From IMG/VR virus record IMGVR_UViG_3300010883_000016: a DNA stretch of 64,000 bases; one strand, 5' to 3'. Below, one piece after another: positions 1 to 64,000 of this stretch (the stretch's first letter is position 1; every line of letters starts with the position of its first letter). The notes under the pieces were generated by a model. That model saw only the letters and a list, made by a program, of their open reading frames with translations, was not told where the DNA came from and made no database searches. The DNA is from an uncultured virus (IMG/VR IMGVR_UViG_3300010883_000016) (taxonomy: Duplodnaviria; Heunggongvirae; Uroviricota; Caudoviricetes). The position numbers were made by a program, and so were the translations under genes.

Positions 1-1
1 A

Positions 2-433
2 GATGAGCTGAGAAAAGAACTAGGCGGAATGTCTTATGAAGAAAAGCTAGATGGGCAGTATGCGCCGGACGAAATAAGTGAGGATATAGCTGTTGACTAT
101 AATGAGCCACTTCCTGAGGGATATGCTGATGCACAACCCGAACCGGAGCCCGAGGTGCAGCCGGCCACTGAGGTTGTGCGGCAAGGAGTACCTGCGGTTG
201 ATATGTCGCCCGATCAAGGCGCGGCCTCTATAGACAGCTACGATCAGCTTGAGGAGGGCGCTTCATATAGCGTTGTATCAGGTTCGTCTGGGTCTTCAAA
301 GGTACTTTCTGAGTTTACTTTTTATAACGATAGATTAAAAATGGGTCCGGCGTATAATTTAATTAGTGTATTTTTCTCCAATCCTAATTATAGTATAATG
401 AGGTCCGAAGAAGCAGCCGCGTTGGTTGGTTAA
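2..433 (+). CDS. Hypothetical acidic protein, probably 5'-truncated by the window edge
   Basis: Frame is open from position 2 through the ATG at 29 to the stop at 433. Confidence 0.6.
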   Translation, partial: DELRKELGGMSYEEKLDGQYAPDEISEDIAVDYNEPLPEGYADAQPEPEPEVQPATEVVRQGVPAVDMSPDQGAASIDSYDQLEEGASYSVVSGSSGSSKVLSEFTFYNDRLKMGPAYNLISVFFSNPNYSIMRSEEAAALVG

Positions 434-465
434 TAAAATGTAATAAATTTATATTTGGAGTTTTT

Positions 466-723
466 ATGTCTATGAAAATACATATTTTAAAATATGACAA
501 TCCAGATATAGCTATAAAGTCAATAAGAAGGCTTGATTCTATACCAAGCATTCCTGATGGTAAGAAGCTTGCTGATGCTCAAATAATGAGACACGTTGCA
601 AACGCTGCGTCAAAAAAATCTAAAACGCTAAAGGAGCGCGTTAAGTGCAAAAAGGTTGTTTCTATTTATACGTCTTATATTATAAAGCTAGAGAGAAGGA
701 TTAGAAGTTCGAGGAACTCTTAG
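466..723 (+). CDS. Hypothetical basic protein
   Basis: GGAG RBS upstream; abuts next gene. Confidence 0.6.
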   Translation: MSMKIHILKYDNPDIAIKSIRRLDSIPSIPDGKKLADAQIMRHVANAASKKSKTLKERVKCKKVVSIYTSYIIKLERRIRSSRNS

Positions 724-1266
724 ATGATTTTTAGAAATATATTGCTATTTTCTCTTTCACTATTTTTAATGGGGTCTTCTCCGACATACATACCCCCTAT
801 AGTAGACGAGGCTTTTAATAAATCTTCGCCCAAACAGACTTTGAAGTGGAATTTAACACCAACAGTAATAATATGTGACCATGCCCCAATAAGCAAAAAA
901 GAGATTGACTCTGCATTAGATTGGTGGAGGAATATTGGTTATATATTTTATGGCCCATATATGGGCGGACTCTATAATAAGAAGTGCCTTGATGACTCTC
1001 CAGTTGGATATATACTCGTAACTTTAGTTAGCGGTATAGACTATAACCATAATAGCCTTGCTACAACGAAAATATATTCTAATACAAATACTAATGAAAT
1101 ACTATGGAGCATAATAGAATTAAAGCAGGGCTTGGTCAAGGAGAGGGTCCTTGAGCATGAATTTGGACACTCCATTGGTTGGATGCATACAAGCATAAAA
1201 GGCAGCATGATGAATCGCACGCTGCCGAATGGGGGATGGAGCAGCGACGGGCTTGTTAGGGAATAG
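724..1266 (+). CDS. Matrixin-like (metzincin) zinc metallopeptidase, secreted
   Basis: Signal peptide; HEFGHSIGWMH plus Met-turn (SMM). Confidence 0.8.
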   Translation: MIFRNILLFSLSLFLMGSSPTYIPPIVDEAFNKSSPKQTLKWNLTPTVIICDHAPISKKEIDSALDWWRNIGYIFYGPYMGGLYNKKCLDDSPVGYILVTLVSGIDYNHNSLATTKIYSNTNTNEILWSIIELKQGLVKERVLEHEFGHSIGWMHTSIKGSMMNRTLPNGGWSSDGLVRE

Positions 1267-1294
1267 TTTATTTAATTTAAAATAAGGATATGAT

Positions 1295-2248
1295 ATGGCT
1301 ATAGATAAAATATTTTATAACGAGGCAAGCTCCGCAAAGCTTGGGTGGGAGCCTTCTTGGTTCGGGGCGGAAGAGTTTGATGACAAGCTAATATCTTCAA
1401 TAATAAAATGGCAAAAAAAGAGTCATCTTCTCGGAGATGGGCTTGTTGGTCCAATGACATATCGGAGAATATGGACAGAAAGAGAGGCTGAGATATCTAA
1501 TTTTCTTCCATCTTTAGACTCATTATATGCGTCTATAAACTCACAGTGCAGGGATAGTCATTATATTGTTCATAATGGAAAGCACCTGCCTATAGATTGG
1601 GACCGGGTCGTCTTATGGGACCAAGAAGGTGGCCTTAAATCAAATACTGGTACGTATACATCTTATGCCGGAAAGGCAGATAGAGAGCCGACTATGTTTG
1701 TAAATCATTGGGACGTATGCCTGTCATCAGAGTCATGTGCTAGGGTTCTAAATAAAAGAGGCATATCTGTTCATTTTTGCATAGATAATGACGGAACCAT
1801 ATATCAACTTCTAGATACGCAGCATAAAGCTTGGCATGCCGGTATAGCAAGATACGAGGGCGGTAATTCCAAGGGGATCGGCGTAGAGATCGCAAATGCA
1901 TATTATGTAAAATATCAAGACTGGTATGTTAAAAACGGGTTTGGAGAAAGACCTATCGCAAAGGATGCCATATGCCACGGAAAAAAGATGGGCGAGTTCT
2001 TAGATTTCTATCCAGTTCAAATTGACGCACTGATGGCCCTGTGGAAGGCGATTCATAAGGGCCTTGGAATACCACTAGAGTGCCCCGTGGATGCGTCGGG
2101 GAGCCCAGCTCTGGGTGTCGATAAAGACTGCGAGCGTGGGCAGTTCCACGGCTTTGTAAACCATTACAACTTTACGAGAAATAAAATAGATTGCGCCTGT
2201 CTGGATATGGATTCGCTCATCAAGAGGGCGAAGAAAGAGTCGGAGTGA
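1295..2248 (+). CDS. N-acetylmuramoyl-L-alanine amidase (Amidase_2) with N-terminal peptidoglycan-binding domain; probable endolysin
   Basis: WQKK..L.GDGLVGPMT PG-binding motif; SVHFCIDNDGTIYQ, AWHAG, IGVEI, H..KIDC amidase motifs. Confidence 0.85.
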   Translation: MAIDKIFYNEASSAKLGWEPSWFGAEEFDDKLISSIIKWQKKSHLLGDGLVGPMTYRRIWTEREAEISNFLPSLDSLYASINSQCRDSHYIVHNGKHLPIDWDRVVLWDQEGGLKSNTGTYTSYAGKADREPTMFVNHWDVCLSSESCARVLNKRGISVHFCIDNDGTIYQLLDTQHKAWHAGIARYEGGNSKGIGVEIANAYYVKYQDWYVKNGFGERPIAKDAICHGKKMGEFLDFYPVQIDALMALWKAIHKGLGIPLECPVDASGSPALGVDKDCERGQFHGFVNHYNFTRNKIDCACLDMDSLIKRAKKESE

Positions 2249-2311
2249 TTCATTGGGCATGTAAAAAAAAGAATCTACACAAATAAAACGTATAATAAAA
2301 ATGTATGGTGA

Positions 2312-2824
2312 GTGATGGTTGTTAAGCATAAGTTATTTTTACAATGGTGGCTCTTTGCCTCTATATTGTCGGTTGCGGTAATATACGCATGGAGCGGTGG
2401 CGCATTCCACCTGCTATGGAATGTTGATTTTACAAAAATTAGTTTTTTTATAATTGGATTATTTGCATTATCATCTATTTTTTGTGGAAGAATTGCGTGG
2501 AGATTAAGCAAATACTTAAATCATAAAAGCCATGATATTATTTTAGTAAAAGAGTTGGAAAGAGATATTGATGCAGGTTGGTTTATTAGTGATTTGTTTT
2601 TTACAATAGGTATGGTTGGTACCGTGATAGGGTTCATTGTTATGCTGAGTGGATTCGACAGCATAGATTTTGGAAATCCAGATACTACAAAGCAAATGAT
2701 TGGAACGCTAGGATCTGGCATGTCAACTGCGCTATACACAACGCTAACGGGACTTGTGTCTAGTGTATTGCTCAAAATACAATGCTTTATATTGGATTAT
2801 GAAATAGAGAGCCAAAAGGAATGA
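2312..2824 (+). CDS. MotA/TolQ/ExbB proton-channel family membrane protein
   Basis: IGMVGTVIGF and GMSTALYTTLTGL transmembrane motifs. Confidence 0.8.
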   Translation: MMVVKHKLFLQWWLFASILSVAVIYAWSGGAFHLLWNVDFTKISFFIIGLFALSSIFCGRIAWRLSKYLNHKSHDIILVKELERDIDAGWFISDLFFTIGMVGTVIGFIVMLSGFDSIDFGNPDTTKQMIGTLGSGMSTALYTTLTGLVSSVLLKIQCFILDYEIESQKE

Positions 2825-3474
2825 GGCACAAGGGCAATAACAGTCTTGCTTTTTTAGATTTATTGTTTAATACATTATTATGCTTTGTTGTATTATTTAC
2901 AATATCGTTTTTGCTAATAAACCCAATTCAAGATGATAAAAAGATAGATGTTAAGGCAGAGTTTCTCATAACTGTCAGCTGGCCAAGTGAATTGAAAGAC
3001 GACGTTGATGTATATGTAGAAGACCCTGTTGGAAATATTATATCTTTCAAAAAGAAAGATGCAGGGCTTATGCATTTAGACAGGGATGATCTTGGGCATA
3101 AAAATGACATAATAAGCACATCTGCCGGGAACATAGAGTATAATGAAAACAGAGAGGTTGTAACTTTACGAGGAGTATATTCTGGCGAGTATACGGTAAA
3201 TATACACTTATATTCAAAATCAAAATCAGAAGACATTCCTGTCACCGTAGACATAGAGAAGTTAAATCCATACAAAAAAGTTTTGTTAAAAACAGTTACT
3301 CTGACTAAAGCGGGAGAGGAAAAGACTGTGTGCAGAATTAGAATCGGAACAGGAAGAGATGTTGAGTCAATAAATTATTTGTTTAAAGGATTAGTCTATG
3401 GCTCTCCAAGTATGGATGATCATGGGTATTATAGAGATCTTTTGGATGATTACTCGGAAGAGTATAGGCGTTAA
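2821..3474 (+). CDS. Single-TM partner of the MotA/TolQ-like protein (ExbD/TolR/MotB-like TM with Asp)
   Basis: N-terminal LAFLDLLFNTLLCFV helix with Asp; ATGA overlap with the upstream gene. Confidence 0.6.
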   Translation: MRHKGNNSLAFLDLLFNTLLCFVVLFTISFLLINPIQDDKKIDVKAEFLITVSWPSELKDDVDVYVEDPVGNIISFKKKDAGLMHLDRDDLGHKNDIISTSAGNIEYNENREVVTLRGVYSGEYTVNIHLYSKSKSEDIPVTVDIEKLNPYKKVLLKTVTLTKAGEEKTVCRIRIGTGRDVESINYLFKGLVYGSPSMDDHGYYRDLLDDYSEEYRR

Positions 3475-3477
3475 ACA

Positions 3478-4029
3478 ATGAGCTTAGGGTTTAGTTTTTT
3501 TATTTTAAGCATTATAGCTTTGTGGGTGTTTATAGGGTCAAAGGGAAACTGGCTGGCAAAAGCACTCCTTATTTCTTCGATTTTATATTTTTTTGGCTCT
3601 GTAAATAGCTCTATGGACTCATTTTCAGGATGGCCAACAAATGATTCTTTGCCAGAAAAGTTTCAGGTTTATTGGTTTGTAATAGATGAGCCGAATTTAG
3701 CAAACAATAATCCTGGAAAAATATATATATGGGTTATTGATATAGGTGAGAAAAAAGAGTATAGTAATTACGGCTGCAATGGATTGTTTTTAAGCTTTGA
3801 AGAAGATCATTATGGTAAACCAAGAGTTTATGAGATTAAATATTCTACTAAAATGCATAAGAGACTCCAGGATGTGTTACCGAGCCTGTTAAGAGGAGCC
3901 ACCGTTTTGGGCGGCAAGAGGCAAAGTAAGGACGATGATGCTAGTACAACTTCAGAATTAAATGATAGTGATGTCAGTGATGAATTTATGCTATATGATC
4001 TTCCAGAAGTTTTAATCCAGCCAAAATAG
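3478..4029 (+). CDS. Membrane protein, third gene of the MotA/TolQ-like module
   Basis: Two N-terminal hydrophobic helices; operonic spacing. Confidence 0.6.
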   Translation: MSLGFSFFILSIIALWVFIGSKGNWLAKALLISSILYFFGSVNSSMDSFSGWPTNDSLPEKFQVYWFVIDEPNLANNNPGKIYIWVIDIGEKKEYSNYGCNGLFLSFEEDHYGKPRVYEIKYSTKMHKRLQDVLPSLLRGATVLGGKRQSKDDDASTTSELNDSDVSDEFMLYDLPEVLIQPK

Positions 4030-4081
4030 ATTAAAATACAGTAAAATAAGTTATTATAAATAACATTTTTGAGGAGGTTGC

Positions 4082-4597
4082 ATGTCTTTACCAAGAATCC
4101 ATATCGCTCCAGATAAGGTTTTGAGAGAAGTTTCTAATGAAGTTAGAGAAGATGAATTTGGAGAAGATTTAAATTCATTTTTAGAAACAATGACTAGCGT
4201 AATGAATGAGAATAACGGAGTAGGTTTGGCCGCAATTCAAATAGGAGTTAAAAAAAGAATAATAGTTGCAAATATTGATAATGAGCCAATAGCTATGATA
4301 AATCCAGAGGTATTAAGTGTTGGAGGGGCAACCAGCAAGGTTGTCGAAGGATGCCTTTCTGTGCCAACTGTTCTTGAGGAAATAGAGAGGCCTTCGTCTG
4401 TAGTCGTAAAATATATGGACAAGGGCGGAAACTTCATAGAAGAAGAGTTTAAGGGCTTACCTTCACATATAGTCCAGCATGAAATAGACCATTTAGATGG
4501 AATAACTATATTAAATAAAATAAGCAGATTAAAGCGAGACATATATAGGAGAAAGGTTAATAAGCTCAGAAAGAAGCTTAAAAGATATTTATTATAA
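4082..4597 (+). CDS. def: Peptide deformylase
   Basis: GVGLAAIQIG, EGCLS, QHEIDHLDG motifs; GAGGAGG RBS. Confidence 0.95.
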   Translation: MSLPRIHIAPDKVLREVSNEVREDEFGEDLNSFLETMTSVMNENNGVGLAAIQIGVKKRIIVANIDNEPIAMINPEVLSVGGATSKVVEGCLSVPTVLEEIERPSSVVVKYMDKGGNFIEEEFKGLPSHIVQHEIDHLDGITILNKISRLKRDIYRRKVNKLRKKLKRYLL

Positions 4598-4683
4598 AAT
4601 ATATTTAAAATTGAATTATATATTTTAATTTTGTAATATTATAAAGAATAATTAAATTCATTTTATTACAAAGTTAGGCGAAT

Positions 4684-5268
4684 ATGAAATTCTTATATAC
4701 ACTTTTATTTATATCAATTCTGAGTTGCGGATGCGATAATGAAGTTCCTGATGACAATGTGTCTTATGATAGCGACATTGAAGAAGAGGAAAGTCCAATA
4801 ACATGGACGGAATGTGGTTATCAAATTGGCGAAAATCCGTGTGATTTCTCCCTTGTAGACTCAAACGGGAATACCTTTAATTTATATGAAAATTATGGAG
4901 ATGTGCTTCTTATAGACTTCTCCACGATGTGGTGTTATTACTGCCAAGTTGCTGGGACGCATGCTCAGAGGATGCAGGACCAGTATGGCCAGTATGGGTT
5001 TCAGCATGTTACTGTTCTGATAGAAGATAATTACGGAAATACAGTAGAGCGTTCTGATCTTGAATACTGGGTTGATACATTTGAAATTACAACTGCGCCA
5101 GTTCTTGCTGGAGACAGAAGCCTTGTGGACTTGACTGCAGAGAATGGGTATCCGATAAGCGGATGGCCAACATTTGTTCTTATAAATAGAGAGATGGTGC
5201 TGGAGTACGGCGTTAATGGCTGGAGCGAAGAGCTGGTTACATCTTGGGTTGAGAGTACAGTTTACTAG
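4684..5268 (+). CDS. TlpA/redoxin-family thioredoxin-like lipoprotein
   Basis: Lipoprotein-like signal; DFSTMWCYYC (CxxC) and GWPTF cis-Pro motif. Confidence 0.8.
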   Translation: MKFLYTLLFISILSCGCDNEVPDDNVSYDSDIEEEESPITWTECGYQIGENPCDFSLVDSNGNTFNLYENYGDVLLIDFSTMWCYYCQVAGTHAQRMQDQYGQYGFQHVTVLIEDNYGNTVERSDLEYWVDTFEITTAPVLAGDRSLVDLTAENGYPISGWPTFVLINREMVLEYGVNGWSEELVTSWVESTVY

Positions 5269-5277
5269 GGGTGCGTA

Positions 5278-5601
5278 TTGAAAAAGTCCACACTCTTGTT
5301 GCTCCTAATGGCATGCAGACATCCTCCTCTTGAGGAGAATGAATTCGGGGACTTGTGGTGGGAGCTTGAATCTTATCCGATTTGCTTTAATATGCATAAT
5401 GAAACCAAACAGCTATTGGTATATGAGGACAGAATGGTTGAAGCTGGAGCCTGGCTCTTTGGGGAGCCTAATGTATATAGCGTTGAAGATAAAAGTTTTT
5501 ATATTACTTATATAGGTAATAATTGTTGGAATGTAAATGAGCACCGGCCCGGCCTTTCTGATAATGCTTGTGAGTGCACGCTAATACCATGGTCTAATTG
5601 A
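5278..5601 (+). CDS. Hypothetical lipoprotein
   Basis: MKK-hydrophobic-LMAC lipobox. Confidence 0.55.
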   Translation: MKKSTLLLLLMACRHPPLEENEFGDLWWELESYPICFNMHNETKQLLVYEDRMVEAGAWLFGEPNVYSVEDKSFYITYIGNNCWNVNEHRPGLSDNACECTLIPWSN

Positions 5602-5756
5602 TGAAATTTTTAAAAAACAAAGCTTTGTTATATGGCGCAATAGGGTTAAACCTGGGGCTATTTGGACTTGGATATTTTTTAACCGATATTTCATTAATGA
5701 TTATTTCTTTAATATCAATGGTCTTATGCTACATAGGTACTGCAAGGTTAGAGTGA
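5601..5756 (+). CDS. Small two-TM membrane protein (51 aa, not in ORF track)
   Basis: MKFLKNKALLYGAIGLNLGLFGLGYFLTDISLMIISLISMVLCYIGTARLE; fills the intergenic gap, TGATG coupling. Confidence 0.5.
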   Translation: MKFLKNKALLYGAIGLNLGLFGLGYFLTDISLMIISLISMVLCYIGTARLE

Positions 5757-5762
5757 ATTATT

Positions 5763-6014
5763 ATGTTTTATAAGTATGAAAAAGATGCGATGTGGGGCCG
5801 CAAATGTCCTAGGTGTAATTCTCAAATTGTTTGGTCTATGGCAGACAGGGGGGCTGGATCAAGAACATCAGCAAGATGTAGCAAAAGTCCGTTTAATTCT
5901 GTTATTACAGCCAGCATAAGAGAGCTTAAATTCTGCCATTGGTCCGGCGAGGCAATAAGGCAGGGTGATGGTAGTGTGAGGATAAAAGACGCTGATGGAA
6001 TATGGCTTAGGTAG
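5763..6014 (+). CDS. Hypothetical Zn-ribbon-like protein
   Basis: CPRC plus two further Cys. Confidence 0.5.
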   Translation: MFYKYEKDAMWGRKCPRCNSQIVWSMADRGAGSRTSARCSKSPFNSVITASIRELKFCHWSGEAIRQGDGSVRIKDADGIWLR

Positions 6015-6032
6015 TTTAAATATGAGGTAGGG

Positions 6033-6818
6033 ATGAAAGGTTTGTTTAGAGTTTTAATTATTTTGTTATTCACAGCTTCTTGCACAGGGATAGATGCTGA
6101 GCCGGCACAGAACAAGGTTGGTGTTTTAAATATAGATGGTGGTGACTCGGTGGTGGAAATAGCAAATTTTCCAGTTGCTGGCTTGTCAGTTCAAGAGTCA
6201 AGGGTTAGGCGTGCAGCCGTAAAGGTTTTGGCCCAATATGGGCATGGCTCTGGAATATATATGATGATAAGAGGGTTCCCTGTAGTTATAACAGCAGCAC
6301 ATGTTGTTAGCGATCCAGGGACAATAATGTATAAAGTAAGCAGCGGTGAAGGTGAGGTTGTTGACGCAGTTAGAATTTATTTTGATGAAAAAATAGATGT
6401 TAGTGTTTTGCTCCTTGGTTCTAAAATGAAGACTAGGGATTATATAAAGTATCAAAAATCAAATAGTATATCTAAAGTTGGAACAAGGCTCATATATTCA
6501 GGATACCCGTCTTCTCATGAGCTGCTCACGATACGAGGCATGGTTGCTGGATACGGGACTGTCGGCAGAGAGACGGTCGTATTGATGCATGGATATGGGT
6601 GGTTTGGCTGCTCTGGATCTGGAATATTTGATGAGGTTGGCAACTTTGTTGGTATCTTATGGGGCGTTGACATAGAGGGCGTTGCGGGGTTGCCACAAGT
6701 TATAGAAGATATAATATGGATAACTCCTGCGAATAGAATAGATTATAACGCCATATTAAAAGGTGCGTGTATGAGTTCTGGAAGCACAAGGCATATGTGC
6801 AAAAAATATATAGAGTAA
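6033..6818 (+). CDS. Trypsin-like serine protease, lipoprotein
   Basis: TAAH, DVSVL, GCSGSG catalytic motifs; lipobox TASC. Confidence 0.85.
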   Translation: MKGLFRVLIILLFTASCTGIDAEPAQNKVGVLNIDGGDSVVEIANFPVAGLSVQESRVRRAAVKVLAQYGHGSGIYMMIRGFPVVITAAHVVSDPGTIMYKVSSGEGEVVDAVRIYFDEKIDVSVLLLGSKMKTRDYIKYQKSNSISKVGTRLIYSGYPSSHELLTIRGMVAGYGTVGRETVVLMHGYGWFGCSGSGIFDEVGNFVGILWGVDIEGVAGLPQVIEDIIWITPANRIDYNAILKGACMSSGSTRHMCKKYIE

Positions 6819-6827
6819 TAGTGTAAG

Positions 6828-7151
6828 TTGTCGTGCATAAAAAACATTGTTAGGCTAGAAGGGCTATCATGCATAGAGTTGCATGAAGCATCTTCTTCGA
6901 GCTTTGGTATAAAAAAAAATATATACAGAATAAAGGAAACAGATTATTTTATAAAGGTGGAGTATTGGAAGGGGGATAACTTTTACTCTTATGATACAGA
7001 TTATATTGAATTCATAAGTATTGATAATTTAAAATACCCAAATGATATGCATAAATATAGAAAGATATCTATGCAGAATTGTTTAAAGTTATTGCCTGAA
7101 AAAGCTCAAGAGGAAGTTTTAATGAACTTAGATTTATTTGTGAGTATTTAA
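6828..7151 (+). CDS. Hypothetical protein
   Basis: ORF in operon orientation. Confidence 0.5.
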   Translation: MSCIKNIVRLEGLSCIELHEASSSSFGIKKNIYRIKETDYFIKVEYWKGDNFYSYDTDYIEFISIDNLKYPNDMHKYRKISMQNCLKLLPEKAQEEVLMNLDLFVSI

Positions 7152-7319
7152 ATATGTTAAAAAAAATAAAAAATTGGATGTATTGGAGGGGCGTAAGTGT
7201 AAAAGATATTGTTTATGCCACAATCGCGCTGTCTACACTGGTGGGACTTATAGTTTTTTCTGCATTGATAATTATAAACTTATTATAGTAATAATAATTT
7301 ATTATAACGAGGAGACGGC

Positions 7320-8195
7320 TTGTTACGTTTTTTGCCAAAGTTATTTTTAATTATATTTATGGTGGGGTGCAAATCTGATATAGCATTACACGACAAATCC
7401 GAAGATCATGTTGTTATCGATTCATTTGTACAGCCAAACCAGCTTGAGGCTCTGGATGTATTAATAGCGCTTGATACATCAGGCTCAATGAGTGACAACT
7501 ATGATGATGTTGCGGACGGGATGGAGCTCCTTAGGGGTGACATTGAGTCTTTAACGTTGGATTATCAATTTGGATATATAACGATGGATCCAAGCAGCCT
7601 ATCTTATCTTGGGCCATATGATTCGTCATCAACTGCGATTGACATGCTCATGGCCCCAAGCCTTTTGCCGATGACAAGGCTAGAGGAGGGATTCACTTCG
7701 ACGTATTCTTTTTTTTCCTCGGAGGACGGATGGGCGTTCAAGCGTCCAGAGGCGGACTTTCTATTGTTTTTAATATCTGATGAAGATGAACAGAGCCCGA
7801 TAACTGCATCGTTATTCCAGGAGTGGTTGCAGGATGAATTTAAATATGTAAATCATGACGTTGTTTGTGTTGTGATTCCTGACGATGGAGGTGGCGGTAG
7901 TTGGCCGTATGATATTGGATATAAATATATTGAGTTAGCAAATTTATATGGAAAAGATATCGTAGACATACAGCAGGAGGACTGGTCCGCATGGCTATCA
8001 TCATCTTCTTATTTAACAAGAACGAAGGACTATGTAGAGCTATCTCAGGTTCCGATAAGAGACTCCATTGTGGTGTATTTAGATAATGTAGTGACGTATG
8101 AATGGGCATATAATGAAGAAGAAAACGTTGTTTATCTTAGTTTTACTCCAAATTACGGCTCTCTTGTTGAGGTTGGGTATGAGGTAGAGTCATAA
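7320..8195 (+). CDS. VWA-domain lipoprotein
   Basis: Lipobox MVGC; MIDAS DTSGSM and ISDEDEQS. Confidence 0.75.
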   Translation: MLRFLPKLFLIIFMVGCKSDIALHDKSEDHVVIDSFVQPNQLEALDVLIALDTSGSMSDNYDDVADGMELLRGDIESLTLDYQFGYITMDPSSLSYLGPYDSSSTAIDMLMAPSLLPMTRLEEGFTSTYSFFSSEDGWAFKRPEADFLLFLISDEDEQSPITASLFQEWLQDEFKYVNHDVVCVVIPDDGGGGSWPYDIGYKYIELANLYGKDIVDIQQEDWSAWLSSSSYLTRTKDYVELSQVPIRDSIVVYLDNVVTYEWAYNEEENVVYLSFTPNYGSLVEVGYEVES

Positions 8196-8309
8196 TGATA
8201 ATTATTGCTAAAGCATTATTATATTTTGGTTTAAATATAAATAGTAAAAACATCTTTATAGTTTTCAACTAATATTTTGTTTATTGTTGAGTATATATAG
8301 GGCTTATTG

Positions 8310-9293
8310 ATGAGTAATAAATTAGAACAATTATATAATTATTTAAAAGCCAATTCGTTTGATGGTGAAGCCGAGCAGATTCTTAAAATTGCAGGTCTGA
8401 CCCATGATGAAATGATGGAGGCTTATGGCCAACCATCATGTTGCGGTGAAGAATTTAAGCAGGGCGGTTATGACTGGGAAGTTATATGTCATGAAGATGA
8501 TGATGAGTATCAATATAAATTAAAATGGAACAGGCCCGGGGCGTGGGTTGCTAAAAAGAATCCCGATAAACGTGACGGCAATTGGGCGGCAAAGGCTGAT
8601 GCCTGGGTTACGCTCGATGCTCATAGAAAAAACGTATTATCTAAATGCAAAGATAGAGAGCTTACGATTGAGGAGCCCGAGATGGATGTGCCTTCTGGAC
8701 CAGATGTTATCGGGTATGGCCCAGACTCTTGGATGCTATACGGAGATCCTGACCCTGACCAATACCGCTCCACCACCACCCAGCCCGAACCACCGCAAGA
8801 GCCTGTTGCTACAGAAGTAAGAGTATTTACCGACGAAGAAGTATTTAATTCACTTTCTGAACCTGGCGGATATGCTCCGGCAGATCCAAAGTCTATAGGC
8901 AGAAATGTTCTTAGACCTCAAGATAATTGGGTTGATAATATAGTTGCAAATTTTGCAGATTATTTTGTTACGCATGAAGAAGCAAGTTTTAAAGAGTGGA
9001 AGAAGCTTAATAAGCCTGACACTGTGCCATACGTTGTGACAATGAGGCCGAGGGGCTATGGCCAAAGAGAGAATATAAAGAGTTTCTTAATAGCGCGACA
9101 TGGTGATGAACAGTATAGGATATTTGGGAAACCACGCGGTTCTGAGCAGGAGACGGTTCTGAATTGGTATGGGCTCGAAGGTCTTCATGGCTATATAAAC
9201 AGAAATAAACCAGGAAGAACTAAGGAGACCATTAAGGATAAGCTGGAGAGGTGGAAGAGAGAGCGTAGTTTTAGAGATAGAGGAAAAAAATAG
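8310..9293 (+). CDS. Leader-family protein (divergent leader), unknown cargo
   Basis: N-terminus MSNKLEQLYNYLKANSFDGEAEQILKIA. Confidence 0.7.
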   Translation: MSNKLEQLYNYLKANSFDGEAEQILKIAGLTHDEMMEAYGQPSCCGEEFKQGGYDWEVICHEDDDEYQYKLKWNRPGAWVAKKNPDKRDGNWAAKADAWVTLDAHRKNVLSKCKDRELTIEEPEMDVPSGPDVIGYGPDSWMLYGDPDPDQYRSTTTQPEPPQEPVATEVRVFTDEEVFNSLSEPGGYAPADPKSIGRNVLRPQDNWVDNIVANFADYFVTHEEASFKEWKKLNKPDTVPYVVTMRPRGYGQRENIKSFLIARHGDEQYRIFGKPRGSEQETVLNWYGLEGLHGYINRNKPGRTKETIKDKLERWKRERSFRDRGKK

Positions 9294-9309
9294 GTGGTAA
9301 GAAATAAGT

Positions 9310-9756
9310 ATGTCTAGTGATTTTTATTTAATGGTTTTGCAGATACCCGAAGTGGTCACACTAGAATATATCAAATCACTTAGAGAGAAGGCAGCATCTA
9401 TTGATATGGAGACTGCTTATATTTTGAATACCTTTATAAGCTATGATATAGAAGATATAGATGTTCCGGGAGAGTTAGAGGAGGAGGATCTGTATAATTT
9501 AAATAGTGATAGTCTAAAGATAAAGCATGCGGCGAAACAACATCTTGTTGACGCAGTAGATTGTATTTTAGCCCCAAGAATTGGCTTTGAGCGAAGAGCA
9601 AAAATGTCACTCTCTGCTGCTAATGTAAAATATATTAATATTGATGACCATACCTATGTTGTATCTGGATATGAGTCCAGTTACTCATCTAAAAGCCCAT
9701 CTAAGGCTTATTCTTATTTGGTTGCTTTAAACATATCAAGTATTATTAATTTATAA
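9310..9756 (+). CDS. Hypothetical protein
   Basis: 148-aa ORF in operon orientation. Confidence 0.6.
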   Translation: MSSDFYLMVLQIPEVVTLEYIKSLREKAASIDMETAYILNTFISYDIEDIDVPGELEEEDLYNLNSDSLKIKHAAKQHLVDAVDCILAPRIGFERRAKMSLSAANVKYINIDDHTYVVSGYESSYSSKSPSKAYSYLVALNISSIINL

Positions 9757-9774
9757 ACATTATATAGTGACAAA

Positions 9775-9942
9775 ATGAAATATTTAGTTTTTGCTATATT
9801 ATTTTTAATTGGTTGTCCCAAAAAGACTGAAGATGTTCCAGTGTATATGGCGCCAATAAAAGAGCCCTTTGGGTTAGAGGATGAGGACCTTGATGATCTT
9901 CCAGAAGCTGATGATACGGGAGAGTATTTTGAAGAAGAGTGA
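9775..9942 (+). CDS. Small acidic lipoprotein (55 aa, not in ORF track)
   Basis: MKYLVFAILFLIGC lipobox followed by an acidic tail. Confidence 0.55.
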   Translation: MKYLVFAILFLIGCPKKTEDVPVYMAPIKEPFGLEDEDLDDLPEADDTGEYFEEE

Positions 9943-9951
9943 GTGATATAA

Positions 9952-10596
9952 ATGCATATTTGTACAATAAAAGGCATGCCGATAAGGATACACTATAGTC
10001 TTTTTATATTTGTATCATTAATACTATCATATATATATTTTACTTCCGGCTTAGCATACGCTAAAGCCATATCTTGTATATTCTTTGTTTTATTTTCAAG
10101 CGTATTGATGCATGAGATAGGCCATGCTTTAATGGCAAAAAGATTTTCTATGGAGACGAAAAGTATTACGCTTTATCCATTTGGTGGAATTGCAATGATA
10201 AGAATGGATAATCTTACGAGTAAATCAGAAATATTGATTGCGCTCGCCGGCCCGCTAACAAATCTTTTGTTATCAGCAATATCAATACCACTTATTTTGC
10301 TGAATATACCATTATCAATTGAGTTATTTTCTGTAAATGTAATAATGTGTGTATTTAACATGATTCCTGCATTTCCAATGGACGGAGGTCGGGTCTTGAG
10401 GGGGGTTCTTTCGTACAAGCTTGATAGAGATGTTGCCACTATTTACTGCATAAGGCTATCTGGGCTATTTTTATTATTATTTATATTGACTGGTGTTGTT
10501 TTTAAATTCCCATCACTCATATTGGTTGGATTCGTTTTAATGTTCATGGTATCATCTGAGTCAAAGAAATTAAGAGGCTATTCAAAAAATCATTAA
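9952..10596 (+). CDS. Site-2 protease (M50) membrane metallopeptidase
   Basis: HEIGH, AGP, NMIPAFPMDGGR motifs. Confidence 0.9.
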   Translation: MHICTIKGMPIRIHYSLFIFVSLILSYIYFTSGLAYAKAISCIFFVLFSSVLMHEIGHALMAKRFSMETKSITLYPFGGIAMIRMDNLTSKSEILIALAGPLTNLLLSAISIPLILLNIPLSIELFSVNVIMCVFNMIPAFPMDGGRVLRGVLSYKLDRDVATIYCIRLSGLFLLLFILTGVVFKFPSLILVGFVLMFMVSSESKKLRGYSKNH

Positions 10597-10704
10597 GCAG
10601 GTATTATTAATATAATGCAATAAAGTGGCAACCTGCTACTTTGTTAGAATAGTAATGAATTTTATAATGTTTGTATAATATCAAGATAGGAGACTACACT
10701 AGAA

Positions 10705-12513
10705 ATGAGTATACTTAGAGTTGACAAAATATTAAGTTATCTCGAAGAAGAGGAGGTCCATGTCTTGGGCCTTCGCATTGGTGACTTTCCGATCGAAATG
10801 AACACAGCTACAGAGGTGTTTGTAAAAAACGGAACCTGTGTTTATCAAGATGATAAATTTAAGTTTAAGCAAAATAATGAATGGATAACGATAGGCGATG
10901 AAATATTTTCATTAGACCTAAAGACGGACGGCGGCGGCGTTATAACGGTAAGTTCGGAAGATAGTATATCTATATCAAGTGGCTCTTCTGCTATACATAC
11001 CTATGCGACATTGGACCCGTCTGGTACTCCAAAGATCGGCATAGCGTGGAAGGCAGGACTTCATCAGCTATCCGTTGACTCTCCTGGAGACCCACCAAGT
11101 GGCCATCCTGGCAACGTAAGAGATGATATGATGCCGAGCGCTGGAGATATTTTTCAGTGGGATCCAGATGGTGCCGGAGCGGGCGTTGGACACTGGGATG
11201 CAATAGGCGCTGGAGCTGGGCCTTCATCCGGAGATGTCTTAACTTGGAGCGGCACAGAGTGGTCTGCAAATCCTGTTCCAATAACAGGGGATGTATTTTC
11301 AGTCCTTGATGGAACGCCTATGTCTAGGCAAATTACAGTAATTACGGATGATACATGTAAAGAGATAACAAACTCTTTAGCTGCTATAGATATGGTTGGA
11401 AATATAAGCTCTCCCTCATCTATTCAGGGAGAGTATATGGTGTCAACCCTAGGGACTTGGTGCGATACATTACGAGTAAAAAATGCCGCAGTTGTTGGTC
11501 ATGTACTTACATGTACGAGTGCACTTCTTGGCAATGCAGAGTGGCAGCCGCCATCCGGCGGCGGTGGGGCAGATAATCTTGGAAATCATATAGCCACAGA
11601 AAATTTACAAATGAGCGGACATTGGATATCGGAAAGCGGGTCTGATGAGGGGCTGAAGATTCATAGTGGTGGAACAGTTGGTATTAACTCATCACTTCCC
11701 GTATCAAATGTTGTTCTAGATATAAAAGATGCTCCAGATGGCACAAGCGGAAACGTTAGACTTGAGAGTGGTAGAGGTATAACATTCGGCCCAAGCGCCG
11801 TGAGTAACCCAAGAATATATAGCGATCCGACACTTTTAAACAACTTAAGGTTAAGCACAGGCAGCAGAAGGATTGAGCTTGATAGGCTCGGCCACATAGG
11901 GCTTGGTGTGTGGGCGGATCTTGAGGCCGATGCAGATGGTCTTGTAAATATAAACAAAGATAGTGTTGGTCACGAGGATGCCGGATTATATATACATGGA
12001 GACGATGATGATATTGACTTTATTAAGTGTGAAGCTTCCGGTGGAGCCCAGAGATTTAGAGTAACGGGGGAGGGGGATGTTGGTGTAGGAACTGGTCTGC
12101 CACGGCAATCAATAGACATAAAAAGCAATGGAGGGCTTGATTCAGTAAGCTTTGCAGTATCAGGAGCTTTACTTGGTGAGGTTCTTATTTGCGAATATAA
12201 TCTTACGCTTTTTAGGTCTTTTCAAGCATTTATAACGGTTGCTGATCATACACCAATTACTCAAGAGTTTATGACTACGACAGTAACCGTCCTTCATGAC
12301 GGAAAGGGGCCTGTATTTTCATCACCACATGTTCATCACACAGAGCATGGCGTTATAACTGCAAGATTTGGAACAAGTCCGTGGGTTATGACTAATGGTT
12401 TCCTTATAAAAAGCAATATTGTTGGTAACATGATGCAATTATCAATAAAAATACTTGGATCCGGAGATACATTTGAAGGCAATGCTGTTATAACGGGCTT
12501 AAGGGGAGCATAA
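10705..12513 (+). CDS. Tail-fibre-like virion protein
   Basis: GDVLTWSGTEW, ADNLGNHIAT and G.VGIG/N repeats typical of phage fibres. Confidence 0.65.
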   Translation: MSILRVDKILSYLEEEEVHVLGLRIGDFPIEMNTATEVFVKNGTCVYQDDKFKFKQNNEWITIGDEIFSLDLKTDGGGVITVSSEDSISISSGSSAIHTYATLDPSGTPKIGIAWKAGLHQLSVDSPGDPPSGHPGNVRDDMMPSAGDIFQWDPDGAGAGVGHWDAIGAGAGPSSGDVLTWSGTEWSANPVPITGDVFSVLDGTPMSRQITVITDDTCKEITNSLAAIDMVGNISSPSSIQGEYMVSTLGTWCDTLRVKNAAVVGHVLTCTSALLGNAEWQPPSGGGGADNLGNHIATENLQMSGHWISESGSDEGLKIHSGGTVGINSSLPVSNVVLDIKDAPDGTSGNVRLESGRGITFGPSAVSNPRIYSDPTLLNNLRLSTGSRRIELDRLGHIGLGVWADLEADADGLVNINKDSVGHEDAGLYIHGDDDDIDFIKCEASGGAQRFRVTGEGDVGVGTGLPRQSIDIKSNGGLDSVSFAVSGALLGEVLICEYNLTLFRSFQAFITVADHTPITQEFMTTTVTVLHDGKGPVFSSPHVHHTEHGVITARFGTSPWVMTNGFLIKSNIVGNMMQLSIKILGSGDTFEGNAVITGLRGA

Positions 12514-12514
12514 A

Positions 12515-14542
12515 ATGGCTGAATCAAAATTTGGTACAAAATATATAATCTTTCCTAATAGCGGTGGAGCAGCCGGTGAAGCTCTCGTATCTGATGGCGG
12601 AGGCAACCTTGAGTGGGGCGCCGGCGGCGGCGGCGGTGCAGACGGAGCAGATGGCGAGGACGGCGCTACTTGGACAAGCAGCGATGCTGGTCCTTCGGGC
12701 GGTAGCGATGGAGACTTCCACTTTAATTCACTTACAAAAGAAATACACAAAAATACCGCCGGCACCTGGGCTGTAATCGCAGATATAACTGGTGCACCTG
12801 GACCAACTGGAGCAACCGGGGAAGACGACGGATTCGGCTCTTTTAATTTACAGGTTCATGATCTGGGGACAACTGGTGGCACCATGTTCAAGCTAGGGGT
12901 AGATTTAACTCCTGCCGGATTACCACATATTATTAGTGCGGACGGACCCGATAGGCAGATGACTCTTGTGGCCGATAACTACATTAGGTTCGAGGTGCAG
13001 GATGATGATGCGGTAGTTTGGATTGGTGTTAACCCGATGCCAACCACATACCTTTCTGATGTCTCTGGTGTTGTACCAACATCGGGACAGGTACTAATGT
13101 GGGATGGTGTAGATTCCTATGCTCCGGCCGATATGCCTGCCGCCGGTCCAGCCGGAGCAGATGGTGCAGCTGGAATAGACGGATCAGATGGAGCAGCCGG
13201 AGCAGCTGGAGCAGCTGGTGCAGCCGGAATAGACGGATCAGATGGAGCAGCCGGAGCAGCTGGTGCAGCCGGTGCAGCCGGAGCAGATGGTGCAGCCGGA
13301 GCAGATGGTGCAGCCGGAGCAGATGGTGCAGCCGGAGCGACATCAGTCGGTGCACAATATATAGTAAATGTATCTGACGGCTCTAGTGGGTTCGAAGCTG
13401 CAACTTGGGAGTTTTCCGGAGGAAGTCATTTATTGCCCACGGCAAACGCCTCCTATGACATTGGCTCTGCCGATAAGAAAGTTAGGCATTTATTTTTAAG
13501 TGATAATAGCTTAAGAGTGGGTCACGATGGTGGCGATCAACAAGTTCGTATTGGAATGGTCAATAATTCATTGCTTATATCTTATGCTGATGATGATGTT
13601 AGCATCGCAACTTCGTCAATGCAGTTGCCGACAACTCTTGGTCCTGGCGCAGGCCAGGTTATGCAAACATCTGCAGTTCCCGGAGTTCTTGAGTGGGTTC
13701 CAATATCCTCAGGGGTAGACGGGGTAGACGGAGCGGACGGAGCCACTGGAGCCACTGGGGCTGATGGAGATGACGGGGCAGTAGGCCCAGCAGGAGATGG
13801 GATAACGAGCGTCGTAGATAATGGGGACGGGACGCTTACAGTTCATTATGGCGGAGGATCAGCGGTGATTACCTCCGATCTAACGGGCCCGGATGGTGCA
13901 GCCGGAGCAGATGGTGCAGCCGGAGCAGATGGCTCGGCCGGTGCAGATGGCTCCGATGGCAAGAGCGTTCTGAATGGAGTCGGCGCCCCGATAGATGGTG
14001 CGGATGGTGGATTCGGAGTTACAGGGGTAGAGGGAGATTTCTATATTAACACGGGCACAAATAATATATATGGACCAAAAACGTCTACCGCGTGGGGCTC
14101 TCCAACCAGCTTGGTTGGCGCAGATGGCGCAGATGGCGCAGACGGTGCAGATGGCGCAGAAGGCGGAGACGGCCTTACGATATATCCAACTATGTTTACT
14201 GCTGGTGGTGGAGTCGCTCAGATTGTAGCGTCAGACATGTTCCATATCGGAGTAGTATGCGCCACAGGACCAAAAGAGGTAAGAGTCCCACATCCCAATG
14301 ACATTAGCGTTGGCAAAGCTTATTTGATATCGGATATTGATGGCAATGCATCTACAAATAATATCACAATAACAGTTGCCACCGCAGGGGATGATACAAC
14401 GGTGGTTGGTGGAAAATTTCAAGATAGCGCCGGGGCGGTAATCTCGGACGACTGGGGGGGCATAAAAATAGTCTGCGTAACGAGAGGCGAGGGAGGTTCT
14501 CCTGATCGCCAATGGGTGATAGTTAGCGTGGTAGGGAGTTAG
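12515..14542 (+). CDS. Collagen-like tail fibre/whisker protein
   Basis: Long Gly-X-Y runs (GAD/GAA); GVEGDFYINT and YDIGSADKKVRHLFLS fibre motifs. Confidence 0.8.
   Translation: MAESKFGTKYIIFPNSGGAAGEALVSDGGGNLEWGAGGGGGADGADGEDGATWTSSDAGPSGGSDGDFHFNSLTKEIHKNTAGTWAVIADITGAPGPTGATGEDDGFGSFNLQVHDLGTTGGTMFKLGVDLTPAGLPHIISADGPDRQMTLVADNYIRFEVQDDDAVVWIGVNPMPTTYLSDVSGVVPTSGQVLMWDGVDSYAPADMPAAGPAGADGAAGIDGSDGAAGAAGAAGAAGIDGSDGAAGAAGAAGAAGADGAAGADGAAGADGAAGATSVGAQYIVNVSDGSSGFEAATWEFSGGSHLLPTANASYDIGSADKKVRHLFLSDNSLRVGHDGGDQQVRIGMVNNSLLISYADDDVSIATSSMQLPTTLGPGAGQVMQTSAVPGVLEWVPISSGVDGVDGADGATGATGADGDDGAVGPAGDGITSVVDNGDGTLTVHYGGGSAVITSDLTGPDGAAGADGAAGADGSAGADGSDGKSVLNGVGAPIDGADGGFGVTGVEGDFYINTGTNNIYGPKTSTAWGSPTSLVGADGADGADGADGAEGGDGLTIYPTMFTAGGGVAQIVASDMFHIGVVCATGPKEVRVPHPNDISVGKAYLISDIDGNASTNNITITVATAGDDTTVVGGKFQDSAGAVISDDWGGIKIVCVTRGEGGSPDRQWVIVSVVGS
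13151..13337 (+). repeat. 9/18-bp coding tandem repeats (collagen GAD/GAA)
   Basis: GCCGGAGCAGATGGTGCA-type units repeated in tandem. Confidence 0.85.
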
Positions 14543-14543
14543 T

Positions 14544-15575
14544 ATGGCCTGGGAGCTTGTATTAGAAAATGTGGGTGGTCAAAACTGGTGGTTACTAAGG
14601 CCAGTAACAGAATCATCTGAAGAATGTGAAACAACAAGTCTCTTTTCTATTGAGAATGTAGAAGTTGCGCCGAATACAGTAGTTGTAAACGATTTAGAAG
14701 CAGCCGTACAATTATTTGAGATACCCGGAGTGCAAGATGCTCTTCCGCCAATTGTGATTAGCGGGTTTGCACAAGGGCTGTCTCACGCCAGTCTGTCTGG
14801 GCCAGTTACGGTTGGTCATTCTGAAATAAACCTTAATACGAGTAGCTCTATAATATTTACAGACTATGTTAATAATACGACTGATTTAACAATATCATTT
14901 TGGGTTTACCCAACATCCACATCCGGCGATGATTGCTTTTTGCTTAGCTCAAGAGTTCAAGGTGGTAATGATTGCTGGTCAATACTTAGAGATGGCGCCA
15001 ATTGGAAAGTTATATGGGACCAGAATAATACACAAAGCGCCACCATGTCTTCAGTTGATATAGATCAATGGCAGCATATAGCGGTATCTTGGCATTTAGA
15101 CGGAAGCAATTCTGGATATGTAAAATTTTATAAGAACGGCATACTGGAGGGGGAGCAGGTCGGAGTTAGTGACGGCCCATCTGGAGAATGGACTATGGGT
15201 GGCAGGAGTAATGACGGCACAAGCATGTATCAAAGTAGGTTCGAAGGTTATTTATCCTCTATATCATTTCACGAATCCATTCTAACTGTATCCGAAATAT
15301 TAGACATGGCTAGAGCAGATCACGATCAGGATCTTTCATCTAATTTTGGAAACTACACCTCTTCCGCCTCCTTGGCCCTCGCCGTGTTAGGAGGGACTGG
15401 AGAACACTCACTTGTAGAGGATTATCCAGGTACATATACTGAAGCAGATTCGTTAGATATCCAGAGCTTAATTAATTATTCTTTAGAGGTTACCACAAAC
15501 ACAACCGGAGGGACCCCCAGCGTTGCTACCGGAAATATATCTTACATCAATAAGCCTCCGGAACCAGTTCCTTGA
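14544..15575 (+). CDS. LamG/concanavalin-A-like lectin domain protein (virion)
   Basis: TISFWV, WQHIAVSW, FYKNG, FEGYLSSI LamG_3 pattern. Confidence 0.8.
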   Translation: MAWELVLENVGGQNWWLLRPVTESSEECETTSLFSIENVEVAPNTVVVNDLEAAVQLFEIPGVQDALPPIVISGFAQGLSHASLSGPVTVGHSEINLNTSSSIIFTDYVNNTTDLTISFWVYPTSTSGDDCFLLSSRVQGGNDCWSILRDGANWKVIWDQNNTQSATMSSVDIDQWQHIAVSWHLDGSNSGYVKFYKNGILEGEQVGVSDGPSGEWTMGGRSNDGTSMYQSRFEGYLSSISFHESILTVSEILDMARADHDQDLSSNFGNYTSSASLALAVLGGTGEHSLVEDYPGTYTEADSLDIQSLINYSLEVTTNTTGGTPSVATGNISYINKPPEPVP

Positions 15576-15675
15576 GGAGTGTGATGCAGCAAGCAGTTAT
15601 TTTAAATTACATGGAAATTTAATCTAGATTAGAACAAATTATATTATTATTTTATATTAAACTTAGGAGGGTGAA

Positions 15676-16833
15676 ATGGCTTTACCAACATTAGCATGGA
15701 CAATTACAGACGAACAACTGCTGGGGCTTCTTGACCCTGACTGGGCGGGAATGAGCAATGACAGCAATTTAATAGTTGTTAATTTTTTATCACATATTGC
15801 AAGACACATTACTGATAATTCAACTCATTGGGAGGTAAATTCCTCTGCGTTTAGCGCAACTGACGGTACTGTAGTTATAGGGCTTAAAAGTGCAGGGGGG
15901 CAGAGGCTAAGCGGATTAAACATTATCCTTGGTTGCTCAACGAATGATAATAACATGAGCGTTCGCGGGTTGCAGCCTCATAATGTTAGTTCAACTCTAA
16001 CGAAGAATCTAGTTTGGATGGCTATGACCATCGGAATGACGAGCCCCGCTACTCCGGACGGTGCAGCCCTAGCCCCTGATGACTGGATAACATTAGACTG
16101 GGAGAACAACGCTATCGTTGGATATGATAATGGTAACCCAAGGTTTAGTGGGTTTACTTCCCTTACTGGCCATATGGGGGCCAACGTTTCTGATGCGGCT
16201 GGAATCAGGCTGATAGAAAGCAGCGAAGCTTTGTTTTTTATGCCAAGAGTAACGATCGGGAGTCACTGCTTCCTCGGCGGGTGCGGAGCGATTATAACCC
16301 CACAAGACGCAACATATGCTGAGGTGCCAGGTACTGGCGGCTGGGCCGACACTGGTGGAGTTGGGGTCGCCGGAGAAAATAACAGGGTGTTTGGCATTAC
16401 AAGCAATCCCGTTAACTATAATAATGGTGCCGCAGCGGCTGCCGCTGACTTTTGGATCAAGGACCCTAGCGAATTATACGGTATGTTTACATCGAATGGT
16501 AATGCTAATCAAACTTACGCTACATTTAAAATATTCGATCCAATTGCTCAAGACAATACAAAGAAGAAGGTTTCAAGAGTGTGTAGTTATACCATCTCTA
16601 AACAATATGGAGGTGACTTAACTACCCCTAGCGGCACTCGTGTCCATTTGGATATCCCACTGAGGGTTAATGAGAATCCGAATTATTTCTTAGGAAGACT
16701 TAGGCAGATTCGAGCAGGCCAAGATAGCATATCTGGAACAATATTAAAAAATGGGGCAGATGCTGTGAAGTCTATTTTGTGGTCCATTAGTGGAAATGCA
16801 GTGGCTGACGCAATTGCCTTTGATAACGACTAA
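15676..16833 (+). CDS. Hypothetical virion protein
   Basis: AGGAGG RBS; lies within the fibre cluster; beta-rich composition. Confidence 0.65.
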   Translation: MALPTLAWTITDEQLLGLLDPDWAGMSNDSNLIVVNFLSHIARHITDNSTHWEVNSSAFSATDGTVVIGLKSAGGQRLSGLNIILGCSTNDNNMSVRGLQPHNVSSTLTKNLVWMAMTIGMTSPATPDGAALAPDDWITLDWENNAIVGYDNGNPRFSGFTSLTGHMGANVSDAAGIRLIESSEALFFMPRVTIGSHCFLGGCGAIITPQDATYAEVPGTGGWADTGGVGVAGENNRVFGITSNPVNYNNGAAAAAADFWIKDPSELYGMFTSNGNANQTYATFKIFDPIAQDNTKKKVSRVCSYTISKQYGGDLTTPSGTRVHLDIPLRVNENPNYFLGRLRQIRAGQDSISGTILKNGADAVKSILWSISGNAVADAIAFDND

Positions 16834-16875
16834 GAGGTTATCAAAAGTTACTTACAGAATATAGGAGTTAGTTAG

Positions 16876-18960
16876 ATGCCCAAGGCAAGATTAGGAGACA
16901 TTACAAAAGCTATAAAAAGATCAAAAGATGTTGGGATGAATATCACAACAACTGCTGTTGATAATATTATCAATTGCTGTGATCCAAATGCTCCTGGCGG
17001 GGCAGGTGCTCCAGGACAAGATGGTGCTCCAGGACAAGATGGTGCTCCAGGACAAGATGGCACGAATGGTACGAATGGTACGAATGGTACGAATGGTACG
17101 AATGGTACGGCCGGTGCTGATGGCGCGACCGGCGCGACTGGCTCAGATGGTGCAGATGGTACAGATGGGGCAGATGGTGCAGATGGTGCAGATGGTGCAG
17201 ATGGGGCAGCTGGGGCAGCTGGGGCAGATGGTGCAGATGGGGCAGATGGTGCTGGTGGTACGAATGGTACGAATGGTATAGGCTGGACCGGCGGAAGTTA
17301 TGATTTAAATACCGGAGTTGTAGCTTTTACGTCTAATGATGCACTTGGTTTCGTCACAGGAGATCTTCGAGGCGCGGCCGGAGGTGGAGGCATAAACAAC
17401 GTTGTTGAAGATTCAAGCCCTCAATTGGGTGGGAACCTAGATGTTAGTGGGCAGGAGATTGTATCTACTTTTACAGACCAGAATATACCTATAACTCCAA
17501 ATGGAAATGGGAATATCGTTCTTGATGGCCAGTTGTGGCCAAATGAAGTCGGTTCTGACGGGTATTTCTTAAGGACAGATAATAATGGTGCTTGTGAATG
17601 GGTAGCTCCACCGACCGTGGGTGCAACCGATCTTGACGACTTGGGCGACGTATCTGCTCCCGTCGGAACTAATGATGGGGAGGTTTTAACTTACAATTCG
17701 GGTGTGTGGGCACCAGCGGCACCTTCCGCTGGTGGTAGCGGCATAGATAATGTTATTGAAGATACATCCCCTCAGTTGGGCGGCAATTTAGACGTTAATG
17801 GAAAGAACATTGTGTCTACCGGAGGTGCAAGTATAAGCATACTTCCAGATGGAGCTGGAGCCGTCAACATTGACGGATCAAGCTGGCCAACTGATTCGGG
17901 CGCAAACACTCAGGTTCTGCAAACAAATGGTGCGGGACAGCTTTCTTGGGTTGCTAACGCAGGCGGCGGCGGAATAAATAATGTTTCTGAAGACAGTAAT
18001 CCCTCTCTCGGTGGAGACTTAGATGTTAGTGGCAATAGCATTGTGTCCACTGGTAATGGGAATATCAATATAACTCCAGATGGGGCTGGTCATGTGGTTA
18101 TCCACGGTCAAGAATTTCCTAGCACAGCGGCTTCTGCGAATGGTGTCCTGCGGTCAGATGGATTGGGAGAGCTTAATTGGTCGGCCTCAGACCAGCTTTT
18201 CCATGGGGTGCTGCACTTGGCGCAGGATTTTTCTGCTCCTAATGGCGGATATGGGTTTGGTCCGACATCTCATCCATACCATGCAGGTCCAAACGGAATG
18301 CATGTTATATGCAGAGGCCTAACTAATCCTGGAGCGCTGATTGTACTAGAGGACTCTAATGATTGGGTCGGCGGAACTAGTTGGCACATTAGAAATGAAA
18401 CGGATGGCTTGATGCTCATTAAAGCGGAAAGCGCTACTCATTACATTAATGAAATAGAGGGCGGCGAGCATGCTGGGTATGTCATTCCTGATGGGGCTCT
18501 ATGCAGAATAGATGTCGAAGTCCATGCTGTTCTGGGAACTAGATTCTGGATTTCCGATAACAACGCTGGGACATCTTCAGTGAAGAAAATAGATCTTAGC
18601 CCGCTGGGCGGAAACAACTTTATTATTGTACCGGGTTATAGTGCGGCCTCTAACTCCATAGGCTTCAGAGGGACTGCGCAAGAAGCCCTTTTCGCATTTA
18701 GAAATGGAAATGGTGGCAGTGGTAATTTTACTGGAGGCATTGTGCTTGATGATGCAGATGCAAACGCCCATGGTTGGGAGGACGGACAGCGCTTTAAGAT
18801 CGCAAATCAAACAGGGGACGTTTTGGAGATTAGCTCCGAAGATGCGACTTACTTTATCAATGGACAAGCAGGCATCTCGATTGGTATTCCGGCTGGAAAG
18901 ATAAGCTACGTGGATGTTTCAAATGATGGCGTTGATGTGATGTTTTGGTTCCACCATTAA
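16876..18960 (+). CDS. Collagen-like tail fibre protein
   Basis: GQD/GTN/GAD triplets; three (N/D)NVxEDxxPxLGGxLDV repeats. Confidence 0.8.
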   Translation: MPKARLGDITKAIKRSKDVGMNITTTAVDNIINCCDPNAPGGAGAPGQDGAPGQDGAPGQDGTNGTNGTNGTNGTNGTAGADGATGATGSDGADGTDGADGADGADGADGAAGAAGADGADGADGAGGTNGTNGIGWTGGSYDLNTGVVAFTSNDALGFVTGDLRGAAGGGGINNVVEDSSPQLGGNLDVSGQEIVSTFTDQNIPITPNGNGNIVLDGQLWPNEVGSDGYFLRTDNNGACEWVAPPTVGATDLDDLGDVSAPVGTNDGEVLTYNSGVWAPAAPSAGGSGIDNVIEDTSPQLGGNLDVNGKNIVSTGGASISILPDGAGAVNIDGSSWPTDSGANTQVLQTNGAGQLSWVANAGGGGINNVSEDSNPSLGGDLDVSGNSIVSTGNGNINITPDGAGHVVIHGQEFPSTAASANGVLRSDGLGELNWSASDQLFHGVLHLAQDFSAPNGGYGFGPTSHPYHAGPNGMHVICRGLTNPGALIVLEDSNDWVGGTSWHIRNETDGLMLIKAESATHYINEIEGGEHAGYVIPDGALCRIDVEVHAVLGTRFWISDNNAGTSSVKKIDLSPLGGNNFIIVPGYSAASNSIGFRGTAQEALFAFRNGNGGSGNFTGGIVLDDADANAHGWEDGQRFKIANQTGDVLEISSEDATYFINGQAGISIGIPAGKISYVDVSNDGVDVMFWFHH
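17005..17278 (+). repeat. Coding tandem repeats (18-bp GGTGCTCCAGGACAAGAT x3; 9-bp GGTACGAAT and GGTGCAGAT runs)
   Basis: Directly visible. Confidence 0.85.
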
Positions 18961-18994
18961 GACTGACTGTTTATTATAATAAGCGGGCTATACT

Positions 18995-19267
18995 ATGAAA
19001 TTATTAAGTAGAAATTTAGTAAATTTATCAACAAAAGATGCTTTAGATTCCTTGGCCCATGTGTCAAGATATGAGCTTAATAGCGGAAATCTATACAATG
19101 TGTTTTTTATAGAGGCAAGATATTTTGGGTTTGAAGAAGTTTGTTGCAAAACAAACAAAATAATAAAAGAGGAACGCGCACTTGATGAGTATGATTATAA
19201 AATAGACATATTCTTTAAAGATAAAGAAAGGGACCTCGGTTGGAACCTAATGTTTAAAGATTGGTAA
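18995..19267 (+). CDS. Hypothetical protein
   Basis: ORF track, operon orientation. Confidence 0.5.
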   Translation: MKLLSRNLVNLSTKDALDSLAHVSRYELNSGNLYNVFFIEARYFGFEEVCCKTNKIIKEERALDEYDYKIDIFFKDKERDLGWNLMFKDW

Positions 19268-19277
19268 GAGTGCACCA

Positions 19278-19496
19278 GTGGAACATGAAGTTCGAAATAA
19301 AAAAAATTATAACCCAACAAAAGAAGAAGTTGAGCGTATAAATTACATACTGGCAATTGGCGATGCTTTTTTAATTATTGAAAAGTATTTAATAGGCTGC
19401 CTTGTTTTAATACAGGCCTGTAAAAATGTTATACTAGATAAGATGCGACGGGCAGATAACAAAAAAATTAGCAATGATAAGGGCGAAAAGATATAG
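19278..19496 (+). CDS. Hypothetical protein
   Basis: ORF track. Confidence 0.4.
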   Translation: MEHEVRNKKNYNPTKEEVERINYILAIGDAFLIIEKYLIGCLVLIQACKNVILDKMRRADNKKISNDKGEKI

Positions 19497-20037
19497 ATAC
19501 TATTATAGCGTATCAATGCTTTTCTTCGTATTAGTATTTTACACATCTTATGCATCAGATCATTATAATAGTGATAAAATCCTGGCCTGTATAGATTTTG
19601 AGCCAATAATTATTATCTGCGGAAGGTCTCTTGTCTCAGAGACGCGAGTGAGAAAGGCGGTTGGCACCTGGGAGAAGCTGGGGTATTCTTTTGCAGATGT
19701 CTTATATAAAGATGATGATGATGAATGTATAGAGTCAGAAGAATATGGAGTAATTGTAATCACCAAGCCAAACGAAGACTTTGATCATAAGTATTTGGCA
19801 ACGACAAAGAGATTTGCCGTAAAGCTTGATGAACAAGATTATGTCATTTATTCTAAAATTTATATTTCAAGCAAAGAGACAAAAAAAGAGCGCGTCTTAG
19901 AGCATGAGATCGGACATGCCATTGGCTGGGACCATTTTAATACAAGATATCACTTAATGCATGAGAATTGGAATGAGGGTGGGCACACCATATCTGGTAT
20001 AAATAAAGACTATTATGATAAAAAATGTAGCAAATAG
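19474..20037 (+). CDS. Matrixin-like metallopeptidase, paralog of 724..1266
   Basis: KERVLEHEIGHAIGWDH..LM; the KERVLEHE string is shared with the first copy. Confidence 0.8.
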   Translation: MIRAKRYRYYYSVSMLFFVLVFYTSYASDHYNSDKILACIDFEPIIIICGRSLVSETRVRKAVGTWEKLGYSFADVLYKDDDDECIESEEYGVIVITKPNEDFDHKYLATTKRFAVKLDEQDYVIYSKIYISSKETKKERVLEHEIGHAIGWDHFNTRYHLMHENWNEGGHTISGINKDYYDKKCSK

Positions 20038-20121
20038 TTATATAAATATCATATAAAATTTAAACTTTTAGCCCTTATATTCTATTAATTACTTTAAATA
20101 ATGTTAGAAATAGGAGCTGAA

Positions 20122-20271
20122 ATGGATATAAGTAAACTAATATCTCTTGCAAATTATTTAGATGAAATTGGCTTAACAAAAGAGGCCGAGCTTATTGATA
20201 ATTTGATCATATCTACACAGAGTGGTGTTTTAGATAATGATCAGGATGAGCAAGATGAAGAATCAGAATAA
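20122..20271 (+). CDS. Leader-only micro-protein (49 aa, not in ORF track)
   Basis: AGGAG RBS; MDISKLISLANYLDEIGLTKEAELIDNLIISTQSGVLDNDQDEQDEESE. Confidence 0.75.
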   Translation: MDISKLISLANYLDEIGLTKEAELIDNLIISTQSGVLDNDQDEQDEESE

Positions 20272-20300
20272 TTGGTAACATTCCTGTGCAAAAACACAAA

Positions 20301-20322
20301 GGCTCGCGGATATCCGCGAGCC
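20301..20322. terminator. Hairpin between convergent genes, likely terminator (T-tract on minus strand)
   Basis: GGCTCGCGGA-TA-TCCGCGAGCC. Confidence 0.7.
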
Positions 20323-20347
20323 TTAAGCATTTCTGAATAAAAATATT

Positions 20348-20803
20348 TTAGTCTAGTGCGTGTATTCCGAATGGTGCCACATCACCAAGCGCCTCTGGGA
20401 AGCCGCTGAATCCTCCTATCTTCTTAAGGAAAAGAACAAGGGTGAATTCGATTCCAGTTGCAGTGATATAGAGATCGCCTGCACCTGCCAGTATTGAAGC
20501 CCCCTCTATATCATCAGCGGTTAGAGAGCCGCCCGGAAAGCGTTCGGCTCCGTTTGAATTTCCGACAAATGTTGCGAATGGAGTGCCACCGCCGCCGCCG
20601 GCTCCATCGTCCCAGGCCAAACTAACGCTGTCACCCTGTTGAACCATCCATCTTGCGCCAACCAACTGTAGCCTATCAGTGTTGTCCCCGCTTGCCCGCG
20701 CCAGGGTGCCGGTAACAAGCTGGGCGGTCGCCGCACCCTCGCCCGCATCGGTACAATAAATAGTGGCAATCTCGTTGTTATCTGTCAGTGTATATATATC
20801 CAT
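20348..20803 (-). CDS. Hypothetical protein, possibly virion
   Basis: GGAG RBS; 151 aa. Confidence 0.65.
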   Translation of the reverse strand: MDIYTLTDNNEIATIYCTDAGEGAATAQLVTGTLARASGDNTDRLQLVGARWMVQQGDSVSLAWDDGAGGGGGTPFATFVGNSNGAERFPGGSLTADDIEGASILAGAGDLYITATGIEFTLVLFLKKIGGFSGFPEALGDVAPFGIHALD

Positions 20804-20876
20804 TTATATCTCCGTGATTATACCCGTGATTATACTGAGTTAAAATTACAATTTATTGTTGAATATTAATAGAGTA

Positions 20877-21224
20877 TTACTTCCAAAGTATTTGTATTAA
20901 TATAATAGCCAATGATAGCGCGAGGCATACTAGTGTTTTTGCGCTAAGTCCTTCTTTCATTAGTACGTATGTGATTAGTGTAAATATTATTGTAGACACG
21001 CCAAACCCTATCATTTTAACCGGCCATAGCTCTCCCGCCATTGATTCGACTCCGAACTTCCATGCGTAAAAAAATGAAAAACTTGTTGGTACAGAATATA
21101 TGAGTATTGTAGTAATTGGGTGTTCTTTCCACCATGTCCATAAAAATTGTGAATTTACTTGAAACCACGTTAGAATATTTGCTGTAATAAATAGTAATAT
21201 GGCAAATATTATTCTTTTATCCAT
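20877..21224 (-). CDS. Four-TM membrane protein (small DMT-like)
   Basis: Four hydrophobic helices in 115 aa. Confidence 0.6.
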   Translation of the reverse strand: MDKRIIFAILLFITANILTWFQVNSQFLWTWWKEHPITTILIYSVPTSFSFFYAWKFGVESMAGELWPVKMIGFGVSTIIFTLITYVLMKEGLSAKTLVCLALSLAIILIQILWK

Positions 21225-21292
21225 ATTAGTCTCTAATTATAATTCTATTATTTTTCAAGGGTAGAATGAATATAATATCAAAGGAGGTTATT

Positions 21293-21664
21293 GTGTTAAC
21301 TGAACTAATAAAATTAGCTGATAGTATGGATAGGGGTGGTGATTTTGATTCTGCAACTAAAATTGACAGTATTATTAACTCAATTAATAAGTCTAATTTA
21401 AAGAGCGATGAAATGTTGGGCTCAATTCTTTCGCTAGCAGATGAGTTAGATGCGAGTGGCCTTGATTCTTTTGCCGATAAAATTCAAAGCCTTTTGAAGA
21501 AAAGAGCCGATGATGATGATGAAGATGATGAAAAAGAATCGGATACGTTAAAGATGTCTATAAAAGAGTTGATTGAGAAGCTTGATGATGATGGGCTAAA
21601 CAACGCGGGCTTGGAGCTTGGCGATTGGAGCGTTCATCTTAATAAAAGAAAAGATGAAGATTGA
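21293..21664 (+). CDS. Protein built of tandem leader-like repeats
   Basis: AGGAGG plus GTG start; LIKLADSMDRGGDFDSATKIDSII and ILSLADELDASGLDSFADKIQSLLKKRA. Confidence 0.75.
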   Translation: MLTELIKLADSMDRGGDFDSATKIDSIINSINKSNLKSDEMLGSILSLADELDASGLDSFADKIQSLLKKRADDDDEDDEKESDTLKMSIKELIEKLDDDGLNNAGLELGDWSVHLNKRKDED

Positions 21665-21702
21665 TTTATAGATAATTGATGCATTATTTTGGATTTTAAA
21701 TA

Positions 21703-22998
21703 ATGAATTCTGTTGATAAAAAACTACTTGCGCTTGAGAGCTATCTTAAAGAAAACGGATATGGCTCCGAGTCTATTGGTGTGTCAAGAATAAGAAAAGA
21801 GTCTTTTGAAAAAGCCTCATCTGTTTCTGGTGGCAAGTGCTCTGATGCCGTAATGAAGGCAGAGATAAAGGAAAGATGCTTTGAGTGTGACAAGCTAAAG
21901 GAAACAGATAATTATAGACATATAATGGTTAAAGCAGAGAAAGATGATTATCCTGTAATTACAGAATATACGGTAGACCATGTTGGTAAATCACGCACGG
22001 CCACCGGCAGAACATTGGTAGGTCATCATGCAATGGTTGGCAAAACAGGCGTAATGAAGTGGAAGGAGGAGGCCTGCAAGAGGTTGAGCGGAGTTACATA
22101 TGAGCCGGGCGATATGATCACGGTAGGCTTGCCTGAGATCGGAAGAGTAGAGGTGCCGATTATTTCTGTTGACAATCCAAAGTCTGGCGAGTGCGTGGGA
22201 AAAGATTGTGATAAAACTCAAATAAAACTAACTATTAAAATACCAGATGTTGGCGCAGAAAAGCCAAATCCTTTGGCAGAGTATCAGGGGAAAACATTTG
22301 CTATATTTCGCACAAAACCATTAAGGTTCGAATACAAAGTTGTTGGATTTTTAGATGATGACTGTGCTTTCAGTGAATCGTTGTATGAAAATCTAACCGA
22401 TGAGCAGTTCATAAGAACATGCTTTAAATATAGCTCTGGAGTTCCGGACGAACAACACAATAGGCAGCCATTTGTGAGCGATGATGCCGCCCACGTATAT
22501 GGTGAATGGGCGGATAAAATTGCTGAAATAGAAGGCTCTGCTCGTGATAACCCGGGAAATAGCTGCGGATTTGGGAAGGGCTACACCCATGGGGCGATCT
22601 GCCCGGATATCGGCAGCGAGAAGTTTAATATTGATATAAAAAGCCCAAAGGATGGAACCACTTATAAATCTGGCTCTGGGGGGCTTACCGCCTCAGTCAA
22701 TATTACGATGGAAAATGGTGACATCCTACCCAAAGAGTATGTGGTAACATTATACTATCACGATCTTGGAAATCCATTTGATGTTCAAAGAACCCAGGCT
22801 TCTTCTGGTATGTTTTGTGGAAATCTTGGAAGGGTTGGCGACAAAGTGTTCTCCACAAGAATGTCTTTTGATAGACTAAATACTGGTAATGTGCCTGGAA
22901 AAAAACTTGGTGTTGATTATTGGATTGCAATAAGTTGCGGAAATGATATAATATTTAGATCAAATTCCGGTAAAATAACTGTTGAGACGGTTAAATAG
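21703..22998 (+). CDS. Leader-family protein (divergent leader), Cys-rich cargo
   Basis: KKLLALESYLKENGYGSESIGVSRIRK N-terminus. Confidence 0.7.
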   Translation: MNSVDKKLLALESYLKENGYGSESIGVSRIRKESFEKASSVSGGKCSDAVMKAEIKERCFECDKLKETDNYRHIMVKAEKDDYPVITEYTVDHVGKSRTATGRTLVGHHAMVGKTGVMKWKEEACKRLSGVTYEPGDMITVGLPEIGRVEVPIISVDNPKSGECVGKDCDKTQIKLTIKIPDVGAEKPNPLAEYQGKTFAIFRTKPLRFEYKVVGFLDDDCAFSESLYENLTDEQFIRTCFKYSSGVPDEQHNRQPFVSDDAAHVYGEWADKIAEIEGSARDNPGNSCGFGKGYTHGAICPDIGSEKFNIDIKSPKDGTTYKSGSGGLTASVNITMENGDILPKEYVVTLYYHDLGNPFDVQRTQASSGMFCGNLGRVGDKVFSTRMSFDRLNTGNVPGKKLGVDYWIAISCGNDIIFRSNSGKITVETVK

Positions 22999-23006
22999 GA
23001 GATGTA

Positions 23007-23351
23007 ATGAGACTTGATGTTATGAGAATAATTCTAGACAGGGCGAACATATTGGATGAAATTAATAATGCATCTGGGAGCACTTCGACATTTGTTCCCA
23101 CCGATGTTAGATTTCCTTCAAAAAAATCTAAGGAAGATATAATGACAATGGCTGTAAAATTAATATCGGACAACGCTGATCCAGCAGCAGTCCGCGCCAC
23201 CTTCACCGCTAAGTCTAACGGAGCTCGAATTCTTACAGATTCTTTCAAGAAGTCCGAAGACTCGTTTGACAAAACATGGTCATTTTCTGAAATGGAAGCT
23301 GCCTTCCCCGGCCAGCTATACTTTTTCGATCCCACTGCTGCTAGTGAGTAG
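23007..23351 (+). CDS. Hypothetical protein
   Basis: AGGAG RBS. Confidence 0.6.
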   Translation: MRLDVMRIILDRANILDEINNASGSTSTFVPTDVRFPSKKSKEDIMTMAVKLISDNADPAAVRATFTAKSNGARILTDSFKKSEDSFDKTWSFSEMEAAFPGQLYFFDPTAASE

Positions 23352-23406
23352 ACTTAAAAAGTTAATAAAAAATTAATAATTGATTTAATTAAACATATCT
23401 TGTAAT

Positions 23407-24141
23407 ATGTTTAATATTATGTATAAGATTTTTTTGTTATTTATATTTTTAATATCATGCTCCGGCGCAAAAGAGAGCGCCGTCCGGAGCGAAGACTCTG
23501 CGCTCCCATCAAATGGAATTGTGAGTGAAAACCCTCCTGGGGCAGATGATTGGGATAATGATTCGGCTGAGGATTCATCCGGTGATTCGTCAGACTCAGG
23601 GTCAGACGATACTAGTGGTCAAGACTCGGCAGATACTGGTCTTGGACCGGCTGAATCTTACGAAGATTGCTCTAATATTATAGACTGGCGTAATGAGCCG
23701 GACCCGCTGAGTCATCCGTGTAATTTTAGATTAAAAGATCAGAACGGAGATTACGTAGAGCTATACGATTTCCAAGGCGATGTTATCATGCTGGACTTCT
23801 CAACAATGTGGTGCTTTGTTTGTAAAGTTGTCGCAGGGCATGTTCAAGAGATGCATGATGACTTAGATCCATTTAGTGCAATAACTATTTTAACAGAAGA
23901 TTCTTCCGGAAACTATCCCGACACATCTAATCTTCAAGATTGGGCAAATGAATATGGCATAACAACTTCTCCAATTTTAGCCGGAGAAGATGGGCTGCTT
24001 GGTGCAGCAGAGGATGAATGGAATATGAATGGAATCCCCTCCTTTTTTGTTATTGATAAAGATTTTTATCTAAGGAAGATGCAGCCTGGCTGGAACGAAA
24101 CAACTATGACGGAGTACATCGAAAGCTTGATTCTAGAATAA
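23407..24141 (+). CDS. TlpA/redoxin-family lipoprotein, paralog of 4684..5268
   Basis: Lipobox LISC; Ser/Asp linker; DFSTMWCFVC. Confidence 0.8.
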   Translation: MFNIMYKIFLLFIFLISCSGAKESAVRSEDSALPSNGIVSENPPGADDWDNDSAEDSSGDSSDSGSDDTSGQDSADTGLGPAESYEDCSNIIDWRNEPDPLSHPCNFRLKDQNGDYVELYDFQGDVIMLDFSTMWCFVCKVVAGHVQEMHDDLDPFSAITILTEDSSGNYPDTSNLQDWANEYGITTSPILAGEDGLLGAAEDEWNMNGIPSFFVIDKDFYLRKMQPGWNETTMTEYIESLILE

Positions 24142-24165
24142 TATTTATTATTATTTGGACAACAG

Positions 24166-24525
24166 GTGGGGGCGCTTATGAAAGGAATTGTGGTTCGTGG
24201 AAATTTTATTCCAAAGTTATTAAGTATTGTGATTGATATTGCCGCCATAACGTTATGGCCGTTTATCTTTGTACGCTCTAGTCTGGCTAGCAATGAGCGC
24301 TTACTGCGCCATGAGCAAATACATATTAAACAATACAATGAACTGATTGTCATTGGGTTCTTGGCTATTTATATATGTGACTGGATAAGAGGGCTTATTA
24401 AATATAAAAACGCGCAGGATGCTTATTACATGATACGATTTGAGCAAGAAGCTAGAGGGTTTGAGGGCACATCTGGGTACTTGTCTGATCGTAAATGTTA
24501 TGCGTGGACTAAATATAAAATATAA
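24166..24525 (+). CDS. Hypothetical protein with HExxH
   Basis: AITLWPFIF, RHEQIH, FEQEA pattern. Confidence 0.6.
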   Translation: MGALMKGIVVRGNFIPKLLSIVIDIAAITLWPFIFVRSSLASNERLLRHEQIHIKQYNELIVIGFLAIYICDWIRGLIKYKNAQDAYYMIRFEQEARGFEGTSGYLSDRKCYAWTKYKI

Positions 24526-24530
24526 AGGCT

Positions 24531-24989
24531 TTATGCGGGTAAGGTTTTTTCCCCAAGACCTGTTCTAAAGATAAAATCGATAAATGGATATATTCCTGAA
24601 AAATTATATTTTGGATTAATATGGTGCATCTTGTGGTGCCTAAAAAACCTTGAGCTTTTATCATTATTGTGTATTGCATAATGTCTATATGAATATAGTA
24701 GAGCAAATGTTCCAATGCCTATGGCGAACCATATATTTATAAGAACTCCAATTAAAATAATTTTTATAAATATAGCAATTATCCACATAAATGGAACAAG
24801 TATATATTTATTTCTTTGCTCGTTGTATGCGTGTGCATGATGCATGGCATGTAATTTCTTTAAATTTTTAAGCAACGGCAGGTTGCCTAATTTTGTATGA
24901 AATATAAATCTATGGTTTAAATAAACCAATAACGCACCAAAGAAATGCCCTACAGTTATAAACATAATTATACCAATAGCATTAAGCAT
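24531..24989 (-). CDS. Fatty-acid hydroxylase/sterol desaturase family membrane protein
   Basis: His boxes HRFIFH, HAMHH, HYAIH, HKMHH. Confidence 0.85.
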   Translation of the reverse strand: MLNAIGIIMFITVGHFFGALLVYLNHRFIFHTKLGNLPLLKNLKKLHAMHHAHAYNEQRNKYILVPFMWIIAIFIKIILIGVLINIWFAIGIGTFALLYSYRHYAIHNNDKSSRFFRHHKMHHINPKYNFSGIYPFIDFIFRTGLGEKTLPA

Positions 24990-25102
24990 ATTAATTCTCC
25001 ATTATATATTTAGTTTTATACTTTTTTGTATTACTTAAAATAAGAATATTCTATTATTTTTCATAATTAAAATGAAACATTAGTAGTATGCTTGGAGCGA
25101 TA

Positions 25103-25729
25103 ATGATAAATGACATTGCAAAGCTTTCAAACAATCTTAAAAAACTAGGATTTGAGAGAGAGGCTTCGAGGGTGGGAATCTTAATATCTGCTATAGCAGT
25201 TAAAAATAATGATAATGAAAGATTAGCTAAGCAGATTTCATACTTTAAATACAAAGTATATGGCTCTCCGGCAAAAGAGTATATTGATAAAGGTGGCAAG
25301 AAGAGAGTCCGCAGGGCAACCTTGCCGCAGCCATTGGCAATTTTGGCACCACACCATAGGGGATGGTCCGAAGATCAAATGATGGTGTATCCACATTTAA
25401 AGGCAGAGGCCGTAGAGGTTCTTTTGGGTCAAAAGATTCAGATTAACTGGCAGAACCCTGTGCCTGAGGATGCTCAATATATGTACTTTAATTTAAGCAC
25501 TCCAGACGATGTGCCGATTTATAAAGATAAAGAGCTATCAGGGTTTGAGCAGCTTGCTGCAGAAATAACGGCAGAAAGATTCCCGGATTATTTTATTCAG
25601 TCTGAGTACCTAAACGACTCTTTCCCTGAGCTAAAGGATGTTGCTGAGCAAGCAAAGACTGATGTTGTATATTTTGAAGAGAAGGCTGAAGAGTATGAGG
25701 ATTCAATCGAGTATGAAGAAGACGAATGA
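25103..25729 (+). CDS. Leader-family protein
   Basis: MINDIAKLSNNLKKLGFEREASRVGILI. Confidence 0.7.
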   Translation: MINDIAKLSNNLKKLGFEREASRVGILISAIAVKNNDNERLAKQISYFKYKVYGSPAKEYIDKGGKKRVRRATLPQPLAILAPHHRGWSEDQMMVYPHLKAEAVEVLLGQKIQINWQNPVPEDAQYMYFNLSTPDDVPIYKDKELSGFEQLAAEITAERFPDYFIQSEYLNDSFPELKDVAEQAKTDVVYFEEKAEEYEDSIEYEEDE

Positions 25730-26832
25730 TTAGCAAACTTATAAATCTAGCAAGCGCTTTAGATGAGTTGGGCCTTAAGAAAGAAGCCGACCAAATAGAT
25801 GGTTTAATAAAAAATGCTTTTGCGCCCCTCGGCCCTATAGCTATTGAAAAACTTATATCGACCTCTCCAGTGTGGGGCCCTCCAGCCGTAGAGGCCGGCG
25901 TATCTGCGTGGGTATGGGTCGCTACAGCCTTGGGCATTGGTGCGGCTGCCGGTGGTGCTTATTACTACTCTCAGGAAGAGGCTGAGGCGGACCTAAGAAG
26001 GGTTGGGGACTTATACAACAGAGACGCGTACCAGCAGCGCCCTAGAGAATATGGTGCTGGTGCGGATATAGATGGAGATAGAGATACTGATACCGATGAC
26101 TACTCAGAATGGGTTATCTCCGCACCAACTGATAGTGCACAAGAGCAAACTGAAAATTTTAAACTCTGGTATGACGACAATAGGGGCCGGGTAAATAGGA
26201 CCCTCGAAAAGGAGAAGCTTTCAGAATCTGATTCGGTTGGTAGGCCAATTTACCTTCCGACAGTAGACGTGTCAGAGAGTGTTGAACCTATGAGCGAGTT
26301 GGAGCGAGAGTATAAGAAGGATGAAGAGGGCGTTGAGCCCTGTACGTATGTTTGTTGGGCAGAGAAAAAAGAAGGTAGCGCTGGCCACTACACCTACCAT
26401 CTATATGTGAGCCATGGGGCACGAGGAAAAAGGGGACTTTCCTTTGGCGAGTTAGAGATAATCTTGAATGAGGCAATTGTGTCTGGAAGTTACGATAGCA
26501 TTGCAGCAAAAACTGCGGTATACATGGTTACCCCTCCGGGAGGAGTTCACTCAACGGTGGATCCATGGTCGCTTAATGCATCATCATTTCTATATAGTGG
26601 AATGTACAAATGGGCTTGCGCCAGGTGCGAAGACCCTGAGGGAAATTTTGTGGTTAAAAACATATCCAACACAACAAAATCATGCCCTATAGAATATGCT
26701 TATAATAATGAATTTCTTGAAATATCAGAAAATGTTACGACAAATATATATCTCAGCACTTGCGACTCCTCTATGGAGGGGTTTGCGGGTCTTGGTACTT
26801 CAATTTTTGGGAAGTGTCCCCCTCTAAAATGA
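25726..26832 (+). CDS. Leader-family protein with hydrophobic segment and Cys-rich C-terminus
   Basis: MISKLINLASALDELGLKKEADQIDGLIKNA. Confidence 0.8.
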   Translation: MISKLINLASALDELGLKKEADQIDGLIKNAFAPLGPIAIEKLISTSPVWGPPAVEAGVSAWVWVATALGIGAAAGGAYYYSQEEAEADLRRVGDLYNRDAYQQRPREYGAGADIDGDRDTDTDDYSEWVISAPTDSAQEQTENFKLWYDDNRGRVNRTLEKEKLSESDSVGRPIYLPTVDVSESVEPMSELEREYKKDEEGVEPCTYVCWAEKKEGSAGHYTYHLYVSHGARGKRGLSFGELEIILNEAIVSGSYDSIAAKTAVYMVTPPGGVHSTVDPWSLNASSFLYSGMYKWACARCEDPEGNFVVKNISNTTKSCPIEYAYNNEFLEISENVTTNIYLSTCDSSMEGFAGLGTSIFGKCPPLK

Positions 26833-27446
26833 TTAATAATCTTATAAATCTTGCAAACGCTCTAGATGAGTCGGGTTTAAAGAAAGAGGCCGACCGCGTT
26901 GATGTTATAATTAAAAAAAGTAGCTGCGAAGAAAAGGACCGGGCGTGGAGATCGAAATGGGATGAGTGGCATGCTGCACATGAAGGTGCAAAAGCACGAC
27001 TTTGTGAAAAAGGTGGGGCTAACTTTGAAACAAAGATGTGTATAAAACGTATTAAAGAAGTTAACAAATTACACGATGAAGTTGAAAAGTTAAAGGGGGA
27101 GTACGAGGCGTGCCAGGAGTCGAGTCCGCTAGCAAATTCATCTTGCGCTCGGGAGATTGCAAATTATAATGCCATCCAAAAGCAGCATGATGACCTTATA
27201 ACAAGACATGAGAAATGCTTAGCGGATAATAAAGGAAAGTCTGCGTATTTTACCGCTTGCAAGCCAATCCAAAAAGAAATAGACGAAGTTAACCCAAGAT
27301 TATGTAACGCCCTGCTAAAGGCAAGAGCGGCTTGCGGATGTGTTCCAAAAAATGGCGGACAAAGATGCCATGGGCGATCAGATGGAGGCAGATTTGAGCT
27401 TCCTGGTGCGTGGAAAGAGTGCAGAGAGCAGAACGAGGGTGGCTGA
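26829..27446 (+). CDS. Leader-family protein, Cys-rich helical cargo
   Basis: MINNLINLANALDESGLKKEADRVDVIIKKS; ATGA overlap. Confidence 0.8.
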   Translation: MINNLINLANALDESGLKKEADRVDVIIKKSSCEEKDRAWRSKWDEWHAAHEGAKARLCEKGGANFETKMCIKRIKEVNKLHDEVEKLKGEYEACQESSPLANSSCAREIANYNAIQKQHDDLITRHEKCLADNKGKSAYFTACKPIQKEIDEVNPRLCNALLKARAACGCVPKNGGQRCHGRSDGGRFELPGAWKECREQNEGG

Positions 27447-27640
27447 TATATTAATTTATAGTATTTTTAATACATAAACTAGTATTATGTTATTATGCTT
27501 CCATATTTTAGAGCAAATAAGTTATTGGGCGTTGCGATTGGTGCCTCTTTGTCATTTTGCCTTATGGACTGTGGGCACAGAGGCCTACAGCTTGAGCTAA
27601 ATTTAATATGGTATTCTATACATATTGGGGTTGAAATACA

Positions 27641-28027
27641 ATGAGTTATTCAAAAAAAGTAATTGATCATTTTGAAAATCCAAGAAACATGGGGTCCTTG
27701 GATAAAGAAGATTTAAATGTAGGCACAGGAATTGTCGGTGCACCAGCCTGTGGCGATGTTATGAAGCTGCAGCTAAAAATAAATGATGATGGAGTAATAG
27801 AAGAGGCCACTTGGAAAACATTTGGTTGCGGTTCTGCAATTGCATCATCCTCTCTCGTAACTACGTGGGTAAAGGGTAAGACTATAGAGGAAGCTGAAGT
27901 TATCAAGAACTCTGAAATAGCACAAGAGCTATCCCTGCCGCCTGTCAAGATTCACTGTTCTGTATTGGCCGAAGATGCTATCAAAGCAGCAATTCAAGAC
28001 TACAGAGATAAGAATGACAAAAGATGA
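27641..28027 (+). CDS. iscU: Fe-S cluster scaffold IscU
   Basis: YSKKVIDHFENPRN, GAPACGD, GCGSAIAS, LPPVKIHC. Confidence 0.97.
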   Translation: MSYSKKVIDHFENPRNMGSLDKEDLNVGTGIVGAPACGDVMKLQLKINDDGVIEEATWKTFGCGSAIASSSLVTTWVKGKTIEEAEVIKNSEIAQELSLPPVKIHCSVLAEDAIKAAIQDYRDKNDKR

Positions 28028-28286
28028 CATACAGAAGATTGTGGATGAAGATATAAATCCCGGGCTGGCTATGCATGGAGGTTTTATCTCAATTCATGAT
28101 TTTAATGAAGAGCATAAGTATTTAAAATTAACGATGGGTGGAGGATGTCAGGGCTGTGCATCGTCAAAAGTATCGATGGTCTTTGCAGTTGAGAGGCACC
28201 TGAGGGAGGTCTTCCCAGAAATTGGTGAAATTGAAGATGTTACGGATCATCTTGCTGGCGAAAACCCTTATTATAGTCAGGAGTAA
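28014..28286 (+). CDS. NifU/NfuA-type Fe-S carrier domain
   Basis: INPGLAMHGG, GGGCQGC, DVTDH..GENPYY. Confidence 0.9.
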   Translation: MTKDDIQKIVDEDINPGLAMHGGFISIHDFNEEHKYLKLTMGGGCQGCASSKVSMVFAVERHLREVFPEIGEIEDVTDHLAGENPYYSQE

Positions 28287-28290
28287 TAAC

Positions 28291-28623
28291 GTGGCAATAA
28301 CCATGACAGATTTTGCAATAGAAAGGATCTCTGATATGTTGCGTAGAAATCAACTAAAAATTGACGAAGCTTATTTAAGAGTCGGTCTTCGCAGCGGCGG
28401 GTGTTCAGGCTACTCTTATTTGTTTGAGTTTGCCACTGAGCCTGCAGAGCATGATAAAGTATTTCAGTTTGATAATCTAAGAATTTGTATTGATAAAAAG
28501 TCTTATTTCTTTTTGAATGGAATGGAGATCGATTATGAAGAAACGCCTTTTAAATCAGGAATCAAGCTAAACAATCCGGCCGCAACTAGCACCTGTGGGT
28601 GTGGCGAATCGATTGCATTTTAA
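28291..28623 (+). CDS. iscA: A-type Fe-S carrier (IscA/HesB)
   Basis: GGCSGYSY and TCGCGES; AGGAG plus GTG start. Confidence 0.92.
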   Translation: MAITMTDFAIERISDMLRRNQLKIDEAYLRVGLRSGGCSGYSYLFEFATEPAEHDKVFQFDNLRICIDKKSYFFLNGMEIDYEETPFKSGIKLNNPAATSTCGCGESIAF

Positions 28624-28732
28624 GCTTGTATATAAATTACCGTCTAAACGCTTTATTATTGCGAATAATACCTTAAGTATCAATAGTTATAATTACTACT
28701 AATTTTTATAGCTTATTTGAGCGAGGCGCGTT

Positions 28733-29656
28733 ATGAGCAATAAACTTATTCAGCTAGCAGATTATCTTGATTCTTTGGGACTGCACAAAGAAGCCGACTA
28801 TATTGATTATATGGTTGTAAAAGGCTCAGAACAAGACGGTTGGGATCTCGACGAAGAGCTCGGGCCAAAATTAAAAGAAGAGACAGAAGAGGGGAGTTCC
28901 CGTGACTATAGATCGCAGCCAATTGCTGTAGGCGAGAGTAGCGGCGATGACCTCTACGATGAAGATGCAGAACTCGACAAGGAAAATAAAGAGTGGGCTT
29001 ATAACGAATGCATGCAGAGGGCTCTAAAGAAGGAGCTTGGGTCTTCTGGCCTTGAGCATCTGATTGGCGTAGGCTTTATGGATATTCCTGAGGAAGATAT
29101 TGAAGCGCACGGCAGGGCTGAAGATGCTGCAAGTGACGCATGTTCTCATATATATCGTAGCAATAAACATTGGGGTGAGTGGGGAGCTTCAGACTCAGAA
29201 CCACAACGAGGCGATGGCAAGGTTGAAGTAGACCCCGGAGAGATGCATGATCTTGCAGATTTAATGGAAGAAAAAGGCCCTAGCTTCTTCAAAGACCTCG
29301 GGAACACCTTGTCATGGAAGCTTAGAAGTATAATGCCCAAGCCAATAAGAGGTCTGCTGCAAGGTATGGGCCCCGGCGATCCTTTAAAAGATGATCGTGA
29401 TGAGTTAGAAGAAGCTATTGCAAGATATGTAAATAAGAATTATGAAAATAAAGGAACGGTAGAGTCTATAGAGTGGGGCTGGCAAGAGAGCGCCGATACA
29501 TATTCATATGCGGTTATGGTCAGAAGACCTTATCCTGGAGAAGAAGACTACATGGAAGATTGGGTTATGTGGATAGGCCCACTTGATGAGGATATATACT
29601 ATGGAACAAGTGAGAGAATTGAAGGCACCAACTATCATATTGCAGGGGAATGGTAG
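28733..29656 (+). CDS. Leader-family protein, acidic cargo
   Basis: MSNKLIQLADYLDSLGLHKEADYIDYMVVKG. Confidence 0.8.
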   Translation: MSNKLIQLADYLDSLGLHKEADYIDYMVVKGSEQDGWDLDEELGPKLKEETEEGSSRDYRSQPIAVGESSGDDLYDEDAELDKENKEWAYNECMQRALKKELGSSGLEHLIGVGFMDIPEEDIEAHGRAEDAASDACSHIYRSNKHWGEWGASDSEPQRGDGKVEVDPGEMHDLADLMEEKGPSFFKDLGNTLSWKLRSIMPKPIRGLLQGMGPGDPLKDDRDELEEAIARYVNKNYENKGTVESIEWGWQESADTYSYAVMVRRPYPGEEDYMEDWVMWIGPLDEDIYYGTSERIEGTNYHIAGEW

Positions 29657-29949
29657 TGATTAATAAACTAGTAAAATTTGCAAATCACCTAGACGCCATG
29701 GGGCTATCAAAAGAGGCCGATTATCTTGACCACTTGATGAGCCATAGCGATGAGCCATTGAAAGGTGACTCGATTGAAAATATCAATCCTGGGTGCACAC
29801 ACTTTGGCAGTGAGGGCGTAGTAAAGGATGTTACGGACCTTCCAGACGACCAGGGCGTTGTTGCCGTATATGTAGTTACAAATGATGGCGATACATATTC
29901 AAAGGGCGATATTTTAGAAAAAACAGTTGATCAGCTAAAGGTTGTATAG
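29650..29949 (+). CDS. Leader-family protein with small SH3-like cargo
   Basis: INKLVKFANHLDAMGLSKEADYLDHLM; GDSIENINPGCTHFGSEGVV. Confidence 0.75.
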   Translation: MVVINKLVKFANHLDAMGLSKEADYLDHLMSHSDEPLKGDSIENINPGCTHFGSEGVVKDVTDLPDDQGVVAVYVVTNDGDTYSKGDILEKTVDQLKVV

Positions 29950-29956
29950 GCTTCTT

Positions 29957-30889
29957 ATGGACCTCTTGTCAGATCTTTATAATGAATTATTAAGGCTCGG
30001 TTGGCGCAGCCAAGCGCTTGAGGTTTCTAGCTTGATTAAAAAGTATGCAGACGATGGTAGCGCTGCCGATGGTGGCGCTGCCGATGGTAGCGCTCTTACT
30101 GACGAACAGCTAAAGCGTTGGGACTGCGACAAGGCATCACGGCGCAAGAACTCACGACAAATGGCTATGGCCAAAGGGTATAAAGAGAAGGGATACAGCA
30201 TGTACCCTTGCGATTGGCTCAATAGACTTGAGGCAAAAAAGCCAGAAAATTTTGTAAAATTAAAAGGCAATAATGTTTACAAGTCAAATCAAATATCTAT
30301 TCACGAACTAGAGTGGATCCTAGATCCATCAAGAGGCTATGGTATAACAAAAATTTTAAGGTTTAGTGATAACGACCCTGGTGGTGATGGTAAGTATGAT
30401 ACACCATGGGGAAAGTTAACTACAGAACTTGAGGGAGCTTTTGCAAAAAGCAGGGGTGTTGAGTTTGAATTTATAAATGTTCATGATGGTGGCGAGATAG
30501 ATCGAAGCTGCGGATACACAACAACGTTAGCTAAAATTCTTCCTATTTTAAAAGAAGGAAATGTTCTTGTGCATTGTAGAGCCGGAAGAGATAGGACTGG
30601 CATGGTTGTTGGCGCACACTTGGTCCATAATATGAATATGAGCCCGGCAGACGCATGGGCTATCGTCAAAACGTTTGATTCTCGGGCTGATTATTGGCGA
30701 AACATGGTGTGCAAAAATTCCGGCCAAACTGCGTACTTAGCAGCATTTTATCCAATAGACGAATGGTGCGACAACGAACTTACAGAGCGTCAGCGAAAAA
30801 ATTGCAATGCTTGCAAAAATAAAGAATACTTGAAAAGAAGAACCACATCTGAGTGCTCTGAAAGAATAGAGGGACATTCGAATGAGTAA
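29957..30889 (+). CDS. Leader-family protein with PTP/DSP-type phosphatase domain
   Basis: LSDLYNELLRLGWRSQALEVSSLIKKYA; VLVHCRAGRDRTG (HCx5R). Confidence 0.85.
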   Translation: MDLLSDLYNELLRLGWRSQALEVSSLIKKYADDGSAADGGAADGSALTDEQLKRWDCDKASRRKNSRQMAMAKGYKEKGYSMYPCDWLNRLEAKKPENFVKLKGNNVYKSNQISIHELEWILDPSRGYGITKILRFSDNDPGGDGKYDTPWGKLTTELEGAFAKSRGVEFEFINVHDGGEIDRSCGYTTTLAKILPILKEGNVLVHCRAGRDRTGMVVGAHLVHNMNMSPADAWAIVKTFDSRADYWRNMVCKNSGQTAYLAAFYPIDEWCDNELTERQRKNCNACKNKEYLKRRTTSECSERIEGHSNE

Positions 30890-31208
30890 GTGTGTTGAAA
30901 ATAGATTAGACAAGATAAAGCTCCTTAGTAAAATTTCAAAAGGCAAAAAGGATAGTAAGTCAAGTGTCCCAAATCCAATTAGAACTAATTTTGATTATGG
31001 TGAAGATGGCTATAATTTTTTAGATAAAATTAGAAAAAGATTAAAGGAGCGAAAAAAGAGAGAGGAGAGGGCAAAGAAGAAAAGCTCCAATCATCCTGAC
31101 GGCATAACCAAAGAGAGTTATGTTCGTGTTGCGGATCTTGAGGATGATATAAAAAAATTAAAGAAAGATATAAAAATTATAAAATCGAAGCTAGGCATAC
31201 CTCTATGA
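30882..31208 (+). CDS. Hypothetical basic coiled-coil protein
   Basis: Overlaps both neighbours in operon fashion. Confidence 0.6.
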   Translation: MSKCVENRLDKIKLLSKISKGKKDSKSSVPNPIRTNFDYGEDGYNFLDKIRKRLKERKKREERAKKKSSNHPDGITKESYVRVADLEDDIKKLKKDIKIIKSKLGIPL

Positions 31209-31786
31209 GCGTATCGACAAATGCTGTAGTGGTTGAGGGCTTGAAGAGACTAGCAAATCATTTTGACTCAAGAGGTCTTTTTACAGAAGCAAATTATATT
31301 GATGGCATAATAAAAGTAGCTGCAAGAAAGAAGGCGAAGTACCCACAGGCTTTTAGGGTGTGGATTATGAGGGTTTTTGATGGCGAGAGCAAGGATCATT
31401 GGTATGGAGAAGCGGATGGTAGTTCTGGTGCGTGGCAGCCAATAAACAAAGACCTCTTTATTCTTCAATTAAAGCATCTTAGAGACAGATTTTTTTCATC
31501 ATCTTATTCGGACGGGTTTTCAAGCTCATCTGGTGGTGGAAAAATGAAGAAGTCAAATGGTTACCTGAGAAGTGTTAGTCCGGAAACTCTAGACTATATT
31601 CTTGAAAAATGGATGAATCCGGCACCAGTTAGTGCTCCACAACAAGGTGACGGCGTAGTTGATATAGTTCCTGGTGAGCTGCATGATCTTGCTGATGAAA
31701 TGGGGGGCGAAGGTGAGCATGGGCTTCATGATGAGCCACTCTATTGGCCCAACTCAGAACAGCTGGGTCTCTTTGAGAATAGTTAA
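31205..31786 (+). CDS. Leader-family protein
   Basis: LKRLANHFDSRGLFTEANYIDGIIKVA. Confidence 0.8.
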   Translation: MSVSTNAVVVEGLKRLANHFDSRGLFTEANYIDGIIKVAARKKAKYPQAFRVWIMRVFDGESKDHWYGEADGSSGAWQPINKDLFILQLKHLRDRFFSSSYSDGFSSSSGGGKMKKSNGYLRSVSPETLDYILEKWMNPAPVSAPQQGDGVVDIVPGELHDLADEMGGEGEHGLHDEPLYWPNSEQLGLFENS

Positions 31787-31838
31787 ATTTTTTAGCTATT
31801 ACTTTTTATTATATATATGAACTTCACGGGTGAGAATT

Positions 31839-32357
31839 ATGATTAATAAGCTTATAAATTTAGCAAATAATTTGGACAAAATAGGCCTAAGTAAAGAAGC
31901 TAGTCAGATCGATGACGTACTGCAATCAGTAATTAAAATGATTGACGACGAACGTATTGATATAGGTGAAACAGAAGCGGGTGATGCTGAGGTTGTGTTT
32001 GATTTGTTTATAGATAATAAAGGTAGAGCTGTTGGGGCCGAACCAGCCTCAGGAGATTTGGGGTCCACATGTATTATGAATGAAGAAATCTCTGAAGAGG
32101 ATGGTGTGGTTGTAGAATATGATGTTGCAGGTGCAGATGAAGAGGGTGAAGAATCGGGCGAAGAAGAGATTTGTGTTGTAGATGTAGAAGATTCTTGTGC
32201 CATGCAAATGACTGATGCCATTCTGGAAGAGCTAAAAGATGCTCTAGAAGAATGGGAGGATAAAGACTACAAGTCTGATAAGGCAAGATCTAAAGCTTAC
32301 CATAAGGATGTAGAAGATATTGTGGGAGAATTTAGTGCAGGGCTGATAGACGATTAA
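31839..32357 (+). CDS. Leader-family protein, very acidic cargo
   Basis: MINKLINLANNLDKIGLSKEASQIDDVL. Confidence 0.8.
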   Translation: MINKLINLANNLDKIGLSKEASQIDDVLQSVIKMIDDERIDIGETEAGDAEVVFDLFIDNKGRAVGAEPASGDLGSTCIMNEEISEEDGVVVEYDVAGADEEGEESGEEEICVVDVEDSCAMQMTDAILEELKDALEEWEDKDYKSDKARSKAYHKDVEDIVGEFSAGLIDD

Positions 32358-32372
32358 GCATGGGAGCTGTAA

Positions 32373-33101
32373 GTGGCTAACAAACTGATAAAGCTTGCAG
32401 ACGCTCTGGACTCAATGGGGTTGCACAAAGAAGCGGATTGTGTTGACGATATTTTAAAGATAGTTGTCGCCGGCGGCCCGTGCTCAAGCAAACAAGGGTG
32501 GACGTGTGTTGAGGGATATCCAAGCATATCCGTGGCTGTAGGCCCGGGCGACATTATTATTCTTGGAGACAGCCAAGTTGGTGGAGAGTTGGGAAGAAAT
32601 CTTAAGGGTACTAGATATTTATCAAACTCATCAACAGTTAATGAGTGGGTTGGTCATACAGCACCAGGTAGCGGCTTTTCTAATAAATTAATAAATGCTT
32701 CAAAGATATATATAATTCTTGGTGGAAACGGGGGTGAGCTAACAGATGAGCAAAGAGCCGCTGGGGCCTCAAGAGGAAGCGTCGTGCCCGCTAGCGCCAG
32801 TGCGCTTATTCGAAACATAAGAAGTTCTGCTCCAAACGCAAAAGTATCATGGATAACTCCAGCGCCACCGGCAGCCGGGTCTGATGATTATAATGATAGA
32901 AGGGATGATCGAGAGCTAAGCAATCAAAATATAATCGACGGTTTGATTGAATACTCTGATGTAAATGTAATTAATTCACATGAAATAATAAGAGAAAAGT
33001 ATCATGGCGAAAGCTGGCCTTGTAACGGTTGCCATGACGGAATACACCTCCGTGGAGAGCCGGCAAGGCATATTTCCGATGCAGCTAAGAATTCTCCCTA
33101 A
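32373..33101 (+). CDS. Leader-family protein with SGNH/GDSL hydrolase domain
   Basis: Leader; ILGDSQ, ILGGN, DGIH blocks. Confidence 0.8.
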   Translation: MANKLIKLADALDSMGLHKEADCVDDILKIVVAGGPCSSKQGWTCVEGYPSISVAVGPGDIIILGDSQVGGELGRNLKGTRYLSNSSTVNEWVGHTAPGSGFSNKLINASKIYIILGGNGGELTDEQRAAGASRGSVVPASASALIRNIRSSAPNAKVSWITPAPPAAGSDDYNDRRDDRELSNQNIIDGLIEYSDVNVINSHEIIREKYHGESWPCNGCHDGIHLRGEPARHISDAAKNSP

Positions 33102-34119
33102 TCTTTTTTATTTGTTCTAAAAGCTCACGCTCTTCATCAGTGATGTTTTTAGGTATATCCACAAGTATTTTATTATATTGGCTGCCCACAGAGCTGCTGT
33201 TCATTATATAAGAACCCTTACCCCTTATTCGTATAGTATCGCCAGGCTGAGTGCCCCTTGGGACCCTTACTTCGCACTTTCCGTGTAAGGTGTCTACTAT
33301 GGCTGTTCCGCCAAGACAGGCTGTTGCGTAATCTATGGTTAAATTATAAGATATGTTGCCGCCATTTAATCTCGAGTAGATCCCGTGAGGTTTTTCTGAT
33401 ATTGTTAAAAATAGATCGCCAGGGTGCCCGCCGTAACCAGAGTCGTTTCCCTTCCCAGACAGCCTCATTACTGCTCCATCGTCAATTCCTCTTGGGAGGG
33501 TGACCCTCAGTTTATCATTTTTGGTTGCATACTTCATCCCGTTACATGCTTTGCATTTATTTTTTATAATGGTTCCCTCGCCATTGCAAGATCTACATTG
33601 TGATTGCAGGATCATAAACCCATTATTTTGTGACAGGATGCCTTTCCCGCCGCATGTTTCACAGCTTTTAAGTATAGCTTTGCCATCTGAGCCTGCTCCT
33701 TTGCACGGCCCGCAGGATATATTTCTTGGTATATTAAAGGATATTGACCCACCTTTAAATATATTTTCTAAGGATACATTCACGGTATATTTTACGTCAG
33801 ACCCTCTCTTGCTTCGCCTGCTTGTGCTGCGACGACCAAATAGATCTCCAAAGCTTCCAAATAGATCTTCAAATCCACTAAATCCGAAACCATTCATGGA
33901 GCCTGGGTCATTGTGCCCAAATCTATCATAACCCGCTTTTTTATTTGGGTCTGACAGCGTATTGTATGCCTCATTTATTTCTTTGAATTTCTTTTCCGCA
34001 CCAGGGTCGTCATTCTTGTCTGGATGATATTCCATTGCGAGAGACCTGAATGCTTTTTTTATCTCTTTGTCTGTTGCATTCTTGGACACACCAAGCATGC
34101 TATAATAATCCTGATTCAT
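33085..34119 (-). CDS. dnaJ: Chaperone DnaJ
   Basis: J domain with HPD; G/F region; four CxxCxGxG-type repeats; C-terminal domain. Confidence 0.96.
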   Translation of the reverse strand: MNQDYYSMLGVSKNATDKEIKKAFRSLAMEYHPDKNDDPGAEKKFKEINEAYNTLSDPNKKAGYDRFGHNDPGSMNGFGFSGFEDLFGSFGDLFGRRSTSRRSKRGSDVKYTVNVSLENIFKGGSISFNIPRNISCGPCKGAGSDGKAILKSCETCGGKGILSQNNGFMILQSQCRSCNGEGTIIKNKCKACNGMKYATKNDKLRVTLPRGIDDGAVMRLSGKGNDSGYGGHPGDLFLTISEKPHGIYSRLNGGNISYNLTIDYATACLGGTAIVDTLHGKCEVRVPRGTQPGDTIRIRGKGSYIMNSSSVGSQYNKILVDIPKNITDEERELLEQIKKIRENS

Positions 34120-34210
34120 CTTATCTTCCCAATTAGGCTTGATCGCACAAAATACTATTACTTTTTACGCATAAATCGAAATTAAATATGCAAAACTTTA
34201 TAGGTTTATT

Positions 34211-35083
34211 ATGATTAACAGGCTAATAGCGTTAGCAAACTACTTAGACTCAATTGATGCCGAAGAAGAGGCGGATGAGGCTGACCAGCTAATAGAAGGG
34301 GCAGTAGAGCCGCCTGATGAGGGGCCTGATGAGGGGCAAGCTGCTGATAATGTTGACAATATATATTTTACAGAAACAGAGGATACCCCAGAAGACGAAA
34401 CTTATGAGGAGATTGAAGCAGACTATAATGGAGAGTGGAATGTGCACAGGGGGGAGCTGCAAAGCCCCACTGGTGAAAGAATATCTGTAAGAAAAATAAG
34501 ACAAGGTAGTTTTTCAAAGGTTTATGAAATAAATAATGATCCATATAATATATTAGTAAACACCAAGGGCGGCATCAGCGATAAGGAGATACTTTCGGGT
34601 ATATATGAAGATGAGCTTTCTTTGAGCCCAGATGATAGAAACCCGCACCTTCCCCAGGTTAGAGAGATAGGGTTTGCGCAGGATGGAAGATTCTATGTTA
34701 TGAAAAAATATAAAATGCCACTAAGGAAGGGTGATACTGAAGATTGGAGTGATTATTCATCAATAAAGATGTGTTGGGCTGAGGCGCAAAGCTTAGTTTA
34801 TGATAGAAATTCTAATAGAAAGTACAAAACTGAATATTATAATCTTGGTGGTGAAATACTTAATGAAGTGGTAAATTGTGCTATTAAAAATAATATAAAG
34901 CAGAGCCTCATAGAGGCTTTGGAGTCCCTAAGGAATTCTGCTTCGGCATATGGAGCAGAGTATGGATTTGAGATTAGCCCAAGAAATGTTGGTGCGGATG
35001 AGCATGGGAACCTAGTTCTTGTTGATGTAATATTTGATATGAAGGCAATGCACAATATGCATCGTGGTAAGCGAAGGGGGTGA
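34211..35083 (+). CDS. Leader-family protein with protein-kinase-like fold
   Basis: Leader; QGSFSKVY loop, NPHLPQV, YVMKKY, EISPRNV, LVLVD. Confidence 0.7.
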   Translation: MINRLIALANYLDSIDAEEEADEADQLIEGAVEPPDEGPDEGQAADNVDNIYFTETEDTPEDETYEEIEADYNGEWNVHRGELQSPTGERISVRKIRQGSFSKVYEINNDPYNILVNTKGGISDKEILSGIYEDELSLSPDDRNPHLPQVREIGFAQDGRFYVMKKYKMPLRKGDTEDWSDYSSIKMCWAEAQSLVYDRNSNRKYKTEYYNLGGEILNEVVNCAIKNNIKQSLIEALESLRNSASAYGAEYGFEISPRNVGADEHGNLVLVDVIFDMKAMHNMHRGKRRG

Positions 35084-35087
35084 TGGA

Positions 35088-35921
35088 GTGATTAATAAAC
35101 TTATAAAACTTGCAAACTGCCTAGATGAGTCAGGCTTTAAGAAAGAGGCTGATAGGGTAGATGCGCTTATAAGAAAAAATGGAATTGCCATATTAGCGCC
35201 ATTCGCTATTCCGGGCGCTATGTTGATTATAGCGGAACTAATAGCTCTTGCTGGGCTAGCTGTAACGGTGGCTTGGGTTATAAGGGAATTATTTATAAGG
35301 TATTATAATGAGTCCAGTAAAGAAGGAGTTGTTGATAGAGCATCAGATGCTTTAAATAAAGTTGAGCAAACACCAGAGTCGGATTACCCAATAAATCCAG
35401 AGCATAATAAAGCTCCGACAAAAGAAGACGTTAAAGTCGGCGTAAAAGACCTGGCAAAGCTGCTGCCTGAAATTTCAATCATATTTGATGAAAAAAGAAA
35501 AGAAGAAAGGGTTTATACTATATCGTGCCTTGCAACAAGTGACGGGATTGATGTAGATTATTTTTATTTTGACTCACCAAGTATTCCGGGCTTGGTAGTA
35601 GACGATGTATGTGAAAGGTTAACTGGTCCAGGTGGTATACCAGTCGGCTATATAATGCCTGGCCCGATATTATTTGGCCGGCCGCCAAAGTGGGGGGAAG
35701 AATATGATGCGGGAGGAATATCTGGCGTAAGCGTAAGAGGAAGCCCTGATCTTGAAATGGAAAATATAGTAAGTTGGATTTGCAAAAACAAACCGTGGGT
35801 TGACGCTGTAAGGGTGCATGATCAGGCTGGGCCAAAATATTGTGGCAATAAGCGTCAATTTTCATTGTTATACGAAGAGCAAGGCGTTCTTCATGGCCCA
35901 TGGAAGTGTAAAGATGACTAA
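35088..35921 (+). CDS. Leader-family protein with TM-like segment
   Basis: INKLIKLANCLDESGFKKEADRVDALIRKNG followed by ~33 hydrophobic residues. Confidence 0.8.
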   Translation: MINKLIKLANCLDESGFKKEADRVDALIRKNGIAILAPFAIPGAMLIIAELIALAGLAVTVAWVIRELFIRYYNESSKEGVVDRASDALNKVEQTPESDYPINPEHNKAPTKEDVKVGVKDLAKLLPEISIIFDEKRKEERVYTISCLATSDGIDVDYFYFDSPSIPGLVVDDVCERLTGPGGIPVGYIMPGPILFGRPPKWGEEYDAGGISGVSVRGSPDLEMENIVSWICKNKPWVDAVRVHDQAGPKYCGNKRQFSLLYEEQGVLHGPWKCKDD

Positions 35922-37026
35922 CAATCTGACTAACAAGCTTATAAACTTAGCAAATACCTTGGATGAGTCAGGCTTTAAGAAAGGGGCTGATAGGGTAGAT
36001 TCGCTTATAAAGAATGCAGATAAAGGTGCGGCAAAAATTACCTATGACGAAGAAGAACAATTAATCAAAGACCATACCAATAATAAATCTATTAGTTGGC
36101 CAGAGTTGTTTCAATTATTTCAAAATGTATCATCAAGCTTGATAGATAATTGGGTTAAGACAGATGACTTTATAAATGCTATATATAATAAAGCCAAAGG
36201 GGACACCCCCCGGGGCTACAAGTACGTTCGAATTCCACAAGAAGTCTTTATGGAGAATTTATTAAAAAAAATAACCTATCCTGGGCTGGGATTTACTTTT
36301 GAAATTCACAATGACTACGGTGCCAAGGCGTCATATCAAGTAGAACCCAATCAAATCATAATATGGATGCAAGTTTTTGCCAGATCAAATGGGATAGATA
36401 GTATTAAATATCTCACAAAAGTTATTACGCACGAAGTTACACATGCAATTCAGTTTCAAATAAAAAATCTAAAAACAGGAACTTATGTTCCGGTCGGATT
36501 AGGTCAGAGGTGGCGGAAGCCGATAGACACAGCAATGACAACAGATATGAGCGAGGTTTTTTCTGGTGAGATTAATTCGATTATAGATAGGGGGGCTATA
36601 GACAGCTATGATAAATTTGTAGAAATAATGCTTAATAAATCAACCAATTTTAAAAGTTACATCGAAGAGAGCCTAGCCGAAGACCCGGATCACTACAGGG
36701 GGATCTGGGAGGAGCACAGGGGGTCTACTTTTCAAGATATACATATACATCAACAATTAACCAAGTTAAAGTTAATAATTAAAGATACTGCAAATAATAT
36801 AAATAGCTATACAGACTTCTGCAGCCTAACGCTTGATCAGGTCAAATTCCCATCTGAATTGAGCGAAATAAGCTCGCTTTTATATATATTAAAATGTGAT
36901 GAGGCTTCACAAATAACATTTAATGAAGATATAGCTACAAATATTAATACGACAAGCCCCGATCCGCTTGGCTCACCAAGTACGGTTAGCGCCAATCTAA
37001 GGACACACAGGCTGGCTGTTAAATGA
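35914..37026 (+). CDS. Leader-family protein with zincin (HExxH) domain
   Basis: NKLINLANTLDESGFKKGADRVDSLIKNA; ITHEVTHAIQ. Confidence 0.8.
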   Translation: MTNNLTNKLINLANTLDESGFKKGADRVDSLIKNADKGAAKITYDEEEQLIKDHTNNKSISWPELFQLFQNVSSSLIDNWVKTDDFINAIYNKAKGDTPRGYKYVRIPQEVFMENLLKKITYPGLGFTFEIHNDYGAKASYQVEPNQIIIWMQVFARSNGIDSIKYLTKVITHEVTHAIQFQIKNLKTGTYVPVGLGQRWRKPIDTAMTTDMSEVFSGEINSIIDRGAIDSYDKFVEIMLNKSTNFKSYIEESLAEDPDHYRGIWEEHRGSTFQDIHIHQQLTKLKLIIKDTANNINSYTDFCSLTLDQVKFPSELSEISSLLYILKCDEASQITFNEDIATNINTTSPDPLGSPSTVSANLRTHRLAVK

Positions 37027-39701
37027 TTAACAAACTTATAAACCTTGCGAATGCTTTAGATGAGTCGGGTCTCAAGAAAGAGGCTGATAGGGTAGATTCG
37101 CTTATAAATAATGAGGAGGTGGAGCCTTCAAGCCGACCGAAAGCACAACATTTGATTTTATATCCAGAAAATAACAAGAGTAGCTCCTTGGAGGACAAAT
37201 CGGCCAAAGCTTTAATCAATTATTTTGATCGAACAGGGTTATTTTCTTATGCAAATTCTATATATAAGCTCTTTTCATTTGCTGGAATAGAAGATCATGG
37301 GCAAAGAATAGGCGAGGCCGCCCATTACAGGGAGGACCCCTTCAAAGGATGGTTCGGAGGACTGGATAGGGTATATTTGCCATACGGTGAAGAAGATAAC
37401 TCAAGAAATGATAAAGAAACATTTTTAAGAACTGAATTTAAAGATATATTAGAGTGGATAGATAAGTATACGGCAGAAAGCTCAAGTGGGGCATCTCTTT
37501 TGGACGGCAGAATGCAGTCGGGAAGAAAAATAGGCGGTAAGTTTTTTCTTCAAATTATGAAGGGAAGGCTGGATGATTTTTATAATGATAATCATAATAA
37601 CATAAATATTGACAAAGCTGGGTTTATAAATATTTTTTCATCTTTATTTGGCAAAAATGAAGGAGCGCAGAGTGGCAGTTGGGGGGCCAGCACAAATCTT
37701 ATGTCAATGGTTTCCGAAAGAGATATATATAGCGGGGATGATTTTGAAAGGATTAGTTTTTTAGATAATTTATCTGGAATAATAAGTGATGCAAATATTA
37801 TATCAAAAGATTATATGGCTTCTCCGGTTAGGGGGAATATAAGAGTTAAAGATTATGGACTTGTGATTACAAAGGATCCAACCGATGTTGCTGCGATGTC
37901 TACCGGCAGAAGATGGACATCGTGTGTAAACCTTGATGGAGGGTCCCACAGTTCAGATGTTTTTTGCGAAATAAGAGCTGGTGCTTTTGTTGCTTATCTT
38001 ATTGAGTCAGATGACACAAGGATAGAGAGGCCACTTGCGAGAGCTAGGGCTAGAAGGTTTGATAGCAAGAGCGGCGATTCAATTGCTATATTGGAAGATG
38101 AAGTTTATTCCGATGGCACTGAATTCCCGGGATTTCTTGAAGCCATACAGGTCTGGATTGACAGCAAGCAAGGCGTGCTGGAGTATGGGACGTATCACAG
38201 AAGAGGTGGTGTTTGGTCTGATACGTTTGAAGAAACATATGATGTAGAAAAAGAATATCCAAAAGACCTACAGACACTATCAGACATTATAATGAGTCCG
38301 CAAGAAAATTTAGAAGAAAAGCGGGACACATATGTAGTTACTGATGAGTTGTTTGAAGAACATGAAGAATACTTCTCTGACGAAGGAGACGGCGATACTG
38401 ATACATACAATAACGAGCATAATTTAAGAATTTTTCACTTAGAAGAAGGCGGAATGTCGTTTGGTGATTATGAAAAAGCAGAAGAATGGATAAAAGAGCA
38501 TAGTGACCATTGGCAAAGCGAACTTCTTGGTTTTATAGAGGGTAATCCTAAGTTATCTCATGAAATCGATACTAATTATGAACCATATTCGGACGAAGAA
38601 GAGGATGAGATAAAAGAGTCGATTGAGAAGTCCCCGTGGGAGGGAAGAGTTACATCTGCAGAGGGAGCCTCTCTTATGGAATATGTTTCAAATAAAGATA
38701 AGAGATTCAAAATAAAAACTGATACTGCTGAGGAAAAAATACAAAGAGAGGTTAAAAAGATTAGCAGCTTATTTTACAATAAGCTGAAGGAAGATTATTT
38801 GGCAAAAAATCTAGATAAAACAAAATTTAATACAGATGCCGTGAAGAAGTCTATAGAGTCCGGAAGGGAGAATCTGTCGCCCCAGCAAATATTAGACAAT
38901 GAGTTATCGCTTACTCTTGGCGGATATGCGGTAATGTTTCCAGAATTTTTTTCAAAGAAAGAATTAGAAAAAGTATTTGATAAGAACAAGAAGAAGCTTA
39001 AAGATGTTGCGTTTGATTATTCAGCGATAGAGGATGAGGGCGCAAAAGAAGAAATGAGGCGGGAAATTATGTCCATCTTGGAGTCAAAATTAGAATATGG
39101 AAGTTTAAGATTGGGCTATGAAAGAGAGGGGAATTATTACGGTATTAATAGGGGAGGGTACGGAAGGCACCATCTTGAGACACGATATGAGAATAGAGTT
39201 GAAAGTGATGTTATAAAAATATTAAATAATGAATCCCCGTTGCCAAACGGTTTTTCTGATAAGATAATTGATTTATACAAAACTGTAGATAGAGATGATG
39301 AGTTCGCAGAAAACCCCAAGGAAAAATTAAAAGAAGAGGGTAAAGAGCGCATGAGGACTGAGATCCTAGGACTGCTTGCGGCCATGAATGCACACAACCC
39401 AAGGACAATATTCTTTTATAAAGATATTTTATCAAAGATACACATAAGTACATCTGATGATATTAGCGACTATACAGGTTTAGTATATTTAATTCAAACA
39501 ATAAGCAAGGTCGGCATATCAGGTGAGCCATTGGTACCAGAGTTAGAAAGACTATTTAAAGATGCAGACAGTGTGGATGCAAGTGAACATGATATACTTG
39601 CCAATAGTGACGTAAAAAAGAAAATTCATGATTTTAAACGAAGAATTATTTTTGTAATAAAAGCAATAAGGTCGGATGATATGGAAAAAAATGTTAAGTA
39701 A
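37023..39701 (+). CDS. Large leader-family protein (two leader copies), unknown cargo
   Basis: MINKLINLANALDESGLKKEADRVDSLI and ALINYFDRTGLFSYANSIYKLFSFA. Confidence 0.85.
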   Translation: MINKLINLANALDESGLKKEADRVDSLINNEEVEPSSRPKAQHLILYPENNKSSSLEDKSAKALINYFDRTGLFSYANSIYKLFSFAGIEDHGQRIGEAAHYREDPFKGWFGGLDRVYLPYGEEDNSRNDKETFLRTEFKDILEWIDKYTAESSSGASLLDGRMQSGRKIGGKFFLQIMKGRLDDFYNDNHNNINIDKAGFINIFSSLFGKNEGAQSGSWGASTNLMSMVSERDIYSGDDFERISFLDNLSGIISDANIISKDYMASPVRGNIRVKDYGLVITKDPTDVAAMSTGRRWTSCVNLDGGSHSSDVFCEIRAGAFVAYLIESDDTRIERPLARARARRFDSKSGDSIAILEDEVYSDGTEFPGFLEAIQVWIDSKQGVLEYGTYHRRGGVWSDTFEETYDVEKEYPKDLQTLSDIIMSPQENLEEKRDTYVVTDELFEEHEEYFSDEGDGDTDTYNNEHNLRIFHLEEGGMSFGDYEKAEEWIKEHSDHWQSELLGFIEGNPKLSHEIDTNYEPYSDEEEDEIKESIEKSPWEGRVTSAEGASLMEYVSNKDKRFKIKTDTAEEKIQREVKKISSLFYNKLKEDYLAKNLDKTKFNTDAVKKSIESGRENLSPQQILDNELSLTLGGYAVMFPEFFSKKELEKVFDKNKKKLKDVAFDYSAIEDEGAKEEMRREIMSILESKLEYGSLRLGYEREGNYYGINRGGYGRHHLETRYENRVESDVIKILNNESPLPNGFSDKIIDLYKTVDRDDEFAENPKEKLKEEGKERMRTEILGLLAAMNAHNPRTIFFYKDILSKIHISTSDDISDYTGLVYLIQTISKVGISGEPLVPELERLFKDADSVDASEHDILANSDVKKKIHDFKRRIIFVIKAIRSDDMEKNVK

Positions 39702-39964
39702 TGATTGATGATGATAATCATAATTAAATTGTATATAAAATGATAAGAAAATCTATATATTTTACAAAGACTCATAGCTTTGAGATAGGTATATCTTTGA
39801 GCTCTGGGCACAACATGTTTGGTGAATATATATTTGGACTTAGAATAAATTTCTTTTGGCGTGAATTTTATATAGGTTTAGTATATTTTCCAAAATATTA
39901 GTTTTAAATAATGGAGCGAATATCTCTATTAATAACAACGATAAATAGATAGGGAGTAGTCGAA

Positions 39965-40843
39965 ATGGGAAAAGTATCAGAGATTAGGGCGACACAGGTG
40001 AGCGTGATGGAGCAGTATGGTGAAGACTGTAAGTCCTCTTTGCACAATATTTCAGAATTATTTAATTCAGCCGATGATAGCTCAACTACACTTCTAGCTA
40101 TAAGAGATAGCCTTAGAGCTTTTGTTAAAGTATTAAAAGCAGATCGTAAAAATTTGAAAAATGTCCATCTTAGTCTTAAAACGCTTGGGGCAAAGCCCAT
40201 AACTACAAGTATGGAAAAGCATGAGGACGATCTTATAAAGAGCATAGATGATTCTTACGAACTTCTTGCATCTATAGCCAAAGAAAGGATGGAGGCTGCT
40301 TTTGAATATACGGATGATGTTCCTGGATTGCTAAGCTCATTTCTTTTGGACATTCCAGAATCAAACATTAATCTAGTTATGTATGGACATACAGGTGCTC
40401 GCACGCTTTCTCATGATGATATGATATCAGTTCTTGATGACTCAGGTATCCTTAGATATTCTGATGATGATGTCTCTGGAGATACCGCAGTTAGTGTCGA
40501 TGACACCTCCGGAGATGATGACACCTCCGGAGATGAGGCTGAAAGGGCCGGAGCTATCGTGCTCCCAGATGCCTCGAAAACCTGGAAATTCGAAATTTGC
40601 ATACCAAGGCCACAGCTACCGGGGGTAGACGGTGATTCAAAAGGGGGAAATGCAGTCTGCATACCGCTCGGGGCAATTGGAAAGGCCCTGAGCAGTTATT
40701 GCTCAAAGCATCCGGGCACTTGTAAGTGTAGGTGCAGAGATGCATTCGACATGTGCATGGGAAGCACCGTTCCCGGCATTGATCCGGAAGAGGAAACTAT
40801 AGACTGCAGGGGGATATTTAGAGCCTGCAAGAAGGCGTGCTAG
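39965..40843 (+). CDS. Hypothetical protein with Cys-rich C-terminus
   Basis: GGGAG RBS; 292 aa. Confidence 0.7.
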   Translation: MGKVSEIRATQVSVMEQYGEDCKSSLHNISELFNSADDSSTTLLAIRDSLRAFVKVLKADRKNLKNVHLSLKTLGAKPITTSMEKHEDDLIKSIDDSYELLASIAKERMEAAFEYTDDVPGLLSSFLLDIPESNINLVMYGHTGARTLSHDDMISVLDDSGILRYSDDDVSGDTAVSVDDTSGDDDTSGDEAERAGAIVLPDASKTWKFEICIPRPQLPGVDGDSKGGNAVCIPLGAIGKALSSYCSKHPGTCKCRCRDAFDMCMGSTVPGIDPEEETIDCRGIFRACKKAC

Positions 40844-41157
40844 GCTTGATGGTCCAAAAAGATGACGATAAAACAACCAGGTGCTATAATGCTTATAATG
40901 CATGTAAGAGCTCTTGTGGCTAATAATTAATCTTTATGCTCCCCAGAGCCAATAGCCGAGGCCTAAGCCGATACCAAAGGAAACTACTTTGGTAAATGAA
41001 AAGAGAATATAATCCTCTAAAGCTCCATGCAATAGCACAAGTTCGCAGAACCTATCATATGTGGTTCCAATCAAATCTCTTGGTGTAGTCATAATTATAT
41101 CCAGCCCTCATGCTATCATGATATTATATAATAATTAGCATATAAAGTATAGCTTAA

Positions 41158-41721
41158 TTACTCAGCATCTAATATGGTGGCAACCAAATGAATACGCTCT
41201 TCTTCGCCGCCATTCATAGCAATATGATACTTTTCTGTATTCACAAAGTAGGCATAGCCATTGGCCGGTATACTAGTCGCAAAATTCTCAACAACAACCA
41301 GTGATCCGGGCGTTGTTATTATTGGAATATGAATTCTTGGCTCTGGGTCTCTATGCCAGCTCAATGAGGCTCTGGGCTTTAGCTTTAATATTCTAACTCG
41401 ACCAATTTTATAATGAGCGCAGAGCGTTTTATATACTTCGTAGTAGTAAGTATCTTTTGCTTCTTCTAAAAACTTTGTATAGATCGATTCGTCAACGTGT
41501 TCCTCTCGTTGCTCTTCAGCACCAGAAGCACTTGGCTTAGTCCAGAATATACCTCGGCCATCTTCCTCGGAACCATCGGCGGGCGTTGTTAGGCTTATGC
41601 CATAGACCGCCCCCTCTTTGTATTGAGCGGTCGCATAAATTCTGCCCAGATCTTCTTGCAGCCTTGCTATATCAAAATACAATTCATCAATGGGGTATAT
41701 ATCGTTATTATACTTTTCCAT
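41158..41721 (-). CDS. Aspartyl/asparaginyl beta-hydroxylase-like 2OG-Fe(II) oxygenase
   Basis: WHRD...RIHIPI...HIAMNGG..RIHLV. Confidence 0.8.
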   Translation of the reverse strand: MEKYNNDIYPIDELYFDIARLQEDLGRIYATAQYKEGAVYGISLTTPADGSEEDGRGIFWTKPSASGAEEQREEHVDESIYTKFLEEAKDTYYYEVYKTLCAHYKIGRVRILKLKPRASLSWHRDPEPRIHIPIITTPGSLVVVENFATSIPANGYAYFVNTEKYHIAMNGGEEERIHLVATILDAE

Positions 41722-41730
41722 TGATAATCA

Positions 41731-42462
41731 TCATGGATCGTTCGGAGGAAATCTGCCATCATGAAGGACAAACCATGCGGCGTGGGTGCTAACAACAGTT
41801 ATGCCTTGTGGCCCGCCGCCGGACAAGACAACGGTGGTGGCAGATCCACCATCTATGTGTGCTCCAAAAAAGTTAATCCCTACAGCAGTATCAACCGTCA
41901 AGTTGCTTGTGTCTGAGGAAGAATTGTTTAAAATATGATATATTCTGCCAGCAATATTATTGGAAGTTGGCAGAGTTACGCTGGTCGCGTCACTAGTTCC
42001 TGTCCAATCTATTATAAAGTGAGAGCCTGTGGCGCTAAAATCATTGGCATCATAAGAGATGTACGCTCCAGCAAAGGAGCAGTCCATCTTAAGTCCAGCA
42101 GAGCTTACGGTCAGCTTCTGATCTGAAGTATTACCCGCGGCATAGATCTGTACTTGATTCTGCTCAAGCTTGATTTTTGTAGTGGTACCATTATCAGTTG
42201 CTCGTCTAATCTTGTCGGCATACAGAGAGTTAGAGACTTTGATGTTTCCAGTAACGTCTAGCTTTTCGGTCGGACCTGATGTTCCAACGCCAACATTTCC
42301 AGCGTTATCAATAATCATTCGTTCCGCACCATCAGTATCGAATCTTATCTTATTTTCATTAGGAGATTTCTCTACCTGCACCCTGGTATTATTGTCAGCA
42401 TCCTGCAGGGTATCTTCGTTTACTTGGCCTGGGCCAGCTACAGTTCTTGGCATCGTTATCAC
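41731..42462 (-). CDS. Tail-fibre-like protein
   Basis: DADNNTRVQVE, ERMIIDNAGNVGVGT..P..KLDV fibre motif. Confidence 0.7.
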   Translation of the reverse strand: MITMPRTVAGPGQVNEDTLQDADNNTRVQVEKSPNENKIRFDTDGAERMIIDNAGNVGVGTSGPTEKLDVTGNIKVSNSLYADKIRRATDNGTTTKIKLEQNQVQIYAAGNTSDQKLTVSSAGLKMDCSFAGAYISYDANDFSATGSHFIIDWTGTSDATSVTLPTSNNIAGRIYHILNNSSSDTSNLTVDTAVGINFFGAHIDGGSATTVVLSGGGPQGITVVSTHAAWFVLHDGRFPPNDP

Positions 42463-42727
42463 TCCCTAATGATTCAACATATTATTCTATATTAGTAACT
42501 ATATTGCATAGCAATTTAGTCATATAAAACGTTATGATTTTTGGCCATTTGAAGATTTGGCCTATTTCATGTAAATTTAGCCATAAACTAGATATATAAA
42601 TAATAATGATTATCATCATTATTTTAACTATACATTTTTATGTATAAAACCACAACCTCCCTCCAATATTCATTTTATAAGCACTTTTTTCATTGATTAT
42701 CAACGTTATTTTCACTATTTATATGTA

Positions 42728-42765
42728 AAGGTGGTAATAAATGGGGCATAGTGGATCAAAGTGGA
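42728..42765 (+). promoter_or_regulatory. 10-bp-phased GTGG direct repeats (MraZ-operator-like)
   Basis: GTGG/ATGG at 42731, 42741, 42751, 42761. Confidence 0.45.
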
Positions 42766-42806
42766 TTAAATAGACTAATATTTTTAGTTAGTTTTAAGGA
42801 AGAATC

Positions 42807-43475
42807 ATGGATAGAAATGCCCGAACAAAGAAGCTAAGATTATTATCTCTGAAAAGGATTAATAAAATGGCAAATAATCAAGAGGGTAAAAAGAATGAAC
42901 AGGATCTTCTGCAGCTAGAAGAAAAAAGAAGAATCTTTGAGGCACTACCTCATAAGAAAAAATATGAGGCTATTCTTAAAGCCCGCCGCAAAGGGGAGCC
43001 TGTGTATGATTGGATGAAGCTTCCGTATTGGAATACCACTACCGATGAACAAAGCGTAGCCCTTATTAAGGAGATTGCGACAACATTTGATTTTGAAACT
43101 TGCGAGATCACGTCCTTCAACCCAAATGACATTTTAAATGAGGCGGCTACAATATTCTGCAAATTCTATCAAAATACATATGCTAATGAAGATAGGGCAA
43201 CAAGAACTGTGCATGATGTATTCAATACGCTGGATATTTTGCAGAATAGCGACCATCCTTGTCGTGGCGCGGGAAATAAGACGTACGGCAAATACGGCAG
43301 GAGCGGTTTAGATTTATGGTTATTGGATCTTATAGGGATTGTTTCTGACTGGCAGGATGAAATATCAGAACAGTGGGTTTTGGATGACCCAGACATGACC
43401 CCAGAGCAAAAGGCAGAGGCCTTAAGACAACTTCAAAATAGGGATAGCTCAATTCCTATATGCAATATAGTATGA
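42807..43475 (+). CDS. Second-leader-family protein
   Basis: MDRNARTKKLRLLSLKRINKMA. Confidence 0.75.
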   Translation: MDRNARTKKLRLLSLKRINKMANNQEGKKNEQDLLQLEEKRRIFEALPHKKKYEAILKARRKGEPVYDWMKLPYWNTTTDEQSVALIKEIATTFDFETCEITSFNPNDILNEAATIFCKFYQNTYANEDRATRTVHDVFNTLDILQNSDHPCRGAGNKTYGKYGRSGLDLWLLDLIGIVSDWQDEISEQWVLDDPDMTPEQKAEALRQLQNRDSSIPICNIV

Positions 43476-43483
43476 GAGAACCA

Positions 43484-43960
43484 ATGAATAAAGAATCACG
43501 AACCAGAAAGCTAAGATTATTATCCCTGAATAAAATTAATAAATCAGCAGGGGCAGGCGAATATAGCAGCGAAGTTATTGCGGACATAATAATAAGCGTT
43601 AGAACAACATTCGCAGACTGCAAGTTTATAGAGGGATTCTTTCACACAAATAAGAAAAGATGGTTTAAGTGGCTGAGGAATAAAGCGCAAGAAGAAAAGC
43701 CAGATATGGCAGATCACATAAAGAAGGATGTAGAGATTATTTATTGCGCCTTAGAGGAACATAGAGTTGATGGTGGGTTTAAGAACTATAAGTACACATA
43801 TGTAGATATGAAAAACGGACTAAGATATATCGCAAGGAATCCGGGTTGCACGACAGCCTCAGGCAATCCATTCAATGCCACAGAAAAAGAATGGGCGGAA
43901 ATAATGCTGGCTTTCTCGCCAAACTCCCCGGGTCAGAAGTGCCTGCCTAATGACGAATAA
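43484..43960 (+). CDS. Second-leader-family protein
   Basis: MNKESRTRKLRLLSLNKINKSA. Confidence 0.75.
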   Translation: MNKESRTRKLRLLSLNKINKSAGAGEYSSEVIADIIISVRTTFADCKFIEGFFHTNKKRWFKWLRNKAQEEKPDMADHIKKDVEIIYCALEEHRVDGGFKNYKYTYVDMKNGLRYIARNPGCTTASGNPFNATEKEWAEIMLAFSPNSPGQKCLPNDE

Positions 43961-44057
43961 ACAATCCCGAGTTAGAAGACTAAGGTTATTATCTATAAAA
44001 AGGATAAATAAATTGGCCCAGGTCAAATACGATGTGGGCATTGACGTGAGCACATAG
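43950..44057 (+). CDS. Second-leader-family micro-ORF or remnant (35 aa, not in ORF track)
   Basis: MTNKQSRVRRLRLLSIKRINKLAQVKYDVGIDVST. Confidence 0.6.
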   Translation: MTNKQSRVRRLRLLSIKRINKLAQVKYDVGIDVST

Positions 44058-44515
44058 TTTAAATAAAATAAATATTGCGGGGATTTATCTGATAAGGATA
44101 AGAGATAAACTATAAGAGTTTTCCCGTAAGTACAGTAAGCAATAAAAGCATTTATCCTATAGGAAAGAATAACATATTCCCTATAGCCAATAAAACAACT
44201 TTTATATATATCCCTATACAGACTATAAATAATTTATATAGTTATTATACAGTAGGACACCATTTCTGTAGAAATTACTTATTTCCTATGGAAATTACAG
44301 AGAACTATAGAAATAAAGTTAAAAAACGGCCGGTGACGGAGGGCGCGCCGGCGGATTCATCTTTACCGCGCTATGGTAGTGTATAAGCATAGTAACCCTG
44401 GCCCTGCGGTGATGAGGGGGCCGGTGGTTACTGCTTTGTTTCTTCGTGCTTTGTAAGATTTATCTTTTGCATGGCATACTTCTGCGACAATAAAACAATA
44501 AACAAAGGTGTTGTT

Positions 44516-45562
44516 ATGGGTATCAAGATGTTTTCTGGTGGCCTCACTCTGAGTCCTACCCTTCCTGAGCATCCCAACGGTGAAGCGTTGGGCGTTTCTG
44601 GTGCTGGTGCCGTCAATAATAGCTGGCGGTTCTCCCGAGTCACCTCGGATGCCGTGATCGGTACTACGGTGCAGCCACTTGTCAAGGGCAGCAAGGGTCA
44701 CTTGCACCTTGGCGAGTCTGAGATCACTGGCTACCTCGCTGGTGTGCATGGCGGTCAAGGTCTTATCGGCCTCAAGATCCGCGATAGTGCTGGCCGGCTC
44801 CACACTATCACCGAAATCGTTGGTGATGACGATGTGACTCGTGAACAGTGCGACGAATGTCTTGGTAGCTTCTTCCCGCAGTACCACGCCAACGATCCGA
44901 TGCGCGTCATCGTTCGTTCGTCCGGCAAGTCTGGCGAGGGTACCGGTCACATCGTGGATATCCACGGACGCGAGGCAAAGGCGGGCGCTGGCGTCCCCGC
45001 TGGCGACCTGTGGGTTCGCACGGATCTCGGTGGATGGTTCGTGATTCAAATCAAGGTGCTGAGTCGGAACCGCAAGAACGAGTCCGGACGGTTCGGAACG
45101 AATGGCGAGCAGATTGTCGAGTCGGTGAACAGTGGACGTGAGATCATTCTCATGCTCGCACGTCGCGACGATCACGGTCAAATGACGGTTCGCTTCCTGA
45201 ACGCTGGCGCTATCATGCGGAAGCAAGTAGAGAAGGGAATCGAGATTGAGGGACCGGCTGGCGTCCCCATGTACAAGGGTGAGCCGCTCAGCTACAAGCT
45301 GCACGGCGATGACATGACGGGCAAAGAGGTACGTAGCGGCGGCAAGGTTGCACATGGCACCCAGCCCTTCTATCTCAAGTATGCACGCGGCGGCACCGCG
45401 ACAATGAAGTACACGCCGCGCATGCCCTTGTACTTCAGCGGAGCGGCTATCGACCGATTCCTGGTCACCTTGTCAAAGGACGAGCGTGCGGAGTTGGATT
45501 CTGGTTGGCAGGCATTCTCTCCCAACCTTCTGCCCGCATGGGCTGGCTCCTGCATCTACTAA
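44516..45562 (+). CDS. Hypothetical protein, first gene of the GC-rich region
   Basis: AAGGTG RBS; C-ending codon bias; hairpin over the stop codon. Confidence 0.75.
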   Translation: MGIKMFSGGLTLSPTLPEHPNGEALGVSGAGAVNNSWRFSRVTSDAVIGTTVQPLVKGSKGHLHLGESEITGYLAGVHGGQGLIGLKIRDSAGRLHTITEIVGDDDVTREQCDECLGSFFPQYHANDPMRVIVRSSGKSGEGTGHIVDIHGREAKAGAGVPAGDLWVRTDLGGWFVIQIKVLSRNRKNESGRFGTNGEQIVESVNSGREIILMLARRDDHGQMTVRFLNAGAIMRKQVEKGIEIEGPAGVPMYKGEPLSYKLHGDDMTGKEVRSGGKVAHGTQPFYLKYARGGTATMKYTPRMPLYFSGAAIDRFLVTLSKDERAELDSGWQAFSPNLLPAWAGSCIY

Positions 45563-45586
45563 GATGCAGGGGCTACCCGCCCACAC

Positions 45587-45682
45587 ACCGATTCGACCCG
45601 GAAGGGTCGAAACCTCCGCACAAGAGTGCGGGGGTCGGGAGTTGATACCACTCCCCTGATGAATCCTCACGGATGAATCGGT
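45587..45682 (+). ncRNA. Hammerhead ribozyme-like element (type II order), atypical stem II
   Basis: GAAA - stem III hairpin - GUC - stem I hairpin - CUGAUGA. Confidence 0.6.
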
Positions 45683-45705
45683 CACACGAATAACGGAATA
45701 GACAC

Positions 45706-46155
45706 ATGCTTGACGCGCTTGAGCGATACCAGCCGATGACGATAGAGATCGCAAGGCTTCACAAGATTAGGGCCGTGCGTGAGTTTCAAAAGCTCGACCA
45801 TAGGCTTAGCGATGGCACGCAGATCGAGCCAACCACTACCACGTCCATGGAGATCGTGCTTGCGGCACAGGAGCGCGGAGTCCTGGAGCCCTGGGCAATT
45901 TGGGAGAAGGACTGCAGCCGCAAGTGCTACCACTCCCGCGCAGAGGTTGATGCAGAGCGCAAGCTCAGGGCTGTTCGGTTCGCGCACTTCTGCCAAATGG
46001 ATGGGCACAGCGGATCACAGGAAGAGACGAGCAGCTGCGATCTCTGCGGAGGCAAGGGCGTGCTCGGCACAATGCACTACGCGCCTGACGCAATGTGCTA
46101 TCCGGCGGCCATACTGTTCGACTGCTACACATGCAGGCCGAAGGTGCAGCTGTGA
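45706..46155 (+). CDS. Hypothetical protein with C-terminal Zn finger
   Basis: CDLCGGKG...CYTC. Confidence 0.6.
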   Translation: MLDALERYQPMTIEIARLHKIRAVREFQKLDHRLSDGTQIEPTTTTSMEIVLAAQERGVLEPWAIWEKDCSRKCYHSRAEVDAERKLRAVRFAHFCQMDGHSGSQEETSSCDLCGGKGVLGTMHYAPDAMCYPAAILFDCYTCRPKVQL

Positions 46156-46273
46156 TGGAGGATGATGAGAGGCAGGGCCTCACCTGTGGGGATATGGTTT
46201 TGGTGACATACTTTCTGTATCTCATTGGAGGCTACCTCTTCATTTACTTGAGCCAGTAGCGAGGGGTGCTAGG

Positions 46274-46340
46274 CTCTCACCTGAGACATACAACCGCATG
46301 GGCGATTCGCTGCCCGGTTGTATGTCGCTGATGGTGGGAG
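46274..46340 (+). ncRNA. Hairpin with box C/D-type k-turn
   Basis: CC-UGA-GAC / GUC-GCU-GAU-GG between two long helices. Confidence 0.55.
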
Positions 46341-46371
46341 GCGCTCAAACCCAAAAGCCTGGAGGCTATCC

Positions 46372-46623
46372 ATGCGGACAATCCTGTCTGTTCTTCTACT
46401 CGTCTCGGTCTACTTGCTCGTAGCCATGGGGCCAGCAATCGTGACCATGTGTGCCAACTATCTCATCGATCCGTCCACCATCTGGGTGTGCATCGCTGAG
46501 GGCTGGCTGTCTGCAAACGGTGTGCCATACGCTCCGCTTGCATTAGTCACTAGCTACAGCCTGGTCGTCTTCTATCCTGCGATCAGGTTTTCACTGTTCA
46601 CGTGCGGCCCGCTCTTTCGATAG
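46372..46623 (+). CDS. Small membrane protein
   Basis: GGAGG RBS; hydrophobic. Confidence 0.55.
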   Translation: MRTILSVLLLVSVYLLVAMGPAIVTMCANYLIDPSTIWVCIAEGWLSANGVPYAPLALVTSYSLVVFYPAIRFSLFTCGPLFR

Positions 46624-46656
46624 TCAGACTGCAGCGCGTGATCATCAATGGCGCAG

Positions 46657-46680
46657 AGCTCCCCTCTTCGGAGGGGGGCT
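46657..46680 (+). terminator. GC hairpin, TTCG loop
   Basis: AGCTCCCCTC-TTCG-GAGGGGGGCT then TTGTT. Confidence 0.75.
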
Positions 46681-46684
46681 TTGT

Positions 46685-46738
46685 TGTCGCATTTTGCGAC
46701 AATATATTCATTTCACATATTTGTTTTTCATATGCTAT
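46685..46738 (+). promoter_or_regulatory. Cassette promoter element 1
   Basis: TGTCGCA-ttt-TGCGACAATA...CATATTTGTTTTT...TGCTAT (38-nt offset). Confidence 0.8.
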
Positions 46739-46788
46739 TGTATGGTGCAGATGAACTGCACACAAACACTTGTCCAAGGAGACAAACA

Positions 46789-47394
46789 ATGACTGCTATT
46801 ACCAACAACTTCGAGATGCTAGGATTCTGCCTCTCGAATACATTCGATCCTGCTCGTTCGGGCACCACCATCACGGGAGTCACTGCTGAGGATTTCATGA
46901 CTCAGATCAATCAGCGGGCGAGCCTTGAGCTTGGCACCGTCGAGGTCTCTGATGAGTACCCCGAGATCTGCCGTCACTTCTTCGTCAAGAATGACTTCAC
47001 GACCACCCTCCAGGGAGTCGTTAAGGTTTCCGATGACACTCCGGTTGTCAGCGAGATGGTGACCCGTGGCGGTCGAGAGGACATCGAGGAGGCCTACAAG
47101 GCTCACTGGGTGAAGGCTGAGAGCGTCGAGGTCCCCAAGGCAGAGTTCCTCGATGTCATTCTGTATTCGCGTGAGCATCTTCGGGACGAGGGCATCGTCA
47201 TCGACGGAGACTGGGGTGTCGTTACGGTCCTCGGAGTGCCATCTTGCGAGCAGACTCCGCCGACTCGCGTGACGCTTGAGCGCAACAGCGCAGGCACGGA
47301 CGCTGGCGGAAATGGCATTGAGGTTGCGGCCTCCATGCTCTCCAAGTCTGACGCCTACTGGTATCCGACTGGAACGTGGATCAACGTCAAGTAG
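46789..47394 (+). CDS. DUF3228-like protein
   Basis: CRHFFVKN, FLDVILYSREHL, TLERN..G..GGNG, YW pattern. Confidence 0.65.
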   Translation: MTAITNNFEMLGFCLSNTFDPARSGTTITGVTAEDFMTQINQRASLELGTVEVSDEYPEICRHFFVKNDFTTTLQGVVKVSDDTPVVSEMVTRGGREDIEEAYKAHWVKAESVEVPKAEFLDVILYSREHLRDEGIVIDGDWGVVTVLGVPSCEQTPPTRVTLERNSAGTDAGGNGIEVAASMLSKSDAYWYPTGTWINVK

Positions 47395-47414
47395 GTCTCG
47401 CGTGCGTGTTGATT

Positions 47415-47441
47415 GGTGGCGTCCTTCGGGGCGCTGCCTTT
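47415..47441 (+). terminator. GC hairpin, TTCG loop
   Basis: GGTGGCGTCC-TTCG-GGGCGCTGCC-TTT. Confidence 0.7.
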
Positions 47442-47454
47442 CATCAGCTTTTGA

Positions 47455-47524
47455 TGTCGCATTTGCGACAATATATTTTTTGCGACAATATATTCATTTC
47501 ACATATTTGTTTTTTGCATGCTAT
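47455..47524 (+). promoter_or_regulatory. Cassette promoter element 2
   Basis: Inverted box plus two direct boxes; TGCTAT at 47519. Confidence 0.8.
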
Positions 47525-47566
47525 CTCAAGGTGGCAATCAAGCCAACCTACCTTGGAGTCTTTCAC

Positions 47567-48901
47567 ATGAAAGCAACTATCCTTGCCCTTCCTATGAAGG
47601 GTGATTACGCTCGTTGGGGCGCACCGGAGGCTCTTCGCGAGTTTCTCCAGAACGCACGTGATGCTCACACCGATGGACATGCTATGTCTGTCAGTTTTGA
47701 CGATGACACTGATACCATGGTCATCTTCAATGATGGATCTACCATCAGCCGAGAGGCCGGACTTGTTCTCGGCTCGACTACGAAGCGCGATGATGCTTCG
47801 AAGATCGGCTACTGGGGCGAGGGTGGCAAGCTGGCCGCCGGAACCCTGATCTCTCTCGGAATGACCACCGAGATCAACAATGGGCTCGGTGAGCTTTGGA
47901 CTTTTCGTCTGGAGCACAACGATGACTTTGGCACCGAGATGCTTCATGTTCATATCGTGGACACGGATGTTCGTGATGGAGTTCGGATCAAGATCGCCGG
48001 TCTTGACAAGGCTGACTATGCGATTGCAGTCGAGCGTTGTCGTTGGCTGAACGATGATGCGGCCGCCGATGTGTACGCCTCATCGCTGAAGGGTTCGATG
48101 CTGAAGGGTGAGGCTAACGCTGGCAAGCTCTTTGTGAAAGGCATATGGGTGTGTGAGCTTCCCGATGGCCCATGGACTTTCGGATATGATTTGAACGATA
48201 TCAATCTGGACCGTGACCGTCGCATCGCTGACCCATGGACGCTCAAGCGCAAGATTCGAGAAGTGATTTCTTGCGCCGCATCTGACGGAACGCTCTCTGC
48301 TGATGAGCTTTGGCACATCTTCAAGGGCGAGTCTGCTGAAGCTCAGAGCTTCAACAACCCGTACATTGATTCGAACGCGGTTCACGATGCGGTCTTCGCT
48401 TCATTCGTCAGCGAGCATGGTGAGGATGCCCGTCCGGTGTCCACTGGCGCGGAGCTTGAGAAGGCTCGGCAGTGTGGCCTCAAGCCAATCGTTGTCACTC
48501 CCGCACAGAAAGTTGTGCTTGAGGCGAAGATGGGCAAGCTCTCGGATGCACTTGCTGAACGCTCCTTCGCTGTTCAGGAATACTTGAGTGAGGACGATCT
48601 CGATGAGATTGAGCTGAAGAACCTGAATCTTGTGAAGAAGCTCATCCGCATGGTCGAGCCTTGGGCCGCAGAGGTTGTCCGGCCTGTGAGCTTCTACGGA
48701 AGCAACATTCTCGGACGCTACTCGATGGACAGTGAGGGTGATGTGACGATTCAGATGAGTTGCACAAGCCTCATGAAGAAGAGTCGGGCGATCTCTACGC
48801 TCGTTCACGAGGCTGCTCACAAGTACGGTGATGACGGTACTGCTGAGCACCGGGCTGCTGAGGAACGCATCTTCGGTGATATCATCGCGGAGCTGATTTG
48901 A
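47567..48901 (+). CDS. GHKL (HATPase_c-like) ATPase with C-terminal HExxH domain
   Basis: REFLQNARDA, FNDG, IGYWGEGGK; LVHEAAH. Confidence 0.75.
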   Translation: MKATILALPMKGDYARWGAPEALREFLQNARDAHTDGHAMSVSFDDDTDTMVIFNDGSTISREAGLVLGSTTKRDDASKIGYWGEGGKLAAGTLISLGMTTEINNGLGELWTFRLEHNDDFGTEMLHVHIVDTDVRDGVRIKIAGLDKADYAIAVERCRWLNDDAAADVYASSLKGSMLKGEANAGKLFVKGIWVCELPDGPWTFGYDLNDINLDRDRRIADPWTLKRKIREVISCAASDGTLSADELWHIFKGESAEAQSFNNPYIDSNAVHDAVFASFVSEHGEDARPVSTGAELEKARQCGLKPIVVTPAQKVVLEAKMGKLSDALAERSFAVQEYLSEDDLDEIELKNLNLVKKLIRMVEPWAAEVVRPVSFYGSNILGRYSMDSEGDVTIQMSCTSLMKKSRAISTLVHEAAHKYGDDGTAEHRAAEERIFGDIIAELI

Positions 48902-48912
48902 GCTAACCCGTG

Positions 48913-48936
48913 GCGGGGTCCCTTCGGGGACCCCGC
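48913..48936 (+). terminator. GC hairpin, TTCG loop
   Basis: GCGGGGTCCC-TTCG-GGGACCCCGC (no T-tract). Confidence 0.6.
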
Positions 48937-48951
48937 TGCACCCATACATAC

Positions 48952-49028
48952 TGTCGCATTTTGCGACAATATATTATATAGATGTGCGACAATATATATA
49001 TTCTACATATTTGTTTTTCATATAGTAT
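48952..49028 (+). promoter_or_regulatory. Cassette promoter element 3
   Basis: Boxes at 48952/48962/48985; TAGTAT at 49023. Confidence 0.8.
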
Positions 49029-49060
49029 GTTGTTATGAACCCAAAAGCATGGAGGTATTC

Positions 49061-50470
49061 ATGCATATTTCATTAGACGGTGTTCCTGCGGCAGTCCTGT
49101 CGCTGGCGGATCGTGTTGAGAAGGCGGCTGGCAAGGCCGTTCTCGTTGGCGGTGCTGTGATCGATATGATCCAGAAACGCATGCCCAAGGATTGGGATCT
49201 GGAGGTGTTCGGGCTTGGCTATGATAGCCTTGCGGCGCTCTTTTCGGATCTGAATCCCAAGTTAGTCGGAAAACAGTTCGGCGTTATCAAGCTGACTGTT
49301 GACGATCTTGATGTCGATGTCAATGTGCCGAGGATCGACAACAAGGTTGGTGTTGGTCATGATGGCTTTGAATGTGATTTTGATCCGATGATGACTGTGG
49401 AGGAGGCAGCTCGCCGTCGAGACTTCTCGATCAACGCGCTGGCTATTGACTTGCGTACAGGTGAGGTTGTTGATCCCTACGGTGGGCTGGCCGATCTTGA
49501 GGCGGGTGTGCTTCGGGCAACTGATCCACACTTGTTCGTGCAAGATCCGCTCCGGGCACTCCGAGGCATGCAGTTGCTTGCACGCAAGGCTGAGACTGTG
49601 GACACTGCTACCATGCAGTTGATTCGCAGCATGGTTGACACCTTCCCGGAGTTGGCGGCTGAGCGTGTGCATGAGGAGTGGCGCAAGCTGCTGCTCAAGG
49701 CTGAGCGTCCGAGTGTTGGTCTGGAGTTCCTTCGGGAGTCCGGTTGGCTGGTTCACTTCCCAGAGCTTCAAGCGCTGATTGGATGTGAGCAGAACCCCGA
49801 GTGGCACCCAGAGGGTGACGTTTGGGTTCATTCCTGCCACACGGTTGATTCGGCTGCATGGGTTCGGGATCAGGGTGTCCTCCCCGAGGAATGGGTCGAG
49901 GCCTTCATGTTCGGGACCATGTGTCATGATCTTGGCAAGCCTGACGTGACAATCACTCCGGAGATGGTCGCGAATGATGAGGCTCCCAAGGAACGTCTGT
50001 GGACGGCATGGGGTCACGATCAAGCGGGCATGCCGCATGGTGAGAACTTCCTTCGTCGCATGACGAACAACAAGGATCTCATCAAGAAAACCACCACGAT
50101 CATCGGGGAGCACATGCAACCCTTCAATCTGTGGCAGGGTGAAGGCAAAATGTCTGCCTACAAGCGACTTCACAATCGCTTGCGGCTGGATGTTCTTGGC
50201 TGGGTATGTCGGTGCGATTCTTGTGGAGGCCCGGATGTGAGCATCGGTGACCCTGACCTGGAGCACAAAACCAGCACAGCCTGCTGGGATCGCTTCAGCG
50301 AGATTGGTCCCGAGCCGGTCAGGGCAATCCTGATGGGACGGCACCTGATTGACGCAGGCATCAAGCCCGGGCCCACGTTCAAGGTCCGACTGGACGCTGC
50401 ATATGAACAGCAGATTGAGGGAATCGATGATATCGACACCCTCTTGAAGGTTGCTCTCGCAGCTGTGTAG
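49061..50470 (+). CDS. cca: CCA-adding tRNA nucleotidyltransferase (class II) with HD domain
   Basis: VGGAVID, DWD, RRDFSINA, DPLR, ERVHEEW, HPEGDVWVH, HDLGK. Confidence 0.9.
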   Translation: MHISLDGVPAAVLSLADRVEKAAGKAVLVGGAVIDMIQKRMPKDWDLEVFGLGYDSLAALFSDLNPKLVGKQFGVIKLTVDDLDVDVNVPRIDNKVGVGHDGFECDFDPMMTVEEAARRRDFSINALAIDLRTGEVVDPYGGLADLEAGVLRATDPHLFVQDPLRALRGMQLLARKAETVDTATMQLIRSMVDTFPELAAERVHEEWRKLLLKAERPSVGLEFLRESGWLVHFPELQALIGCEQNPEWHPEGDVWVHSCHTVDSAAWVRDQGVLPEEWVEAFMFGTMCHDLGKPDVTITPEMVANDEAPKERLWTAWGHDQAGMPHGENFLRRMTNNKDLIKKTTTIIGEHMQPFNLWQGEGKMSAYKRLHNRLRLDVLGWVCRCDSCGGPDVSIGDPDLEHKTSTACWDRFSEIGPEPVRAILMGRHLIDAGIKPGPTFKVRLDAAYEQQIEGIDDIDTLLKVALAAV

Positions 50471-50486
50471 GCAAGCCAAGTACAAG

Positions 50487-50513
50487 GCGGCACCCTTCGG
50501 GGTGCCGCTTTTT
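50487..50513 (+). terminator. Intrinsic terminator
   Basis: GCGGCACCC-TTCG-GGGTGCCGC-TTTTT. Confidence 0.85.
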
Positions 50514-50523
50514 GCATTTATAG

Positions 50524-50590
50524 TGTCGCAAATGCGATAATATATATGCGACAATATAATGATTTCATATATTTGTTTTTCATATGCTAT
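50524..50590 (+). promoter_or_regulatory. Cassette promoter element 4
   Basis: Boxes at 50524/50533/50547; TGCTAT at 50585. Confidence 0.8.
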
Positions 50591-50635
50591 TTATATGTGT
50601 AGACAATCTTGTCTGCATTTTGGAGGTTATATCTT

Positions 50636-51136
50636 ATGACTAAGCGTCTCATCATCATCCGCGCTCTTCCCGGCGCTGGCAAGAGCACTCTTGCTGAACT
50701 TATTGGCTCTGCAGATCTCAGTAGGAGTGTCGTTTGTACCACCGATGACTTTCCAGGTCTGTACACTCGTGACGAAGACATGGGTCTCGTCTTCAACGGC
50801 ATGCATTTCGACGAGAATGATGTTCCGATGATCGTAAAGGCTCACGAGTGGAATCAGAGGCTCGTTGAGGTTGCAATGGAGACCGGGGCCTATCACACTG
50901 TCATCGTTCCCAACACCAATGTTCAGCGCTGGGAGTTTCAGGCCTATCTTGATTTGGCAGAGACCTACAGCTATCAGGTCACCGTCGTCTCTCTCTTTGA
51001 TGGTGGCTGCACTGACGACGAGCTTTTGTGCAGGAACACGCACGGCGTTCCACTTCAGGCCATTCAGCGCATGCGTGAGGGCTTTGAGCATGATTGGAAG
51101 AATGCCGATCCTCGCAACCCACGCGAGCGTGGGTGA
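50636..51136 (+). CDS. P-loop kinase, AAA_33/N4BP2-like (polynucleotide-kinase-like)
   Basis: LPGAGKSTLA, AHEWNQ, NTN, RNTHGVP. Confidence 0.85.
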   Translation: MTKRLIIIRALPGAGKSTLAELIGSADLSRSVVCTTDDFPGLYTRDEDMGLVFNGMHFDENDVPMIVKAHEWNQRLVEVAMETGAYHTVIVPNTNVQRWEFQAYLDLAETYSYQVTVVSLFDGGCTDDELLCRNTHGVPLQAIQRMREGFEHDWKNADPRNPRERG

Positions 51137-51150
51137 TTAGATAGTCAAAC

Positions 51151-51172
51151 GCGGGGCCCTTCGGGGCCCCGC
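51151..51172 (+). terminator. GC hairpin, TTCG loop
   Basis: GCGGGGCCC-TTCG-GGGCCCCGC. Confidence 0.6.
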
Positions 51173-51195
51173 TCTACCCAAACAAGGAGGCTTAG

Positions 51196-51411
51196 ATGGC
51201 CAAAGCAAAGTCAAAGCCTGTGGTCGCATCCAAGGATAAGGATGCACCTATGGTGATCAATATTCGAGATTCTCGTTCGAAGCAGAACGAGGCAGCCCGT
51301 GCGGCGGGAGCGAGGAAGACGACTCGTGGTCATCGCAGAAAGGAGCGTACACGAAATGAAATGATGGGGTTCACTCGCAAAAAGAAGCATAAGGGTCAGG
51401 GCGGCGAATAG
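51196..51411 (+). CDS. Small basic protein with ArfA-like tail
   Basis: AGGAGG RBS; GFTRKKKHKG C-terminus. Confidence 0.6.
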   Translation: MAKAKSKPVVASKDKDAPMVINIRDSRSKQNEAARAAGARKTTRGHRRKERTRNEMMGFTRKKKHKGQGGE

Positions 51412-51439
51412 CCGCCCGGCCCTGTCTTGGGGTATTTGT

Positions 51440-51510
51440 TGTCGCATATGCGACAATATAATATTTGCGACAATATAATATATACCATATATTTGTTTTT
51501 CATATGCTAT
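51440..51510 (+). promoter_or_regulatory. Cassette promoter element 5
   Basis: Boxes at 51440/51449/51466; TGCTAT at 51505. Confidence 0.8.
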
Positions 51511-51554
51511 GTTTATACATCTGATAATCTTATCAGACACACACTGGAGAATAC

Positions 51555-52016
51555 ATGGACAAGTTCCTATATTTGCTCTCGGCTTTTGGCATCAAGGCAG
51601 CGCCCGATGATGTTGAGGCTATTTTCGACATGGCTACCATTGAGGAGAACGCGCTTCCCGTTCTTGAAGGTGAGGCCGCACAGTTGCGCGAGCAACTTGC
51701 TGATCTCGACGCGAATATCGCGGCGATGAAGGCAGAGGCTGGCAAGTGCCGTACTCGAATCGGAAGCCTCAAGTCTGGATCTCATTCCAGCGGCCTCCCC
51801 ATCGAGAGCAACGAGCATCGTTCTCGTAGCAACGCCACCCTCTACTACCTTCGGCAGCGTGCCACGGTTGAGCCGGTTCATCGTGCTGAGATTGCACAGT
51901 ATGTCTATGGTGACCGAGACAAGGGTAGTCTCAGCCGTCTCTCTCTCGTCCTTTGCGTACTCAAGCGCAAGGGAATGGTTCGCAACGGTCCTCGCGGCTA
52001 CTGGTTCCCACTGTAG
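51555..52016 (+). CDS. Coiled-coil plus winged-helix-like protein
   Basis: Heptad segment, then HRAEIAQYV...LKRKGMVRNGPRGYW. Confidence 0.6.
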   Translation: MDKFLYLLSAFGIKAAPDDVEAIFDMATIEENALPVLEGEAAQLREQLADLDANIAAMKAEAGKCRTRIGSLKSGSHSSGLPIESNEHRSRSNATLYYLRQRATVEPVHRAEIAQYVYGDRDKGSLSRLSLVLCVLKRKGMVRNGPRGYWFPL

Positions 52017-52028
52017 CCCACCTCTCAC

Positions 52029-52055
52029 AGGCCTGGGCATGCCTTCCAACTGCCC
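52029..52055 (+). ncRNA. H-type pseudoknot copy 1
   Basis: AGGC-CT-GGGCA-T-GCCT-TCCAAC-TGCCC. Confidence 0.7.
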
Positions 52056-52087
52056 TTCTTTTCACACTCATACATGGAGATACAAGT

Positions 52088-52324
52088 ATGGCAACAGACG
52101 AAAAAAATTCCTTTCTTACGATGCTGCTGAATGAGGTTTCTACTTCGATGGCAAAAACAAGCGGAAAGGGCATGGCCCGGTCGGATGCACTTGCACAAGG
52201 CAAGTGCGCCTCTTGCAGTGGTGATGCTACTACCTTCCGCGATGACACTTCCAGGCGAGAGTACCCGCTCACTGCTTGGTGTCAAAAATGTCAGGACAAC
52301 TTCTTCGGCGCTGATTGCGGCTGA
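52088..52324 (+). CDS. Small Zn-finger protein
   Basis: CASC...CQKCQD; GGAG RBS. Confidence 0.65.
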   Translation: MATDEKNSFLTMLLNEVSTSMAKTSGKGMARSDALAQGKCASCSGDATTFRDDTSRREYPLTAWCQKCQDNFFGADCG

Positions 52325-52368
52325 ATAACCGAGGGGGGGCTCAGCCCCCCCTCTTTGGAGACCATATA

Positions 52369-52755
52369 ATGGCAAAGCGACTTTTTGAACACAATGACGC
52401 ATGGGAATCTATAGCCTCTCGATGTGCGAATGAGATCACGATTGTTTTGAGAGAGGTCCTGGGCAAGCTTGAGGCTGAACTTGAAGACACCGTTGACTTG
52501 CGTGACTTTCACTATGTTGCGAATCACGCTATTGGTGGATTTGTTTCTGATCTGTCCATTATGCGCAGACTTGGAAGCGGAGATGAGCAGCCGCGTGAGA
52601 TCATGAAACACTACCCGAGGCTTTCAACACCGGACACCTATAGCCACAACTGGTATTGTGAGGCCAGCCCATCAAGCCATTGTGCTTACGATGACGAGGC
52701 TGACCCAATGAATGATCAATGCATTTATTGTGGGGACCCTCGCGAGAGAAAGTGA
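52369..52755 (+). CDS. Hypothetical protein with C-terminal Cys cluster
   Basis: GGAG RBS; CIYCGDPRERK. Confidence 0.65.
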   Translation: MAKRLFEHNDAWESIASRCANEITIVLREVLGKLEAELEDTVDLRDFHYVANHAIGGFVSDLSIMRRLGSGDEQPREIMKHYPRLSTPDTYSHNWYCEASPSSHCAYDDEADPMNDQCIYCGDPRERK

Positions 52756-52761
52756 TCTAAG

Positions 52762-52788
52762 GACCTGAGCAAGTCATGGAAACTGCTC
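52762..52788 (+). ncRNA. H-type pseudoknot copy 2
   Basis: GAC-CT-GAGCA-A-GTC-ATGGAAAC-TGCTC. Confidence 0.7.
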
Positions 52789-52794
52789 ATTCTT

Positions 52795-52870
52795 TGTCGC
52801 ACTTGCGACAATATATAATTATATATGCGACAATATATATGTGTTTGCACATTTGTTCTTTGCATGCTAT
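52795..52870 (+). promoter_or_regulatory. Cassette promoter element 6
   Basis: Boxes at 52795/52804/52826; TGCTAT at 52865. Confidence 0.8.
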
Positions 52871-52909
52871 GTATGGGTGGCAATAAAGCCGCAACCCTGG
52901 AGTGAGCCT

Positions 52910-53395
52910 ATGAGCTTCTACCGTTCTTCGCAGTCTATCATTGATGATATGAACTATTACAACGATCCCCGCACACGTGCTGCACGTGAAGGCCAGTGGT
53001 GGGATTCTTTCGATGAGCGCACAATGACTGCCTCAAAGGAACTGACCTACTGGGATGAAGAGGATGAGGAGATTGTTGAGGACTTCACCTTCAACATTCG
53101 TTTCGAGGTCTGCAGCCTTTGCAACGGAAAGGGATCTCATGTTAATCCCAGCATTGATAGTGGCGGCCTGTCTCAGGATGATTTTGATTACGATCCTGAC
53201 TTCGAAGAGGACTACCACTCTGGCTGTCATGATGTTTCCTGCAATCAATGCAGTGGGAAGCGGGTCGTTCCTGTCATCGATGATCGTTGCCTCACTGATG
53301 ATCAGAAGCGTGCGCTCAAGATCATGGAGGAGTACGCAGAGGATGAGCGTAGGCATCACGCCGAAGTGATGGCTGAGATGAGAATGGGCTGTTAG
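52910..53395 (+). CDS. Hypothetical protein with DnaJ-type Zn finger
   Basis: CSLCNGKG...CNQCSGKR. Confidence 0.7.
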   Translation: MSFYRSSQSIIDDMNYYNDPRTRAAREGQWWDSFDERTMTASKELTYWDEEDEEIVEDFTFNIRFEVCSLCNGKGSHVNPSIDSGGLSQDDFDYDPDFEEDYHSGCHDVSCNQCSGKRVVPVIDDRCLTDDQKRALKIMEEYAEDERRHHAEVMAEMRMGC

Positions 53396-53406
53396 TCCAC
53401 ACGTAT

Positions 53407-53433
53407 AGACCTGGGCATGTCTTCTAACTGCCC
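53407..53433 (+). ncRNA. H-type pseudoknot copy 3
   Basis: AGAC-CT-GGGCA-T-GTCT-TCTAAC-TGCCC. Confidence 0.7.
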
Positions 53434-53462
53434 ATCCCAACCCACACACATATGGAGTACGT

Positions 53463-53819
53463 ATGAAGATCATTCAGCCTAGAGAGTATAGAACCATCGT
53501 GACTTGCACGCTCATGTTCGAAAGCTACCATTTCGATTGTGATGAGAATGGAGTCGTAGATAAATCCAAGCTTCCACCGCTTGCACTTGAGAACTATCGC
53601 AAGTGCATTGCGAGCGGCGAGAAGGGCAGATTTGAGCGCTATGAGCGTGGCCATAGCGAGCCTGCCATTGGCAAGTGCTCATGTGGCCAAGAGGTCACTC
53701 TTGCCAACTTCACCAATACCTGCGGGTGTGGTGCTGACTACAACTCAGGCGGACAGATGCTGGCCTGCCGTAGCCAGTGGGGTGAGGAAACCGGAGAGCA
53801 CTGGACGGACTGTTACTAG
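53463..53819 (+). CDS. Hypothetical Zn-ribbon protein
   Basis: CSCG...CGCG..YNSGGQ..SQWGEETGE. Confidence 0.7.
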   Translation: MKIIQPREYRTIVTCTLMFESYHFDCDENGVVDKSKLPPLALENYRKCIASGEKGRFERYERGHSEPAIGKCSCGQEVTLANFTNTCGCGADYNSGGQMLACRSQWGEETGEHWTDCY

Positions 53820-53828
53820 TCCGCTTAT

Positions 53829-53855
53829 AGACCTGAGCATGTCTTTAAACTGCTC
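53829..53855 (+). ncRNA. H-type pseudoknot copy 4
   Basis: AGAC-CT-GAGCA-T-GTCT-TTAAAC-TGCTC. Confidence 0.7.
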
Positions 53856-53861
53856 ATTCTT

Positions 53862-53939
53862 TGTCGCATATGCGACAATATATTGTATATATGTATGCGA
53901 CAATATATTCACCTCATGTATTTGTTTTTTGTTTGCTAT
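53862..53939 (+). promoter_or_regulatory. Cassette promoter element 7
   Basis: Boxes at 53862/53871/53896; TGCTAT at 53934. Confidence 0.8.
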
Positions 53940-53987
53940 TCTATAATATCAAACAATCATGTTTGATGTTTCTGTTGGAGGTGTACC

Positions 53988-54530
53988 ATTACTACACAAC
54001 TCATTGACCACGCAAGCTCCGCTCCTAAAGGCGGTTTCATTCACATTCGCACCTATGAGGCAAAGACCAGTGGTGAGGTCGCTCATCACACGATCAATGG
54101 CTCGGTATCCTGGGAGAACATCCTTTTTCGGGCGATGGAGGCCCTCACTCTTGTCAAGGCAGAGGATATTGCTGCCGACTGCAAGGCTTGCGACGGAGAC
54201 ATTGATCTTGCTCGGAAGGCTCTTGGCGAGGTCAAAGCTTCTTTCTTGAAGTCCTACAATAGAATCCAGAACGACCAGGATTCTACGGCAAACTATGAGT
54301 ATCTTGCTCCTGGTATCGCTACCCTACCCGATGATGATACCTTCTACATCTGGGGCCTGTGTGTACACAAGGAAGTCGTCACTCCTGGCGCGTACAAAAA
54401 GGTGAACAGCCATCCGAAAACGCTTGTCAAGCGGTACATCGAAAGGCTCACGCCTGCGAGCAAGTTCCGGCGGTTCAAGCTGACGCCGGGCACGTATGAC
54501 TACGTGTCTATCAACGGTGACAAGGTTTAG
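53988..54530 (+). CDS. Hypothetical protein, probable ATT start
   Basis: GGAGGT 5 nt before an in-frame ATT; frame open into the 54135 ORF. Confidence 0.6.
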   Translation: MTTQLIDHASSAPKGGFIHIRTYEAKTSGEVAHHTINGSVSWENILFRAMEALTLVKAEDIAADCKACDGDIDLARKALGEVKASFLKSYNRIQNDQDSTANYEYLAPGIATLPDDDTFYIWGLCVHKEVVTPGAYKKVNSHPKTLVKRYIERLTPASKFRRFKLTPGTYDYVSINGDKV

Positions 54531-54587
54531 TCGCACAGACCCGCCGCACACCCGCCTGGGTGTGCGGCCACCTTGTCGGTGATATTT

Positions 54588-54644
54588 TGTCGCAAGTCTT
54601 GCGACAATAAATTTAAGAGAGCACATTTGTTTTTCTAATGCTAT
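54588..54644 (+). promoter_or_regulatory. Cassette promoter element 8
   Basis: Boxes at 54588/54600; TGCTAT at 54639. Confidence 0.8.
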
Positions 54645-54697
54645 CTCTATACGTGGCAATCATGTCACTTCTTACCCCTATTTGGAGGACGTTAGTT

Positions 54698-55573
54698 ATG
54701 GCTGCTTATGCACAAAAGCGCGGAGACAAGAAAAACTTCGCATGGAAAATGGTCGATGCCCTAATCGCTGACATTGGTCAGCTTACAGACGAGGCCAAAG
54801 CCTCTGACACCTTTCAGCGATGGCTCAAGTCGCAGGCAGCCTTTCACTCATACTCGTGGTACAACACGGGTCTGATCATGATTCAGTCTCAGAGGCATGA
54901 CTTCGTTGCCACTCAGGTTGCTGGTGCCGGAGCGTGGAAGAAACTTGGGCGAGTCGTAGATCTCGATAACTTCAAGCGGCGCAAGCTTTGGATTCTTGCT
55001 CCGATCTTCAAGTCCCTTGATCCTCCGCAGGTGGGGAGCGACGGCAAGGAGCGGAAGCAGCTTGCGGGATTTCGAAACGTGTACGTGTTCGATATCAGCC
55101 AGACAACCGGGGACGAGATTCCGAAGCTCGAATGGCGCCAGAAGGGTGATGATGGCGGGCTCTGCGATGCGCTTGAGATTGAGTACGAGCGTAGAGGTAT
55201 CAAGCTTGAGTATGTTGACGGACTTGGCGGCGCGAATGGAACATCTTCGGGTGGGCACGTTCGCATCCTCGAGTCTCTGAGTGGGCAAGAGAGAGCTGGC
55301 ACCCTCGCTCATGAACTCGCTCATGAGATTCTTCACTGGGCACCCGGCGGCGGCCGCCCAACGGAACCGGGATGGTACGAGAATCATTCTCGCTCCACGA
55401 AGGAAATCGAGGCGGAGAGTACTTCGGCTGTCATCATGGGCGCATGGGGACTTGACTACTCACCTTCAGCAATGTATCTCGCATGCTGGAAGGGTGATAG
55501 CAAGAAGGTCAAGGAATCTATGAAGTCCATTCAGAGGGCGTCAAAGGATATCCTTTCGCACATCATGAAGTAG
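54698..55573 (+). CDS. ArdC-like ssDNA-binding domain plus zincin-like domain (antirestriction family)
   Basis: FHSYSWYNTGLI, VAG..AWKKLGR.V, ILAP, VFDISQT; LAHELAH, EIEAES. Confidence 0.8.
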   Translation: MAAYAQKRGDKKNFAWKMVDALIADIGQLTDEAKASDTFQRWLKSQAAFHSYSWYNTGLIMIQSQRHDFVATQVAGAGAWKKLGRVVDLDNFKRRKLWILAPIFKSLDPPQVGSDGKERKQLAGFRNVYVFDISQTTGDEIPKLEWRQKGDDGGLCDALEIEYERRGIKLEYVDGLGGANGTSSGGHVRILESLSGQERAGTLAHELAHEILHWAPGGGRPTEPGWYENHSRSTKEIEAESTSAVIMGAWGLDYSPSAMYLACWKGDSKKVKESMKSIQRASKDILSHIMK

Positions 55574-55583
55574 GAGGCACAGC

Positions 55584-55613
55584 GAAAGGGGGTGGCGAAA
55601 GCCACCCCCTTTC
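55584..55613 (+). terminator. GC hairpin, GAAA loop
   Basis: GAAAGGGGGTGGC-GAAA-GCCACCCCCTTTC. Confidence 0.7.
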
Positions 55614-55632
55614 CATTCATACGTATATATTT

Positions 55633-55687
55633 TGTCGCAGATTTGCGACAATATTTTTATCAAACATATTTGTCCTTAGTATACTAT
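55633..55687 (+). promoter_or_regulatory. Cassette promoter element 9 (heads tRNA-Lys)
   Basis: Boxes at 55633/55644; TACTAT at 55682, 11 nt before the tRNA. Confidence 0.8.
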
Positions 55688-55698
55688 GTATTGAATGT

Positions 55699-55774
55699 GG
55701 GTCCGTAGCTCAACTGGTAGAGCAAAGGACTTTTAATCCTTAGGTCGTGGGTTCGAGCCCCACCGGACCCACCA
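55699..55774 (+). tRNA. tRNA-Lys (anticodon TTT), CCA encoded
   Basis: Acceptor GGGTCCG/CGGACCC; D arm GCTC/GAGC; AAGGA-CTTTTAA-TCCTT; GTGGG-TTCGAGC-CCCAC; ACCA. Confidence 0.97.
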
Positions 55775-55794
55775 TTTACACGAAGGAGGTTGCT

Positions 55795-56481
55795 ATGACT
55801 ATTTTTTACGCTGGTGATACACATGGGCGTATCAATCACATCGCCAATATTGATCGACTCGCGTCCGAGGCGGGGGTCACCCATGTTGTTCAGGTTGGTG
55901 ATTTTGGCATTCGCTGGCCAGGCGGGCACTGCCCAATCTTCAAGTACTTTGAGAAGCGTGCTCGCAAGAACAGGCCTGGTCCAACTTGGATCACTTGTGG
56001 CGGCAACCATGATAACTGGGATAAGTGGAATGAGCTTTCTGCGGAACAGGGCCATCCCGATCTTGTTGAACTTGCTCCGGCGTGTTTTTTCGCTCAGCGT
56101 GGCTCGGTTCACGTGCTTGATGGCGTAAAGCATATTTTCTGCGGCGGAGCTGAAAGCACGGATCGACACATACGAGCCGTTGGTGTTGATTGGTGGGCCG
56201 CAGAGACACCCACATATGCTGAGTTTACTCTGTTCATGGACAGGCTTGAGTCCGAAGAGCCTGACGTGGTTGTTACACATGATGCGCCTGTACGTGTACC
56301 AATCAAGAGGACGCAGCGCCATACGAGCCCTACACCTACAAACCTTGAAAACATAATCAAACTCTCTGCGCACAAGCCAAAGGTTTGGTATTACGGGCAT
56401 CATCATACTATGGATGAGATTGAGGTTGATGGTGTATTGTATCGTTGCTGCGGTCTACATGGTCAGTACAAAGAAAGCTAA
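55795..56481 (+). CDS. Calcineurin-like metallophosphoesterase
   Basis: GDTHG, GDFG, GNHD, THD, GHHH. Confidence 0.9.
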   Translation: MTIFYAGDTHGRINHIANIDRLASEAGVTHVVQVGDFGIRWPGGHCPIFKYFEKRARKNRPGPTWITCGGNHDNWDKWNELSAEQGHPDLVELAPACFFAQRGSVHVLDGVKHIFCGGAESTDRHIRAVGVDWWAAETPTYAEFTLFMDRLESEEPDVVVTHDAPVRVPIKRTQRHTSPTPTNLENIIKLSAHKPKVWYYGHHHTMDEIEVDGVLYRCCGLHGQYKES

Positions 56482-56484
56482 ACG

Positions 56485-56558
56485 GGAGGGGTGATGAAAG
56501 TCACCCCTCCTTATGCGACAATATATTTGATTTAGACTATTCATTATTTAGATGCTAT
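56485..56558 (+). promoter_or_regulatory. Hairpin plus cassette promoter element 10
   Basis: Hairpin 56485-56510; box at 56514; TGCTAT at 56553. Confidence 0.75.
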
Positions 56559-56596
56559 TTGTAGGTGGCACTAAAGCCTACACACACGGAGCAACT

Positions 56597-56914
56597 ATGT
56601 TTATCGACGCAAATGAAATCATCAAGCTTATTGAGGCCGCGAAGGACTGTCAAGAAAGGCTGCCAGAGAATGAGCAATGGCTTCACTTTAGCGACCTTGA
56701 GGCGACTCTTCAAAAGCTGATTGATGATGAGGGCGACCGCCTTGATCAGATGGCGAGGGAGTTTGAGGATCGCGATCAAGCCAAGCAGGATGATGCCGAG
56801 GCTGCTGCCAACGAAATGATGGAGGCTGGAGCTGCTGTCATGGATTGGGCGCGGCAAGAAAAGCTGATGGATGATGAAACTCGAAAGATTCAAGACTGGC
56901 CTGGCGCAGTCTAG
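56597..56914 (+). CDS. Hypothetical acidic helical protein
   Basis: GGAG RBS. Confidence 0.7.
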   Translation: MFIDANEIIKLIEAAKDCQERLPENEQWLHFSDLEATLQKLIDDEGDRLDQMAREFEDRDQAKQDDAEAAANEMMEAGAAVMDWARQEKLMDDETRKIQDWPGAV

Positions 56915-56923
56915 TCGCTTTCC

Positions 56924-56988
56924 GGCCCCCTTCGGGGGGCCTTTGCGACAATAAATCTTCTCCAGCATATTTATCTTTTTCGTGCTAT
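56924..56988 (+). promoter_or_regulatory. Hairpin plus cassette promoter element 11
   Basis: GGCCCCC-TTCG-GGGGGCC fused to TTTGCGACAATA; TGCTAT at 56983. Confidence 0.8.
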
Positions 56989-57054
56989 TTATAGGTGTCG
57001 GGAAGGAAAACAGCCGTCACCCGATGCGGCACACAACCATAAAGGACAGATAAA

Positions 57055-57495
57055 ATGGCTAATATTTTCATTGACGAGACTACCGAGGATGTTGTTGATA
57101 CCATCAAGCAGACCATGAGTGTGAAGATGGACGATGACGGCACCCCCTCTGTATCATTTGCTACCAACCGAGGCAAGGGTTCAGGCGCACAAGCATTGCC
57201 TGTGAATGAGTTTGACGAGTACGTTGCGGCGCTGGAAGAAGTTGTCGAGAATGGCATCCAAGAGATTCCAGACTGCGATCTTTCTCCGGCGGAGATGGTT
57301 CGAGACACGATCCGCAACATTGACGGGATGATCACATTCCGGGTTCGTGGTGGAAAGGGCAGCAAGCCTGCTAAGATTCCAGCAGGACGGTTCTCCGAGG
57401 TCGTTGGACTCCTGCGCTCTACCGTGAAGTTGGTCGAAACCGCCGCGGATTCTCTGTCCGATGAAGCGGACGAGTACGAGGATGATGGAGAGTAG
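57055..57495 (+). CDS. Hypothetical protein with two internal repeats, paralog of 59907..60341
   Basis: First 24 aa identical to the paralog. Confidence 0.85.
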   Translation: MANIFIDETTEDVVDTIKQTMSVKMDDDGTPSVSFATNRGKGSGAQALPVNEFDEYVAALEEVVENGIQEIPDCDLSPAEMVRDTIRNIDGMITFRVRGGKGSKPAKIPAGRFSEVVGLLRSTVKLVETAADSLSDEADEYEDDGE

Positions 57496-57563
57496 GTAAT
57501 CTCTGGCGGGTAGGGGAAACCCTACCCGCCTCTTCGTTTGAATCACGCATGTGGATGCCCACA

Positions 57564-57643
57564 TGCGACAATAAAAGTGCGACATAATGTCGCACATTTG
57601 CGACATTATATCCTTGTTTAGATATTTATTTTTTACGCACTAT
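57564..57643 (+). promoter_or_regulatory. Cassette promoter element 12 (four boxes)
   Basis: Boxes at 57564/57578/57588(inverted)/57599; CACTAT at 57638. Confidence 0.75.
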
Positions 57644-57732
57644 TCCTATATGGGACAAACAGACTCTAAACCACAAGGAGGTATGGCTGAGTATCCGTGA
57701 AATCAATCACGAGTTCAGACAGGAGGTGATCT

Positions 57733-57924
57733 ATCTCTAATCCAGAAGATCGCAAGATGGCATACGGGCTTGCCCGTGATATGATTCGTAACCGCAAAGC
57801 TACTTCAGATATGATCGAGTATTCTCTTTCACTTCTTCCAGTGGCAGGATATAAGGCCTTAGGTCTTAGGTTACGCTTGCAACGAAAGTTGCAGGGTCTT
57901 TCCACTAAATGGGAAGATATGTAA
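57733..57924 (+). CDS. Small hypothetical protein (ATC start at 57733 or ATG at 57757; not in ORF track)
   Basis: AGGAGGTGAT SD; followed by a terminator hairpin at 57932-57960. Confidence 0.5.
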   Translation: MSNPEDRKMAYGLARDMIRNRKATSDMIEYSLSLLPVAGYKALGLRLRLQRKLQGLSTKWEDM

Positions 57925-57982
57925 GTCCCCCGGGGCCCCTCATTTTGAGGGGCCCCTTTTACACACAAGACATGAGGATGAT

Positions 57983-58186
57983 ATGAAAAAACTATGGATT
58001 CGCCCCGTTCACGACAAGAAGACTGACCGCCTTATGTCCATAGCCGTATGCACGACAAAGCATGAGGTTCTTGTGGACGAGCAGGTTCTTGAGCACTTTG
58101 CTCTTACCATTACTGGTGGAGAGGTTCGGGACAGCTATCCCGATCATACTTTGGTTTGGGGTCCACCTATCGTTGCACTCACATAA
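57983..58186 (+). CDS. Hypothetical protein
   Basis: GAGGA RBS; followed by a hairpin. Confidence 0.6.
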   Translation: MKKLWIRPVHDKKTDRLMSIAVCTTKHEVLVDEQVLEHFALTITGGEVRDSYPDHTLVWGPPIVALT

Positions 58187-58193
58187 GTGTGCG

Positions 58194-58262
58194 GGCCGCT
58201 CCCTCGGGGGCGGCCTTTGCGACAATAAATTCGTGCTCGCACATTTATCTTTAGAGTGCTAT
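58194..58262 (+). promoter_or_regulatory. Hairpin plus cassette promoter element 13
   Basis: Hairpin 58194-58215 fused to TTTGCGACAATA; TGCTAT at 58257. Confidence 0.8.
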
Positions 58263-58269
58263 ATCCCAG

Positions 58270-58545
58270 TAGGTCGAGAGAAGCATGTGCCCCGGGCACC
58301 ACAGCGGACTCGCCCTCGCCCCTCCCGTGGGGTAGTTACGGAAACCGGGTGCCCGTCAGCGGGGCATGGTCACAGCTGGCGCAGGCAACGTAAGACGTTG
58401 CACGGATGGTAGGACTGGCAAGGCAAACAGGCGTTAGCCGAGGCTGTCACGGACACTGGTGGATGCATACACCCTTGCTCCAATGGGCACTCCCCGAGGC
58501 TTTTCGATTTGCAATCGAGCTGCGCTGGTTCTGCCATCCACTTTT
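58270..58545 (+). ncRNA. Candidate ~270-nt structured RNA of unknown class
   Basis: Several long-range helices; lies directly after a promoter element; no RBS-supported ORF. Confidence 0.55.
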
Positions 58546-58572
58546 CAATACACAACCCATTTGGAGAGAAAA

Positions 58573-58866
58573 ATGTATAATGTCGCTATTGACTTTGAGA
58601 ATCACAGGGTAACCGGCTGGGCCGACCTCTGCGGCCCCTATGCTGAGATTGAGGGCTCCGAGGTTACTTCGGTAACTCCAGCGAATGATAACAAAGACTT
58701 TCGCGAGCGAGCTATGGATGCTGTGGTATCCGCAGCTTTCAAAATGCATCAAGATGCGTTCGCTGGCCATAGTCACCCAGATGACTATGATGACTATGGT
58801 GACCACCACCAGACCGGGCCTGATTACTGGGTTGACCGTGAGTCTGGAGAGTATCGCTGCGGGTAA
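58573..58866 (+). CDS. Hypothetical protein
   Basis: GGAGA RBS; followed by a hairpin. Confidence 0.65.
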   Translation: MYNVAIDFENHRVTGWADLCGPYAEIEGSEVTSVTPANDNKDFRERAMDAVVSAAFKMHQDAFAGHSHPDDYDDYGDHHQTGPDYWVDRESGEYRCG

Positions 58867-58873
58867 AAGCCCA

Positions 58874-58970
58874 GCCCCCCTTTCGGGGGGCCTTTGCGAC
58901 AATAAATTTGCGACATAATGTCGCATACGCGCGACAATATAATTTCTATAGGATATTTATTATGTTTGTG
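58874..58970 (+). promoter_or_regulatory. Hairpin plus degenerate cassette element (four boxes, no clear TGCTAT)
   Basis: Boxes at 58895/58909/58919(inverted)/58930. Confidence 0.6.
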
Positions 58971-59048
58971 TCTCTTTATAATATTTGTACCTAATGCGCT
59001 ATGAATAGATGCAATCATGCACGTGAATATGTTTTAGGAGGTATGGAT

Positions 59049-59201
59049 ATGAGTTTGTATCGTGTTTCTGGCACTTGGACTAATAGCTTGGAAGGGCGGA
59101 GAGAAGCTATTATTTCCAGACTAAAGGCTAGGATTAGAAAGGAAGCTGAAAAGAATGATGTGAAGAAGCTATTGGAGGATCAGGATGCCACTAAACAATA
59201 G
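59049..59201 (+). CDS. Small hypothetical protein
   Basis: AGGAGGT RBS. Confidence 0.55.
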   Translation: MSLYRVSGTWTNSLEGRREAIISRLKARIRKEAEKNDVKKLLEDQDATKQ

Positions 59202-59379
59202 TTACTATCTAATATCTATTTTAGAGGCAGCTTGGAAGCTAAATGATGATTTATCTTTAGCACAGTTAGTGCACAATGCAGCGTCAAGGGTCGGTATCGA
59301 ATCCCATGACATTTCTGATTGTGACGATAAACAATTGGCGGAAGGTCTACATCGATTGATCATCGAAAATAACTTCTAG
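59185..59379 (+). CDS. Small hypothetical protein
   Basis: GGAGG upstream; overlaps the previous gene. Confidence 0.55.
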   Translation: MPLNNSYYLISILEAAWKLNDDLSLAQLVHNAASRVGIESHDISDCDDKQLAEGLHRLIIENNF

Positions 59380-59468
59380 AAATTATGCATACGTGGGTGT
59401 GGTGTGTTTATTCATTGACATGCCATGCCCTTAGCGCGTACTATATATTTGGTGCGACAATATTTTTA

Positions 59469-59768
59469 TTAAACTTTAAGCACGTCCGTGTCATTAGGAT
59501 CGAGCACTTCGACTTTAACATACGTATGTGTATCCGGATCGTACTTAAGTCTAAACTTTGAGAAGTAATCTATCATTCCTTCTTTGCTGTCTAGTCTTTC
59601 TCGCATTTCCTTTTGGTTCTTTGATTCTTTGATAAACCTTTCCATTCTCTCAACAGCAATCTTATTTCTTTTATCTTGACGTTTTTTGCTATAAATTGCT
59701 TCACCAAAAGTTATTAAGCATAGAAGGCAAGAGAACCCTATGATGAATATTATAAATTGATAATCCAT
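59469..59768 (-). CDS. AT-rich single-TM protein in inverted orientation
   Basis: AAGGAGA RBS on the minus strand; N-terminal TM. Confidence 0.65.
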   Translation of the reverse strand: MDYQFIIFIIGFSCLLCLITFGEAIYSKKRQDKRNKIAVERMERFIKESKNQKEMRERLDSKEGMIDYFSKFRLKYDPDTHTYVKVEVLDPNDTDVLKV

Positions 59769-59811
59769 ATTATCTCCTTTATATAAAGTGATTATACTTA
59801 TCTTTTTAAAC

Positions 59812-59855
59812 TGCGACAATAAATATTTTTTGAAGATTTATCTTTTTCATGCTAT
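59812..59855 (+). promoter_or_regulatory. Cassette promoter element 14
   Basis: Box at 59812; TGCTAT at 59850. Confidence 0.8.
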
Positions 59856-59906
59856 CTTGTGGTAGGTGGCAAAGTCGCTACCCAATCAAGCCGAGAGGAC
59901 AGAACA

Positions 59907-60341
59907 ATGGCTAATATTTTTATTGACGAAACCACGGAAGATGTGGTGGACACCATCAAGCAGACTATGAGCGTCAAGCTGGACGACGATTCGGGGCAGC
60001 CCACCGTCAGCTTCGCGACCAATCGGGGTAAGGGCTCGGGTGCCCAGCAGATTTCCACCGATGATTTCGATGAGTACGTCGCTGCTCTTGAGGAAGTCGT
60101 GGATAACGGTCTGCCGGAGCAGGTTCAGTGGGATATGTCCCCTGCCGATATGGTTCGGGATACCATTCGGAATGTGGACGGTGTGATCACCTTCCGTGTT
60201 CGGAACGGGAAGGGCTCTAAGCCCGCTAAGATCCCCTCTGACCGCTTCTCTGAGGTTGTCACCCTCCTCCGCTCCACCGTTTCTCTTGTGGAAACGGCTG
60301 CCGGTTCCCTCTCCGACTCTGATGAGTCGGCTGAGGAGTAA
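59907..60341 (+). CDS. Paralog of 57055..57495
   Basis: Alignable end to end. Confidence 0.85.
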   Translation: MANIFIDETTEDVVDTIKQTMSVKLDDDSGQPTVSFATNRGKGSGAQQISTDDFDEYVAALEEVVDNGLPEQVQWDMSPADMVRDTIRNVDGVITFRVRNGKGSKPAKIPSDRFSEVVTLLRSTVSLVETAAGSLSDSDESAEE

Positions 60342-60347
60342 ACCTAA

Positions 60348-60424
60348 ATGACCCGAGGCAAGTCATAAAACTGCCTCCCTCTGTGTGTTGTGTGTGCACC
60401 TGGGCCATGTGTATAAACTGGCCC
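60348..60424 (+). ncRNA. H-type pseudoknot copies 5 and 6
   Basis: ATGAC-CC-GAGGCA-A-GTCAT-AAAAC-TGCCTC; CAC-CT-GGGCCA-T-GTG-TATAAAC-TGGCCC. Confidence 0.7.
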
Positions 60425-60431
60425 CCTTTAT

Positions 60432-60491
60432 GAGGCAGCTGGATACGAGAGTGATTCTCATAACTGATTGGGTTCGACTCCCATTGCCTTT
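60432..60491 (+). ncRNA. tRNA-like element (acceptor-like stem plus T arm, no canonical D arm)
   Basis: GAGGCAG/TTGCCTT; TGGG-TTCGACT-CCCA; CTCATAA. Confidence 0.4.
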
Positions 60492-60637
60492 GGGCAAGCA
60501 TGATGGATGCATCGGCCAGCAGCGGGAATCCACAACGGGGGCACCCTGATGCTCTTCCAACGTGCAGGTCCTGGAAGGGAGAGGTTAGGGCCTCTCCCTC
60601 CTTTTATTGCGACAATAAATATTCTTTGGAGTTACGT

Positions 60638-60835
60638 ATGCATATAAAAAGTATATACGATAGATTTGGAAAGTTCATTGCAGAGCGAGTTGATGAAGGT
60701 CCTAAGATAGTTATCTATGCTATGGATGGTTCATACATAGGCGAGTATGTAAAGGAGGATGATTCAACCTATGATAAGCATGGAACCTTTATGGGTAATG
60801 GCGACCTTACAACAACGCTCATTAAACAGTTTTAG
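60638..60835 (+). CDS. Small beta-repeat protein
   Basis: YDRFGKFI / YAMDGSYIG / YDKHGTFMG repeats; GGAG RBS. Confidence 0.65.
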   Translation: MHIKSIYDRFGKFIAERVDEGPKIVIYAMDGSYIGEYVKEDDSTYDKHGTFMGNGDLTTTLIKQF

Positions 60836-60992
60836 TTAGGTTGCGACAATAAAACTGCAGCTGGCGTTCTGCGCCCTGCGACAATATAGTTGGTATCGGA
60901 TATTTATCTTTTTCAGATCGTCCTAATCATATCCATTATTCGTGTGCTATGATTATGGGTAAGCACAACAGAGCAAGCCATAGGAGGCCCAA

Positions 60993-61280
60993 ATGATTGA
61001 GGTTACTTGTAATATCGGAACAGACGATCATCCAATGTGGGGAGTGTACCGTTATATAAACGATGATGATAAAAAGTATTGGTTAGGTATATGTCCACTT
61101 GAGGGCGCACACTTTATCCGTAACACTGTAACTCCAACGGTCCATTGGACTACTCTAAGGAAAGCCGCTATTGAAGATGGCATTGACCCAGCTTCTTTTA
61201 TGGCAAAGAAGGCTGAAAAGAAAGTATCTTCACCTCGGCAACGTAAAGCTAAAAAGAATCCTGGTATCTCTATCTTCTAA
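60993..61280 (+). CDS. Hypothetical protein
   Basis: AGGAGG RBS. Confidence 0.7.
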   Translation: MIEVTCNIGTDDHPMWGVYRYINDDDKKYWLGICPLEGAHFIRNTVTPTVHWTTLRKAAIEDGIDPASFMAKKAEKKVSSPRQRKAKKNPGISIF

Positions 61281-61304
61281 TCCCTTATAATAAAGGAAAC
61301 TAAA

Positions 61305-61535
61305 ATGACCCGTAGTAAAAACATTGATGATGAGATCCGAGCCTTTCTTGATAATGGTGGTGAAGTTACGCTGCTAAAGTATGCAGACCAAAAGATGCAA
61401 AATAAGTCCAGACGCATAGACTTTCATAAAGACAAAGCTCTGAATGGATCTGAAAAGTCAAAGGGCTTTCTTGAGCGCGAACATACACGCGAACAGGGTA
61501 TGATTTTTTCTCGCACAGAAAGACTGAAGCAATAA
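61305..61535 (+). CDS. Hypothetical protein
   Basis: AAGGA RBS; AFLDNGGEV. Confidence 0.65.
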   Translation: MTRSKNIDDEIRAFLDNGGEVTLLKYADQKMQNKSRRIDFHKDKALNGSEKSKGFLEREHTREQGMIFSRTERLKQ

Positions 61536-61589
61536 CAATCGCCCGCTGGCAGACCGGATATAGTCTGCCATTTTCTTTGGAGTTTTATC

Positions 61590-61799
61590 ATGAAAGTTAC
61601 AGTTACTTTTGATCCGCAAGATAGAAAAGAGGTCGCAGATACCCTCTATCTTGTTTCGCCAAACACTGCAAATATGAATAGGACTGATCTTGCAAAGGTT
61701 GTCCGGTCTTATGCTGTGCAGATTAGGGACGGTGAAAAGACCCATTCCCTGAAAGATGTTTTTTCCTTTATTGACTCTTTAAATGTTATCGGGAGATAA
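61590..61799 (+). CDS. Hypothetical protein
   Basis: GGAG RBS. Confidence 0.6.
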   Translation: MKVTVTFDPQDRKEVADTLYLVSPNTANMNRTDLAKVVRSYAVQIRDGEKTHSLKDVFSFIDSLNVIGR

Positions 61800-61800
61800 T

Positions 61801-62142
61801 ATGTCAGATCTATTCAATAGTCCAGATGCCATTGTTGTTTTGAATGATGGTGAAACATATACTGGTATAGGCGGATCTTACGTCTATCTTCTCGATAACT
61901 CTATCTCTGATAGTGATTATGATGTATCTACATTCGCAAGAGAAGTAGTTGATAAGCCGGGTGTGCAAATACTATCCATTGAAAGGTTGGTGGAGTTTTA
62001 TCTCGCTTTTCAAAGTATGCACGCACATGCTTATAATATACCTGTTGACATTGGGCTCAATGTCGATCCGTCTGAGATAGGTGGTATGCCTGAGATTGAT
62101 GAATCCTATAACCTTGATGATACAAATACAGGAGAATGGTAA
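61801..62142 (+). CDS. Hypothetical protein
   Basis: GGAG RBS; operonic. Confidence 0.6.
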   Translation: MSDLFNSPDAIVVLNDGETYTGIGGSYVYLLDNSISDSDYDVSTFAREVVDKPGVQILSIERLVEFYLAFQSMHAHAYNIPVDIGLNVDPSEIGGMPEIDESYNLDDTNTGEW

Positions 62143-62453
62143 TGAGAAATAAGCAAGTTATTGACGCATGGCTGAGCGGAGACTCTGCCCACACTAATAA
62201 TCTTTCAACCGATGGAGTAAAGCTGTGGTCTTATAATCTAATGATTGGAGATCGTATGGATCATCAGAGTAGAATCTGGGACTATACCGCAAGGGGACAC
62301 TATTATTCTCAGACTACCTCAAAGCATGTTGGCCTTGCACTAAGTGGTGCTGGTAACTTCATTCTAATGGACCCAGGCTCGGATGCTATGATCTATGATC
62401 AGTCCATTGGAACAGATAGAAAGTGGTGCTCGACAAGGCGGGCATATGTATAA
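62136..62453 (+). CDS. Hypothetical phage protein
   Basis: AGGAG RBS; YSQTTSKH. Confidence 0.65.
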   Translation: MVMRNKQVIDAWLSGDSAHTNNLSTDGVKLWSYNLMIGDRMDHQSRIWDYTARGHYYSQTTSKHVGLALSGAGNFILMDPGSDAMIYDQSIGTDRKWCSTRRAYV

Positions 62454-62688
62454 TCAAATATTCCCTTCCGCATTGTCTGAGTATATGCTAAAACAATGCC
62501 CCAATGATAGTAGTCATGATCGCTTTGTTACGGGAGCGGTGGTGTGCCAAGACTGGGTTGTTGATGGGTCTGGAAACTTTATGGAAGTATTTGATGAGTG
62601 TACTCAAGTCTTTCATAAGCCAAGCACTGATAATGAGTGGACGTGCGCGGACTGTGGAGCAGTAGGAGTAGATAATGTGGCAACTTGA
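62446..62688 (+). CDS. Hypothetical Zn-ribbon-like protein
   Basis: CP..H / CADCG. Confidence 0.55.
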   Translation: MYNQIFPSALSEYMLKQCPNDSSHDRFVTGAVVCQDWVVDGSGNFMEVFDECTQVFHKPSTDNEWTCADCGAVGVDNVAT

Positions 62689-62748
62689 AGCAATATTTTT
62701 AATCTTTGCTGGCTTTTTAGCTTGCGAGCTAATCTATGGAGTGATATT

Positions 62749-63063
62749 ATGAGTTGGGATAACGTACCAGATGATTGGGGTAGATACTACGCTAAGTGTG
62801 GTTGTCATGCCTCGGAAGGTGGACACTCATGCAAAGAGGGTCAGTATGAAGATGCAGAAAGAAAGTGGCTTCAAGCTTCTGATTATGAGATTGAGGATGG
62901 AATATGGTCTAAGGTGATTGGATTCTCAAAGCATACGTGTAGAAGGAATCATAAGAATGGCAAGATTAAAAAGGGTGAACGGTATAGGCTGAAAACTTAT
63001 CGCTCTATTAGCGATGAAACTGGTGAGAGCTGGATTAGTAAAAGCATAACAAGGATTCTATAA
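62749..63063 (+). CDS. Hypothetical protein
   Basis: GGAG RBS. Confidence 0.6.
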   Translation: MSWDNVPDDWGRYYAKCGCHASEGGHSCKEGQYEDAERKWLQASDYEIEDGIWSKVIGFSKHTCRRNHKNGKIKKGERYRLKTYRSISDETGESWISKSITRIL

Positions 63064-63218
63064 TGTATAAGGTAACTGGCACCACTGTTCATGGAAAACG
63101 CTTTAAGATTGAAACAAGCAGTCACATGCATGCATTCGGTATAAACCTATGGAGAGGCTCCGTCTGGGAGCTTCAAAAGAGTAATAAGTGGAAGCTGATG
63201 CGGAGGGTGTATAACTAA
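63063..63218 (+). CDS. Small hypothetical protein (51 aa, not in ORF track)
   Basis: TAATG coupling on both sides. Confidence 0.55.
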   Translation: MYKVTGTTVHGKRFKIETSSHMHAFGINLWRGSVWELQKSNKWKLMRRVYN

Positions 63219-63487
63219 TGGACTTTGAAAAATACGATCTGCATGTGGGCAGATATGTATCCTTTTGGTTCCAGGCGAGGAACTATGCCGTTATAAGTAG
63301 TCTTAACGATTATGGGATCGTTTTTCAAATCTATAAAGTGATTGCAGATGAAAATAATGAAGAAGGGTATGAGCCAGAGTATAGTGCTGGTGATGCTGCA
63401 TTCTTTCCATGGATGGCATGCCCTAATCTTAAGTTTGAGCAACGAAAAGATATTCCAGATAATGTTTCTTATGCGTCCTATACGTAA
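63218..63487 (+). CDS. Hypothetical protein
   Basis: Coupled to the upstream ORF. Confidence 0.55.
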   Translation: MDFEKYDLHVGRYVSFWFQARNYAVISSLNDYGIVFQIYKVIADENNEEGYEPEYSAGDAAFFPWMACPNLKFEQRKDIPDNVSYASYT

Positions 63488-63643
63488 AAAACTCATAAAA
63501 GTTTATGAATTCATTTTGGATCATGGGCTTGGATCAGAGTTGAGACGATGCAAGACTATATCTAATAGAGACACTGGTTGCATTAGACACCTAAATCACT
63601 GGGGCCGTCATGAAGATGCATGGCGTCACAAGTGGAGAGAGTA

Positions 63644-63820
63644 ATGAAGTTTATATTTTATACAGCCCTGGTTTGTGCTGTCTTTTACCTTGCAGCATCG
63701 TGGGCAATAAACAGCCCAGATGATGCAGCAGCTTTTATAAGCAATTGCACAGATGTTGCAAAGAACATTGTCGCAAGTGTAGATGATTATTTTCATGGAG
63801 TAAGCAATGACAACACGTAG
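63644..63820 (+). CDS. Small membrane/secreted protein
   Basis: GGAG RBS; hydrophobic N-terminus. Confidence 0.55.
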   Translation: MKFIFYTALVCAVFYLAASWAINSPDDAAAFISNCTDVAKNIVASVDDYFHGVSNDNT

Positions 63821-64000
63821 ACAGTTTTTCGCTCGTCTTAGGAAATTAGGTTATTCTAAGTCTGACATTCAAATGACCCGTATTGGGCTCACCTATGTAA
63901 TGGATGATGATGAGCATGGCAGGGTAACCGTTACTGTTCCTAAACATCATAGTGGGACCTTCACTATCCTGGGCGATGTTCCTTATAGCGGGATCTTTGT
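63807..64000 (+). CDS. Hypothetical protein, runs off the window end
   Basis: GGAG RBS; open frame MTTRRQFFARLRKLGY... Confidence 0.55.
   Translation, partial: MTTRRQFFARLRKLGYSKSDIQMTRIGLTYVMDDDEHGRVTVTVPKHHSGTFTILGDVPYSGIF

What the first reader, a model, noticed from the sequence alone, without database searches (positions are those of the whole stretch)
8310..39701. Seventeen unrelated proteins share one ~30-aa N-terminal leader: candidate address-tag system for virion-packaged effectors
Seen: consensus M(I/S)NKLIxLANxLDxxGLxKEADxIDxLIKxA at the N-terminus of ORFs at 8310, 20122, 21293, 21703, 25103, 25726, 26829, 28733, 29650, 29957, 31205, 31839, 32373, 34211, 35088, 35914 and 37023 (8310, 21703, 25103 and 29957 are more divergent). 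Similarity stops right after the leader, often at K-x-A (LKIA, IKNA twice, KKYA, IKVA, KKRA). The cargoes differ: HCx5R phosphatase, kinase-like, SGNH hydrolase, HExxH zincin, SH3-like, Cys-rich and acidic domains, 49 to 892 aa in total. It is not a Sec/Tat/lipoprotein signal; it reads as an amphipathic helix-G-helix hairpin resembling one TPR-like unit. Established analogy: T4 internal proteins carry a capsid-targeting sequence removed by the prohead protease, and phiKZ head proteins have cleaved propeptides. Inference: a modular tag that loads a library of enzymes into the capsid for injection, with K-x-A as the maturation site.
Basis: partly seen in the sequence, partly recalled or inferred. 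Interest (0 to 1): 0.9.

Follow-up and report, generated by a model that had tools for sequence, protein, structure and literature searches.

The report
Portable hairpin tag, jumbo-phage proteins
At least 13 unrelated proteins of this uncultured marine jumbo phage start with the same 31-residue two-helix module, which in related phages also sits inside and at the ends of head-assembly proteins and most likely loads proteins into the assembling phage head, although this has not been shown experimentally.

Summary
The leader is real. A leave-one-out HMM supports 13 of 17 ORFs; 25103 and 29957 are a divergent subtype; 21703 and 8310 are doubtful. It is a 31-aa helix-Gly-helix hairpin with no Pfam, PHROG or PDB family and 2,434 relatives at 50% clustering. 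Where placed, it lies in uncultured 220-335 kb myoviruses whose nearest cultured capsid relative is Bacillus phage G; an exact pattern found 44 viral-contig stretches, none in prokaryotic genomes. It is not strictly N-terminal: it also occurs internally, C-terminally, in tandem and in conserved head-cluster genes. K-x-A is enriched in head-cluster proteins, conserved in the capsid N-extension, depleted in enzymes, and follows the module mainly when cargo follows (148/297 versus 5/30), but only 3 of 13 window copies have it. Module operons share a promoter-like box with head/tail operons. Best reading (0.6): a prohead-targeting module released by the head protease, working like the T4 capsid-targeting sequence without being one. 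Most cargoes are orphans, not enzymes; packaging, injection and binding partner are unshown. The scan noted similar hairpin tags on other DNA before.

The parts
20125..20217 (+). hairpin module, ORF 20122-20271 (49 aa; almost no cargo, acidic tail)
   Evidence: LOO E 6e-11
21293..21385 (+). hairpin module copy 1, ORF 21293-21664 (123 aa)
   Evidence: 31.9 bits with model built from relatives; AF2 helices 2-14 and 18-33
21413..21505 (+). hairpin module copy 2 (tandem) of ORF 21293, ends K-R-A
   Evidence: LOO E 3e-4; AF2 helices 38-54 and 58-74
25726..25818 (+). module ending K-N-A, ORF 25726-26832 (368 aa, orphan cargo)
   Evidence: LOO E 1e-14
26829..26921 (+). module, ORF 26829-27446 (205 aa, Cys-rich cargo)
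   Evidence: LOO E 5e-15
28733..28825 (+). module, ORF 28733-29656 (307 aa, acidic cargo)
   Evidence: LOO E 6e-13
29656..29748 (+). module, ORF 29650-29949 (99 aa)
   Evidence: LOO E 4e-9
31229..31321 (+). module ending K-V-A, ORF 31205-31786 (193 aa)
   Evidence: LOO E 3e-5
31839..31931 (+). module, ORF 31839-32357 (172 aa, one third Asp/Glu)
   Evidence: LOO E 3e-13
32373..32465 (+). module, ORF 32373-33101 (242 aa, SGNH-like cargo)
   Evidence: LOO E 3e-12; Lipase_GDSL_2 4.8e-4, below cut-off
34211..34303 (+). module, ORF 34211-35083 (290 aa, kinase-like cargo)
   Evidence: LOO E 2e-5; atlas lead
35088..35180 (+). module, ORF 35088-35921 (277 aa)
   Evidence: LOO E 7e-15
35926..36018 (+). 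module ending K-N-A, ORF 35914-37026 (370 aa, HExxH cargo)
   Evidence: LOO E 7e-13
37023..37115 (+). module, ORF 37023-39701 (892 aa)
   Evidence: LOO E 2e-15
37194..37286 (+). degenerate older module inside ORF 37023; matches the N-terminus of the G004 orthologue
   Evidence: E 0.012 with the subtype model; orthologue at 35% identity begins with this segment
25103..25195 (+). divergent (subtype B) module, ORF 25103-25729
   Evidence: E 6e-6
29957..30046 (+). divergent (subtype B) module ending K-Y-A, ORF 29957-30889 (HCx5R phosphatase)
   Evidence: E 6e-4; orthologue P0153 bridges to the canonical motif; DSPc 5.6e-10
21712..21804 (+). doubtful module, ORF 21703-22998
   Evidence: E 0.03; no LOO support
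8310..8402 (+). doubtful module, ORF 8310-9293
   Evidence: LOO E 0.0035; E 0.8 with subtype model
20082..20089 (+). promoter-like box CTAYTAHT before 20122
21245..21252 (+). promoter-like box before 21293/21703
25051..25058 (+). promoter-like box before 25103/25726/26829
28696..28703 (+). promoter-like box before 28733/29650/29957/31205
31796..31803 (+). promoter-like box before 31839/32373
34155..34162 (+). promoter-like box before 34211/35088/35914/37023

Best explanation
The window is part of an uncultured marine jumbo myovirus of the phage-G-like capsid lineage. The 31-aa element is a folded helical-hairpin docking module. Shown: sequence family, predicted hairpin, occurrence on unrelated proteins at either end and in conserved head-cluster genes, shared upstream box, K-x-A statistics. 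Inferred: module proteins are made late, the hairpin binds the prohead core (scaffold/core proteins, possibly hairpin to hairpin) and draws its cargo inside before the shell closes; the HK97-type head protease then cuts at or near h-h-K-x-A, releasing cargo that lies downstream. Least supported step: some cargoes are ejected into the next host. New cargoes are recruited by copying the roughly 90-bp module onto other reading frames.
For: (1) Virus-restricted as far as tested: 44 stretches in IMG/VR versus 0 in 185,579 prokaryotic genomes with one exact pattern. 3 of 3 module records at least 90% complete carry the same major capsid protein; 8 of 10 capsid-selected contigs over 100 kb carry the module. 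(2) Module copies in conserved head-cluster families: C-terminus of the gene before decoration/capsid in some lineages, the family upstream of terminase, weakly the gene after the portal. In the divergent records G037 and G042, 9 and 3 module genes sit around the protease/scaffold and capsid genes. (3) K-x-A observed versus shuffled: G004 head cluster 74 vs 45.6, G002 98 vs 59, phage G gp4-21 53 vs 25.5 (first or second of 400 gapped pairs); 43 G004 enzymes 67 vs 94; cargoes 262 vs 252. (4) The capsid N-extension has K25-Y26-A27 in 36 of 36 aligned sequences and in the 64%-identical G042 capsid, in the same L-x-x-h-h-K-x-A register as the module's second helix. (5) K-x-A at module position 29/30: 148 of 297 copies with sequence following versus 5 of 30 C-terminal copies; about 85/174 versus 3/22 with one copy per cargo cluster (p about 0.002); background 6.5%. 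(6) A head maturation protease (phrog_18299, E 1e-12) is fused to a K-x-A-rich scaffold-like region. (7) A promoter-like box precedes 6 of 7 window module operon heads (0.3 expected), 7 of 24 G004 head/tail heads and 0 of 33 heads in G004 162-190 kb; EM on 39 head/tail regions alone gave TACTAATAAA, scoring >=8 bits before 4 of 5 module heads versus 12 of 84 others in G005. (8) Precedent: T4 CTS and SPN3US propeptides (PMC9026906, PMC5694885; passages).
Against: No virion proteomics exists for this clade, and no paper found tests a K-x-A cleavage. The window holds no head genes; the link runs through relatives that share genes with it. Only 3 of 13 robust window copies end in K-x-A, so most would stay attached or be cut elsewhere. 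C-terminal copies are more divergent at other positions too (E20 0.89 to 0.60, I27 0.87 to 0.60) and the paired test is only 9 versus 3 of 18. The module holds two more K-x-A (positions 7 and 19) inside helices, so K-x-A may partly reflect helix packing. G002's capsid has R-Y-A. Phage G has the K-x-A bias but no module was found in it (no positive control in those calls). The box was first chosen by eye from both gene sets; the unbiased matrix scores window module heads only 3.9-10.1 bits, matched by 6 of 25 other heads, and the strict box was found before 0 of 11 heads in G004's module island. Most module genes of G001, G004, G005 and the window lie in an island away from the head cluster. 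Cargoes are acidic (18% D+E versus 12.5% K+R), unlike T4's basic internal proteins, and one is 892 aa.
Confidence: 0.6

Rival explanations
1. The hairpin is a structural brick of the prohead core: module proteins co-polymerise with scaffold through hairpin-hairpin bundles, act as filler or size modulators and are degraded. The cargo is mostly passenger sequence and nothing is delivered to the host.
For: Tandem and two-ended copies are common (76 of 149 scored top hits have 2-3 copies). The AF2 model of tandem 21293 aligns over its whole length with four-helix bundles. 13 of 148 single N-terminal copies have under 40 aa of cargo. 111 of 117 module proteins lack a Pfam match.
Against: Cargoes are not enriched in K-x-A (262 vs 252), unlike the scaffold; some are intact-looking enzymes (phosphatase, GGACT, ferritin, LysM-hydrolase, nucleotidyltransferase). 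A four-helix bundle is a generic AF2 outcome.
Confidence: 0.2
2. The hairpin docks late proteins onto something other than the head: a host or phage chaperone/unfoldase, the phage tubulin or assembly site, the tail, or a membrane, in the manner of UVR or TPR hairpins.
For: The fold is a generic interaction hairpin; the UvrB UVR domain (Z 6.1, rmsd 0.4, 33 aa) and TPR/PCI units are among the tied best matches. G004 encodes two GroEL and a tubulin. The upstream box only suggests late timing and also precedes tail genes.
Against: Conserved carriers lie in the head cluster; K-x-A is enriched in head but not tail proteins (35 vs 46); 1 of 103 copies touches TPR_1 (E 0.11) and none UVR.
Confidence: 0.13
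3. A neutral or selfish gene-start cassette spread by recombination (good translation start or stabilising N-terminus) with no targeting role.
For: Neighbouring copies are 82-83% identical in DNA while flanks are unrelated; 37023 has gained a fresh copy in front of an old one.
Against: Protein-level conservation with free synonymous sites (12-17 identical codons of 18-24); near-invariant A9, D13, G16, A21, D25 across 229 copies; C-terminal and internal copies cannot serve translation initiation.
Confidence: 0.07

Closest known systems
Phage T4 capsid targeting sequence (CTS) of IPI-III/Alt, removed by gp21 (PMC9026906, passages)
   Same: Short shared segment on divergent, dispensable-looking proteins; candidate protease site at its end that is also seen in the capsid protein; proposed route for loading varied proteins into heads.
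   Different: CTS is 10-19 residues and N-terminal, in T4-type heads with cleavage after Glu. This is a 31-aa folded hairpin, also internal, C-terminal and tandem, part of conserved head-cluster proteins, on up to 24 of 287 called ORFs, with K-x-A, in a phage-G-like lineage.
Propeptides of SPN3US/phiKZ head ejection proteins (PMC5694885, passages)
   Same: Jumbo phage, three-residue motif repeated in propeptides and core proteins; two SPN3US proteins share an identical N-terminus.
   Different: Those propeptides are mostly over 100 aa, not a shared domain, and are cut at A/S/G-x-E.
P22 scaffolding protein C-terminal helix-turn-helix coat-binding domain (bioRxiv 10.1101/2022.12.13.520362, passages)
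   Same: Small helical hairpin acting in prohead assembly.
   Different: Single scaffold protein with basic key residues; here the invariant charged residues are acidic, and the profile does not match this clade's own scaffold C-terminal domain (hhalign 0.8%).
UVR domain / single TPR-like unit
   Same: 35-aa antiparallel hairpin; structural matches at Z about 5-6, rmsd under 1.
   Different: No Pfam support; the structural matches are tied with many unrelated hairpins.
Bacillus phage G (Donellivirus) head module
   Same: Capsid 51% identical, portal 34%, protease 36%, scaffold-like C-terminus related; same K-x-A bias.
   Different: No module detected and no capsid N-extension in phage G.

Membership tests
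T4-type capsid targeting sequence | Shared segment on proteins with unrelated bodies | tested here: met
   13 of 17 window ORFs; 237 cargoes fall into 170 clusters
T4-type capsid targeting sequence | 10-19 residues, strictly N-terminal | tested here: not met
   31-aa hairpin; 20 internal and 17 C-terminal among 113 copies in loci
T4-type capsid targeting sequence | T4-type head genes with cleavage after Glu | tested here: not met
   Relatives have phrog_2522 capsid, gpA-type terminase and phrog_18299 protease; K-x-A is the enriched motif
T4-type capsid targeting sequence | Ends in the site that the head protease uses on the capsid protein | tested here: inconclusive
   K-x-A shared with the capsid N-extension and enriched when cargo follows, but in 3 of 13 window copies; cleavage itself unobserved
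T4-type capsid targeting sequence | Necessary and sufficient for packaging; cargo ejected | not testable with these tools
   needs a cultured phage
TPR repeat | Match to TPR profiles | tested here: not met
   1 of 103 copies at E 0.11 to TPR_1
TPR repeat | Helix-turn-helix geometry of one TPR unit | tested here: inconclusive
   TPR proteins among tied hits at Z 5.1-5.7 together with unrelated hairpins
UVR domain | Profile match | tested here: not met
   0 of 103 copies at E<=10
UVR domain | Hairpin fold | tested here: inconclusive
   UvrB 2nmv_B Z 6.1, rmsd 0.4, 33 aligned, 6% identity, tied
Scaffold coat-binding hairpin (P22 type) | Homology to the phage's own scaffold C-terminus | tested here: not met
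   hhalign probability 0.8% against 26 sequences

The most novel reading that the evidence does not exclude
A position-independent folded packaging domain, borrowed from conserved prohead-core proteins, is copied onto dozens of new reading frames per genome. It gives this jumbo-phage clade a plug-in route by which almost any protein, including newly born orphan genes, is loaded into the head by hairpin-hairpin docking and freed by a K-x-A protease for delivery to the host.
Probability: 0.35. Interest if true: 0.85.

Novelty: new variant of a known kind. Interest (0 to 1): 0.62.

Why it matters
How large phages choose their internal and ejected proteins is mapped to a sequence essentially only in T4. 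A conserved, detectable tag would predict the packaged cargo of a whole uncultured clade from sequence, name a candidate maturation motif (K-x-A) that can be tested at once in cultured phage G, and offer a portable packaging tag that works at either end of a protein.

Tried and rejected
No whole genome is held for the window, so genome-wide work used relatives. Family searches: no meaningful Pfam or PHROG family for the module and no PDB sequence match. No cultured phage match by tblastn (short queries, limited sensitivity). ESM Atlas gave only unnamed viral clusters under 0.9. Complex prediction of capsid + scaffold C-terminal domain + module gave no answer (score 0.00, controls not folded). 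Fold searches gave only generic helical matches. Homology of the module to the C-terminal hairpin of the conserved 143-aa head-cluster protein: gap-free register and a canonical module at the syntenic position in G042, but hhalign 3-14%, not above 30 shuffles on the full family; left open. Iterating the canonical HMM did not recover 8310, 21703 or 29957. No IMG/VR locus for the 892-aa protein. The one RNA run laid covers 3 of 30 bins with short contigs and shows nothing about expression. Source names for cluster members could not be looked up. The 8 supplementary files of PMC12484599 held as text gave annotation rows only, no virion protein list for gp4-gp21; figure-only proteomics and the 2020 phage G capsid paper were not seen and may bear on K-x-A. 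Sec/Tat/lipoprotein signal rejected from the sequence (no hydrophobic stretch; internal and C-terminal copies).
Full report
OBSERVATION. The 17 ORFs are present as stated. A leave-one-out HMM supports 13 of 17 at E<=3e-4 against a reversed-frame maximum of 6.5 bits; 8310 and 25103 are marginal; 21703 and 29957 fail. A second model seeded on divergent non-window copies recovers 25103 (E 6e-6) and 29957 (E 6e-4; two of its orthologues were in the seed), 21703 weakly (0.03) and not 8310 (0.8). ORF 21293 has two tandem copies; ORF 37023 has a fresh copy in front of a degenerate one, and its G004 orthologue begins with the degenerate one. Leader DNA is up to 83% identical between neighbours with unrelated flanks and many synonymous changes. 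Three marine or seawater DNA runs cover the region in 30 of 30 bins, so it is not an assembly artefact.

WHAT THE MODULE IS. AlphaFold2 with 103 sequences gives helix 2-14, turn at Gly16, helix 18-33 (pLDDT 94); the tandem protein gives two such hairpins (pLDDT 81, pTM 0.60) that align with generic four-helix bundles. Across 229 copies from relatives the near-invariant residues are L5, A9, L12, D13, G16, E20, A21 and D25. There is no Pfam, PHROG or PDB-sequence family. The profile finds 2,434 of 1.84 billion 50%-cluster representatives at E<=0.001; I saw only the best 150. In these, copies were 121 N-terminal, 90 internal and 25 C-terminal (the ranking favours multi-copy proteins, and 1 of 150 gave no domain at my threshold). 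In fetched loci they were 76, 20 and 17 of 113. It is therefore a portable domain and not only a leader. 237 masked cargoes form 170 clusters. Of 117 of the 150 proteins scanned, 6 have a Pfam match, so most cargoes are orphans; known ones include a phosphatase, GGACT, ferritin, LysM-hydrolase, cupin, J-domain and nucleotidyltransferase.

WHERE IT LIVES. One exact degenerate pattern gave 44 stretches in IMG/VR and 0 in 185,579 prokaryotic genomes. Five large records (223-335 kb) hold 3-21 matches each. G004 and G005 share many genes with the window (endolysin 61-62%, IscU 76%). G004 is a myovirus with sheath, baseplate, DnaE polymerase, gpA-type terminase, portal and phrog_2522 capsid (105 of its 113 ORFs over 250 aa scanned). 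Its best cultured capsid relative is Bacillus phage G (51%). 10 of 31 module records carry this capsid, including 3 of 3 that are at least 90% complete; 12 of 21 capsid-selected records carry the module, 8 of 10 above 100 kb (three records were in both sets). Phage G itself gave no match. The window holds no head genes.

LINK TO THE HEAD. (a) Conserved head-cluster families carry the module: the gene before decoration/capsid at its C-terminus in some lineages (truncated after the first helix in others), the family upstream of terminase, and weakly the gene after the portal. In G037 (capsid 74% identical) 9 module genes flank the protease/scaffold gene; in G042 (64%) two strong and one weak lie between portal and capsid and one after the capsid. 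In G001, G004, G005 and the window most module genes form a separate island. (b) The 1108-aa G004 gene has a head maturation protease domain (phrog_18299, E 1e-12; invariant D-H and S-M-G) and a scaffold-like region, with 18 K-x-A in all. K-x-A is the first or second most enriched of 400 gapped pairs in the head clusters of G004 (74 vs 45.6), G002 (98 vs 59) and phage G (53 vs 25.5), and is depleted in 43 G004 enzymes (67 vs 94) and not enriched in 14 tail proteins (35 vs 46). It lies in the first 40 aa of 13 of 24 head-cluster ORFs versus 7 of 43 enzymes. The capsid N-extension keeps K25-Y26-A27 in 36 of 36 aligned sequences (36 of 52 collected were aligned; G002, not among them, has R-Y-A). 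(c) The module ends in K-x-A in 148 of 297 copies that have sequence following and 5 of 30 C-terminal copies long enough to hold it (9 of 39 were too short and were dropped); with one copy per cargo cluster about 85/174 versus 3/22 (p about 0.002); background 6.5%; cargoes are not enriched. Against this: C-terminal copies are more divergent at E20, A21 and I27 too, the paired test is 9 versus 3, and only 3 of 13 robust window copies have the site. (d) A box CTAYTAHT, picked by eye, precedes 6 of 7 window module operon heads (0.3 expected); 16 of the 17 ORFs lie downstream of these six sites. It precedes 7 of 24 G004 and 4 of 11 G002 structural heads, 2 of 22 replication-region heads and 0 of 33 and 0 of 19 putative early heads, but also 0 of 11 heads in G004's module island as called. 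Unbiased EM on 39 head/tail regions returned TACTAATAAA (log-likelihood 56 vs 26-30 for shuffles), which scores >=8 bits before 4 of 5 module heads versus 12 of 84 others in G005 and 2 of 4 versus 1 of 43 in part of G001, but separates window heads poorly. I read it as a late promoter; that is inference.

MECHANISM. Best reading (0.6): a late-made hairpin docks its carrier on the prohead core, and the head protease frees downstream cargo at h-h-K-x-A. By analogy with the P3-P1 motifs of T4 and SPN3US (PMC5694885, passages) the cut could follow Ala; HK97-type proteases cut after Lys (recalled), so the exact bond is open. The binding partner is unknown. Rivals: structural core brick with passenger cargo (0.2), docking to a non-head partner (0.13), neutral cassette (0.07). 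Injection into the host is the weakest step.

COMPARISON AND NOVELTY. It would work like the T4 CTS (10-19 residues, N-terminal, removed by gp21, sufficient for packaging; PMC9026906, passages) but fails its length, position and lineage features. Eight literature searches and passages of PMC7824862, PMC13282480, PMC3622015, PMC8570332, bioRxiv 2024.12.16.628780 and bioRxiv 2022.12.13.520362 showed no description of this module or of a K-x-A motif; subscription papers are not covered. The scan has noted hairpin tags on jumbo-phage proteins on other DNA (e1-5832759, e1-5811687); sequence look-ups found no look-alike, so I cannot say whether these are the same family. Verdict: new variant of a known kind; interest 0.62.

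Noticed in passing
window 42807-43475 and 43460-43960 (+): Two unrelated ORFs share a second N-terminal leader (R-T-x-K-L-R-L-L-S-L..I-N-K-x-A) that also ends in K-x-A; 42807 has a variant of the upstream box.
   Followed up: no
window 28733 aa 152-182 and 31205 aa 140-170: Shared 31-aa internal segment (58% identity, E 1e-6) between two module proteins.
   Followed up: partly
window 27641-28623 (+), 33085-34119 (-), 4082-4597 (+): IscU/NifU, Nfu and IscA-type Fe-S assembly genes, a full DnaJ and a peptide deformylase among the module operons.
   Followed up: no
window 44000-56000: G+C rises from about 0.40 to 0.50-0.53; the region holds an ArdC-like anti-restriction gene (54638), a tRNA nucleotidyltransferase (49049) and tRNA-Lys (55699-55774); probably early genes.
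   Followed up: partly
window 57055-57495 and 59859-60341: Paralogous small proteins with 3 copies in G004 and 2 in G005, no PHROG match.
   Followed up: no
L083:10497-12848 (G005): 784-aa tRNA nucleotidyltransferase with a weak HAD match carries the module at its extreme C-terminus; G004, G002 and G001 have another nucleotidyltransferase inside the head cluster.
   Followed up: partly
L091-L170: The clade's major capsid protein is unusually conserved (78-89% identity to G004) and has a roughly 40-aa N-extension missing from phage G.
   Followed up: partly
L056:16215-18635 and L056:4369-8975 (G004): Glycosyltransferase fused to a tubulin/FtsZ domain; PrkA-DUF444-SpoVR trio; two GroEL genes elsewhere in the record.
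   Followed up: no
G002 87366-94106: Terminase (957 aa) and portal (1286 aa) are much longer than in G004 (593, 565), suggesting inteins or insertions.
   Followed up: no
internal module copies in P and L proteins: 27 of 134 internal or C-terminal copies begin at a Met, several behind Gly/Lys-rich residues that could encode a ribosome site: possible gene fusions or second starts.
   Followed up: no
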